Shown here: positions 1 to 64,000 of the stretch, piece by piece
Layout of the letters: the number at the start of each line of letters is the position of its first letter
Numbering within the stretch: position 1 is the first letter of the stretch
Assembly: GCF_902652985.1 (NCBI RefSeq)
Contig: NC_047022.1
Span: forward strand, 20,584,001 to 20,648,000
Direction of reading: 5' to 3'
Length of the DNA: 64,000 bases
DNA from: Pecten maximus
Taxonomy: Eukaryota
The notes under the pieces: model-generated
What the model was told of the DNA's origin: nothing
What the model saw: only the letters and a program-made list of their open reading frames with translations
Database searches by the model: none
Position numbers and translations under genes: made by a program

Positions 1-1309
1 ATTGTTTGGAAATTCGGATTACCCATACTTCACAATAATATTTCGACATGAATACCATACTAAACAACTGTTTCTAAACATGATAAACGGTACCCTTTAT
101 AACTTCGCTTCAATTTTCATCTTGGATTACAGTGTATCAGGACTATAACAGTAGAATTCGCATCCTCGACATGACATTGACACTGGAGAATATGAAAGGT
201 TTCAATGTTTTTGACGGGAATGGATATTTCAATTTCTTGGTATTTTATAACACTTTCTTGTAAAACAACTTAATTTCCGAAAGTGTTAAAAAACGGTTTT
301 CATTTTCCATCACAAGCGTGAGTGTGTTCGTAAACTGTTGCAAGCAAGGAACCTTCAAGAATTCCAGTTTTTGTTTTTCCTTTGTCATTGAAATGAGATT
401 CCAAACCACCCAATGAAAAGTCAATGAAAAGTAGCCACCGACGGTCCAGATACCATGAATATCATTTATACCATTAGATAAAAGTGCAGAGCTCTAAAGG
501 CTAAAGGTCATTGCAAACAGAGGATAGACTTATATGGTCAAATCTATAGAAAGGACGTTCAACGATAAAACGACAAAGACTAATATAGGTATCGGAAGAA
601 TGCATACCCAGAAATGACATCAAAATCGAAACGTTAAGATTGTAAGCAAAACGATTATTTGAAGTACAGGTTGTTGAAATAAATATACTTACTTAAACAT
701 TTAAAACACTAGGACAGTTCGTTTTAGCAGATTTTATTGAAGTGAAGATGATAATAATGTATAAGATAAATCTGATTTTACCACAACAGGTGGGTGTTAT
801 TCAATTCCCAAGGCATGAAATAATCATAACAACTGTTGAATAACATTCAGTTTATACCACACGTGGAATAAACCCTAAACGCGTTTTGATTGGTTGACAC
901 GGTGACCTTTGGCCCGAACTGCAATTGTTATTAGCGTCTTCAATAATCGAATGACGTCACATCACTCGGTCCCGGCCGTCACTTGGACACTTTATTTGCA
1001 TACGCAAAATCAGACTTGGCCACATTCCCCTTTGATTCAAGCCGATATCATTGTGGTAGAAACAGGCCACACAACTCGTGGATAAGGAATTCATTTCACA
1101 ATCGTAAGTTATTTTTTGAAAAGTTTCAAGTGTTTTGTAACTTTAAAAAAAAAAATCATCATATCCAACAACCACTTGATGTGTAACCTCTATTTAATTC
1201 AGACGGACCTTGTGCTAAACATGCATTTTCCTTGTTATGTTTCTTTATTATGACAGTGACGTTTAACTAGATTAACAGATTAACATGCTACATAATCCCC
1301 ATAGATGAT

Positions 1310-4300
1310 CTACAACATTGGTACAGAGTTCCCACAGTCTTTTATATCAATGCCACCTCGTCCTGTAAGATTAAACCAGAACAGTTGTTTCCAGGTTAAA
1401 TCCGCTGAACGTTCCGAGTCTCTGTAGATTTCCACAGCCCTCTCATCGGCTGGAATCCATCGTGGTGTGTATCGTGCGAGGTGTTTGATCCGCTGAAACA
1501 AGGAAATAGATCATATCTGATTGAACTGTGCTTCTAATGTTAAAATAACATCTTCATTACAGACATTAATCTGGTGAACACTGTGTGATGTCGGGCAAGG
1601 TATTCCATCCGCTAAAACGAAGAAAACATATCTTATTTAACTGTGATACTATCATGACATAACATCTTTGTTGCAGACTTCGTGTATATATATATATATG
1701 CTTGAAATTGCAAGCAAACAAATCATAATGTGCGTTACGATTTGTTTGCTTGCAAAGCTCTGGCATTCAAATAGATCACAAATACCATACAAAAACAGTT
1801 CAATGCTTAAATAACCTTTTAACCTCTATCAATCTATGCAATAATCTGCATTGTCATTTATAATTCATTAATAGAATGGATATGTCGTGTTATAATAATT
1901 TTATATAATTTTGCAATTAAATACATACTAAAAATCGACGAAACGTTAATGCGTGCATTTCACAATGCACTTTGCCTGTTAAGTATGTACATATTATTCT
2001 TATATAGTTAACATACCATATCAAAGTGCTACAGGGAAAAACAAGTTTCCTTAAAATTAAATAGTCGTCCTAAAATGATTTTAGATAACACATAAAAAAT
2101 CAAAACGAGAAATAATGATTAGGCATTTTTCAGTAAATCTGGCACGTTGTGGATAACAACAATTATGAACCATTTTCACGGTATTGTACGGAGCCCGTTG
2201 ACTGACATGCTACACACTTATTTTATTTCGTTATATCGAAATGTTATTTCGTTTTATCGAAATAATAACTCGTTTCATCGAAATGTTATTACGTTTTATC
2301 GAAATATTATTTCGTTTTATCGAAATGTTATTTCGCTATATCGAAATATTATTTCGTTTTATCGAAATAATAATTCGTTTTATCGAAAAGTTATTTCGTT
2401 ATATCGAAATGTTATTTCGTTTTATCGAAATAATAATTCGTTTTATCGAAATGTTATTTCGTTTTATCGAAATAATAATTCGTTTTATCGAAATGTTATT
2501 TCGTTATATCGAAATGTTATTTCGTTTTATCGAAATAATAATTCGTTTTATCGAAAAGTTATTTTGTTATATCGAAATGTTATATACAAATGGGTTCCGT
2601 TGTTTATCTGTCCTTCCGTCTGTCTTTCCGCATGATATCTTTTGAGGGAATGATAAGATTTTTATGAAACTTGTAATGTAGAGTTATTACCTAAACCTCT
2701 CATTAAAGTTAGATTATCGTCATATTGCGCACATATTTAATGAGGCTGCTTTGACCTGATTGGCTTTAGGCACAATATCTTTTGAAGGAATGATTAGATT
2801 TTAATGAAGCTTGCTTAGTAGACTCATTGCCTAAGTCCCTATAGTTCGATTATCGCAATATGTAATGATTCGAAATGCTATGTCCTGTGTTTTATGTTTT
2901 TATGCATGTTGCCCATTTATTTTCATGTAATGCAATATTTGAATGGGCGTGGGATCTTGACAACTGTCATTGTCCTCCATCATTTGCTTGTTAAGTTGTA
3001 TAGTGCTGCAATAGAGTTGAAAATTGATTCCTATAAATACTTTTTCTTATAAAGGGTAATTGTTGAAGAAATTGAACTGTGATCACATCCACCATTGTAA
3101 CTCTGTTATAATATTGGCCCAGTTTCATCAATATTCCTTAAATACTTTATGTAAGAAAGTTTCTTAACAGAAAATTGTCCGTAGGAAAACATTACAGACG
3201 TGAAGGATTTTTCCTTAAGAGTTTTTCCTAAATCATGTAATGCTTTTCTTTGGAGAATTTTAAGTACAGGACTTTCCTGAAGTTCAGAAATATTGATGAA
3301 ACCAGAGCCAATTAGTTTGTCCTCCTCCAATATCTGTTTGGATATGTTATTTTTTACATTAATGTTTTATCTGTGTTCCTTTCTGAGTGTCAACAAATGA
3401 TCGCAAGTGTTGTTGCTGTTTGATCATCTTGTCACAGAGCCGTGAAGAACATGGATAATACCACTCTGTCTTAAAAGGCATGGTCACCTATTACATGTAC
3501 ATTACATACTACACATGGTATGATATGACCAGGAGTATAAATATTATAAGTCTGGTCTCTCAGCAGTCATTACATGTCAATTATTTTGTATATGTTATCA
3601 ATTTTTCATTCAAGTTTTTATGTTGTTTTAGAGTCACCAACTTTAGTTTTAATAATGTTTTACTTTATGTATTTTCGCAGTGCGTATTGTTTTTTACACT
3701 GTAAAATCATGTTATATTTCGACAGTGTTTATATATAAAAATGAATGGTGATGTTCTGATTGATATTTAATTGCAAAAGAAATAACGTGACTTGGAACTA
3801 ACAATATCATAAGAACACTTTTAGAGGAAGTCAGTGACTCAAAGTTTCATAAATTCCCATAACATAGCTTTACATGCATGTAACTTTTAATGATTGACCT
3901 AAATTGTATAGGTACATTTGACATTGTATCATTTCAAGAGTACATAAAGTATGATAGTCCTTTTCCAACCTGCTTCAAGTAGATGTTTATTTCAAATTTA
4001 TTTTCAACTGATCTGTATTAATAAAAATGGAAATCATTCTTATTTGTCTATACTTGTGATTTAACGAAATCAGCTGATTTTGTCTTTTCATCCCGAGACT
4101 TCTTATTATACTGGAATAATTGTTTGCGGTGTGTTAATGATAAAAAAGATGTAATAGCAAATAGCAATACAAGCAGAATCCAAAAATTCTGCTGTTACAT
4201 CAAGGTCATATTTGAGCCACCATCATGAAATGTTGTGCTATACAAATGGCCCTTCATCGTTGGTCCATCTTCCGTCTTTTAACATTTGTCTGTTGTGTGT

Positions 4301-7300
4301 TGTCACCAATCAACACGATCACATTAGTATTAACATATCTATTTCCTCAAATAATCAGATTGGTTTGTGTGTCAGACTGTGTGTTTAGGATGACAGCCAC
4401 AGCGACCACTTTTAACATGATTGTGCAATCTTTTAAACCTCTAAAAAGTTCCATCAGTGGAATTAAGCTCAAATGTACCTGACCACTGCATTGTTATTTT
4501 TCTGAAATCCAAGATGGCAGCTAAAACCGCCATGCTGTAAAACATATTTTAATCTTCCTTCAGTTCCACTAATGCAATTGATCTGGAAAGTGGTAGGTAA
4601 TAAAGTAAAGTGTTATCTTATAACATTGTTGCGTAATCAATGTTACCACCGATGACAATTCTTTTAAGTTCTACCAGAGAAATTTATCTTGAACCTATTT
4701 TGAAAGGATCCTGCAATGGTCCTTACCAAGTGTTGGTATTTTATCAAACTGTTTTGAAATCCGAGGTGACTGCTATCTTGGAGTAAAAAATCGTTACCTG
4801 AGACGAAGTCTCAAGTGATCTAATCGTCCTTTGTCCGTCCGTCGTGCGTACTTAAACAATTTACATTCGCCTTCTCAATATATGTAAAGCTCTGAAGCTG
4901 ATATTGAACCGTACCATTCTTGAAAAAGCGGCTACCAAATTTGTTCAAATGAATGTCATTGACATTTATTCAAGATCATAGTGGCCAAATAGGCTAAAAT
5001 ATTTAACTTCCTCTCAATATCCAAGAGACCAAGAGAACTGATATTGGGTCTGTAGCATGCTGGGATAAATGGCCTCACAGTTTGATCAAATGATCACTTT
5101 GACTTTGACCTACTGTTCTACGTACAGTACTTTAACCCAAATTATTTTGCGCGAAAATCCATCAAGACATCCGTTGATGCAAATTCCATATTGACGCAGC
5201 TTGTCATAAGAATCAAAATGCCATATGTAATTTGACCCTTTTGAACAACAAAGTCGTCTCCTGAGTTTATGTTTTGGGCGAAGTTATGTTCCTTCTTGGT
5301 CCAAAACACCCATCAAAATGATTACTTCCTCCTTCCTTGCATTGATCCTATGACTCCATTTTTTGATACATCCAGTGATATCCATGCATTTTTCCTGATC
5401 CTTTATGTTCAGATTGTATAAAATCTACAACGTCCATAACGTCTGGTCCATGTTTATACCTGTACAAACCTTCACTGTGCAATATCCGTATCAGCTTTCT
5501 ACTACTGAGGCTCAATCCATGTTATGCTTTACGATCAAACAAATTTCATCATGCTTTAACCCTAATGAGAAATAATTTATCAACACCTCCAAACCAGAAT
5601 CTGCCATGACAAAACATGTAGACTACAGGACAAAATGGTATTTCGATAAAACGAAATAACATTTCGATAAAACGAATTATTTTTTTGATAAAACGAAATA
5701 ACATTTCGATAAAACGAAATAATATTTCGATATAACGAAATAATATTTCGATAAAACGAATTATTATTTCGATAAAATGAAATAACATTTCGATAAAACG
5801 AAATAACATTTCGATATAACGAATTATTATTGCGATAAAACGAAATAACATTTCGATATAACGAAATAAAATAATTGTGTAGCATGTCAGTCAAGGGGCT
5901 CCGTAATATTGCAATGTTACGGCATGGATGTTTATTTTTTACAGTAAAAGATTATTCATAATTGATCAAATCACATCAATATATTATTGGTATACCTGTC
6001 CAAATGGTCCTTCCGCTTTCACTATGACCCACACAGAATAGCCAAGAGCTGGTAATATGGACGCCATTGTAAAACACCATCCTATAGCCCGCGCATACAC
6101 AGGATAGTTATAGTCTCCAAAGGACGGCGGCTTGTATGTAAAGACACTGATCACGAGGAGGCACTGGCAGAAACATAACAGTACATATCATTATCAGAGC
6201 AGAATTAACCTAGGTTTGAAATTTTAAAACGCCAATTATTCATTAATCAATCATAAATCAAACTGTGCTTGTAACCCGTATAGATCAACAATAGAATTCA
6301 ATCTCGGATATCATCTATAAAAGTGTTCAGCGATGAATTCATAATTCTCTTCCGATGTAAGTTCAAGGAAATATTCACAAGTATTTTGTTTTTCCTTCAA
6401 ACATAAAAAAAAAGGTACAGGTTTTACAGGTGTGAGGTAAAGCACTGTTTGATTGTTTTTCATGCAGGAAAATCAGAATGATTTTTGTATTTTGAATGAA
6501 TGGAATAGCGTTGCCAAAGTGATGTTTTCTTTTCTGTTCTTTTTTACCATCATTATGCCAACAGATTACTCGGTCATAGTATTTTCCGAATTGCCGATTC
6601 GACACCCCTACAAAATTACTTTGGACTTATGAAACCCTACATTAAAATTTCATTTTAAAAGTCATTCTTCAGTCAAAGTTACATGAACTAAAATAGATAC
6701 CGTAAGAAAAACAGGCATAATGAAGGCTGTACTTATACGGACAATGGCGGGAAGTGGCCGGTTGAGCATCAGGCGGACATCACGATCTATCCTGTGTGTA
6801 CCTGTACATAGTAAATAAAATCCTAGCCAATCGCCAATTTACATTCCTTTGAAAGTTTATGTTCAAGAATGCACAAGACCACTAAAACAGTGAGTGTGAG
6901 AACACCGTTCAATAACTCGTAACTAAGGTTTAGAGATAATCATAGCCATTATAACTTTAGCACCGTCATATAACACAAAATCAAAACGTAACTCATTAAC
7001 TGATTATTTTTGACCGATGAAATATTGACATGAATAAACTTGATTGAAGTACAAGAAAAGATGACCAGTTATTGCTTGATCTGATTCATCATTGAATCCG
7101 CCATGTAGCATCAATATTTATCAAGCAAGTGTCTCTGCGTTCTAGAAATGAACATTGGATATTCAACAACAAAATTGTGCAAGTGTTTTTCAGAACAGTT
7201 TGATATCATAATACATTATGTCCGGCAAAATTATAATCCTTCAACATATCAATCAACTCTGTTATATAGTTGTCATAATATCCAAGAGACGAGAATGGGC

Positions 7301-10300
7301 GAGACTATCAATTTCTCTGGATTTTTAACATGTGCTTCGGCAGATGTGCTGTCATAAAATTCCAGATTATTATCAACGCCAAATAGACATCTAATTAAAT
7401 AATTCTTGATTCTGGTACTTACCATAAATCCAGGCAAACATGATACACTCGGCCATACATATCAACATGACACTCCAGGTTCCGGTGTACCAGTCCACCA
7501 GCAGAAATATGTAGACGCCAGCCTATTAAGAACACAGACTAATTTTTAGGTATTTGTCTTATTGCATTCGTGTAGAGTTCCTAATTTATCTAAAAATAAT
7601 TATACCAATGCACTTGGAATTCAAAAATCATGTCTACATGGTTTATGATTACAGGTAAGTATATGGATAAAATTTACAGTTTTCGAACATAAATATACAC
7701 TAAGGATACGCATACGTCGTTACTGGGTGTCATATACCAATGTCCTTCAAAGAAATTCCTCACTTCACTCTCTCTGTTCAAACAGGTAATAAGATACCAC
7801 AGCGCCTTGTTACAACGCAAAAACATCACAATAGCATTGCAAATGAAAAATTGTAAAACAACTCGACAAGAATTGAGCGTGTCAGGCACTGACAGATGAT
7901 CTGCACTCTAGTGACATAAACAGAGGATATCTAACAGTGCCTTCAGTAAAACAAAATTTATTTCACGAGTGGGGCTGTTATTTTGATATTTTAGCACGTT
8001 AGATGTTCTGTTAATTGCATTTTTATAGCAAAATCGGGGCAGCTTTAAAATTCTTCCATTGTCGTTTGTAAGCAGTGTTTTAATTGGTCGAAAAAGTAAT
8101 TTCTTTACTTGTGTTATTAAGCAATGACTGAATGAGTGACGAACAATCAAGCGAGGTCTGCGGTTAGCAAGCAAATAAAGAGTGTAAAGTGATTAAAACA
8201 AGAAAAAGCGTAAGGGACTTAAAGTATTCATCCCCCAAAATAATATTGTATAGGCATCAAGAGAAACATCAGTACAGAGTGAACAACACTGTTTACTGGA
8301 CTATTTTCCTTTTTTGTTTCGCTAACTAAAAGTGCTGGGATAAGAATGCATCCAAAAGTGCACTATTCGCTGAAATACTTTACGTTTACGTCATGACAAA
8401 TTCGATACCAAAATTGTGATTCCGAAAAAGGATTTTGATAGAAAACAAATAAACAAAAATACAATCTATACATTTGTTGATAAGTTAATGTAAGAAATTA
8501 TTGAATGAATCCTGAATATTATTGTTACTCATGCTTTCAGCAATACCGATTGTATTTAAAAGCCTAATTTTCGCAACGACAATATGTAATATTTTAGATA
8601 ACTTACCTTTTCAATGAGTTTGTTGAACGATCTATCATACTAAATGGTATTTACCTGTGTAGCGAGAGGCAAGCTAAGAAGAAACATCACAAAACTGACA
8701 ACAGCCAACAAAAGGATCCTTCGATTTTTCAATAGTTTCGGGAATATTTCCTCTAAGATCATCAGAAATGGTTCTGTAAGTGTCGCCTGCAAAAGTATTC
8801 ATATAACAATGTTAATATCTAAACGAATTGAATATTAAAAGAAAACATTGATGTCTGGAAATAACAGAACATTGCATTAGACAAAATGATATTACTTTTC
8901 TTTAAATCATTGCTAATATTGTTCAGTTAAACCTAATCAAATATTTCAGAAGGCATATACCATAGCTTCATTTATTGATATTACTCTAATTACCATGGCA
9001 TCCAACCCGGGTAGTAGAATTAGGAAGTAAAAGATGGCACACCAAAGTTGGGGTAAGGGGAAATAACTCAATGCCTTGGGATAGGCTATAAATCCAATGG
9101 AAAAACCACCTAAATGACAATAAATAAAAGAAAAAGGTTTATCATCAATATATGAATATTACCATATTGGAAAACAGTATTGCTAACATGAAAGTTATAA
9201 ATTGGGTAAAAAGGAGAATTGGTGCTAGTAAAACAGCTGACTGTCATGACTCTTGAAAAGAATGTCTAATCTAAAGAGAGGTTTGACATTTTTATAATAT
9301 ATAGAGGATATTGAATGGTTTCCCGTTTAATATAACATATATTTCACGAGTTTTCTTTTTATTGCATTGTATATGCTTAAAAACAAATGTAAAAACATCG
9401 AAAAAATCAATAGTGTCGAAAAGTGCGGCAATCAGTAACATAATTCATGATGTCATCTCTTTGTGACGTTACTCCACGTTAACTTGACGGCTCCATTTTG
9501 AAAGAACTGATCAACGCAATTCAAGCGTTTTCTGCTGTTATCGGAGAATCTGTTTATGAATAGGTAAAGTCAAGTGATTATTTTGTCAAAAACTATTCTG
9601 AATTTTTCAGAAATACAGCAAAATAACCAGTCTATCTATATTCGCTTCGATCGGGAAAATCGGCAAGTTTCAATGAGGTAAATACAAAGGTTCACCCTGA
9701 TTAATCAAAACGAAAAACTTATATTTTCACTGCCAAAGTTATATTTACACTGCACAATCTTATATTTTCACTGCTCATTGCTGCAGAGAAAATATAAGTT
9801 TTATTAGTTTCATAAATGTCGATATATTACTGGCAAAAATGCAATACATTGTATATAAATATAATCGCTTTATTGGAAATTATGTATCTAGGTCACTAAT
9901 GATTCAGCAATGCAGATTCGTTACAAATAAGATTGCATATCTAGACATTTTAACTACCTGAGGTCATCATATCAGCGATTGGCACACCGATCTCCTCTGA
10001 CATCACACCAAGTACGGAAAACACCACGAGGCCATTGACTAGTCCAAAGGTCAAGGTCGCCGTTGTTGATATTATCGACGATCTGTAATGTATTTATTAT
10101 TTATCGGAACCAGAGATTATTCTTGTAATGCAATTCATTAAAGTTATAAAGAGGATATTCACTGTTTCTTGATGAATAAGTTATATTTTCACCGAGTGGG
10201 ATGAAAAATCTGCCGCATTACATATCGGATTACATTCTGAGGACAGTAGAAGCAAACTCATATTGTAGAGACTGGGTTTCCCGTGGAGTTGTGTATGATT

Positions 10301-12839
10301 TATTTGAGCAGCAGGGACAGGGAAGATGAGGTTGATGATGATTTATTGAAAACAGAATACGACAGATCATGTGATTCTGATTGATGCTAATTTTGCAGTA
10401 GTTATTTAGTCTGTTTGCACTCTTGTTTTCAGAGAGTGACAATGATTGAATATATGTCAATATTTGTCAGAAAGTTTAAGTTAGCAGACGAAGGATATTT
10501 AACAGTATTGTGTTAACGTAAAGAATGCTCAATAAAGTACGTTAATACTATTGTTTTGATGTTTCCACAAAAGGAAATCCCGTCAAGGGCGCTTTTTCAC
10601 TCCAGATTTTTTACTCTGATTACGCAAAGACGAGTGGAAATACCGGAACTGTTATTTCTACTCGCCTAAAAATATCACTTTTATCACTTTTATTTTCACC
10701 ATTGAAATTATACATCACTACGAAAAATGTAATAGAATATTGTGTTGTGTCGATATACCACTACAATTATAAGTTTGAGAATATAACCCTGATAAATACC
10801 AACCACAATATACAGCTCGGCAAGAGAAATCTTCACTTTAGCTCGATCGGTTGAGCATAAGACTAGTGAGCCAGAGGTCCCTGGTTCGATCGCTAGCGGA
10901 GGTAGTGATTTAAATTTAATTAATCATGCGCTCTGTTAAAAGAGCAAAGCTGGTGTGAATTCTATATTTCAGACATGAAATGAAATCACTAGATCAGTCC
11001 TTATTTCATAAGTGAAAATCTGGTCGTACCGTTTCCCCCCTTTTGTTTAAGCAAAACAATGACACATACCGTAATGAATTTGTCCGGAATTTGTTGTGTG
11101 CTCCCATCATCATAAGTCCTCCCCAACCTGGACCCAGAGTTAAAAACGTCTGAAATGAGGCCTCTATCCACAGCTAAAGCGACACAAACAACAAAACAAG
11201 TATAATAAATGATGTGTTTAATTGCTACAACAAAAACGGTCATGTTGTTTGCCTGTTTGTTGAATGTTTTGCAATGTATGAGGTGCATGATATATATGTA
11301 TGTACTACCTGTGAGTCAGCAAACCTTCTGAAGTCAACCGATACAAGATACAACATTCCCTTTTGAAGCTCCTGGTAATGTCAAAGCTCGGATCCAGATC
11401 ACTAGGACTAGAACCACGGGTAGAAGGGCTGTTATATACGATACCTGTAGGATAATTGGACGAAAATCACTCAAATAATGCATACGATATAATGCAGCAT
11501 AAGCAAAATATTTAGTATGTTTGAAAATTATTCTTTTTCCCGACATTGTCTAAATTTGTAACGGTCTCGATCCTAATATGATACTGACTGCCCTGTTAAA
11601 TTAGATATGCTTTTGGACTAGAAAACAAATACACCATAGACATCTTGGAAAATAGGTCTTTCCCTTGACCCTCCCTAAATCTTTGTTGATGAATAATTGC
11701 CGGTGTTACTGAAAAATTGATAATCCTCAAAAAAATGGCAAAGTTAAAGTTTGTGATGCACTTTCAATGTTTGAGCAAGTCAAAAAATTATGTGTAGACT
11801 TATATTGAAGACATTGTAATTAGGAATTCTAAGGCATTGCTAAGTACAAAAAGTTTTATTGGTAAATCATTTAAAAAAATTTAACTCTATTTGTTTTAAG
11901 TACATATGTAAATAATAGTACGAAATGGTTCAATTGTAGTATAAACTATTTGATATTGTACAATCCTTGTACGTGTATTTTCTAAGAACGTATGGTATAT
12001 AGGTGTCTGTGTGTGTCTGCGTGTGCGTTGATACCTTGCCCAAGCTGGCGACGCTTTTCACAATACTGATGGCGGCAATTAGTCGCATTATGAACAGGTA
12101 AGCCACGAATACAACACTGATTGTTCCTAGGACATTAATTCCTTCAGATATTCTCAAGATGTGATATCTGATGAAGGAAAAAAGTAAAACAGTTAATTTG
12201 CAAAACTCTGTTAGATACAAGTTCAATCTTTAGTTTAAATGTTTAAAAAAAAAAGCTAAAAAGCCGAAAAACAACTCTTATATCATACACACTTACAACC
12301 AAAATTCGTCTACGGGATCCACCGGAAGGTATATAGTCTCGTTCTTTACAGGTTTCACCGCCCAGGAGGTCAGGTTCTGGAAATTGTAATGTTGTACGTG
12401 TGAAAACACGCCATTCAATCACACCGGATTAAAATTTTTATCTTCTTATATTAAGGCGTCTTACCACAGTTTTTAAAAATAATTTGCCTATACATTACAA
12501 TCTTGCTATATAAATATACATGCTTGACGTCCACAACCAAACCCAATAATTGTCGCATTGCTTTACACTGTAAACTTCAGATACTCCTCAGCAGTGTTTA
12601 ATGAAATGATGATTTTGAAGAACTCCAAGAACATTTTGATAAATCCTGAGAATCCGTTACTTAAACTAAAAAATGTCTAGAACGTTTGGCATGTTAGAAG
12701 TTTTTCGCTTGGAAACTAAAGCTTTGCCACAAGCTAAAGAACTTAGGATTGTTTAACGGTTGTCTTAAACCCCTGGTTTACGACATTAATATTCTGCAAA
12801 TGAAACTCGAAAGAAAATGCACATGTAAAAAATATTATA

Positions 12840-12880
<41 letters not shown>

Positions 12881-14440
12881 AAACACCCAAAAAAACACGG
12901 TATTTGAACTATAAACACAGTTTAAAAGGACATTTAACTCACAAGGAAATACACTATATGTTATTGTTTAAACACCAGTCTGTCAAATTTGAAAAAAAAA
13001 TCCCTGCATTCGTTGGAGTTATTGCTATGCTGGACATTTAACACTAATGTGCCTCTTCAGGCGGCAAACTGACATGTAGAAACAGATTATCTTACTCACT
13101 GTATTAAGTCTTACAACGGGTCGACAACAGATTACTTCCATCGAGAAGTTCAAAGAAGAGGTTCAGCGAGTTGAAGATAAGATATCGAGGTTGTTGAGAT
13201 TGAAACATAAGAAAATACCGACTTTTGCAATTAATTGGCAACGGCGGTTCTACAATAATATGTGGTCTTTTTATTACAAATAAATATATTACCATGATTG
13301 TGTAGTTTTCTGAACTGGAGTTGTACGTGGACATGTTCCTCGGAACGATATCGGAACCGTCCCTGTAACACGCTGGAGTATTCCAGTCATTGTCACAGTT
13401 AGTCCATGGCAGGACTGCTTTAAACGAGTTAAAGAAATACTCCAATGCCCAGGCCGTTAGGGTGACTGTAGTAACACCATAAATGCAATTTATCACTGCT
13501 ACAGCGATGCCAATTCCTGAAAGACAAATAATTACATATCAACAAATTATTAATCATACAGTGATGTGTGACATTTCTAATAAAAGGCATTCGTAAAACA
13601 CGGTGTTGCATTGGTCTTGACTTCGCATGTAAACTTAACAATATTGAGAAGTTGAGATATAAAATAATGTTCTAGTGGGACAGCACATCACTCTTGTCTC
13701 GCAATACCTTGCCGGGGGATGGGGAATTTATAATTGGGTAACAATACGTCGCAGTTGAACCACTATTTAAAGAACTATTTGTTATTTTCGATCATAGTAT
13801 CTTCGTCCTAAATAGAAATTGATCTTACCCCTCAGCATAGGACAGATGTCCCAAAATCTCCACGGTCCTTTTCCAGAGTACTGAGACAGCCCTAGCTCTA
13901 AGAAGTACAGTGGAAATCCGCACACAAGCATCAAGATGATGTAGGCGATAACGAAAGGACCTTAAATAGATATTACTTATCACGTTATTTTCAACAGGCC
14001 AATCAGCTGAAATCTGAAATTTTAACTATTTTTGATTTTTGATTTCTGCTACCCTAAAGTAGAAGCTTAAATAAAATCAAAAGATTATGCAGATTTGCTA
14101 AATACATAAATAACAACCTTAACCAAATTCAAAATATCTCACATCTTATCTTATATAATATAATATATGATCATTGTGAATCCTTTCATAAATCACTTTG
14201 ATGTTTTTTTCTTTTACAATGTGGGGAAGTACAATTAATCAGATCTCCTTAATTTGTTTAAATGTACCCACTTCAAAGATAAGGTTGTCCACAAATGTTT
14301 ATGTAACACTCACCCCCTCCATTCCTGTAGGTCAGGTACGGTACTCTCCAGAATTCCGGCGTACCAATGGAGTATCCCAGTAACGCCACAACAAATTCTA
14401 TATTAGAGGCCCATTTCAGGCTTGCAGCACTGTTTTCCAT
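1310..14440 (-). CDS. SLC6 (neurotransmitter:sodium symporter family) transporter, paralog A; 14 coding exons, ~619 aa; one +1 frameshift in exon 6 as assembled
   Basis: Hand-spliced GT-AG exons, minus strand, in gene order: 14314-14440, 13829-13960, 13293-13516, 12297-12376, 12035-12167, 11309-11444, 11070-11173, 9958-10082, 8994-9109, 8655-8786, 7423-7522, 6701-6801, 5996-6163, 1310-1492. SLC6 motifs: WRVPYLTYRNGGGPF, LPWTNCDNDWNTPAC, LWIEASFQTFLTLGPGWGGL, FIAYPKAL, GVYIFLLVDWY. Exon 6 is 136 nt against 135 nt in paralog B (extra base in TCAAAAGGGAATG, ~11355-11364), giving TGA at 11334-11336. Confidence 0.93.
2224..2582 (+). repeat. 21-bp minisatellite (TTATTTCGTTTTATCGAAATG-like), left arm of the IS3EU-like element
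   Basis: About 17 tandem units visible directly; explains the repetitive ORFs 2147-2635 and 2241-2645. Confidence 0.95.
4210..5110 (+). mobile_element. Two degenerate Helentron-associated (HINE/pearl-like) fragments nested inside the IS3EU-like element
   Basis: GCCACCATCAT head at ~4215, similar to the 44788 element, with AAATCCAAGATGGCAGC core motifs; second head with hairpin CCTGAGACGAAGTCTCAAG (~4797), GTCCGTCCGTC microsatellite and TTTGTTCAAATG-type repeats. Confidence 0.5.
5128..5580 (-). pseudogene. Decayed IS3-like/integrase-core DDE transposase, N-terminal part
   Basis: Manual translation across frameshifts and stops: ...HGLSLSSRKLIRILHSEGLYR...GSGKMHGYHWMYQK...LDQEGT*LRPKHKLRRRLCCSKGSNYIWHFDSYDKLRQYGICINGCLDGFSRKIIWVKV. 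The WHxDxYDKL...IxGxxDGFSR segment is the first catalytic-Asp region of this integrase family. Confidence 0.8.
5638..5870 (-). repeat. 21-bp minisatellite, right (inverted) arm of the IS3EU-like element
   Basis: Reverse complement of the 2224-2582 array; explains ORFs 5549-5851 and 5580-5894. Confidence 0.95.
10836..10905 (+). mobile_element. tRNA-derived SINE head or tRNA pseudogene
   Basis: A-box-like TAGCTCGATCGGT (10839) and B-box GGTTCGATC (10883) at tRNA spacing; stems are degenerate, so not called as a functional tRNA. Confidence 0.55.
12846..12883. repeat. Poly(C)~25 followed by poly(A) tract
   Basis: Directly visible homopolymers in SLC6-A intron 3 (poly-G on the transcript strand). 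Confidence 0.9.
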
Positions 14441-16902
14441 TGTATTAATACCTAGGAATTCTTAAAACAATTAAGCGCTTAAAACATAAATAAATAAAAC
14501 TTACGGGAAATCTCGCTAACAATAAGTGAACGTTGATATGTTATCTGTGTGACCGTCTTTTATTTGTAATTAAGTACATGTATCAGAATGAAATATACAA
14601 ACTTAACCCATAGTGTGATCTGTAAATCAATTCAGATAGAAATTCATGAATAAGCGTTTTCATTGTTTAAGTTTCATATATCAAGATCAATTACATATTT
14701 GTATTCTAATTTTATGACAACAAAGGAGAAACATTGAAACGCGAAAAATAAAATATTCTCATTTGTAATTCATTTAAGCAACGTAATATAGATAATAGCA
14801 CAACATACACGATAGAAAAAATAACACAGCAAATGATGGACAAAACTGCTTCATACAATTACTTAATAAGATAGTAGTTTCGTATGTGTCTCCGTACTTA
14901 AAAGTGGTTTTATTTTAACCCAGGTAGAACCTATACACATGAAGAGACATGTATTGTAGCCTATCACATGATATGTCAACCCCAGACAAACCTATAAACG
15001 GTAATTATCTCTCAATGTATACAATATTGTAACCGAGCCGGTAATAGTGATTATTTTAGTCTTTTTTTTTCTTTCGAAAAATAAGGAAGCCGAATAGGAC
15101 CACAAAGAAAATAAACTTGAGATGAGCAGTGAAGTGAAGTGTCTCGTTAAACGCCATTCGACTTTTAATCTTTCCTATTTAAAAAAAAAATCGAAAAAAC
15201 TAAATTAAATTTTTGGTTTCCCGAGTAAGGATGCGTGGAGAATCACAGGGATATAAAAATCCGTGTGTGTAGCACATTTTCAGACGATTTAGGGGTTTAA
15301 TCTAGCCCGAGGGATGCCATGTTAACCGAAAATTGATTTATTTTCCTGTACTGTACACAATAGGAAATATTGAAATGCACAGTGACTTAACAGGTCCATG
15401 TGATTTTCTAACAGTCACTGCCTTATCCATTGTATTTTCTTGATGATTAACATTCTGGAACGTACACTTTTACCAGAACACAATGAATAGAATACTACTT
15501 ATAATGCCATAGCTGTGAATACAGGTCTCTCTGAAAATAACATTTTATATCTTAGTATATTGTCTTTTGTTGTTTTGAGTTCATAACACATAGACAAAAT
15601 ACCAGTTTCAAATATCATGTCGACATAATTTATCCATTGACGGATAACCACTAATTATGTCGGTCAGTAAGGCGATTTAAAAACGACTCTTCATGTCTCC
15701 ATGAAAAGAAATCATTTAGTGATGGGGGAAAACGTAACGGAAGCGAATGTTCATCAACTGGTATCATCCCACCTGACATGTTAATTAGATCGTACCCCAC
15801 CTCAACCCGATATTACGTCAGTAGTTAGGGAAGATCATCGCTGCTGTATGATTCGAACATAAATAGCCAACATGCCAAACTTTTATCAATACTTTTAAGA
15901 GTGTAGAAGGCAATATAATGAGATAAAAGTCGTTATCACATGAATAGAAATTGCAATTACTTTTAAAATGTCTTTATTAAGAGAAACAAAAAATACAGCT
16001 CTCATTGCAAAACTCAACTCTATTTTATTATTATTTTTATCATTTATTTATTTATTTGATTATTTTATTAATTTATTGATGCATTATTTGTTGTACTATT
16101 CGGCTTCAGTAGAAAATAGTTAAAATAGCTAAACTAATCCCTTTTGAATAGAACATGTGCGTGTAGTGTACATACGTTTCAGAATTTTAAAGTCTTTAAT
16201 CAGGTCAAAGACTATAATTAGTTTTAAAATTGCACCTAAACATGCTATGAATTCACTGACTTAAATTCAATTAGTATATTTACAATTCTGATTCAATTCG
16301 TATAGATAAATATTCAGACGTGACTTTCTCGCCATTTATTCTATTTTCAATATAAGGATTATAATGGTAAAATTATATCACCGACAACAATGTCGGCTTT
16401 GGTCAGTTGCAATGTGGTTTGCTTCCTCTTAAAACCATTAAAATGAAATTTAAATGCATAGGATCTGCGATAATATAAAGTATTAGGAAGAAAAGACGTA
16501 TGGGAATTTCTTTAATCCTGGATTTTACGTGGGAAAGGCGGCTTTTATATTAGACATAGTTAGGTAATCAATGAGTACATGGAAAACAATCTGCAACGAC
16601 TACTTAATTACAATTATGAAGGTAAAAATAAAATTACGTAATGCTCTTTTTCCGATTTGTTCATTCACCTTGCGAGTCGTTTCCCTGAAAACAGGAAATA
16701 CATTTCTTTCAGGGAAAACAATCATGACTTTAAAACAAAACAATTGTAAGACTTTTACTGACTTTTTAAATATGTCATGTAAAGTTACATATTGTTTTAA
16801 TTCCATGTTTGTAATATTTTCAAGATTAAGGAAATCATTAAGATACATCATAATTACAAATACTTAAGTCTGTACAGAAAATTTACCTAGCTGTTCACTC
16901 AC

Positions 16903-16980
16903 CTTGCCTGTAAGTTTATTTCTCACCCGCTTCCTTTAGAATGTTTTACCTTCTGACATGCGGAGATCGTATATATAAAG
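16903..16980 (-). promoter_or_regulatory. Candidate TATA promoter and short non-coding first exon of SLC6-A
   Basis: Minus-strand TATATATA at ~16970-16977, a strong donor AAG|GTGAGT at ~16902, and an acceptor CTAG just 5' of the SLC6-A ATG exon (~14452). No transcript data. Confidence 0.4.
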
Positions 16981-19460
16981 AAGTCTTGTCAAGTCAGGTC
17001 AGTAGTGCTTCATTTCATTGAGCAACCATAATATAATCCCGCCTATTACCGCTGCACAATACCCCCTCGTATTGAAAAACAGGCAATTATCCATAACGTT
17101 TTCCCGATCATTGTTGGCTGTTATGCTCTATTTGGATATGAAACACTTTATGTATGGAGTGTTAAGTTACTAAAATGTTTTGACCGTCGTGAGGGCACAC
17201 CAGAAGACCTAATGAATGCAAACATAAAAACAAAGTAAAGACTCATCAGCCGTTTATTATATATATCAAGTCTGAAGCCGATATTATTACACAATAAAAC
17301 ATTTTGTCTTAAGTGGAAATTAAAAAAAATCACCATGATGTTCTACTTTCCAGAACGACATACCCTGATTACAATTATATATATATAAAACGTTCTAGAC
17401 GTCTAGTCGATAAGAAGGTTTATGGAAAACATCTGTTAATTTGAATTAAATCAATTGCAATTAAAAAAAATCCTACTGAAGAATTTCAATATCGACGCAT
17501 GAATTTGTCAGTAAATGCAGAAAAACCTGGTTATTTGTATTGATATATCACATCAAATGACGGAATTTCTCTACTCAAGATATCAAACTCGCTCATCGTA
17601 AACGTGTTTTACAAATACCCGTATCAGCTTTAACTCATTAAACAATTAACCTGGTTTCTTCTTATTCAAAGTTTTACTAGTAAATGTGACCCATTTTATA
17701 GCTATTTCTATCACAATAACTAACTTTTTTGCCATTTAAAGATGTATTTGATTACACGAGTGGTTATAATATGACCATATTTACCTACGTACATTAATTA
17801 ATGTATTAACACTTTGGTTCCTCTTACCATGATTATTAATATCTATAGGGTTTTTGTATATCAGACAGCTTGATGTTAAGGTCTGTAGGTAGATACAGTT
17901 TAAATCCTTCTCTGTATTGTGGTACAGATTAAGTATATACACACAAATTTATTATCGGAAATAATCTAACCGAAACAGCTATATCACGCAATTGTAATGT
18001 ATTCAGTATTTAATTTGTCTATTTACGATAATCTATATACATACATTTTCTTTTTTCATTTGTGCAGTCTTGAGAAACTTGATGGTAAATGTTGATGGTG
18101 GATTTTGTGTTATGAGTTTAAAGTCCACTATACTATAATAGTAGAATATATGGGTAGATTAAAGTATACAAAAGAAGTTAGCCCCGACGTAAAGAAAATC
18201 CAGTTATAACTACGGTTAAAAATCCACATAAGAATCGTTCCGCTAGCTAGCGCCCGGCCCCCATTCAGTCTCCGTTAGGTCACCAGTTGGTTTCGGCCGA
18301 CCAGAGATCTTCGTTCGATATGACCGGTGTAGTTTGGTATTTTGACCCCCAGGGAAAAGTATTTTGCATTATAATATTTTTTATCTATTTATTTATTTTA
18401 ATCAACTGGATGATGCGTAAATGTAAAGGTGCATAATGGGAGAAAAATAATTATCCAATCATGAGGGCAATACCCCTCCATCCCGGCTGATATCCTTGAT
18501 TGTCTTCATTCTTCATGTGTATAAAAGTTCCTTGCTGACAAATTCTTATTAGTAGTATTTGTTCGTTTTTGTTAAGATTTGTTTTGGCTTTCTCTCTCTC
18601 TTTTGTTTTCTTTTTTGTTTTTGTTTTGTTTTGTTTATTTTTTTTGTTTTTTTTATTTTTTTATTTTTGTTGTTGTTTTCCCTTATTTGCTTTTTTGTTT
18701 GTTTAACCGTATACTTATATACTGATATTATTGATGACTACTTAGATAAATGTTATATAATGATTCGAACAAAATGACAAGAATAGAGGAATCCATTTAA
18801 AATCCCACTGTTTATCATTATAATTTCGAACAGTTAGGTTTGAACGTTAAAGTAAAGATGTCACAGCGCCGAGACCACCATCTCGAAAATGGCACTCGTG
18901 ATATAGAAATATATCTACTCAATAGCATTGACATCAATAACGCATTAACAGCGTCCTAAATATAGACTTTTAAGTAGTGAATAGTAACGATTGAATTTCC
19001 TCGTGAAATTACTTAATGATTCATTGAATTCAAAAGATAAAAACAGAGGGTCAAACTCAGGAAATATAGCGAATTCGTATGTAACTTTCGGCATTGTAAA
19101 ACATATACAGCAGCCTATTCTTATTTTCAGTCCTTCATAATGACATTGTCATGTTAAGTCGTTAATCTACAAACTTTTAAACTTTTTTATGATATTTAAT
19201 GTGTGGTTTAACAACAACTCTGTTTTAGGCTGACTTGTATCAAAGACATTCTAAATCTATCAACATTACATTGTGAGTAGATAAGGTGAGGTGTGGAGGA
19301 TTCAAACACTGGCACACCGTTAAGTAATTGTTTACCAGTTGTATAATTCATGCCAATTATTCTGCTTTTCAGGACTATCTGTATGACGGATTTGACAAAA
19401 ATAATGAATGAAAATATAATGTAATTGACATTTGCAAAAAAAATATTTCTTCGATTGCAG

Positions 19461-19610
19461 CCTATCAAACATTTGATACGGCACGCACATGAGTGCCAAT
19501 GACATCTACAGAGACTCGGAAAGGTAGGCGAAATTTACCTTGAAACAAACGTTCTTGTTTAATCTTACATGACGAGACTGGACTATTACGACGCTGTATC
19601 AATTCTGTAG
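19461..19610 (+). pseudogene. Relic terminal exon of a third SLC6 paralog
   Basis: GACATCTACAGAGACTCGGAAAGGTAGGCGAAATTTACCTTGAAACAAACGTTCTTGTTTAATCTTAC aligns to exon 14 of B (33040-33108); preceded by a CAG acceptor and ending in TGTAG like the intact stop; contains internal stops and deletions. Confidence 0.85.
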
Positions 19611-21923
19611 ATGATATGCATAGATTATGTAACATTTAAAATCAACATTTCTAGATATGTCACATGTGATCTGTAAGAAACAATGAAGAACTTAGCAAAG
19701 AGTGAGTCGAGGGCAAAAATTGACAACGCAGTTCTGTCCATATCGATTCGTTCGAGCCATGCATCACTAACAATAAAAACATCATAGACTAACAAATAAA
19801 CGTATAAGATGTGTATTATACTTATTTGCTATCGAAGTTCAATGAATTGTTTCTTATCACTTCTGGGATTTGGATTTGTGTTACAGGGGTGAAGTTGCTG
19901 TTTAATCAATTCACTTCTGTCACAGATGCGCAACTGTTATTTTACATTGTATTTGTGTCAAATGTGTGCAGTTGTACTTTTTCTAAATTGTTGAGACCTA
20001 ACATCAAGTTCTACAACTATTTAGATTTATTGCCAATGGTCAAGGTTACAGGTCAAAGGTCGCCCTTCACCAAATTTATGCTTAAGGAAAAAAACGTGTG
20101 TACAGTATCTATTGAACGTTAAGATATATTTATTTTTTATTCGCACCACACTTCACACCATCACGTGTTATGCCTGGTTAGGTTTTTAAACCTATTGATG
20201 ACGACTTTCAGTTACTGATTTTCTTCAATAAGGAGTAAAGAGGAAGAGAATGCAAATATCTTGTAAAATTTCAAATTTTGATAATTCTTTATAATGATAT
20301 AAGACGGTACAGCATTCCATTACAGTCACTTAATCGCCTGTAGTATGTTTGTATGGCTCTGTACACACGTGTAAGTGCGTAGGAGCACTGGCTCGGGTTG
20401 TGTGAATACCCAGGTAAGAACATTTACACTGTATGCTTGGTGGTGCAATATCAACGAGTGTAACGTGTAACGTTAATATGTATAGGATAACTTTGATGTA
20501 TTTAATAGTAGCAGCTAAGTTAGCTAAATAATTTGCACGTCGCTAAAATAGCCCGCTAAATGTTATCCCGTGCGTTGATAACAAACCAAAATAGAAGTTG
20601 CGGTCTGAATTGTTATATAATTTATGGTTTAATGCTAAATTGATTCCGATTTCACTCACACCTGCTTTAACTATAAAAGTGGGTATATATCATTATCAGA
20701 CCATGAAACATGCGTCTCAATCAACAGGTACAATCTACATATGTTTATAGGCCTGGTGTTGTAAACCAAAGCATTATATAAATAGCAATTACTATGCAAC
20801 ATTTTATGAAATCTTCGACATTTTATTTCGTAATAAATCAAACAGAGCATGTCAAAGCACAAAAGTCTGGGTATACATCTATAATATAACAAATGTGCAG
20901 CCGAAATTCTCCATTCTGATATCAACAGCCTGTCAAAACTGCAAACGAAAACCGCTCATTCGTTCTAACGCTATTCATAATTCAAATGGAATAATACGTA
21001 AATTCTATAAGAAGTAAATAGGTTGCAGATTTTTATACACATACAGTGTAACTGTCTCAATTATCAACGCGCATGCGTGCAAAATGTAGTGTCGGCAATA
21101 GAGTTTCGACTGTGGCTGCTGAATTTGAGAAGCAAAGTTTACATAGGACACAAATCGCTAATTGAGCAGGTATGTAGCCCTTTCCTCTATATGAATTGGA
21201 CATAAACATCAGTTATATATATATGTTCCTGTACCAAAATGAAACATATAACACCGAATGCTGCATTCGTTACGTATGAACGGTGCGCACCCGCATTTTT
21301 ACTTGTCAGTTAAAACCAGCTTCGCGTGAAATACAATCTGTTTTTTCTATAGGTAGGGTATTAAGATGAATCACATTCATATATTCATATATTATATATA
21401 TTTATAAAGTCATTCGTAATGGAATATCACTTTTAACAAAACTAGCATACAGTTCCTAAAATAAAAATGCCTTTCATTTCAAATGGTCATCATATTTGGA
21501 CGAGCTAGTACTCGTAGTAATTTCTCGGGATGTATTTGTTGAATAGGTGTGATTCAAAAGATGAAAGCCTCTACATACATTATCCTAACTGCTAACGTGA
21601 ACATGTAGTCGGGCTTTTATAACTATCCTGTTAGTTATTAAAAGTACAAATATTTCAAAAACTTTCATATGGAGAGCAAAATGCATACAGTTACTTTCAG
21701 GTCTTTCGCTCTGAATCATCTCTTTTGGTGAAGGTAGAAGTCAAGGTCATAAATTTGTCTCATTTGTATCATGTTAACAAGAATATTAATTTTGATGTTG
21801 TGAAGCAAATATTGAATGGAATTAACTAAGAAATGAAATGGCAGAAGTGAATTTGTATTCGAACAAACTCCACCTGGCTATATTTTTTAACATCTATTTT
21901 CAGAAATTAAACTTGGTGATAAA

Positions 21924-24900
21924 ATGAGTGAGAATAATGCGGTGAGCGTGAAATGGACATCCCGTGTTGAGTTTGTTGTAGCGTTGCTAGGATATTCCAT
22001 CGGATTGCCGGAATTCTGGAGAGTACCGTACCTTACGTACAGGAACGGAGGAGGTAGGCATAGAACCATAAATTTCTTGTTGACAGTGGGCGACAACAGT
22101 CAAAACAGGATACTTTAATGTGTATGGCCACCCCGAAAGCATTTTTTTCAAAGATGCTAATACGTCTATAACGATTATCTTTTTGTCTTTAATATTGTAG
22201 GTCCCTTCGTTATCGCCTATATCCTACTGATGTTGGTTTGTGGACTTCCATTGTACTTCCTTGAGATAGCTCTATCTCAGTACTCTGGCAAAGGACCCTG
22301 GAGGTTTTGGGACATCTGCCCGTTACTGAGAGGTATTAATAACAGAAAATACGCTGCACGAACTAAGGCGAAAATATCATATTATAGACATCAGCAATTT
22401 AAGTAAAAAATATGTTGGAACATAATTGTTTATGTTTATCTAATTATCACCGTCGAATATATTGTAGTTGTAGTTTTACCACTTAAATTTCGGTACATTT
22501 ACAACCATCTCGATTATCTAATTACTAAATTAATTAAAATCTAATTATTGCACCAAAGCCTTACCTGTGTGCCCTTGTATGACTAGGATAAGCAGCGTTG
22601 GTTAACATGAGAAGAAACGTAGTTGACTGACCTGTCATGCTTTGTTGATTAGCATTCGTGCCTATCTACAGATTTCCAAACTAGCGACACAATGTTTGTG
22701 ACTTTATTGGTGTGAAATAGGTCTACGTAGGGTAGATACCATCCGTTCCGACCTATATATTAGTAGCACTTTCGTAAATGCATGCTATATAAACTGTCGA
22801 AAAAATATTAATATATTTTCTATAAGATATAATTACTGAATTTTCTATCAAACTTGATATTCATTATATTATCACTTAAAATCATATCTTGATAAGACGA
22901 TTGAATACAAACACATCGTCCGATACCCACGGTTGATTGCACGACGCTACGCTACACGTAATAAGTGAAACGTGCAATCAACCGTGAATGTCCGATGATG
23001 AGTTAGATGTAGTCAAATCGACATAGACTTTGTCGTCAAAATGGCATTTTTATAGGTCCATTAAGTAAACTGGCATTTACCACAACAAACAGAGGCCCAT
23101 TTATATTTCCGTACTGAAGCAATAATCTGATATTCGGAAATCGTTTCATTATATTATAGCTTGTTATCCGATATAACGTGTTAGTTTTAATTATTTTCTC
23201 CAACGAAAATAATATTATCCAAAACGGATTTCCTAAGAGGTAAACTGTATGTCCATTCTAAGCGATACATTAATACATAATAGACTATTTATGCATATTA
23301 ATCTCTAGACTATGACTGTTCGGTTTGTCGAAAGGATACCCTCCTGCGTGAGGGCAGCTCATTGTGTTTTCAATTTTTTTCTTGAGCAATACAAATATTT
23401 GAACCTGAAAAAAAAAAGAAAAAGAAAAATAACAGAACATCACAATAAAATAAATATTGATTAACAGATTTTGTTATACATTACACAAAGTCTATGCTAT
23501 TCACATATTAGGGTGTATGGTTCAAGCAAGCAGTAGCAAGCCCTTGTGATTAGTGAATCTGAGAAGCATCTGCATATATATAGTAAATGTGCCCTATTAG
23601 TTTAACTGACGTCATACGGAACTCTTCAACGTCTGAGTTACGCAAGTTTTAAGACAAATCGCCTCCAATTAAAACATGAAATTATTGGTCAAAATATACA
23701 CTTAACAGTATATTAGTAATATTAATGACATATCACCAAAATTCGCACCTTGATTTATCAGTGGAACTACACTACATAACTATGTGGATGGCCTCATTTT
23801 TATTCAACTGACCACATTTATGACATACACCTGCAAGTCATTATGACTCAGTCGTCTCATGGTAATAATTAATCTCATATAATAAACAGTTTCCCAATAT
23901 TTTGGAAACTTAATACATAATTTCAATAACTGGGGTGGAACTAACTTTGCATGTATGAAAAACAGCATAAATACACATCTTGTTGAACCATACCTTTTCT
24001 TCGTACCCATGCACATTTTTAACTTTAGTTTTCCCCTTTCTGGCACAACCTTATTTCTGCAGTATAGAACTATACATTAACTGATTGAAAGTAATTGAAA
24101 ACAAAAATAAACAACTTTAATATCAACTTACAATTATGCATTTTATTGAACGTGACTGATCTAATAAGGATTATAGTATGATTACTGCTGACGTGCAGAT
24201 CCATGTGACGTGCACATCCATATACAGCTCTTATTGCCTCATCAACAGGAATGGGAATCGCTATTGCAGTCATCAATGGCATAAGTGCCATTAACAATGC
24301 CATCATGGAGGCCTGGGCATTAGAGTATTTCGTGAACTCGTTTAAGGCGGTTCTGCCGTGGACTAACTGTGACAATGACTGGAACACCCCTGCATGTTAC
24401 AGGGAGGGAGCACGTACAATTGCTGAAAATATGTCTTTGTACAATTTTACTGGAAACTACAGCATGACGGTAAAGTATAGTTTCAATTACACAGTCATAA
24501 TTAACTAACATCATTTTTCTATCTGTTCTTCATTTCTGTGATTTGCGTTCTCCTATCTCATTGCTGAATATAAAAATAATATTCTTGTTCGTATTATGCT
24601 TCTGTTATCTGCTGCTTCCGCTAGGTGTAGGTCATTTAAGAACATCACTACTCGTCAGAATACTGTTAGCATATTTATTTTAGTGCACTTTAATTTTAGC
24701 GCCTTAACATGTTTTTTCATAATAATGCAATGATGAATTATCGCATCAATATTAAGTTGTAAAATAAGTTTAGAAAAATAATGTTGTTTAGAGAAATCTT
24801 TCAAAGTCAAAAGGATTAAGATATATTATCACTAAATTGTAAATTTTAACAGTTCCGTCCTCTGATGCCTCTGGCTGCTGCATAAAACTCCTAAAACAAA

Positions 24901-27900
24901 AACGATTAACTGTAATACTATCCCATGCTCAGGGAGTTATCATACACAATAATGGACCCCGAGAAACCTTAAAACTAGTGTATAGCGGATGTAGTCTAGA
25001 TTAACTGTTTAGTTCTTAACAATGTGTCGGTCAAGCTAAGCATTTTTTATCAAAAATTTGTGATAAAGAAATATGCATTGTCTGTTTTTTGATATGTTGA
25101 AACGGGAATAGCAATTCCTTCAGTAGTCAACTCCCTTCGGAATTTCCAATTGAATTTATTGTCAGTAATCAACATACTATCTTAACGATTATCATAATAA
25201 AACACATATTATCACATATATCTAGTATACTTTAAAATAAAGCAGCTATTGTTTGTTTGCCTTTATGTTGTTGATTATTTTTAATATTTAGTGGCATGAC
25301 TACGCTTTTGTTTTCCATAGACTTCAGTGTTAACATTTTGTTTGATATCATTAAAATTCTTGAATTCAATATGAAAATTACGGTTTTGGGTCATTCAGCT
25401 CAAACCTTACCCAGGGTAGCCATTTTGAAAATGGGTGGATTTCGCAATGAAAATTTTCAAAATCTTATTTTTACCTGTTATTTGTAATGACCTGAACTTT
25501 TGAGGGAAATTAATCAATTGGACTTACAGAATTTTATATCAACATTACATATGGGTAGTTACCTATCAGGCTACATATCTATTTTGGAACTTCATAATAT
25601 ACTAGCCACTCAGTGGCTGCCAAACTTTTATCCCTGGCTCAACTTTCAATAAACAGGGGATGTTTCAAAAGTCTATTTTTTTCAATTGGTTGGTTGTTCC
25701 CTAATAGAATTAATATTCCAGTTATCTTCAAGCACATAAGTTTGTCCTGACTTCATCGTCAATTTAGTTTCAGTAAAAAAGTTTTCTGTAAATACCATTA
25801 TAACATTATAAAATTGTATAGGAATGTCGTTCTGATTAATCTCTTTTTACCTAATACTACATTCATGATTGTTACTTTAAGAACCTGACGTCCTGGGCGA
25901 CAAATCCAGACCAGAACGGAACCATTCACCACCCGGTTGATTCTGTGGCCGAGTTTTGGTTGTAAGTTTATACAATATACATGATTAAACATATTTACAC
26001 AGAAAAACTACAAAATTATATTTAACCACTATAAAATATCCTTCCAAATTCATTGATCAACATTTTCTCTGAATAGTTGATTATAATACAAAGTACTATT
26101 TGAGTAAAAGGGTTTATGTTATTGCCTTAGCTGTGTTATTTATATGCAGCAGAGCTCTTTTTAATGCTATCTAAGATAATGTGTACAGCAAATGAATAGA
26201 CCGATTTTTTCCTTTAACAGATTTCGGATTCTGAAAATATCTAACGGGATTAATGTCTTTGGAACCGTCAGCCTGATATTTGTGCTTTACCTATTCGTTA
26301 TCAGACTTATCGCCGCCGCCAGTATTGCAAAAAGCGTCGCAAGTATGGGAAAGGTATTCACACGCACAGTACTCTTTTCAATAAATACCAATCAAGGAAT
26401 TTAGTACAAAAAATAACAAATAGTCTGAAATATTTTTGTTTGGTATTTTTCTAATGCTTCCGTGGTGGTCGCCAATCTTGCGATCTCTATGGTGGAATGT
26501 GACTTAACCTGGATTTGACCCAGACATAGAAGACGTTAACCCTTTCGTTACACCCTGGGCCCGTTTTCATGAAATCATTCACATCCGTAAGTAAACATTA
26601 TGTGCTCAAACTCAATCTCTATCTTTTATGATTTGGAAAAAGAATAGGATATACTTAAATGAAACGAGATAATATTTTGCAAGTTCATGATTTTAACGAA
26701 TTTAAAGAAAGTCGGTTTAAGCACAGAATTCATGCATGTTAAGTATGAGAGTTAGAATAGTTTCATGAACACGGCCAATGGTCTTATTCTTCCTACTTTT
26801 TCAATAATATCAATGTATATGCATATTTTATTCGTTTCATGATCCAGTTTTATCAGTTTTGAGTCAGAATTACATTTTCGTGATTATATTGGTATTCTTT
26901 ATCATTCATGCATTAAATGCACAATTAAGAGATATATGTAGTAAAAGTCACTCTCAGCTTAAATGTCCATTGATTGCTAAGTGTATGCTACATTGGCTTA
27001 GTTACTGTTAGTCATTGGACTTTATTGATTTTATTGTTGTTATTGTTGGAATTTTATGTATTTAGAACAGATATAACAAGATAATATCACCTTTAATTAA
27101 ATGTAAGTTAAACGATATTCATTAATGCATTATATATCGATTTCTGCACATACAACCGAGGTGGGATACAGGAGCTGTTTAGTAATTGTAATAATAATCA
27201 CCAATGGTGTAGAAATCCGAAAGGAAAATCAGGGAAATTTATTGACATGAACATTCTATTGTTATAAGCCAGTATTGCATTGCAGTCCTCAGGAATATTA
27301 ACCTCTGTATCTTACAGGTATTGTATATAACAGCACTTCTACCCATGGTTTTAGTCCTAGTGATCTGGATCCGAGCTCTGACATTACCAGGGGCAACAAA
27401 AGGGATGTTGTATTTTGTATCGGCTGACTTCAGTAGGTTTGCTGACTCACAGGTGATACTTCATTTTTAATTGATGATAGATATATACTTTGTAATTAAT
27501 AGTTTCCAACAGTATTTAACGTACATTTGCCTTATAGCCATATCAATGGAAATAAGTTATTGATAATTGTGTTTATTGCTATTCCATCATATTATTCCCT
27601 GATAAGATAATTGTTCATTTATTACAAAATACGTATTATGATTTGTTCTAAATGACACTTCCTCAGAGAAAATAGTAAACATAGCTCGTCTAGTCAATCA
27701 AACGCGACGTTAAAAAGGCGACGTCCTTTTCATGTCCTTTGATGCTTTAACCAATTCAAATAGGGCTAAATCATGTCGTTTTAGCTGTGGATAGAGGCCT
27801 CATTTCAAACGTTCCTAACTCTCGGTCCAGGCTGGGGAGGACTAATGATGATGGGTGCACACAATAAATTCCGGACAAACTGCTTCCAGTATGTTTTATT

Positions 27901-30900
27901 ATTAAGATAATAATTGTGTAGCAGATATTTCACCCGAATATTTATTTATTCATTCATTTTGATGTACTTAGAGTATTTTTTTTTTATTCCTTTGTGTTTT
28001 TATTTTGAAGTGTTCATGCTCCATCGATAATTGAAGCCAACAATGTTTAAATTTATTCTTAAATTCCAAAATTATTTTGCAATACAATTAAACATCAGAA
28101 TGATTTGATAAAATGTCTGCCATCCTTACCATATCACATTCTTGAAAATCCAAGCGCGTTGAAAAAAAGGTCTAATAATTATATATATATTTGTAAGCCA
28201 TATCCAGTTTTAAACTTTGACTCATTCAAGAGACAGTCTAATACTTGCTTGTTTCGACATATGTTTTGTTATTTCGAAGCAATGCATTATTGAAATGCCT
28301 TTCTGAAGTTTTCATAGTTATTGCATAAATTTACCTTCCAGATCAGCTACCATATCAACAACTGCGACCTTGACCTTCGGATTAGTCAATGGCCTCATAG
28401 TGTTTTCGGTGCTTGGTGTGATGTCAGAGGAGATTGGTGTTCCTATCTCAGACTTAATGACCTCAGGCTAGTTATTTTTGTCAAATACCAAGCAACTTTT
28501 ATTTCTTAATATCAAATAATCATATTGAAAGTGATTCAATGTCGAAATTGCTATTTACATAAGGCAATTGTGTTTTATAACAAATAACATATTAGATGTA
28601 ATTAAGTAGAAGCTGTCAAAGGACGTCTGGACAAGTTATAACTTCTTTTAGACAGTTAAAAAACGCATATAGAATATTTTACTAATGTCCGTAAGCCTGA
28701 ATTTTTCATGTACCCAAAATTACTATGTTTATTTTGTTTTGTTTTTTTGTTTAGAAATTAATCATTCTAGCTAACACGACCCTAGTTGCGTCACAACAGG
28801 TTTTCGTATGTCCAATTCGTTGCCAACGTATATTGCGCCTACTAAGCCACTGTGTGGTTTCATCCGTTCTTACATCGCGATTCAAGCGTTTTTATGGACA
28901 ACAATAATGTAACATACGATAAGCAGTATTTTGTTTGCATTAACCAAATGGGGAAATTCTTTTCCCGATATACGTCCGTCTTCTGTATGCCTCGAGAATC
29001 GTGCATTTATTTTGTAGCCCTCCTTGTAAGAACAAAATCGCGTGATAAATGTATCGACCAATGGAAAGATAGGTTGATGCTTCCGAAGGGATATAAAACA
29101 GTACAGGACACCCAAAGGCTTTGCAACTTGTCCGGAATACCTTTTAGGTTAAAGTTAAAGTTTACATTTGTTTAAACATATACGTAAATAAGTAAATGTT
29201 TATACGTTCTTCTTATTTCTAAACTTTACTTTAAATATAAAATTGACGAATGACTCTCCTTTGCGTTTTTAGGTGGTTTTTCCATTGGATTCATAGCTTA
29301 TCCCAAGGCCCTGAGTTATTTCCACTTGCCACAAACTTAGTGTGCTATCTTTTACCTGGTCATTCTACTTCCGGGGTTGGATGCCATGGTAACAAGCGTT
29401 TGTATCAACACGTACATGTATTTATAGCACATGTCATCCTAATAGTGTTTGCTCTTAGGGTTTTATCAGTCTGCTCTATTTTTAAGTACATGGATTCTAA
29501 TTACTCTGATTGGTCATTGCTTGACAGCCGATTGGCCAAAGGATGAGTAAACTAAATTCGCAATAGAAATAATACGGAAAGAAGAGCTATAATATCAGAT
29601 ATTCGTTTGACAGTAAACAATATAGATATGCATTTAAAGACATATGTATATTTGATTGGTTTTGTCGCTACCTGGGACAATATCTTTGAAAGAAGTAAAT
29701 AGTTATTTGTTAATGATATACTTTTTAGTAGTATCTAAAATGCAAAACATCGGGGTTAGATAAAAACGAAGAAGCTAAAGAATTGTCATCTAATTGCAAT
29801 TGTATAATAATTTTAACCGTTGCGTCATATTCAAATGTATTTAAATATCAACATTGTTATGTAATTATTTAACAGGCGATACTAACAGAGCCATTTCTGA
29901 TGATCTTAGAGGAAATGTTCCCTAAACTATTGAACAATCGAAGGATTCCTCTGTTGGCTGTCGTCAGTATTGTGATGTTTCTGCTTGGCTTACCGCATGC
30001 TACACAGGTAATGTTCCTTTAGTAAGCGGGACAAAATAACAATTGTTAATCAACTTACATATGTATATATAGGTTGTGTGAGTGACTTTGCGCCAGATAA
30101 TATCAACATGTTTTGTTGGTTTTAATTTGTCACATTATTTTATACTGATTATGCTGCCTTCTATCAAGTGTTTTTTTATACACCTATTAGCTATAGCTAA
30201 GCTAACTACTTTGTATTCAAGTTATATATGTATATACAGTTTATGTATATTAGTGTGTGTGTGAAAGTTGTCTTTTTTTCTTTCTGGATCATGTGAATAC
30301 TTTATGACGAAAATCTGAATAAAAATGTCAAAAGTAAAATAAAAAAACAACAACCTAATACGTTAATCATTAACAAAATTAACCACTGCCAACTTTCCTC
30401 AACCACACACTCCATTACATACAGAAATACGGAAGGGCTCACATAGGACTATCAAAGGGGTGGGTACACTGGAATAAGTTTGTCCGTCCGTCTGTTGGTA
30501 TCGGGATCATGTCCGTACAACGCCTTCTGCAGCTTTGATTACAACTTTGTGAAACTATTTGGATTATAGTCATCACAAACCAGTGTATCTAGGGTTATTA
30601 TGGACCTGTTTAGTTAGCACATTACAATTGTGCATATTTAGCAATCTTGGTTACGCCTATCGTTTATTGCAATAATGTTCCTTTAACTATGTTTGTAGGC
30701 AGAATCTTGTCCTGAGAACTCTTCAATAACTCTTAAATATTGTGTAGTCAGCACAAACTGAAGGTGTGCAGCTGTGCTTACTGACTTGCATAACCTTCAC
30801 AGATATATCTCATTTCATATATCTGTAGAGGTTACCTTTCTTATTTTTTGCACATTTTATTCATATCTTAGTTAACATGTGATTTTAGAGAGTGAGAAAC

Positions 30901-33162
30901 GGGTTGGAGTTGGGAGCTTGGTGTATTGGTCAGACATCCCTGAGATTATACAGTAATGATTTGACATCTCCCGACATCTCCGATGAATCCTAGAAGGACG
31001 AAACGTCTGAATGTTGTCAGTGTAATCCATTCCTCTGCATTTGATTGAACTCTGAATTAATTTTGAAAAATGCTAATATCTTGTGTCTTTTTTTATAATC
31101 CTTTGAGATTGCAAGTGTTAGACACTACTGGTGGAATGTTAGTCCCCGCATTTTAATTCATTTTTGTGGTGACGCGGTTCGGAATATACACAATACATGT
31201 ACTTAACGTTTTGATATTTTAAACTAGGAAAATGATTGAATTATGAATCTTTTGCAACTACTCATTCAGATTTTGGCATAGCTTCCATTAGCATCACTAA
31301 CCTGGAACGAAAAAAGAACTGTATGGTGCAGTGCCGTTTGTTTTTTACTCTAAATGTGTTTTCAAATGTGATAATCTTTTGTCTTCTGTAGTCCTTATGA
31401 TAATATAACAAATTACTAAAACTATTTTTCTCACTGCTGATTTTAGTACAGTTCAATGTTTAATACTCCTGTTCATTTATGTTATAATAGGCCGGCGTCT
31501 ACATATTTCTGCTGGTGGACTGGTACACAGGAACCTGGAGTGTTATGTTGATATGTATGGCCGAGTGTATCGCATTTGCCTGGTTTTATGGTAAGTATAT
31601 ACCAGTTTTTTTCGAACGTTTTTTTTTAATTGACAGTGAAGAGTACGTCTTTATGCTATCGTTCGTCGCTTTTGATAACCCTATTTACTCCACAACATAT
31701 AAATGGCATGTATCAATTATTCCAGATTTTAGTTTAGTCGCCTCCTAAAATCAATTAAGCATCAATGGAAGACAAGTCCTAGAAGGACGAAACAAATATG
31801 AGATGGAATTCATTTTGGCTCCTCTGTATCTGGAAGGTGCTAATAATTTGCGTGTCTTTGTACAATCCTTAAAAACCATATCATCAGTCATTAATCAAAT
31901 TATATATCGTTCGAGACTTACGCTGCATTTGATTGGCCGCAATTGAGGATATACCTTTATTGGAGTATGATGAAGAGAATCAAGTTTAAACCCTGTATCA
32001 GAAAAATCAAATAAACTTTACAGGTACACACAGGGATAGATCGTGACGTCCGCCTGATGCTCAATCGACCACTCCCCGCCATTGTCCGTATAAGTACAGC
32101 GTTTATTATGCCTGTTTTTCTCACGGTAAGTAAGGTAATCACTACACTCTTACATTAGTTCATAAATATATGAATGCAATACAGTTTCATATTAATAATA
32201 ACAGTTATGAGATCATTCAAAATGTCTATAGTCCCGTGTCATAATCTATAAAACAACTTTATAAATAAGTTAAGTGTAACATCGCTTATGATTTTGCCAA
32301 TAAAAAAAACAGTTCGATTCTTAAAGTTTATACGGTTAAAAATAAAGGTATTTTTCAATAAAACCTATTGGTGTGATAATAGCAGTTGCCTTCAAAGACG
32401 ACTTGAAGGACTTTGCAGCATGCAATAGATTTGATAAGTTTTGGTTTCGACAGGGTGAAACATTAGTTATGTTGGTTGAACTGCAATACGATTCCCGCAA
32501 AATTACCGAAATTTTCGGAATAAATTATGCTTAATTAATGATGGTTTTGTTTCCGCCAGTGTCTCCTCGTGATCAGTGTCTTTACATACAAGCCGCCGTC
32601 CTTTGGAGAGTATAACTACCCTGTGTATGCCCGGGCTATAGGATGGTGTTTTACAATGTCTTCCCTATTACCAGCTCTTGGTTATTCTGTTTGGGTCATA
32701 GTGAAAGCAGATGGACCATTTAGACAGGTAAGCCCGTAATGTACTGGTGTTATCGATATTTACGAATAATTTTGGTATCAGCCTTATTTCCTTTTTGAAA
32801 TGCATTACTTTTCCAATACAACTTAATTTTCCAAAGTCGGCTTATGCATGTACGGTTCAAATTAATTCGTGCCCAGTAAGTCAGACTTCAAATCCTCAAA
32901 CTTTGACAGGAACGCAGAATATCGGATTATAATTAAAGGTCTTGTTTTTATCAGATCGATGTGTGTGTCTACGTTTCAGCGGATCAGACATCTTGCACGC
33001 CACACAATGCAGTGGGTTCCAGCCAGTGTGAATGTCGAGGACATCTACAGAGACTCGGAACGTTCAGCGGAATTTACCTGGAAACAACTGTTCTGGTTTA
33101 ATCTTACAGGACGAGGTGGCATTGTTATAAAGGACTGTGGGGACTCTGTACCAATGTTGTAG
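21924..33162 (+). CDS. SLC6-family transporter, paralog B; 14 coding exons, ~619 aa; disrupted as assembled (recent pseudogene or consensus errors)
   Basis: Exons: 21924-22053, 22201-22332, 24249-24469, 25882-25961, 26221-26353, 27318-27452, 27785-27888, 28342-28466, 29273-29388, 29876-30007, 31491-31590, 32024-32125, 32560-32727, 32980-33162. Same intron positions and phases as A. Lesions: GC donor AG|GCTAGT at 28467; in-frame TAG at 29338-29340 where A has TGG; extra G at 32033-32035 (exon 102 nt against 101 nt). Confidence 0.9.
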
Positions 33163-34278
33163 GTGATGTACGGGTATAATGTGCTAATTAACATCTAAAT
33201 TCCAAGTAACGTCACTAATTTCAACGTCGGAGCATTAAAATTATGGAAAAACAATGAGATGATATACGCATATAAACACATACACCTTTTATTTTTGAAT
33301 GAGTCGATGATATGAAAGGCTGTTCACTTTCATCAAAGTAATGTGGATCACTGTACAGTGGAACAATCACCTTGGATGGATTAGAGAGTTTGAGGTAGCA
33401 TGAATGGGTACATGCAGAGGTAAATTCAAAACAAATTTTCAATCGGATACAGAATGCAAATGACATATTCAACTGATCCATTTAAACATTTCTGTCATAG
33501 AAACCGAGCCAATATAAGGAGATGAAGCCTCATCCATGGCAGATTACGTACAAAATTCACGACAGCACATGCTCAGCAATTTAATAGTTTTATTCTTTTG
33601 TGCAATGCCATTTAAAATTCGTATTCTCTATCATCGATTAAACGAAATACACGACACGAGACACGAATAATCTTCTTGCCTGAATTTAATTTACAGAGTA
33701 CTGATTCAAAGTGTTATTCAACTATACGAGTATCAGGAAAGAAGGAGTTATAGGGCTTTGCCCGTTGTACAAGCTATGGACTGTTACATCTTTGCTGTGT
33801 CAACAATAAAATATTTTGAAATTTACATGCATATATTGAGATGTAACTTTCATATTGAACAGCAAATGATTCTGAATCCCTAATAAAGACCACTTATTGA
33901 TTGGAGCAATCATGACTTAACAGTAATTCTAAAGGCTATTCCAGTACCCACCAAAGAATGTGATCTAATTCAAACTGTAACTGTAATAAGCTGCATTTTC
34001 ATAAACATCAACCATGCAAAATTTTCTTGATTTGTTTAGTCCTCCAATGGATATGTTTTACTGAAATACTGTTGAGGAAAAGGCTCAGTAGGACAGTTCT
34101 TCAAATAACCATTTTGTTCTATCTGTATAGATTTTCTACATTGTTCAGTAATAGAAGACTCATCATAAATATAAACTGGTAATATACAAAGCATGACGCC
34201 TATGCAAAAATGGAAACAGATGATAACTGAAGATAAACGCTTCAGAATAATTTACAATGAAGAACAAAACATTCTGTG

Positions 34279-37200
34279 TCATAAATTGTTGTAACTTGCT
34301 ATAACTTGTTCTAAAGTCACAAAACTGTCTAAGAAATCCTCTTCGGCCAGTCCATGACGTACATACTGATGTACATACGCACGGGAGGAGAACATACTCC
34401 AAGCTTTGTCCACTATATGATCCAGTGTCCGTACAGGTGTCCGACTGTTGGACACCAGGGAAGCACTCTTCTCATAGTTACCGAAAAGACGTGGCTGAGC
34501 TCCGGTGAGGAGACAAGCCCCTGGGGGTACCCAGGGGGCATACAAGGAAGGATCAGCAAACATGGAGGTGTCCGCAGATGCAGCATCCTTACCACGAAGC
34601 ACCAGGAAGTTTGCAAGGGACCGGTTGTGGCGACTAGTCCCCCGCGGAGTTTCATCTCCAAGCTTGACTTGCCAGTTAATACCTGAAATATGATTTTGTT
34701 TGTCTGATTTCAATTCCTTGAAAACACTTTTTAATATCAGACGTTGATACAATCACCATCATACAGACGTTAATGATTAATGTTTATTTCTTATTTTATT
34801 TTCTAAAGTTGATTTTTAGACATTCATGCAGAACTATCAATACACACCATGACTTAAGGCTCATTTACTGTCAAACATGCAAGCAACAGTGTTTATAAAA
34901 TTTGATGATAGTATAATTTGTCTTTAGAAGTTGTTGTTAAATAAATATCAACACCATGTCATGCATATACGAGGGTTGATTGATATGTTGTGATACTCAT
35001 ATTGAAGGATTTAAATTTTGGCGGATATATTGTATTCTTTTTTCAACATAATTTACTTCAGTATCTATACACTTTCGCCAGCGGTATTTAAGGGCTTCAA
35101 TGCCACTTTTATAGAACTCCTTTTCTTGGCTGTTCAGAAAGTCATCCAAAATGGGTGTCTGAAATAGCTGTTTTCAGTTTTGGAAATAACTGAAAGACTG
35201 ATGGATCAGGTGATTACAGCGGATGCTCAATCAGTTTAAAACCACAATCGTGAATGGCAGCCATATGGAAATGACAGATTCTTTCACCCTAAGACTAACC
35301 AATTTTGTCCATTTTGCAAAAGCCGCTTGTCTTCTTTACTTTAGAGTGCTACCTCGTCGATATAAACTAAATACATTAGACCAGTCCTTGGTTACACGGC
35401 CTTATATAGTCAGAGAATAATAGGACTTAAAAAGAACATCCTCGAGTGCCTCCTTCAATACGAGGCTCACAGAGTATCAATCGACCCTCGTACTTTACAG
35501 TCCCAAAAGAAAACATCATTGTAACAGAACAGTTGTAAGAGGTAAGGAAATGCATGAAAAGTTCTCTACTCGCTTAATGATGATGATATAAATCTGCATA
35601 TAATCAAAACCAGACATGTTTTCTTTTTGTATAGTATGCAACCTTTACTGACCTTCCTCCATCGCAGCATCAGCTATAAGCATTTGCCTCAGGTGTTTGA
35701 GCAGGCCATGCCACTGATAAGATGAGAATGTCATGGCTGCCTCAGACATCTGTGGAATGTTCTTTACTGTTAACAACTTGTAGTCATTGTGGGGGACCAA
35801 GTGTTCCATCAACTCTCCTGTAACAAAGGTCAAGGCCATGACAAGTAAACGTCAATGCCATTACAAGTAAATGACAAAGTAATGATAAGTAAAAGGGAAG
35901 GAAATGCTTATTAAAGGCCAAGGTCGTGAGAAGTACAATCTATAAGCACTATTCAAGCTGTTCCCTTGTTACAGCAGGAAAAATCATAAGCACTCAAAGG
36001 CAACGACTCAGATGATTACTACATCTGTAATACTATAAGGGCTGGTTTGGTATTGTATAACATAACGTCCTATCAACAGATTGAGGTCTTTAAAGCTCTA
36101 GGATGGCAATATCAGCTCTCTAAAATCAAAGGTCAAATGCTACTAATAGAGTTCTTGGGGTAAGCCTTATCAAGCAGCATACAAGGTTATCAGGCTATAA
36201 TAGTTACTAACCAAAGTATTTTCATTTTTATTTTATGTCCCATTTTAGGGCCAAGACAAGGTTAAACATTTCCAATCCCTAGAGCTGTTGTCAATCTGAA
36301 GTGTTCGATGTTGGAGATTTAGCGTGACAACATTTATCACAAAGATCATGACAACGTTTGAGACTACACTAATTATATACCAGCTTTCTGAAACACAAAC
36401 GGCAAAAGTAAGGTAAATGCCTCTTTTTTCAGATAACAAAACTTGTTATGGATGATCTTTTTTAAAAGGGCAAAGATCAAGAGTAGTTATACCAGAGCTT
36501 TTGATAAAGAGCAAAGTTCAGGAGTAATTATACACGATCATTCGATAGATGGGCAAAGGTCAAAAGTAGTTAAACTAGAGCTTTTAATAAAGGGCAAAAG
36601 CCAGGAGTAATCATACACGATCTTTGGATATAGATCCTACCAGATTTTAAAATAAAGGTCAAAGGTCAAATGTAGCTATACCAGATATATTATACAAGAT
36701 TTTTCAGGAAAGGGAAATACCAGATTTTTTTAATTGGGAACTATCACGTGGAGAAACAATACTGGATCTTTTAATAAAAGGAAAATGTCAACAGAAGTAG
36801 TATCAAATCATTTTAATAAAGGGCAAAGGTCGGTCAAGAGTAGTTATACCAGATCATTAAATGAAGGGCAAAGGTCAAGAGTAGTTATACCAGGTCATTA
36901 AATAAAGGGCAAAGGTCAAGAGTAGTTATACCAGATCATTAAATAAAGGGCAAAGGTCAAGAGTAGTTATACCAGATCTTTAAATAAAGGGCAAAAGTCA
37001 ATAGTAGTTATACTAGATCTTCAAATAAAGGGCAAAGGTCAAAGCTATGTCCGATCTTTTTACAGAGATAATGTTGCAAGGTAGTAAAGTCAAATTAGTT
37101 TGACATATTTCTTCATAGACACCAATATCAAATCCAATGACCATCTTTATAATGATATTGTAATATACACAAAAAGCTCAATGTTTTGAAAAAAGACTTA

Positions 37201-39707
37201 CCAAGTGTGTTCTGACAGGAGTATCCAGGATATTTGTCTACAAGCACGGGCTGAAGTACACTAGCCAGTTTGTGTGTTATCACTTTGTTGATGTCACGGA
37301 AAGAAACCTTCTTGAGGTTCAGCAATTGGGAACAGATTTTTTGGATGTGGTCGTTCTCCATGACAATAAGGGCATCTGCAGTACGGTACAAATGTGACAG
37401 CGTCAGAACAGCATTGTAGTTCTGAACGATCACCTCTCCCATACTGTCAACAAACAGCAAACAGAATATGGTTACTTCCAAAACATCCATTATTTTTCAA
37501 GAAGCTTTTCAGAGATAAAACTACTAGTAGATATAGACAGTAATGTAACATAGAACAAACTTTGATATGAATAGACTCTTATTTAGTGTTAATTTCACAT
37601 CAAATTTTAAGAATCAAGTTTTTAAAAAAAGTTTATTTTTATTACAAGCCTTGATGAGCAAAATTAAAACTTTGAGAAAAGTATTATAAAATTTTCATAT
37701 GAAATAAAAAACTTATCATAAAATTTGCTATGAAATAAATTTGTTTGTTAAAATAAATTAAGATACTTTTATCACATGATTCAGAAAAGTTTTTACACTT
37801 ATATCTCTTAGTACATACCTGTAGGGAAGAACTACTTGGTTAAGGAGGAAGGAATGAGGAAACTCATCCTTGATACACTCGGTTATATATGCCCCTACAC
37901 CAGATCCTGTGCCTCCAGCCACACTCATCAGGGACAAGAAGCCAGAAAGGTTGTCACATTTCTCAGCCTCTCTTTGGACCATTTCCATGACCTTGACCTC
38001 CTGTCCGTGACCATGGATACAGTAACCATGTGCCCAGTTGTTTCCAGACCCTTTCTGCTGACAAAGTTGTTGTTTGGCTGGATACATCCATTGCCCTGTC
38101 TTCTTCGCATCACTACATGTCTGGGCTATCACCTACAACATTGAGGGGAATAAGTATCACAATATATCAGGGATATCACCTGAAATATTGAAGAGAATTA
38201 TAATTACAACATGTCTGGGCTATCATCCAAAACATTGAGAGGAATAAGTATCACAATATATCAGGGATATCACCTGAAATATTGAAGAGAATTAGAATCA
38301 CAACATGTCTGGGCTATCATCCAAAACATTGAGAGGAATTAGTATTACAACATGTCTGGGCTGTCATCTACAACATTGAAGAGAATTAGTATCACAACGT
38401 GTCTGGGCTGTCATCTACAACATTGAAGAGAATTAGTATCACAACATGTCTGGGCTATCATCTACAATATTGAGGAGAATTAGCATCAAGTCTGGGTTAT
38501 CATCTTCTACAATAAGGAGAATTAGTATCACAAAAAAGATTGAAATTATATTACAGTTAATCAATTGATTAATTAATTACCTTCGGCTCCATATCAACCA
38601 TAACTGCCCGCGCCTCAGGGACACCTTCCTTGATATGATCCTTGTAGAAAAACCTGAGACAGAACTTCCTCTTTGTAGGTCTGGTTTTTATCAGGAGGAA
38701 CCTGAAAAAAATTTGATTGAATTATAATTTTATTTCAACATGTGTTCCATGATTCATTAACATATAGAGAGTGGAGCACCACATTAAAGATTCCCCGTAA
38801 TCAGTGGGTAGTTTCCTGGTTTTAATTGCAATTATAAATAACGACAGTATTGATTCTCACATGATATCATCATTAGGATATATATTCTATCATTTAACAT
38901 ACATTTGTAATTCTGTTGTAATTTATTTGTTAGATAGGCTTTAAACTATATATTCACTGATGATTTCCTACTTACATATGATCAATTTTGTAAACCAGGA
39001 ATTGAATTATCTATGCACAACATCTATAAGACCAATGTCTGATAGAGACATATATCTATATATGTCTCTGCTGATAGAAAACACAAACAAGTGTATTGCA
39101 GTTCTGCGGAAATGCTATCAAATGCTATTCTATTGCCCTGGAAAAAGTCAATCCCTTTGAGTAAAGCAATATCAAATCCACCTGTCCTTGTTACAGGACG
39201 GATACAATAATCTAAATTGAAGAGGGGGAAATGCAATGACTTGACCAGGACTCAAGTCAAGGACCTCCAAACTCTAGGTGGAAGCTTTGATAATTTGAGC
39301 TACCTTGCCACTGGCATCCAGCCCAGTTCAGTTTCACTGCAATTATTTGGCAAAATGACATCAGTCTCAGCATAAAAAAATCACAATTTTTTTTATTATA
39401 CTATTCTTTTAGTAATTCAGATTTTGAGGATTTAATTTAACCCGGATTTGACCTAGATCAGCATGGAGGGTGTTGTTGAAGCAGACCCTGGTGTAACAAT
39501 CTCCTTGTTATATTTATCATTTTTCTATCAAATTCTGGGCTAATTTGTTCCTAGATTTACCCCCTTTGATGAATATTGAGTATTAAATCAACCTCTGTTT
39601 ACCTGTGTTTGTGAAGGTTTGGTAAGAACATCCTCGATGAAAGTCTGAAACAGCTGACCTCCAACCTGATTCCCACACTGGCCAAGTTGTAGTGTGATAA
39701 CAGACAT
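34279..39707 (-). CDS. TUBD1: Tubulin delta chain; 6 coding exons, ~449 aa; +1 frameshift in exon 2 as assembled
   Basis: Exons (minus): 39603-39707, 38581-38701, 37819-38132, 37202-37443, 35653-35817, 34279-34682. Motifs [74 protein letters not shown]-terminal [18 protein letters not shown] match delta-tubulin. Exon 2 is 121 nt between two phase-0 junctions. Confidence 0.95.
34970..35490 (-). mobile_element. Non-autonomous mariner element (internally deleted), in the last TUBD1 intron
   Basis: TA-flanked TIRs CGAGGGTTGATTGATA / TATCAATCGACCCTCG; decayed HP..SPD..LFPKLK and C-terminal transposase remnants on the minus strand; homologous to 51663-52197. Confidence 0.85.
36465..37045. repeat. 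41-bp minisatellite (AAATAAAGGGCAAAGGTCAAGAGTAGTTATACCAGATCATT)
   Basis: Period of 41 is clear at 36815-37042, with degenerate copies back to ~36465. Confidence 0.9.
38116..38532. repeat. 47-bp tandem repeat built from the TUBD1 intron 2/exon 3 junction
   Basis: Unit CATGTCTGGGCTATCATCTACAACATTGAAGAGAATTAGTATCACAA; starts at 38351, 38398, 38445; about 9 copies; the first copy overlaps the exon 3 acceptor at 38132/38133. Confidence 0.9.
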
Positions 39708-40858
39708 CCTAATAACTTTGCTCAAATGGTCAAATGACTAGCAGCCATTTAAAATCTGGCACCATATTAATGCAACTGGAAGAGAATAAAAAAAAATAAC
39801 AATACTACTTCAGATTTTATAACATATAATCAAGCTTCACAAAACTTTGAAATGACTTTTTTATTTATAAAAAAATAATTAATTTTCCATTGTTTGTATG
39901 CAGAATGCGGCTTTCTGATTGGTTGAAATTTTTTTTTCATACCACTATGAAAAAAATTCTGAGAATGCCGCGAAAAATGTGACGTCACAATACGACAATT
40001 GACGTGTATTGATTAGAGAAAAAGAATCCCATATAAAACCAGTAAAATCGTACATAAAACATGTTTTTAATTATAATATTATTTTCAAAAATTAATTATA
40101 TGTGTTGATGTCAATTATTCTTCAGTTTCATAGGGGATATGAAAAAAAGTTTGTTTGCAAACTTCTGTAAGAATCCACTAGATTCTATGTGGATTCATAC
40201 AGTTTGCAAACAAAATTTAAAAAAAAAATGAAAAAAAATGAAAAAAAAAAGTATTTTGTCAACTAAATCGCATTGTTTAAATTCTATGAGATGCATTTAA
40301 TTATTTATCCACTTTCAAAACAGAATTCAATCTCAAGCTTTCGACACGTTTTAAAAATAGTGTAAGGTTAAAGTATGGAACTTTTGTTTCTTTTTATGAC
40401 AATATAAAACGGTCTACTGTTGTTTTCAACAGATCATAATGTTTGAGAAACTATACATACATTTCGACATTGAGTCTTTCAACCAACATGAAAAATATAT
40501 CTGAAACATTCCAAATAGTTTATTGTCAAATAGTAATAGGCCTGAATATGAACCCTTTCATTATAATGATAGCAGCATATTTTGAGTCAAGTGTGAGAGT
40601 TAAAAACATTGAGTGACGTGCAAATCAATAGAACGAATATTCACACCCTGCCTACAACGACCATCTGTCAGAAATTGTCCGTCCGTCGTCCAGGGCAGAG
40701 CTACATGTAGCCTAATACAACACACTACTATTTGGACAGACCTGTTGTTATTAATTTAACAATGTACATTCAGCTATAATGATCAGTGTGGATAAGGTGA
40801 GATTGATAAATGCAATCAAGGTCTGCACCTGGATTTTTTCTGCGATGACTTTAAAACT

Positions 40859-40990
40859 CTTACCTGTGTCAGTGAGAGCAAGGCATGTCAAACATAGTAA
40901 ACAACATCGCATCACTGTCTTTTAGGAGCTTTTCTCAAAGAAAACGTAGAGAACAAACATTTGAAGGAGACAGACGTAGAAAACAAAATG
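40859..40990. promoter_or_regulatory. Putative bidirectional promoter of TUBD1 and MRPL50
   Basis: Minus-strand donor CAG|GTAAGA at ~40863 (TUBD1 5'-UTR exon; matching acceptor at 39776-39778) lies ~125 bp from the plus-strand MRPL50 ATG in the context CAAAATGGCAG (YY1/TISU-like). Confidence 0.6.
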
Positions 40991-43900
40991 GCAGCGTCCT
41001 TGCGAACTTTATCGTGTAGCCCACTATACACGGTTTTAAGAAGTGTACAGTTAGGAAATCGATCACAGGTATATTTAACACATATATAGGCAATACAAAA
41101 CTCATTCTGTCGACATTTATGACTATTTTACATGATACGTAACCATCTGATCACGTCTACATCTGCTCAATTTCACAACACGGTTGATCAGTTGATCAAA
41201 GTGGACATGCGTCTAGTCTTAAATTAAAAAAAATATCCAGACATACTTACTTATAAAGAATTAGATATGTCTGACTATTTTTAATAAAAGACTAGACATG
41301 CCCCTGAGGTCGGACCAACATAACTGTTTTAACTTTTTATAAGTATTTCTGGATATTTTTTTTAATAAGTCCATAGGAAACTAACCTAATTCCAGCCCCA
41401 TTGTACTTTGAATGTTTGCTGCGGCTACCAGATGCTCTTCAAGCTTTCAAACAAATCAGTTTCTACTGTTTAAATACATAGCAGTTATCAGAGTCCTTAA
41501 AACGTTTGTAACATATTGGTTTATATACAAAGAAGGCAGAAGTACCAATCTTCAGCCCAGTACATTGTAGTTCCTAACTCCAGCCAGTCAGTACATACAG
41601 TCCCTAATTCCAGCCGGGTACCAAATACATCTCCGAGAATCAATATACAGGTCAGTTTAGCAAAACATAAGTAAAACAAATAGAGTAAATAGTATAATTT
41701 AATTAATTTATATAATTTCAACAAAATGAAAAGCAACTTTTAAGAATCTACTAGGCCTATATGTAGGCTATATTGATATGTCTACATGCATTTGCCTCTA
41801 TGACCATTTTCAATTTTTGCTGGACGTTTTTTTCACTTTTTTTGATTTTGGTGTACATTTTGCTGCTTCTCGCTTGAGAGTCCTTCGTAGTTTTGCCGTT
41901 TCCTTTTTATTTTCTTTGTCTTGCTTTGCTTCCAACTGTTTTGTTTTGTGGCTGATCACTTCCTCCGATGTCAACACAAAATATCTTTCTTGTACTTTTT
42001 TCTTATTTTTTACGGAAGTGGTGCTTGTCGGATACGGCAATACATCTGCATCCTTATCGAAGGGAGAAGACGTATTTTGAAATGGGAACCGGCTAATAGC
42101 TTTCTGATTCACATCATTGGTTATCTGAAAAAAGTGTTTGTCATAAAAGAGTTACTTTCACACTTATACCCATATATAATCAAACTACACATCAAATGTT
42201 CTAATTTTAGTTTCATTAATTTCTAGTGTCATTTTAGGTGGATAATAATAATAAAAAAAACAATGTATATTTCACTACCTGCTGCATATCTATACAAGTA
42301 AATATTTGATAAAATCAGAAAGATCAGTATCAGCAAGTGATCATATTTGTAAGTTATACACATTTGTATAGCAATGAAAATCCACTCATTATACACACAT
42401 TATACATGTCATTTAAGGAACCAACCAAAACGCCAAATTTGTAGTATGGATATGACCGACCAGTCTTGTAATCGAACCAGAGGTCTGAGACAAAACTTGT
42501 TATTGAAATATTTTAAACTACCTTAAAAAATTGGTTTTGCTAAAACCAATCCCCATGGACGCTCTATTGCTGGCGTAGTCTATGAGTTTCTCTTCATCGT
42601 CATGTGGACAGCTTCGGCTTGCGCCCAGGGAGGGATCCATCCTCAACACCATTGTGGATTCTATCTTGTATGGTACCCCTTGGTATACCATACGTCCTAG
42701 AGGCCTCTCTTATACTAAGAGTCCCACTTTTTATATCGGCCAAGGCTGTGGTCATTTGTTCCACTGACCAGTTTTTGTGTTTTCCTGGTGGACCTGGTGT
42801 TGGATTTTTTTTTGTTTTTCCCATAATTATTCTTAAAGAAAGATATATACTTATGTCATGCATTGTATGTCACTATGTGTAAGAAGAAAACCGCCTAGGT
42901 TTATCAATGACACACAGGCAATGTTAGAATTACATTACAGTATTACTGCAGATGATATTTCAATAACAGCAGCTAAATTTATACATTTATACATTATTAT
43001 TTAATCTAAATTCTATAAATTGTTATAAATTTGTTATTATTTCTAAATAATAATCTATGTTATTACTTCATGCATCATGTATGCCTAGCGCAGGTGTAAG
43101 ATTTAACAACGTACCCAATTCCAGCCCCCTAGTACCTAATTCCAGCCTAGGCTGGATTACGGTACAATAGGGGGCTGGAATTGGGTAAATGTCAACTATT
43201 TTGTCAATATGTTGTTTATTTATTTATCACAGATATTCTGATGAAACAATAGTCATTTAAACAAAGCAAATTATTTGAATTGCTCTCATAGTAGTAGCAA
43301 GTAAACTTCTTTTCAATATGGACCAGATAAAGAAAGCGTTTTGTCGATGCATTACCTGAAAAGTTGTCTTCTTCTGAAACACTGCTTTTGCACTTTTCAA
43401 ACTTTGCCGCCAAAACAACTTCAAGGTCACTGAGGACACTTGCATCATTGAAAACAAAAACTGCACGTCCCTTAGATCAATACAAATCATTGTCAAATGT
43501 GATTGGCACACACAAACACTCTGTATGCCAAAGTAAAAAAGTGGCTGGAATTAGGTACATGGCTGGAATTAGGTTAGTTTACCCTAAGACTCGAAATGTC
43601 CCTGTGGTCGGAGAGTACTGTACAGGTAGCGGAGCAAGAGCTTTGTCGTAGTTCGATAGTAGGCTTGTATGCCAAAGTAAAAAAGTGGCTGGAATTAGGT
43701 ACATGGCTGGAATTAGGTTAGTTTACCCTAAGACTCGAAATGTCCCTGTGGTCGGAGAGTACTGTACAGGTAGCGGAGCAAGAGCTTTGTCGTAGTTCGA
43801 TAGTAGGCTTGTATGCCAAAGTAAAAAAGTGGCTGGAATTAGGTACATGGCTGGAATTAGGTTAGTTTACCCTAAGACTCAAAATGTCCCTGTGGTCGGA

Positions 43901-46900
43901 GAGTACTGTACAGGTAGCGGAGCAAGAGCTTTGTCGTAGTTCGATAGTAGGCCTACAACATGTAACTATTTACTAGTTTCGTTCCAATGTACAACAGTAG
44001 CTATAAATGGTATCACAAAATAAAAATAACCTTTACTTTATTCTATAATTCATGAGGACATGTATGTTCTTATATTGATGAAATTAACTTTAAATACTTA
44101 TAAAAGAGTACAGTAGTGTTCTTCAATAGAGCTTATATTGTTTGTTAACCAATTGTAAATGATGAACAATAAAGGTTATTTTAATTTTTTTTTTAATTTT
44201 CAATCACATTCTGATAGGGTCCCACACATTTATCAAATTATCAAAATGAGAACTAGTCCAGTGACACTGGAACCACTGGACATATCAAAAAAACTTTAGA
44301 GGGGAATTAACCATAACCAACAAAGGTCATCCCATGGAGTTACTCCTATATGTATATGAGGTCTTATTCCACCTGATTACATTGGTGGATATCGTTACAT
44401 GACAGCCTGTCAAAAGTTTCTTGTCGTGCAAACCTCTAATATTATTGGAGTACCCATGGAGTCAGTGCAACTCAATCCCATAATCAAGGGAAAGAGGACT
44501 AAAGCTGACAATAGATTATCGGGCAGCTTTTTCAGTCAGTGTAGTAATTTTAGCAATTACTGCTATCCAGTCATCTTATAAATGCTTGTTCATTCGAAAG
44601 TTAGAACTGGTCAAAATAACATTTTTAACAAAATTAATTTTGGACTATATTGTCTACATATATACTTTCTGAAATTTATCTTGCATAATGGGGTGTCAAA
44701 TGGATGTCCTTTGTGTGACATGGTTCAATGCACTTCAGTTGTCGTTCACAAAAAAAATATCTTTTAATTTCATTGCTATATATTTTTAGCCCACCATCAT
44801 TAGAAGGTGGGCTATTCAAATCGCCCTGCGTCCGTGGTCCGTCGTCCCTCCCTCCGTCCCTCCCTCCGTCCGTCCGTCCGTCCGTAAACAATTCTTGTTA
44901 TCGCTAATCCTCAGAAAGTACTGAAGGGATCTTTCTCAAATTTCATATGTAGGTTCCCCTTGGTGCCTAGTTATGCATATTCCATTTTGGGACCGATCGG
45001 AAAACAACATGGCCGACAGGCAGCCATCTTGGATTTTGACCATTGAAGTTTGTTATCGCTATTTCTGAGAAAGTACTGATGGGATCTTTCTCAAATTTCA
45101 TATGTAGGTTCCCCTTGGTGCGTAGTTATGCATATTGCATTTTGGGACCGATCGGAAAACAACATGGCCGACAGGCAGCCATCTTGGATTTTGACCATTG
45201 AAGTTTGTTATCGCTATTTCTGAGAAAGTACCGAAGGGATCTTTCTCAAATTTCATATGTAGGTTCCCCTTGGTGCGTAGTTATGCATATTGCATTTTGG
45301 GCCCGATCGGAAAACAACATGGCCGACAGGCAGCCATCTTGGATTTTGACCATTGAAGTTTGTTATCGCTATTTCTGAGAAAGTACTGAAGGGATCTTTC
45401 TCAAATTTCATATGTAGGTTCCCCTTGGTGCCTAGTTATGCATATTGCATTTTGGGATTGATCGGAAAACAACATGGCCGACAGGCAGCCATCTTGGATT
45501 TTGACCATTGAATTTTGTTATCGCTATTTCTGAGAAAGTACTGAAGGGATCTTTCTCAAATTTCATATGTAGGTTCCTCTTGGTGCCTTGTTATGCATAT
45601 AGCATTTTGGGACCGATCGGAAAACAGGCAGCCATCTTGGATTTTGACAATTGAAGTTTGTTATCGCTATTTCTGAGAAAGTACTGAAGGGATCGTTCTC
45701 AAATTTCATAAGTATGTTCCCCTTGGTGCCTAGTAATGCATATAGCATTTTGGGACTGATCGGAAAACAACATGGCCGACAGGCAGCCATCTTGGATTTT
45801 GACCATTGAAGTTTGTTATTGATAATTCTCAGAAAGCACTGAAGGGATCTTCCTGAAATTTCATATGTAGGTTCCCCCAGGTGCCTAGTTATGCATATTG
45901 TATTTTGAGACCAATCGGAAAACAACATGGCCGATAGCCAGCCATCTTGGATTTTGACAATTGAAGTTTGTTATCGCTATTTCTCAGAAAGTACTGAAGG
46001 AATCTTTCTCAAATTCCATATATAGGTTCGCCTTGGTGCCTTAATCTTAAATTTTATATATAGGTTTCCCTTGTTTGAAAAGTACTAGAGGTTTCTTCTG
46101 AATTTACACAGATTAGTAAGACTTAGAAGAAGAGAAAAGTAGAGAAAAGATCAATCTGACATGGAACCTATGAAGAACATTCAATGGTGGGCGCCAAGAT
46201 CCCTCTGGGATCTCTTGTTAATATATACATCCCCAACAATCTAGTTTTTGCTGATTTATATACACTGTAGTGGTAATAGATTATGAAAGAAATTTGATTC
46301 AATGAAAGGGCTTTGCAGACCTGTAGAAAAAGACCCTAATGCACTCAAACTCTTGTTCTCCTTACTAGCCATGGGTTGTTCTATACACTACAGTTATTTT
46401 CAGTGAAGAGGAAGGTACTGGATTATAATTCTCAGTAAGCGAAGAGTTTTTGTAATTTTGCTTATATCTGAGACTGGCTATATATGATTATTCTAATCAT
46501 AGTACGGCAATTGAAGTTCTTGATCTTATGGTATGAATTGAAAGAGGAAATGATATGACAGAACCTAATCCTTAATAAAATAAAGAAACTTCAAACTATA
46601 GCGAAGATGCTGCTGCCGAGCATAAAGGTTTGCCAGATGCAAGTGAGGATCGAGCCATTGATTATAATAGACATTAGAAAGCAAAATGTAGATCCAGAGT
46701 ATAAATTATATGTGCAGCAGATTGATTTTAGTCTCGTTCATTTCCCCAAGCAGGCAAAAACAAATCTTGAACACTGCATGGGTGGGGAGGGGAGGAGTCC
46801 TATCTCTTACATATATATACAAAATACCCTGCCCATGCTATGCTAGGCCTCAAACTTTTGACCTCTTGTTATTATCTTGACCATACTCCCCACTTTTACA

Positions 46901-49808
46901 CTACTCTCTCCTTCACAAAGACAACCACAACTTGGCTTCTTTAGCTCAAAGGAAGCTTCTCGAACTCTTCAATCTACTCTTGGTGTAGTTGACAGTTCCA
47001 AATCTGTATTAGAAGGGAGTAATGAAAAGTACCCTGCCCATATGCTTGGCCTCAAAGTTGCAACCTCCCACTCTCTGAACAGACAAAACGGAAATTTCCA
47101 CTACCATGAACCGGTAATTAAAGTGACTTATACTCTCCACTTTACACATACACCATATTTGGGGATACATATAAAATGTATATAATGTACATACATATAA
47201 TGTTCTTTTGAGAAAAACTACTTTTGTTTGCTTTTAGATCCAAGTTCCATGCCGCAGTGCCAGTTTTCTAAAGAAATTCTGGAAAGGTTCTTCAAAATCA
47301 ATAGAAGTAGATGATGAAGAAGATGACATGGTCTTTCCAAGAAAAAGTCCAATCACAAGCTTAGATGGATTGCGGTCCCTGAAAAAGAGAACGTAAGTTG
47401 AATATTTGCTAATGAAATTTATATCTCTAGATGGATTTTACCATACATGCATATGGCAATTACGGTACTAATATATACATGCTCATTATGTTGGTTCAAA
47501 CAAATCTTTTTAGGAGTAAAGTAAGCAACTACTATCCATTTTCAACAGTAAAAATGATAAAGTAAGGACTGAGAATATCTGTTTCTGTTTACCCTAGTAT
47601 TATTTTTATGCATACTCTGAAATGTTCTTTTTTTATTTTATTATTTAAAATATTTACCATTCTTAGGTAAGGACTGTTAAATTCAAGATTCAATATCTAC
47701 CTTATCATGGTAAAATTTTTTGAAAAATGATTTCTGTCACCAACCTTAAATTTTTTAACATAATTATGTTATGTGTTAAAACATTTTTAGGCCAAATAAT
47801 CATAAAAAATAGCAAAAAGACCTTGGTTGTGGGATTTTTACAGAAGTGTTATCTTAATTGGCATAAAGTTCAGAAATTCTGAGAATATTTAATTTTGTTT
47901 GTTTTACAGTGGAGTGAACACAAAGAGAGGTTACACTCCTCCAGAGGATGTGGAGGAAAGGATACAGAGGATTGCTGATGGTATTTATGGGGAGCAAGAG
48001 AACTGGAAAGATACACATTTAACCAACCGTGCCCACAAGTACAAGGTGTGTATGAATCAATTACTAATATTATTACTTAATTTTATTTATTATACCTTAT
48101 GTAAGATTATCGCCTTGTTATTGGTCAATTCCTAATCACATGACCTGAAACAATATGCAGTGTCAGAAACAGCGGTCAACATTGCCGTGGGATATTGCAA
48201 TGTTCCCCGCTCCGCCCGAAAACGCACGATTGTTTCTTACGGAAAATCCCGAACATTGAGAAGGGAGACAATTCTTACAAACGCAACAGTGTAGTTTTAC
48301 ATAGATAAAGAGAACTGTACCAGATAAAACAGATTTTTTCACTAGAAAATTTTTCTATTCGGTATAATAAAATAAATAGTGCCCTTGTCTGAGGGGAATA
48401 TGGAGGATTGTTTCCCCTCGAGAACATTATCTTCCCTCGCCTGTCGGCTCGGGAAGATAATGTTCCCTCGGGGAAACAATCCTCCATATTCCCCTCAGAC
48501 AAGGGCACTATTTATCTAATGTTATTGCTATTTTCATATCATATGATATGCCATTCAGATTTAGCTCCTATACAATTAAAAAGAAAGATTATATATTTCC
48601 TTGAACTTTTTAAAAAATGAAAAAAAAAGAATTTGCATATTTCTAAGTTGTGCTGTAATATTTGCATAATTTTTTTTTTTATTGAAAATTGCTGCCAGTT
48701 TTCATAAAGTTAAATACATCAAGAATCAGCTTCAACAACTTCTGGCAGTAAAGTTGACAAGAGTTGTGTCCCTTGCCTACTTTTGCATTAAGAAGATTTC
48801 TCAAAATTAATGCTTAATAATAATCGTAAGAACATGTTGGCATTTCTGATATATTTTATGGGTAATTATAATGTAAAAAGTCTGTTGTGAAGTGTTGTCC
48901 CAAACAATTTTATCTTACCTACTTTATAAGGCAAAGCCTGGTGATACACCACTTTTGTGTATTGTAATTTAGCAAAATGCTGACACGTAAGTTATTTCAT
49001 TGCCTTGTGCCAAGTTTTGTGGGAGATCCTTAATTGTGATCCCTAACGAGAAAAATACAGTAATTACACCTTAGGTCTTCTGTGTCATCTGCGACAAAAA
49101 GTCATGAAAGTTAGATTATGGTGTTACCATTCCAATGGCAATTTTAAATTCTTTTTTGCTGTATTTTTAGGTTAAAAACCTTAGATTTTGAGAAATTTAT
49201 ACAATTTTTTTCATGCTTCTCCAATTGACTTTCAAATTTGCTATGAGTCGAATTCGAGTTTTTTGGTTCAAATGTAATTTATTAATTTATTAAGGTAAAT
49301 TTGAGAATCAGATATTTTGCAAAATTTATATTTGTTTTGTAATTCATAATATATATACAAATTATAAATAATACCTTGGTAAAATATCTTTTTCTTATTT
49401 TACTTTCCTCATTTAGTAATTATCATACAAGATCTTATATTTTAGGTAAGAGTTGACGTTCTTTCACAATAGCTAAATTTGTATTTTCATCAATATTTAT
49501 TTCCTCCACAGTTCCTGACAGAAACTATCAAGGAGTTTAACCACAACATACCGAACATGGTCCTGACAAATCTTGATAAAGTGAATGACGTTGTCCTCCA
49601 TTTCAGCACGGAAGTCATGGAAACAAGTGCTCTGGAAGACATTTCCAAATTAGATCTTCCCGAAAACTTACATATAAACTTAGACTATATCAAATTTAAT
49701 GAAAAGGAAGATACATTATTCGGGGGCAAAACAGCGTACCCAGGACGGCCCACGATCATACATAGCATTAAACACAAAAGACAGTACAAAGTGACGGAAC
49801 AGGAATGA
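40988..49808 (+). CDS. MRPL50: 39S mitochondrial ribosomal protein L50 (mL50); 4 exons, 222 aa
   Basis: Exons 40988-41068, 47238-47392, 47910-48045, 49512-49808, in frame with GT-AG junctions. Basic/hydroxylated presequence MAASLRTLS...; family motifs GYTPPEDV, HNIPNMVL...V.DV..HF, LPENLHI. Confidence 0.85.
41376..43584 (-). mobile_element. pogo/Tigger-superfamily DNA transposon, internally deleted (no DDE domain seen), in MRPL50 intron 1
   Basis: TA-flanked inverted termini GGAAACTAACCTAATTCCAGCC (41376) / GGCTGGAATTAGGTTAGTTTACCC (to 43584); repeated subterminal CCTAATTCCAGCC motifs (~41573, 41603, 43114, 43135, inverted 43150 and 43173); Psq-type HTH ORF inside. Confidence 0.8.
41810..42824 (-). 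pseudogene. Transposase remnant: Psq-type HTH, start of CENP-B-type HTH, and Lys-rich C-terminal tail
   Basis: WSVEQMTTALADIKSGTLSIREASRTYGIPRGTIQDR...GRKPKLS, then after a +1 shift HDDEEKLIDYASNRASMGIGFSK; separate segment 41810-42124 with VLTSEEVI...K-rich coil, typical of pogo-like transposase tails. Confidence 0.75.
43522..43952. repeat. Three near-identical 144-bp tandem copies spanning the transposon end and flanking DNA
   Basis: Units start at 43522, 43666 and 43810; one substitution seen (CTCGAAAT vs CTCAAAAT). Confidence 0.97.
44784..46219 (+). mobile_element. Helentron-associated non-autonomous element (HINE / DINE-1 / pearl-like) carrying ~7.5 copies of a 155-bp satellite
   Basis: 5' T-run plus AGCCCACCAT...GGTGGGCT inverted repeat; (GTCC)n microsatellite 44829-44885; 155-bp units starting 44897, 45052, 45207, 45362, 45517, 45660, 45815, 45970; 3' subterminal ATGGTGGGC and hairpin AGATCCC-TCT-GGGATCT. 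Confidence 0.85.
48372..48515. repeat. 144-bp near-perfect hairpin, probably the end of a non-autonomous DNA element spanning ~48080-48515
   Basis: ATAAATAGTGCCCTTGTCTGAGGGGAATATGGAGGATTGTTTCCCC...GGGGAAACAATCCTCCATATTCCCCTCAGACAAGGGCACTATTTAT; additional inverted pair TTATTTATTATACC (~48083) / GGTATAATAAAATAA (48361). Confidence 0.9.
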
Positions 49809-51662
49809 TGTATCATCGAACCCTTAGTCATCACGTTTGGATTGTGTTACGTACTTGTCTTAAAAATTAAATTCTGCTTCAGAAAAATGACTGAGTCAGG
49901 AAAAAAGATTTCTGTTATAAGTTTGGTGTGGTTTTGTATAATTAATGAACATTTAATATCATCACATATTGAAAATATTACAGAAAATAATACGTAGTGC
50001 AGTACTAATTTAATTGAGATCTTGGTATTTGATTATTAGTCAGAGAGATCGTTATCTTGGGAAAAATATGGAAGAAATATACAGATAATTCTTAAATGTA
50101 TCAAAACATACATAATGTGGTCTTGTTTACAAAATTATATAGCAATTTATATTTATTAAATTGAAAATGCTGCATCACTGATCATGAGGGCAGTTTGAAA
50201 AATGATGTCCTAAAGGAGGATTCGGCGATGTTTTCACAGATTATTGTGTTTTGTATGTAACAATTTGTAGTGAGTGACACGGTAGGTTAAAGATGAATGT
50301 TTCTTGATGATGGTCGTATATACATGTAGTATGCACCATGTCAGTTTGAATAAATGTGTTTTTTAGTCGATTGAAAAGTGGCAGAGCTGCTAGCCTTGTA
50401 CTTTCCACAGTACACATACCACTGCCATATCAAAAATTGTTCAAATTCACATTTTCAATGCAAGCGCCTGTGCATACCACCTCTATATACTACCCAATGT
50501 TACTCATACCCAATGCTCACTACCACCTAATCTACCTCACTGTTAGAAATTTGGAAAGGGAAGTAACTCTAGCTGGTATATTAATTTGTTCATTCAACTT
50601 GATAGTCGTTTTCTTGAAAACTAGGCATATATTTTACGTGATTATCGTAGACTCTATGGCATCAAAGTTTGAAATTTCTCGTTTTCATGAAAGTCAAAAT
50701 CAACAATAATACTTATGATAAATGCCAAAGGCTGTTTCTACATTCTGTAATATCGGAGTGCACATCATTCTTTAAGAACTCATTCCATTGAAAATATTCA
50801 ACTAAAACCACTAACATATATATATGCTGTATACACTAGTATATACGTGCCTGCCTCAATTTTATAAACTACAACGTAATTTGAATTAGAACATAGAATC
50901 ACTTCCACTTCTGATCATGAAAGTGCTAGAACCTGTCTCCAATTTATAAAATAAATTCATTTATCATAACAAAATCATTCTTTCCCAGAAAAGTTAGCCA
51001 ACATACAGCCCACTATCCTCTCCTTTTACAGAATAAGATTCGTTCTTTTTTGGAAAGGAAAATATTTTTGTATTTTGCTGAAAGGCAGAATGACTCCCCT
51101 ATTGCTTTTTGTGATAAGGTTTGATGTTTCGCAGTTCCGGAAATTTCTTTGTCGTGCTTTCCTGTCTTCGTGATCCTTGCTAATGATGTGTCATTTCTAT
51201 GCAGGAATAGGACAGAAAAGAAAAAAAAAAAAAAAAGAAAAAAAATCCCCAGAAGAATTAATGATAAAGAGTTAAAAAAAAAATGGTAGGTGCTGCGAGC
51301 TTTTAACAAAACCTTCTCCGTTGCTCTTTAGGACTTCTTTGAAGCAGATACTCTTTGTTGAATGTTTTTCATTTTTGTTTCCGTTTGCAGTATGCTTCCG
51401 AATATACAGTCATGTAATCCATAGCTAGATATAAAGCTGGTGATATTGATAGGAACGCTGTCAACGCTGGCAGAGAATATAGATACTGTTAGTCCCATAA
51501 GTTACGGACAATCTACAGTAACATCAGCGAAGATTGTTTGGCCAGGACGGTTATTGAGCATCCTGTGCCGGTGTGCCAAGATGTGCCCGTGGTAAGCACA
51601 CTACAAAATTACTCTGGATAACATTCAACTGGTCTCAAGTCAGCTAGCTGTTCACTGAAGTG

Positions 51663-52197
51663 CGACGGCTTATTGATAAGTTGGGAGCCAGGTATTGAAA
51701 GAGATACACAAGGATGTTCTTTTTAAGTCCTACTATTCTCTGACTATATAGGGTCGTTTGCCCATGACTGTTCTTATTCTTTTTAGTTTATATCGACGAG
51801 GTATCGCTCTAAAGTAAACAAGACAAGCGGCTTTTGCAAAATGGACAAAATCGGTTAGGGTTAGGGTAAAAGAGTCTGTCATTGCCATGGCTGCCATTCA
51901 CGATTGTGGCTTTAAATTGATTGGGCATCCGCCTTATTCACCTGATCTCGCTCCATCAGACTTTCATCAATTTCCATTACTGAAAACAGCCTTTTCAGAC
52001 ACCCTAACCCTAACATGCAATGGATGACTTTCTGAACAGCCAAGGAAAAGAGTTCTATAAAAATGGCACGTAGGCCCTTAAACACCACTGGCAAAAGTTT
52101 ATAGATACCAAGGGGATTCTGTTGAAAAATAATACAATATGTCCGGCCAAATTCAAATCCTTCAATGTGAATCTCACAACTTATCAATCTGCCCTCG
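51663..52197 (+). mobile_element. Non-autonomous mariner element, second copy of the 34970-35490 family
   Basis: Encodes HPPYSPDLAPSDFHQFPLLK (mariner YSPDL motif) at ~51927-51985; 3' TIR TATCAATCTGCCCTCG followed by TA; degenerate 5' TIR. Confidence 0.85.
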
Positions 52198-53059
52198 TAG
52201 CCACAGCAACTACAATGATACGTTGGGTAAAAAATGTGAATTTTAAGAGACATGCACATACCAAAAGTACGCTTACTTTCCAGGGTTTGCGAAGATGTCC
52301 ATGGACTTAAATCTCTAAAACAACACCTTCAATGTTTCGACCTAATGATTTCGGAACTGCAATGTTGCTCTATCGATATAATGTTTACTATAAGAAAAGA
52401 CAGGATAGTTTCATGTTCCCAATGGTTATCGTGCAAGGTTACATGGGTTACATGGCCGCTTACTGTTGGATTCTCAAGGTCATCAGTTAACAAGAGCTAT
52501 CGGATGAATCGGCTTAGTTACGCCAACGAGTGAGTGGGACTGTTTACCTCCATTGGACTTGCTAGTGGTGCCTCTGGGCCCTTTATCAGTGAGGTATTGA
52601 ATGAGACGGTCTGTTTTTGACTAGTCTGTCGACGTGTATGGGAAGCAGCAAAATACCAAGAGTGCTCAAAAGACATGAATTCTAAACGAAGAAATATTGC
52701 TATTCAAACAAAACGTCTTTTGAAACATATTTAGATACGTGTTGCCTACGTACTGGCATTTGTATTTGGTCAACTGACCATGGGGATTACGATTAACAGC
52801 CGTGATAGGATTAACAGATTCCAATCGTTTTTGGAATATGATGGTGTACATATTGACAAACAGGCCAATCAAATTGGCTACATTATATCGTCTTGAAATC
52901 GATTTAAATAGACTTCAATCTTTTGTTTTAAGAAATTGAATTATGACACCGATCAAATAACATAATGAGACATTAAACAAAAACAAAAACAAAACAAATG
53001 AATTAAAATATAACAAATAAAAAGTATCCTAAAATCTTTTCCTAAAATAGGCTGTCAGA

Positions 53060-53337
53060 GGACGGGGTATTTCCTTTTTCCTTTTTATGACACCGATTTT
53101 CTGCTTGTTTTTATCGACAGATTTTTCTTGGATAAATTAATAATTAAATAAAGTTTCTGCCGTTACTACATCTACGGTATGTATAAAGGTGATAATTCAC
53201 GTGGGGTTTCTGTTAACTTTTTGTGTTGCTCTCTGGACTCCTTTATCAGCTGATCACGAGACGATTCTCTTAGGGTTGAAATCCACGGCGGACTAATAAA
53301 TGAGGTCGGTCGTCAATGTGAAGATTTTACAGTGAGT
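53060..53337 (+). promoter_or_regulatory. Candidate promoter and non-coding first exon of the TRIM gene
   Basis: kappaB-like GGGGTATTTCC (53064-53074), TATAAA at 53182, donor GTGAGT at ~53332; acceptor-like TTTTAATGCAG at 56317 just before the TRIM ATG. Motif evidence only. Confidence 0.3.
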
Positions 53338-53989
53338 ATGATATTTAACATATAATACGATAGTATTATATCATTTTTTGCACTATTTCATGAACTTGTT
53401 AATTTGGTTTTTGAAAGAGGACAAAGAAACAGTGTACAGTATATGAATAAAAAAAGTGTTGTTTTTTTATAATGGAATTATGTATCAATGCTATAAGGAA
53501 CGAACGGTATTCAGGCGTAGAAATATGATGATTAATTAAGTTTTGAAAGTAGCAGAAAAAATGCGTACATGTATATACGTTATAGTATACTATATACCTA
53601 TATATCTATATTTCTTATGTTTAGGAAAGAAAGAGAATGATTTTCGTTGATATTCGTTAGAAATGTGTCTTGATTTAATTAGAAGCTGATAATCTATTCA
53701 AAACTTGACACTGTACATTCATATTGTTCTGGGATCTAAGAAATATCGCTTAATATGGTGCTCGTGTTATTTTCTCTTGCATGTATTTTATAAATGGTAA
53801 ACAACAATCTCATTATCTAGTGTCAAGGGCTTGTGTTATCAGCGGATGCCTGGTAACTCACTAGTTTTATCTTAATACTTGTGCAGCAATATGTTGAGGT
53901 TGTTCATCACAGTAATGATAAAATGAATAGTCTTATATCACTTCTATTATAATACTAACATATGACCTACCTGGCGCATGATTTGTTAT

Positions 53990-54465
53990 TAGCGAGGTTT
54001 CTGCCCTCAGACTCGATCACAACAGCTCGGTTATTTCCGTCAATGCTCGGAATCAAACTGCCGAGATGTTGCGATTGAACCAATCAGGTTCAATCCACTT
54101 GCTTGTATAATTTGACCTTCAATTTCAACTACAGATCTTTGATCGAAATGTTGTCTTTGAGATAACAAAAAATCTTAAGACTACTACCAATACCATGTTA
54201 AACTTAAAAAAAAAAAAAATTAACAATCTTAAATGTTTTTTCCCATAATTTCTCCGCTACCAACGACAGCCGGCAGCTAGCGAGGTTTCTGCACTCAGAC
54301 TCAATCACAACAGCTCGGTTATTTCCATCAATGCTCGGAATCAAACTGCCGAGATATTGCGATTGAACCAATCAGGTTCCACCCACTTGCTTGTATAATT
54401 TGACCCTCAATTTGAACTACAGATCTTTGAACGAAATGTTGTCTTTGAAATAACAAAAAATCTTA
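53990..54465. repeat. Direct duplication of ~188 bp (53990-54177 and 54278-54465)
   Basis: Both copies begin TAGCGAGGTTTCTGC and end ATAACAAAAAATCTTA, with a few substitutions. Confidence 0.92.
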
Positions 54466-56331
54466 TTAGTGTCAATTTCCCCAATTTCGAGATACATGTA
54501 GTACTCACATACTTTCGATATTCAAGGCTTGTTCTCATTCCTACGAATTCCGTGACAGATGTTGACTACTGACTGGAAAATAAAAAACAAGATTTCAAAA
54601 GAGACATATATTACTTGCTGATATGCCTGTTGGTTTAATTGTCAGAATCGTAGCTCTCATCTTTAAAATTTTCCAAACCCCGATTTGTATGTATGTCAAT
54701 GTGTATCGAACATGTCAATACCTCACTAGGAAGTAAATATTTCCCTATACCATTTAAAGAATCTTCCTACCTTGAGGATGTGATAGAAAATCCCCCATCG
54801 TTCACTGATTTGTCCCTCAAGATTTCTAGATTTCGCTGTCACTTCCCATGGTGTGATATCCGTTACGGCGACATTCAATCATATTGTTTTCAATTGCGAT
54901 ACATTTCTCAATATCGGAACAACAGTATCCTGGGTAATTAAAATAATCTGATGGAAGAAAAATAATAATCTCCTACCTTGAGGACGTCACAAAGAAATAT
55001 ACAACCCTCCGTATGATATTTTCGATTGTCTAACACTCGGCAGAATCTCTAGTTAAACAACCTAAAATAGCATACATCGGGTTGGAGTTTTCTCTATCAT
55101 AACTTCAAGGCAGGGTATCCTATTAATATCCAACTCGAAGGTTGATATTCTAGGTTGTCTAACCCGAAGCTCTATAGACATGATGTGATTGAATTGCCGC
55201 CATGACGTCATTGAATTGTTGTCGTGACGTCATTGAAATGTTGTTGTCACGTACGCAATTGTATTATTGCAAGAACACGCGATTTGCCATACCCTATAGG
55301 GTTTGACATAGATTTGACATCTTAGGGAATGATAGAGAAACCTTGAACAAGTAAAATGAGAGAGAAATCCATGAACGATAGGAGACAAATCATGTCAATA
55401 CGTTACCATATTCATCAAGAACTCGATCTGTATTTGTTGTGAACAGAGATGCGGATACAATAACTTTAGAATTTGTATTCATCATCAATGTTTTTGTTTT
55501 TGTTTTAATCTGCGGTCATATGTATATTTAATCATTATGTTTCAAGGACGAAGACAGGCTATAACGTTTAAACTTATGTCTGATCCCATTTGTATATTTG
55601 CAAATATTGTGAAAGCAGAAGAAAAAGAGCAGCACGCTTGAGTTGTAATACAGATCAGTGGTAGGTTATCGGGATGGGTACATTTAAATGAAATCAAACA
55701 CGATTAAATGACAACCTGGCTTGCTATTTAATATCTTTTATTCTACTCACTATAGTAAAATTATTTTCAATACATAATGATCTAAATGCCGCTTTGGTAA
55801 AATTAGTGTATGATGCGTAAAATGTTGGCTCATTGCCGTGTAAATAAAACTGATAATCATATTTTAAGATTGTAGCAGGACAGTCATCAGCATGACATGG
55901 TAACATCGCTTACGAAGTGCTACCTCTTCAGCGATGAAAATATGAATAAGTCATAGGAGTTTAGACCTTATGGGCCAACCGTATCGATTTATATAAAGGG
56001 TCTTGTATGCGTTTTCATCCTATATGATTTTACGAAACGGGTTCTGGCAGGTTTTTTTTTGTTTTTTTTTTTTTACGAGATATGGCGAGCAAAAACTTAA
56101 TGTTTGAGATGAGCTTCATAAAATCTTATACAAAATTTCAACAAATTTAAGACACTTCTATGGCAGTTTATAAAGCTTATGAGTTTTTTAAGTCAAAATT
56201 GGGTGTCAAACCTTTTTTTTCTGGCATAGCAAATGAAAAAATACATTTGATATATTTATTTATTCCCGTATGGTCCGTCCTCCTCCAAATATTAATTTTT
56301 GGTCAATTTTAATGCAGGTAAGACATTCATC

Positions 56332-58274
56332 ATGGCAGATTGCGGGCTCGGAGAGTCATCGATGGAAAGCGCCAGACTTTCACAGATGCTGGAGTGTGTT
56401 ATCTTCTTGCAGCAGCTGCAACACCCGAGGTTCCTGTCCTGCCAACATTCATTTTGTCAGGAATGCTTAAAAAGCTACGTCGAGAAGTTTGATGGGAAGG
56501 CATCACCGTCTTCTTTCCCTTGTGCCGTCAGGTTGTCAAGCTGATTGATCCATTAGAAGACAACAAAAACGTGGACGGGCAGTACTCCACCAAGAATATG
56601 ACAGTCACAATGCCTTTGCTACCACAAAAGACGAATGATTTGTTTCCTTGTAAACCTTGTGAGAGTAAACGCAAGCTGAATATCCCGGCAGAGTTCTGGT
56701 GTAAGGAGATGAACACTTACTTCTGCTCCATCTGCAAAGTCAGCATGCATGATGCGATTCATGCAGAGTGTGAGTATATCATGGAATCGAGCAAGTCAGC
56801 TATGATCCGACAAAATTCACTGTTGACTGAGTGCCGAATGCATAATGAGAGGATGGAGTTTTACTGTGAAGAACACATGCTTCCTGCATGTAACAAATGC
56901 ATTATCCTAGCACACAACAGATGTACGCCAGTAATATCGCCAGAGGACTTCGGTATTAAGCGGAGGGAAAGCACAAGGGACACGTCTCTTCATAAGGATC
57001 TTCGGTACTGCGTAGACGCCATGGACATTCTGAGTAAAGATGTCGATAAGCAGATTCAGTCTTTGACTCGTGACAAAGATTTGTCACTGCAGAGCTTAAC
57101 TGACCTCCGAAAAGAGATCGAAAAACAGTACAGTGCCCTAGAGAAGGAGCTCACGGAAAAATTGATAACGTCCTTCAAAGTGGAGATAGAAAAACGGAAT
57201 AAATCGAGACAGAAATGTAAACAGCTGATGGTCGTTATGGAAAACACTCTGGCGTTATCGAATGAGGACGATGACGCAGCGAGGACGATGTGTCTGTACA
57301 CGAAAGGACAAGGGGAGGTAAATGCCTGCAAGGAATTCATACAGGAGCTGGAAACGACATCAAGGTCGACTAGTCTGTCACATGAATTTGACCTCATTGA
57401 TACCATGAACAGTATCACTATGGGGAAAATTGTCGTTCACCAACACCAGAGAGGACCCCCATCTACAAAGTATAGTATTCCGCTGTCTAAACGTAGTTTA
57501 CGGGAGTTGAAGAGGTTTAACATCCAAGTTTCTGCAGACAAGAAAAAATGTTCCGCATTCGGAATTGTTTTCCTTTCCGGAGGCCGAATCGTGGTAGGAG
57601 ACAATGCAAATCGAAAAGTGAAACTCTTCACAGAAAATGGCGAATTTCAGTGTGATGTTAAACTGTCTGATGAACCAAGTGGCCTTTGTCTTGTTGACGA
57701 TTGCACTGTCGCAGTGATTCTTGTGACTGATCGAACCATTAGCGTTATCGACGTCCCAGATTTATCTATGTCTGTTTCATCGAAAATCCATATTTCAAAT
57801 ATTATTGAAAACTGTCTCGGTGTGACATACAACAGCTCTTTTTTGTAGGTACAATGGGATCAATTTACCGTCTACCAGAAAAAGCAGGGGTAGCAACAAA
57901 ATTGCGCTCAGTTAAACAAAGATGCTTGCACCTCGGAAGCAATGTGCAGAATGGGCTCGTCTTCGCCAGTATAGGAAACGAAAGTGGCCATCATCAAAGT
58001 ATCTGATAAAACCCACAGCGCAGTGATGGACGTTGGTGCCTTGAAGGGTGCGAAAGGAGTAGACGTGGATAGGGAGGGCAACGTGTATATTTGCGGGTGG
58101 AATTCAAACAACGTCATACAGATGTCGCAGAATGGGACCAACGTCGGGGAACTGCTGACGTCATTGGACCGCATCAAACGACCGCGAGCGATTTCTGTTT
58201 GGGGTAATAAAATAGCGATAACAACTGAATCGCTGAACGAACGGAACTTTGTAAACTTGTTCGAGCTCGTTTGA
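56332..58274 (+). pseudogene. Intronless TRIM-like E3 ligase (RING, two B-boxes, coiled coil, NHL/beta-propeller), disrupted
   Basis: RING: LECVIF...PRFLSCQHSFCQECL...FPC/CRQ; B-box 1: CKPC...AEFWC...FCSIC...H; B-box 2: CRMH...FYCEEH...CNKCIILAHNRC; coiled coil; NHL-like GRIVVGDNANRKVKLF and GVDVDREGNVYICG. Frame breaks at ~56520, ~57840 (T-run, TAG at 57846-57848) and ~57975; second RING Cys replaced by Phe. Confidence 0.82.
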
Positions 58275-60597
58275 ATGGATAAAACCACACAGACGATTTA
58301 GGACAGGTCATAGTGTCTGTGCGATACAGTCGTGGTTTGTTCTGAATACTAATAAGCATCTCAACCAGACATTTTATCAAATCGTATTTGTTTTACAAGC
58401 CTTTATCTATTTATTTTCAACTAATCTTGGTGGACAGCATGGAAGCGCGTAGGGGACCGTAATGTGCTTGGAAACTGAACTCCCCACAGAAAACCCAAGT
58501 GGTCTGCGCTCCAAAATGTGTAACGTCCCTTCGGAGATGCAACCCTCTATCGCCCTGATAACATGCAAGTCTGATAACAACTTTGCCAACCACAATCTAC
58601 CATAAATGCATAGGGAATCCTACATGTGATTGTAAACACTATCATTCTTGCAATTCTAATTTGAATATACTTTTTCCATTCAACAATGAATTCAATAAAC
58701 CTTAATTCCAAAAAGACTACTGTTTATTATTATTTTGTAAGTAAGTTCTACACCTGAGATTTCAGTGGTCATAGGTGAACATCTATCTGTCAAAGTTAAA
58801 AGATATCCACTTTTAGTATGTAGGATTTTTAAAAAGATATATTGTGAATCCCTCGTCGGACAATGTTAAAGGGTAAAAAATAAAACAAGATCACTTTTGC
58901 ATGTAGGTTTGTACCAGACATCCACTAGCGGATGTCTGTCAAACTTACACTATATCATAATAATATGAAGTGCTTTTGACAACGGTAAAGGGTTAAAGGT
59001 CAAGACCACTTTTTAATGCAAGACCTCCTAGGAATCCAAAAATGTTCATATTTACATCCAAGTATCATGATATCAACTTCTTAATCTGTTTATTTTTTAG
59101 GTCAAAGTTGAAGGGTCACACATACACAAGACACCGTATAAATCCCTCAACAGATCGCCTTTATATCCGTACCATCGCCCATGTATCGTGACTTCATGGT
59201 GTAAAGGTTTATGACAAAGGGTCCATGGTGACACTTTATCAGTTTAAGAAAATACCAGAAAACATTTTGATACCGTTTATCTTTCCTGAGTTTATCCCCA
59301 AGTTGAAAAAGAATTCAACAATGTAGCAAACGTTTCATTTCTCACTGCTGTAAATATCTAACAAAACAAAACAAAACGTATATACTGCAAATATAATTAC
59401 TTTATTAACATACATACTTCAATATGCAAATAATACATCGCGAGATGATAACGATTTCAACCATAATAAACTTTTATATATAATACCACGACAATTTAAG
59501 GGCACATGTTATTCATCCTCGGCCCCTGGTCAATAATAATTTTCACCTGGGGCCTAGGATGATGTTAGTAAGCTATCACAGAGCAAAGACAAAAATATAT
59601 ACATAACAGTTTATTGTAAACATACATATTTAAGTGGTGATCTTATTTATGCGGTTTTCGGGTTGGAAGAATTTCACTAAATTTGTATTGATAGTTTATC
59701 TACAATGTTTTTAAATGGTAAGTATTGCCTGTGCGGTAAGGTAATTTATCATTCCGCTAAACCGTTTTAATTAGCTTTAACGCTAAAATTTGAGCTCGAT
59801 AAAATAAGTATGTTTACAGTATTTCATTGTTAGAGGTTTCACATGGCGAGTTAATTTTGTAAGAAGCCCTGTGACTCAATCATTTGGCATAACAACGTCC
59901 GATAAAAAAAAGGCCAACCAGTGGACAGCAAATTCATAGTAAATATATACACCTTGTAGATTGTGTGACATCTGATCACAAACATTTATCTTTCCGACCT
60001 TTAAAATACAATCATTAAAAGTTGCATTAAATTAATTTCCTACAACAGTCTCTTGGTTTCATTTAGATACACAGAGAAAGAAAAAAGCTGCTTATATGAT
60101 TTTTCCACAGTCTTGTTTATAAGTATTTTTATATACATTACATGATTGTGGATTTAGTAAAACAATAAGTGGTTTCTTCGGTTCAGTGCCCAAACTTGAC
60201 AATAACATTATTATTACATATGTAGCATGTAGGTTTTTCTATGTACCTCATATTTCTGTAAATATAATTTCATCAGTGAAAATGAAAGATATAATCCATA
60301 AGGTGCTTGGATGATCCATATCTATAAAACACTTGATAATATTCACTACACATGCGCGACAAACTATACGTCTAATTCAAGATCTCCAATCACTTCTTCG
60401 GTTATCCTCTACTCAGATTTTGTTCCTAACACTCACAAAAGTGCAGAAACAACAACCCTGGATAGACATTGTTCTTGGGTAACGATCCAGTCGGTCACGA
60501 AAGAAAAAAATATCCTGGCATTTCGTACATCAATATTTGCTTTTCCAAATTCCGTGATACAGCATTTTCTTTACAGAGTTGTGTTTTCGAGGTTGAT

Positions 60598-62351
60598 TTA
60601 ACTCAATGAACTTATGTCGCCATTTGTCAAAGTGTTGAATTTGATTGATTTCTTGCATTTGCGTTTTTCTTCACAGTGGTGTTCCCTATGGTTCAATCTG
60701 GTATATAAATAAGTATAGTTTTTAGAAATTATTCCAATTGGCATGGCAATCAAGAACAGTCCTGTCATGGCGCACACACAAGCAATGACGCGTCCCGCTA
60801 CACTGCTGGGGTAAATATCGCCATAACCAACCGTCGTCATTGTGATGATGGCCCAGTAGAAGGCTCGGAACACATTTGTGAAATTGATGTCTTCCAGGCA
60901 GTAGATAATTCCTCCAAATATGCACGAATTGATAATCATGATAGCAAACAGCAATAAAATTGTCGTTTTGCTGTTGTCTAAGGCTAAAAGTACCAACATA
61001 AGCCCTCTATTGACTTTAGCCAGTCGGTAAAGTCTCACAAACCTCAAGGTCATCAAGATATTGCCCACCATGAGGGCATTTATTTCACTTCCGGGAGTAA
61101 TAAACGGCGAGAAAATTGCCGTAAATACGAGAACCCAAAAGCCTATCAGGGCCAGCATGTCCATAATGTTGATTAAACTCTTTAGAAAATTAATCTTCGA
61201 TAGGGACACCGCGAACCGTACAGCTACATCAACAGTGAACACAATATTTGTCAGGATTTCTATCACGAGACCAGCGCACGGGATGTTGGACAGGGAGGGC
61301 ATTAGGTGATTGGCTGAACTGGAACCGGAAATGCTGACGTTTTGTTGTGGTGTATTATAATCTTGTGATCTGATCAGGGCGTCACAGATGACGGAGAACA
61401 CGACCATTGTTAGGTAGAACACTGCGTACACCTATAAATAGAAAAATGTACTTAATATTATATCAATGACATTAAAATGCTACACAGTCAAGTGAAACGT
61501 ATTTGAATTCATAACATTAAATATTTTATTTTTGTACAGTTAAATGAATATATGTTTTATACAGAATATCTCTCCATGGTTGTAATGATGGTTGATGGGT
61601 TTGTTTCAATATTTGGGTCCAATTAACACCAAATACGATAACGCAAAAACGAAAAAAAACAAAAAACAACAACAAACAAACAAACAAAAAAACAAAAAAA
61701 AACAACAACAAACAAACAGATACAACTTTTTCATTATACTATAGTCTGCAATATGTTTCGGCTTTTTTCTGTTGTTATTGTTGTTGTTGTTTTAGATTGT
61801 ATATTTAGATATAGAAATAGAATAAAACGTCATAATAGAAACGCATATATTTTGAATGTCGTGTCGTGAAGCCTATTTTGGCATATTAATACCTTTGCCA
61901 ACATGGAAGATGACGGATATTCCATTAAATCCCGAATCCATGAAGAAAGTCCTTCCGTTTTCTGAATAAATTTCTTCCCTGTGCTGAACACAGGGATCTC
62001 CTTATCAAGAATTTTCAGTGTTTTACTGAGTCCATCCTCGCCGTACAAGATCTTCCAGCAACAACTAGATACATCATAAGGAGAGATATCCCAGAATTCC
62101 AATTCTTGGCGGATTTGACTTGCGCAGACATTATCCGGAAGATGCAAATCTCCTGTACGGTGATAGTCTAGAACGCACCCAAACACCGCCGGATTTCTGT
62201 CAAAAAAATATTCTACCTTTCCAGATGATTTCGTCTGTTTCTCATGACGTTCATACAATTTATCGAGTTTCGAACCCGGGATCTTTTGCAGTGTGTCCCA
62301 CGTGGTCGTAAATCGCGTGCCGCCTACGTCGAAATAGACTTTCCCAGTCAT
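60598..62351 (-). CDS. Voltage-gated K+ channel subunit, Shaw/Kv3-like; 2 coding exons, 430 aa
   Basis: Exons 61893-62351 and 60598-61431, phase 0, GT-AG. T1 domain (VGGTRF, EYFFDRNP, HLPDNVC...ELEFWDI...SCCW, Zn-binding HX5C...CC), S4 RFVRLYRLAK, pore TMTTVGYGDIYP, S6 IAMPIGII. Confidence 0.93.
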
Positions 62352-63225
62352 GGTGTCTTGGCTAGAACATCAGTTCTACGTCTGGTCTGAAAAAGAAATA
62401 AACAAAAACGTTGAACTTGCAATATATTAGATTGAATTAGCTTCCTAAGTTATTTTATGAACTCCAGGACCGCACACTTCCTCTGCTACAAACTGGATAA
62501 TCATGTTACATGTATCTAAACATTTACGTACAACATCATTACTGGGGAACAGTTTCCGGAACACAGGCTTAAAATGAAAATTTATCTATGGACGTTTTAC
62601 TACCATTTATAAATAGATAAGTTCAGCTAATTACACAGCGTATCCTAGGTTACACGGAAACTACTTTCCAAATTGTTTTTCACACGAAGGTAACCAGACA
62701 GACAGAAAGCAAATGTTGTTATATACAATGTATTATTTTAGGGTATGCAATAGTATAGTAGCTTTGGAAAAGGCAAATAAAAAACTTATCTCTTACAAGG
62801 ATATATACAGTCTATGGAACCGATACAAATAAATAAAAATACTTAAATATGAAACAAAATATAAAGAAAACATTATTGGTAGGGGTACTGATAAAGATAA
62901 ATTAAAATGACGAAATATAAATAATTTGTTGGTAGGCGCAAATTATTGGTAGTACAACTGGATAGATCATTGAATGTCGAAAGTGTATGGACGGTGCTTG
63001 TCACAAAAATGCATAAACTTACCTAAATGGTATAGAAATATATCTAATAATCAACACCATCAAATGACATATTAATGATGATACCATGTTTTAAATTGTA
63101 GCTTCTGACACCAAATGTTACATATTGAGGCGTTACAAGTTTATTTATCCACTTTAATGTAATAAATATTCGAATTTTTTAAAGAGTGTTGATAGCGTAG
63201 AATATAATAAGCATTGTACACAATT

Positions 63226-64000
63226 AACAGTACAACAGGCTATTATTGTTTTCACAGTATAACAGGCTATCATTGTTTTCACAGTATAACAGGCTATCAT
63301 TGTTTTAACGGTATAATAGACTATTATTGTTTTTACAGTATAACAGGCTATCATTGTTTTCACAGTATAACAGGCTATCATTGTTTTCACAGTATAACAG
63401 GCTATCATTGTTTTCATAGTATGGCAGGCTATCATTGTTTTCACAGTATAACAGGCTATCATTGTTTTCACAGTATAACAGGCTATCATTGTTTTCACAG
63501 TATAACAGGCTATCATTGTTTTCACAGTATAACAGGCTATTATTGTTTTCACAGTATAACAGGCTATCATTGTTTTCACAGTACAACAGGCTATCATTGT
63601 TTTCACAGTATAACAGGCTATCATTGTTTTCACAGTATAACGAGCTATCATTGTTTTCACAGTACAACAGGCTATCATTGTTTTCATAGTATAATAGGCT
63701 ATCATTGTTTTCACAGTATAACAGGCTATCATTGTTTTCACAGTATAACAGGCTATCATTGTTTTCACAGTATAACAGGCTATCATTGTTTTCATAGTAT
63801 GGCAGGCTATCATTGTTTTCACAGTATAACGAGCTATCATTGTTTTCACAGTATAACAGGCTATCATTGTTTTCACAGTATAACAGGCTATCATTGTTTT
63901 CACAGTATAACATGATATCATTGTTTTCACAGTAAAACAGGCTATCATTGTTTTCACAGTATAACATGTTATCACTGTTTTAACGGTATAATAGGCTATC
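63226..64000. repeat. 27-bp minisatellite (AACAGGCTATCATTGTTTTCACAGTAT), ~28 copies, runs off the window end
   Basis: Directly visible; produces 9-aa repeat ORFs in several frames on both strands. Confidence 0.97.

What the first reader, a model, noticed from the sequence alone, without database searches (positions are those of the whole stretch)
1310..33162. SLC6 pair with rewired ion sites and eroded gates: a possible non-canonical transporter, channel or sensor subfamily
Seen in both paralogs, using human SERT numbering from a manual motif alignment. TM1 reads GYSIG(T/L)PEFWRVP instead of G.AV(G/D)LGN.WRFP, i.e. G100>P and Na1 ligand N101>E. TM3 Y176>T (A) or N (B). TM6 reads QTFLT, i.e. 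gate F335>L, with W at the F341 position. TM7 N368>T and Cl- ligand S372>G. TM8 reads LPGLDAM, i.e. L434>P and Na2 ligand S438>A. The intracellular gate has R79>S and Y350>H (GAHN in place of ASYN). Retained: R104, the TM10 acidic partner, Y121, Q332, D437 and the EL2 disulfide. Established: these residues form Na1, Na2, the Cl- site and both gates in LeuT, SERT and GAT1. The changes are shared by two copies that otherwise differ largely at synonymous sites, so they are not random decay. Inference: altered coupling (the TM1 Glu might substitute for the Cl- charge or bind a different cation), uncoupled or channel-like flux, or a transceptor role.
Basis: partly seen in the sequence, partly recalled or inferred. 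Interest (0 to 1): 0.8.

Follow-up and report, generated by a model that had tools for sequence, protein, structure and literature searches.

The report
Scallop SLC6 transporters with rewired ion sites
Two neighbouring scallop genes belong to an old, conserved, bivalve-only branch of the SLC6 transporter family in which an acidic residue replaces the asparagine that normally bridges the sodium and chloride sites; these proteins probably work without chloride, although in this assembly both copies carry reading-frame defects.

Summary
Two head-to-head, 14-exon SLC6 genes lie at 1310-14440 (A, minus strand) and 21924-33162 (B, plus strand).

This is not decay. A and B differ with dN/dS 0.19. The same residues occur in eight paralogs of this genome and in full-length proteins of three other scallop genera. 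An Asp or Glu at N101 defines a well-supported clade that also holds clam (Venerida, Myida) proteins.

Caveats:
- Both copies are broken in this assembly. A has one extra base in exon 6, but an A-locus contig from an independent DNA run lacks it.
- B has an in-frame TAG, an extra G and a GC donor. It is probably a young pseudogene.
- W at F341 and H at Y350 are ordinary in the mollusc relatives, so "eroded gates" is overstated.

Most likely these are working, chloride-independent, cation-coupled transporters whose TM1 carboxylate supplies the charge that Cl- or a TM7 acid supplies elsewhere. The loss of the carboxylate-binding Gly and Tyr hints at a different substrate class. Function and expression are untested. 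I rate it a new variant of a known kind, of moderate interest.

The parts
1310..14440 (-). Gene A, a 14-exon SLC6 gene of the PE type. Exons: 14440-14314, 13960-13829, 13516-13293, 12376-12297, 12167-12035, 11444-11309, 11173-11070, 10082-9958, 9109-8994, 8786-8655, 7522-7423, 6801-6701, 6163-5996, 1492-1310.
   Evidence: Exon model with AG/GT at every junction. It gives 619 aa after removal of one base. The NCBI-named protein P0179 (459 aa, Pecten maximus) matches exons 1, 3 and 7-14 at 97-100%.
21924..33162 (+). Gene B, a 14-exon SLC6 paralog facing away from A. Exons: 21924-22053, 22201-22332, 24249-24469, 25882-25961, 26221-26353, 27318-27452, 27785-27888, 28342-28466, 29273-29388, 29876-30007, 31491-31590, 32024 (or 32034)-32125, 32560-32727, 32980-33162.
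   Evidence: No protein of the collection matches B. Its best hit is P0154 of Ylistrum balloti at 82%.
14314..14440 (-). A exon 1: start codon, a very short N-terminus (9 residues before the conserved Trp) and TM1 with Pro-Glu in place of Gly100-Asn101.
21924..22053 (+). B exon 1: the same TM1 with Pro-Glu.
13293..13516 (-). A exon 3: TM3 without the conserved Tyr pair (T,T), and the start of EL2 with both disulfide cysteines.
24249..24469 (+). B exon 3: TM3 with N,N at Y175/Y176, and the EL2 cysteines.
11070..11173 (-). A exon 7: TM6 with Q332 kept, F335L, S336T, F341W and Y350H. B's counterpart is 27785-27888.
9958..10082 (-). A exon 8: TM7 with N368T and S372G. B's counterpart is 28342-28466.
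8994..9109 (-). A exon 9: TM8 with L434P, D437 kept and S438A. B's counterpart is 29273-29388.
   Evidence: The exon alone finds nothing in the PDB sequences.
7423..7522 (-). A exon 11: TM10 with the Asp that aligns with GAT1 D451, the partner of R104. B's counterpart is 31491-31590.
11356..11357 (-). One extra base in A exon 6, a frameshift in this assembly.
   Evidence: A 934-nt contig of the independent DNA run X4 (11185-12119, 11 mismatches, 1 gap) lacks it. No paralog is more than about 80% alike over that stretch.
29338..29340 (+). In-frame TAG in B exon 9 (codon 376), where A and all relatives have Trp.
32033..32035 (+). Run of three G in B where A has two. This is a frameshift if the acceptor before 32024 is used. 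Starting at 32034 keeps the frame but drops three residues.
28467..28468 (+). GC instead of GT at the donor of B intron 8.
2187..5905 (.). Foldback-type insertion in A's last intron. Two inverted arrays of a 21-bp tandem repeat (2223-2583 and 5640-5869) flank about 3 kb. This explains why the intron is 4.5 kb in A and 0.25 kb in B.

Best explanation
A and B are members of a bivalve-specific subfamily of SLC6 (neurotransmitter:sodium symporter) proteins. The subfamily nests inside the mollusc expansion of GlyT-like amino-acid transporters.

Shown:
- The subfamily is defined by an Asp or Glu at the TM1 asparagine that in SERT binds Na1 with one side-chain atom and Cl- with the other.
- It has also lost the TM7 serine of the Cl- site, and has Thr at S336 and His at Y350.
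- The scallop PE group, to which A and B belong, additionally has Pro at G100, no TM3 tyrosine and Thr at the Na1 ligand N368.
- The group has a very short N-terminus and a conserved C-terminal tail that is modelled with high confidence.
- The fold, the R104/TM10 gate pair, D437, the EL2 disulfide and an Arg-Ile pair just after TM12 are kept. That pair sits where, from memory, the SLC6 ER-export motif lies.
- The genes evolve under purifying selection.

Inferred:
- These are working carriers that bind a cation at a remodelled Na1 site and probably at Na2.
- They need no chloride, because the TM1 carboxylate sits where the Cl- charge acts. This parallels Glu290 of LeuT and the TM7 Asp of KAAT1 and B0AT-type transporters.
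- Sister clades carry that TM7 Asp. The fixed charge therefore seems to have moved from TM7 to TM1 during the history of the clade.
- Pro at G100 removes a backbone NH, and the TM3 Tyr hydroxyl is gone. From my recollection of the LeuT and GAT1 structures, both bind the substrate carboxylate. The PE group therefore probably takes a solute without an alpha-carboxylate at that spot.

At this locus, A has an intact allele in the population. B is most likely a recently inactivated copy in a tandem array that gains and loses members.
For: Conservation:
- Pro-Glu in TM1 occurs in 8 loci of this genome, and D/E at the same position in at least 20 of about 100 SLC6 TM1 exons.
- Full-length PE-type proteins exist in Pecten, Ylistrum and Argopecten, with partial models in Mizuhopecten. 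They share all the key residues.

Clade:
- 23 of 109 rows form one clade with SH-aLRT 100. It holds Pectinida, Venerida and Myida, and every member has D/E at N101 and G/A at S372.
- A sister clade has Asp at N368.

Selection:
- dN/dS is 0.185 for A against B, and 0.09-0.40 for all 28 pairs of the eight paralogs.
- The core around TM1, TM2, TM6 and TM8 is nearly invariant within the group.

Fold:
- Pfam SNF covers residues 10-549 of P0154 at E 3e-131.
- The AlphaFold model of P0154 has pLDDT 90.9 and pTM 0.89, with broken TM1 and TM6 helices.
- Foldseek gives TM-score 0.95 and rmsd 1.6-1.9 A to occluded PROT, GlyT2 and TauT.

Mechanistic basis from papers:
- Ion-site ligands of SERT, including the double role of Asn101 (PMC12139788).
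- A fixed negative charge confers Cl- independence, and KAAT1 D338 and the B0AT Asp lie at LeuT N286 (PMC8310414).

Other:
- An intact A allele is seen in an independent DNA run.
- One clam member of the clade (P0175) lies as an uninterrupted 643-codon ORF on a 2293-nt contig of a public run. That looks like spliced mRNA, although the run's library type was not checked.
Against: - No transport, ion dependence or localisation has been measured for any member, and I found no paper on the clade.
- I found no sign that A or B is transcribed. The one possibly-RNA run laid on A gave only repeat hits and two short unspliced contigs. No transcript-derived protein of the PE group is in the protein collection.
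- Both copies are disrupted in the reference. Four of the eight PE loci in this genome carry lesions, and NCBI's models for A, G3, G4 and G5 are exon-skipping partials.
- The acid arose once on the tree. Its link with loss of the Cl- ligands is therefore one evolutionary event, not a replicated correlation.
- Two Na1 ligands and one Na2 ligand are changed, so loss of ion coupling altogether cannot be excluded.
- The tree used a quick search, and sampling was limited to the best 120 hits.
Confidence: 0.5

Rival explanations
1. The proteins keep the SLC6 fold but no longer work as coupled carriers. They would act as a solute sensor (transceptor), a leak or channel-like pathway, or a partner of another protein.
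For: Three of the side-chain ion ligands are changed: N101, N368 and S438. The N-terminal gate Arg (R79) and the TM3 Tyr are lost. The N-terminus is cut to about 9 residues, while a C-terminal tail of about 60 residues is conserved and modelled with pLDDT near 90-95. Such a tail could be an interaction module.
Against: The binding-pocket helices are the most conserved parts of the protein. The model fits occluded, substrate-bound transporters at 1.6-1.9 A. D437, the R104/TM10 Asp pair, the acid at D452 and the Arg-Ile pair after TM12 are kept. Multi-copy tandem expansion with varied pocket residues is more typical of nutrient carriers. None of this is decisive.
Confidence: 0.2
2. Nothing functional is left at this locus. 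A and B are both pseudogenes, and the odd residues matter only as history.
For: In the assembly, A has a frameshift. B has a stop codon, a second frame problem and a non-GT donor. Neighbours G2 and G6 are clearly dead, and G4 has a frameshift. B has no protein model in the collection. No spliced RNA was seen for A.
Against: A's extra base is absent from an A-locus contig of an independent individual. dN/dS of 0.19-0.31 for A against its relatives shows constraint over nearly all of its history. The odd residues are shared with intact genes of four scallop genera, so they predate any decay. For B alone this reading is likely; I put it near 0.7.
Confidence: 0.1
3. Despite the substitutions these are ordinary Na+/Cl- dependent amino-acid transporters, as their automatic names say (glycine transporter 2-like, dopamine transporter-like).
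For: The best sequence matches among solved structures are GlyT2 and GlyT1 (E about 1e-111 to 1e-105). Y121, Q332 and D437 are kept in the PE group.
Against: N101 and S372 are both Cl- ligands, and N101 and N368 are both Na1 ligands. All are replaced, and a carboxylate is placed where the Cl- ligand nitrogen sits. The backbone NH of G100 and the Tyr176 hydroxyl are gone; from my recollection of the LeuT and GAT1 structures these bind the substrate carboxylate. The automatic names differ from copy to copy (glycine, GABA, betaine, dopamine, proline, creatine), so they carry no information.
Confidence: 0.1

Closest known systems
GlyT2/GlyT1/PROT/TauT-type eukaryotic SLC6 transporters (closest solved structures)
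   Same: The Pfam SNF domain covers the full length. The proteins share a 12-TM LeuT fold with broken TM1 and TM6, about 30-33% identity and TM-score 0.95. Also shared are the EL2 disulfide, the R104/TM10 acid gate, D437, W at the F341 position, M at T439 and an Arg-Ile pair after TM12.
   Different: In TM1, Gly-Asn becomes Pro-Glu. The TM3 Tyr pair is lost. N368 becomes Thr, S372 becomes Gly and S438 becomes Ala. R79 is lost and the N-terminus is about 9 residues long. The C-tail is conserved and clade-specific.
Chloride-independent NSS with a built-in negative charge: LeuT (Glu290), Tyt1 and TnaT
   Same: A fixed carboxylate lies next to Na1 and the Cl- pocket, while the Ser ligand of Cl- is absent. 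The expected consequence is Cl- independence (PMC8310414). Possible proton involvement is my recollection and was not checked.
   Different: The charge sits on TM1 at the Asn27/Asn101 position, not on TM7 at the Glu290/Ser372 position. I found no described SLC6 with an acid there. These are animal proteins from a recent mollusc expansion.
KAAT1/CAATCH1 and B0AT-type nutrient amino-acid transporters
   Same: These are nutrient-type SLC6 proteins with an acidic residue inside the Na1 site. They show weak or no Cl- dependence and, for KAAT1, altered cation selectivity (PMC8310414). Sister clades of the bivalve clade, and its clam members, carry that same TM7 Asp.
   Different: In the scallop PE group the TM7 position is Thr and the acid is on TM1. 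The carboxylate-binding Gly and Tyr are also lost, whereas KAAT1 and B0AT keep them and carry alpha-amino acids.
Monoamine transporters (SERT, DAT, NET)
   Same: A TM1 carboxylate in the unwound stretch goes together with substrates that lack a carboxylate. This is an analogy from established knowledge of Asp98/Asp79.
   Different: Their Asp is three residues earlier, at position 98; here that position is Gly. Monoamine transporters keep Gly100, Asn101, Tyr176, Asn368 and Ser372. The bivalve clade is not related to them within the tree.

Membership tests
SLC6 / NSS (Pfam PF00209 SNF) | Match to the SNF profile above the gathering score | tested here: met
   A exon 1 scores 32.8 bits and exon 3 scores 46.5 bits (cut-off 27). 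Orthologs P0154 and P0155 score 439-440 bits over profile positions 3-520 of 524. The joined A and B models were not sent to any search tool.
SLC6 / NSS (Pfam PF00209 SNF) | LeuT fold: 12 TM helices with unwound TM1 and TM6 | tested here: met
   The AlphaFold model of P0154 (77-82% identical to A and B) has pLDDT 90.9, with helix breaks at residues 26-28 and 292-296. Foldseek gives TM-score 0.95 to PROT, GlyT2 and TauT.
SLC6 / NSS (Pfam PF00209 SNF) | TM1 signature with Gly-Asn before Trp-Arg-x-Pro (Na1 ligand Asn) | tested here: not met
   Pro-Glu in A and B and in all PE-group members. The rest of the clade has x-Asp or x-Glu.
Na+/Cl- dependent SLC6 transporters | Cl- site ligands: N101, Y121, Q332, S336, S372 | tested here: not met
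   Y121 and Q332 are kept. N101 is Glu, S336 is Thr and S372 is Gly. The ligand list comes from PMC12139788.
Na+/Cl- dependent SLC6 transporters | Na1 side-chain ligands: N101, S336, N368 | tested here: not met
   They are Glu, Thr and Thr. The oxygen ligands may be partly preserved, because Glu and Thr can still bind a cation. That is an inference.
Na+/Cl- dependent SLC6 transporters | Na2 ligands: backbone of G94, V97 and L434, plus D437 and S438 | tested here: inconclusive
   D437 is kept, S438 is Ala and L434 is Pro, which leaves its carbonyl available. Sequence alone cannot say whether a cation still binds.
Na+/Cl- dependent SLC6 transporters | Extracellular gate salt bridge: R104 with the TM10 acid | tested here: met
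   The Arg is present. The TM10 Asp aligns with GAT1 D451 and the GlyT2 Asp. It is Asn in three of the seven other PE-group members that cover TM10.
Na+/Cl- dependent SLC6 transporters | Intracellular gate: R79 with D452, plus Y350 | tested here: not met
   R79 is Ser, Asn or Thr, and Y350 is His. The acid at D452 is kept as Glu, and a Lys at position 81 is conserved.
Cl- independent NAT/B0AT/KAAT1-like SLC6 | Asp at the TM7 Na1 position (LeuT N286, SERT N368) | tested here: not met
   It is Thr in A, B and the whole PE and TD groups. Asp is present in most clam members of the clade and in a sister clade.
Monoamine transporters | Asp at SERT position 98 in TM1 | tested here: not met
   It is Gly in A and B. 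The clade sits inside the GlyT-like mollusc expansion.
Working transporter (any coupling) | Measured solute flux and ion dependence | not testable with these tools
   No functional data were found in the papers searched.

The most novel reading that the evidence does not exclude
In an ancient bivalve SLC6 clade the fixed counter-charge of the Na1 site has moved from TM7 to the TM1 asparagine that normally bridges Na1 and Cl-. In the scallop PE group this Glu, together with Pro at G100 and loss of the TM3 Tyr, takes over the place of the substrate's own carboxylate. The proteins would then carry a non-carboxylate solute (an amine, another cationic solute or a neutral osmolyte) without chloride, possibly with proton or potassium involvement. 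That coupling and substrate chemistry has not been described for SLC6.
Probability: 0.25. Interest if true: 0.65.

Novelty: new variant of a known kind. Interest (0 to 1): 0.5.

Why it matters
SLC6 transporters are a textbook case of ion-coupled transport, and the role of chloride in them is still debated. Here nature supplies an old, multi-gene series of variants. The negative charge sits on TM7 in some members, on both TM7 and TM1 in others, and on TM1 alone in the rest, and the chloride ligands are lost alongside.

Expressing a few of these proteins, and making the reciprocal changes in GlyT2 or GAT1, would test directly whether a carboxylate at the Asn101 position can replace chloride, and what it does to cation choice.

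It also matters for annotation. These genes are named after glycine, GABA, dopamine, betaine, proline or creatine transporters, and those names should not be used to infer physiology in scallops. This includes toxin-response and osmolyte studies that already report "SLC6" genes (PMC8150855).

Tried and rejected
I rebuilt the models from coordinates only.
- The joined A and B proteins were used only inside scripts, for alignment, dN/dS and the tree. They were never sent to a search, fold or collection tool. All searches were by single exon reference or with database proteins.
- The big representative search with A's exon 3 gave mostly short fragments and no close ortholog. Its use was that it yielded one full-length relative, P0066.
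- A look-up of P0179's encoding contig found nothing on record.
- A word search with the C-terminal exon, meant to find spliced fragments, had no candidates.
- Exon 9 alone finds nothing among PDB sequences or in Pfam.
- RNA evidence for A: the only run guessed to be RNA gave repeat hits and two unspliced 151-nt contigs. Expression is therefore left open, not disproved.
Across nine PE-group sequences TM3 has average variability, and A is the outlier there.
- I first suspected that the TM10 Asp aligns one position off the gate acid. HMMER alignments to GAT1 and GlyT2 place it on the gate Asp.
- The short contigs of runs X1 and X2 that show a base change at 11357 together with the missing base read like the G3/G4 paralogs. 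I did not count them as A alleles.
- B's lesions could not be checked with reads, because the single read-laying run went to A.

Full report
What is there

The window is AT-rich eukaryotic DNA without N runs. Named database hits place it in the king scallop, Pecten maximus. The genome handle has 918,306,378 bases in 3,983 contigs, and the window is contig 8, 20,584,001-20,648,000.

A blastn of the first 18 kb (reverse strand) against the next 18 kb gave 14 colinear blocks of 74-94% identity. From the block translations I set exon borders by coordinates.
- Gene A runs on the minus strand from the ATG at 14440 to the stop at 1310.
- Gene B runs on the plus strand from 21924 to 33162.
- All 26 introns have AG acceptors and GT donors, except B's intron 8, which starts GC.
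- The two genes face away from each other across 7.5 kb.

The substitutions are real

I checked each motif exon by reference against solved SLC6 chains that carry native numbering.
- TM1 aligns without gaps to GlyT1 and to SERT 81-114. This gives G100P, N101E, R104 kept, W82 kept and R79S.
- TM3 aligns to SERT 161-213. The Tyr175-Tyr176 pair is T,T in A and N,N in B.
- TM6 aligns to SERT 325-356. Q332 is kept, with F335L, S336T, F341W and Y350H.
- TM7 aligns to hDAT 347-382, giving N368T and S372G.
- For TM8 the exon alone is too short. The full-length alignment of the ortholog P0154 to GlyT2, and the family alignment, anchor on the invariant Gly-Leu-Asp. They give L434P, D437 kept and S438A.
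- The TM10 Asp falls on GAT1 D451 and the GlyT2 Asp, that is, on the partner of R104.

Two of the listed oddities are not odd. W at F341 and M at T439 are what GlyT2 has. His at Y350 is frequent in canonical abalone and other mollusc relatives.

Both copies are damaged in this assembly

Each raw CDS is 1861 nt, one base too many.

Gene A:
- It has one extra base at 11356/11357 in exon 6.
- Laying four public runs on 6650-12420 showed a 934-nt contig in the independent DNA run X4. It covers 11185-12119 (exon 6, intron 5 and part of exon 5), has 11 mismatches and a single gap, and the gap is the missing base at 11356.
- No paralog is more than about 80% alike across that stretch, so the contig is an allele of A itself.
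- The frameshift is therefore either a segregating allele or an assembly error. An open 619-codon A exists.
- NCBI's model for A (P0179, 459 aa) simply skips exons 2, 4, 5 and 6.

Gene B:
- It has a TAG at 29338-29340 where everything else has Trp.
- It has an extra G at 32033-32035, which a downstream acceptor could absorb at the cost of three residues.
- It has the GC donor at 28467-28468.
- No protein in the collection corresponds to B.
- I could not check B with reads. I take it as a probable young pseudogene.

Not decay: selection and conservation

- A and B are 82% identical in protein, with dN 0.099, dS 0.536 and dN/dS 0.185.
- A search of the whole genome with B's TM1 exon found 101 SLC6 TM1 exons. 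Among the 30 I fetched, eight carry Pro-Glu. Six of these form a tandem array at 20.52-20.61 Mb of contig 8, which includes A and B. The other two lie at 11.38 and 11.49 Mb.
- Twelve more of the 30 carry x-Asp or x-Glu at the same place. The rest have the canonical Gly-Asn.
- I fetched the six other PE loci and mapped their exons. G3, G5 and G7 look intact; G7 is the 620-aa protein P0155. G4 has one frameshift. G2 and G6 have several lesions.
- All 28 pairwise dN/dS values lie between 0.09 and 0.40.
- A is closest to G3 and G4 (dS about 0.21), not to B. Per-exon identities are mosaic, which suggests gene conversion within the array.

A clade, not a pair

One full-length relative (P0066) came out of the representative search. 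Word searches seeded with it and with P0154 returned named proteins.
- Full-length PE-type proteins of 620-624 aa exist in Ylistrum balloti, Argopecten irradians and Pecten maximus, with partial ones in Mizuhopecten yessoensis. All share the PE motif, the missing TM3 Tyr, Thr and Gly in TM7, Pro-Gly-Leu-Asp in TM8 and His at Y350.
- In a tree of 109 full-length proteins, 23 rows form one clade with SH-aLRT 100 on a long stem. It contains the scallop PE, PE-TWK and TD groups, and "SD" proteins of Mercenaria, Ruditapes and Mya.
- Every member has Asp or Glu at N101, Thr at S336, Gly or Ala at S372 and His at Y350. All groups except the PE group have also lost Q332.
- Most clam members also have Asp at N368. 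A sister clade has Asp at N368 with a normal TM1. The scallop groups have Thr or Val there.
- The simplest reading is that a TM7 acid came first, a TM1 acid was added, and the TM7 acid was then lost in scallops. The order is an inference from a tree rooted on a single sequence.
- Scallops and venerid clams belong to the two main bivalve lineages, so the clade is old. That dating rests on my own knowledge of bivalve phylogeny.

Fold

- Pfam SNF covers residues 10-549 of P0154, so there is almost no N-terminal tail.
- An AlphaFold model of P0154 built on an 81-sequence alignment has mean pLDDT 90.9 and pTM 0.89. It shows the usual breaks in TM1 and TM6, and a C-terminal tail with three helices modelled confidently.
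- Foldseek places it on human PROT, GlyT2, TauT and BGT1. The occluded or inward-occluded substrate-bound structures give the lowest rmsd, at 1.6-1.9 A.
- Because typed or joined sequence may not be sent out, I folded a database ortholog rather than A or B.

How it most likely works

In SERT, Asn101 binds Na1 through O-delta and Cl- through N-delta. Ser372, Gln332, Ser336 and Tyr121 complete the Cl- site, and Asn368 and Ser336 complete Na1 (PMC12139788). Chloride independence in the family goes with a fixed negative charge near that pocket. Examples are Glu290 in LeuT and an Asp at LeuT N286 in KAAT1, CAATCH1 and B0AT-type carriers. In KAAT1 that Asp also shapes cation choice (PMC8310414).

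A carboxylate at position 101, with Ser372 gone, fits the same logic with the charge on the other side of the site. I therefore expect cation-coupled, chloride-independent transport, perhaps pH-sensitive.

Pro at G100 has no backbone NH, and the TM3 Tyr hydroxyl is missing. In LeuT and GAT1 these two groups hold the substrate carboxylate; this is established structural knowledge that I recall and did not test here. The PE group thus probably does not bind an alpha-amino acid in the usual way. The parallel with monoamine transporters, where a TM1 Asp replaces the substrate carboxylate, is only an analogy.

What remains open

- No member has been assayed, and I found no paper on the clade. [quoted passage not shown]
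- Expression of A and B is unknown.
- One clam member (P0175) sits as an uninterrupted ORF on a 2.3-kb contig of a public run, which looks like spliced mRNA. I did not check that run's library type.

Verdict

"Eroded gates" and channel or sensor roles are not supported but not excluded. The locus itself holds one gene with an intact allele and one probable recent pseudogene, inside an array that gains and loses copies.

Noticed in passing
window 2187-5905: A's last intron holds a foldback-like element of about 3.7 kb. Its ends are inverted arrays of a 21-bp tandem repeat (17 and 11 copies). B's matching intron is only 0.25 kb.
   Followed up: partly
G000 contig 8, 20.505-20.582 Mb (loci L031-L038), just upstream of the window: Four more PE-type SLC6 genes lie in tandem on the minus strand. 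G3 looks intact, G4 has one frameshift, and G2 and G6 have several lesions. A is closer to G3 and G4 (dS about 0.21) than to B, and per-exon identities are mosaic, which suggests gene conversion.
   Followed up: partly
window 13293-13516 compared with 24249-24469: In TM3, copy A alone carries four residues (Tyr, Thr, Thr, Thr) where the eight other PE-group sequences compared agree on Ser, Asn, Ile, Glu. The pseudogene G6 shares part of A's version.
   Followed up: partly
window 1310-1492 and 32980-33162 (exon 14): The C-terminal tail has a motif (Thr-Trp-Lys-Gln-Leu-Phe-Trp-Phe-Asn-Leu-Thr-Gly) that recurs in looser form across the whole acid clade. AlphaFold models it as helices with high confidence. 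Its role is unknown.
   Followed up: no
window 7808-8193, 9159-9930, 10703-11088: Intron stretches of A attract contig depths hundreds of times above single copy in all DNA runs and in the possible RNA run. They are high-copy interspersed repeats.
   Followed up: no
window 34279-38132, minus strand: Open frames with tubulin-like C-terminal and GTPase-domain motifs. This is probably a multi-exon tubulin-family gene next to B.
   Followed up: no
window 56520-57848, plus strand: A 442-aa open frame with Cys/His-rich B-box-like motifs, a coiled-coil stretch and a C-terminal repeat region, resembling the TRIM/NHL-like genes that are expanded in bivalves.
   Followed up: no
window 60598-62351, minus strand: Two open frames that look like a voltage-gated K+ channel: a T1/BTB-like N-terminal part, and a pore region with the Thr-Val-Gly-Tyr-Gly-Asp signature.
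   Followed up: no
window 63154-63975: A long tandem repeat that is open in several frames at the right end of the window.
   Followed up: no
proteins P0179, P0246, P0270, P0275 (NCBI models of A, G4, G5, G3): Four of the five annotated PE-group genes of this genome are exon-skipping partial models of 385-459 aa, each with a different substrate name. These names should not be used for functional inference.
   Followed up: partly
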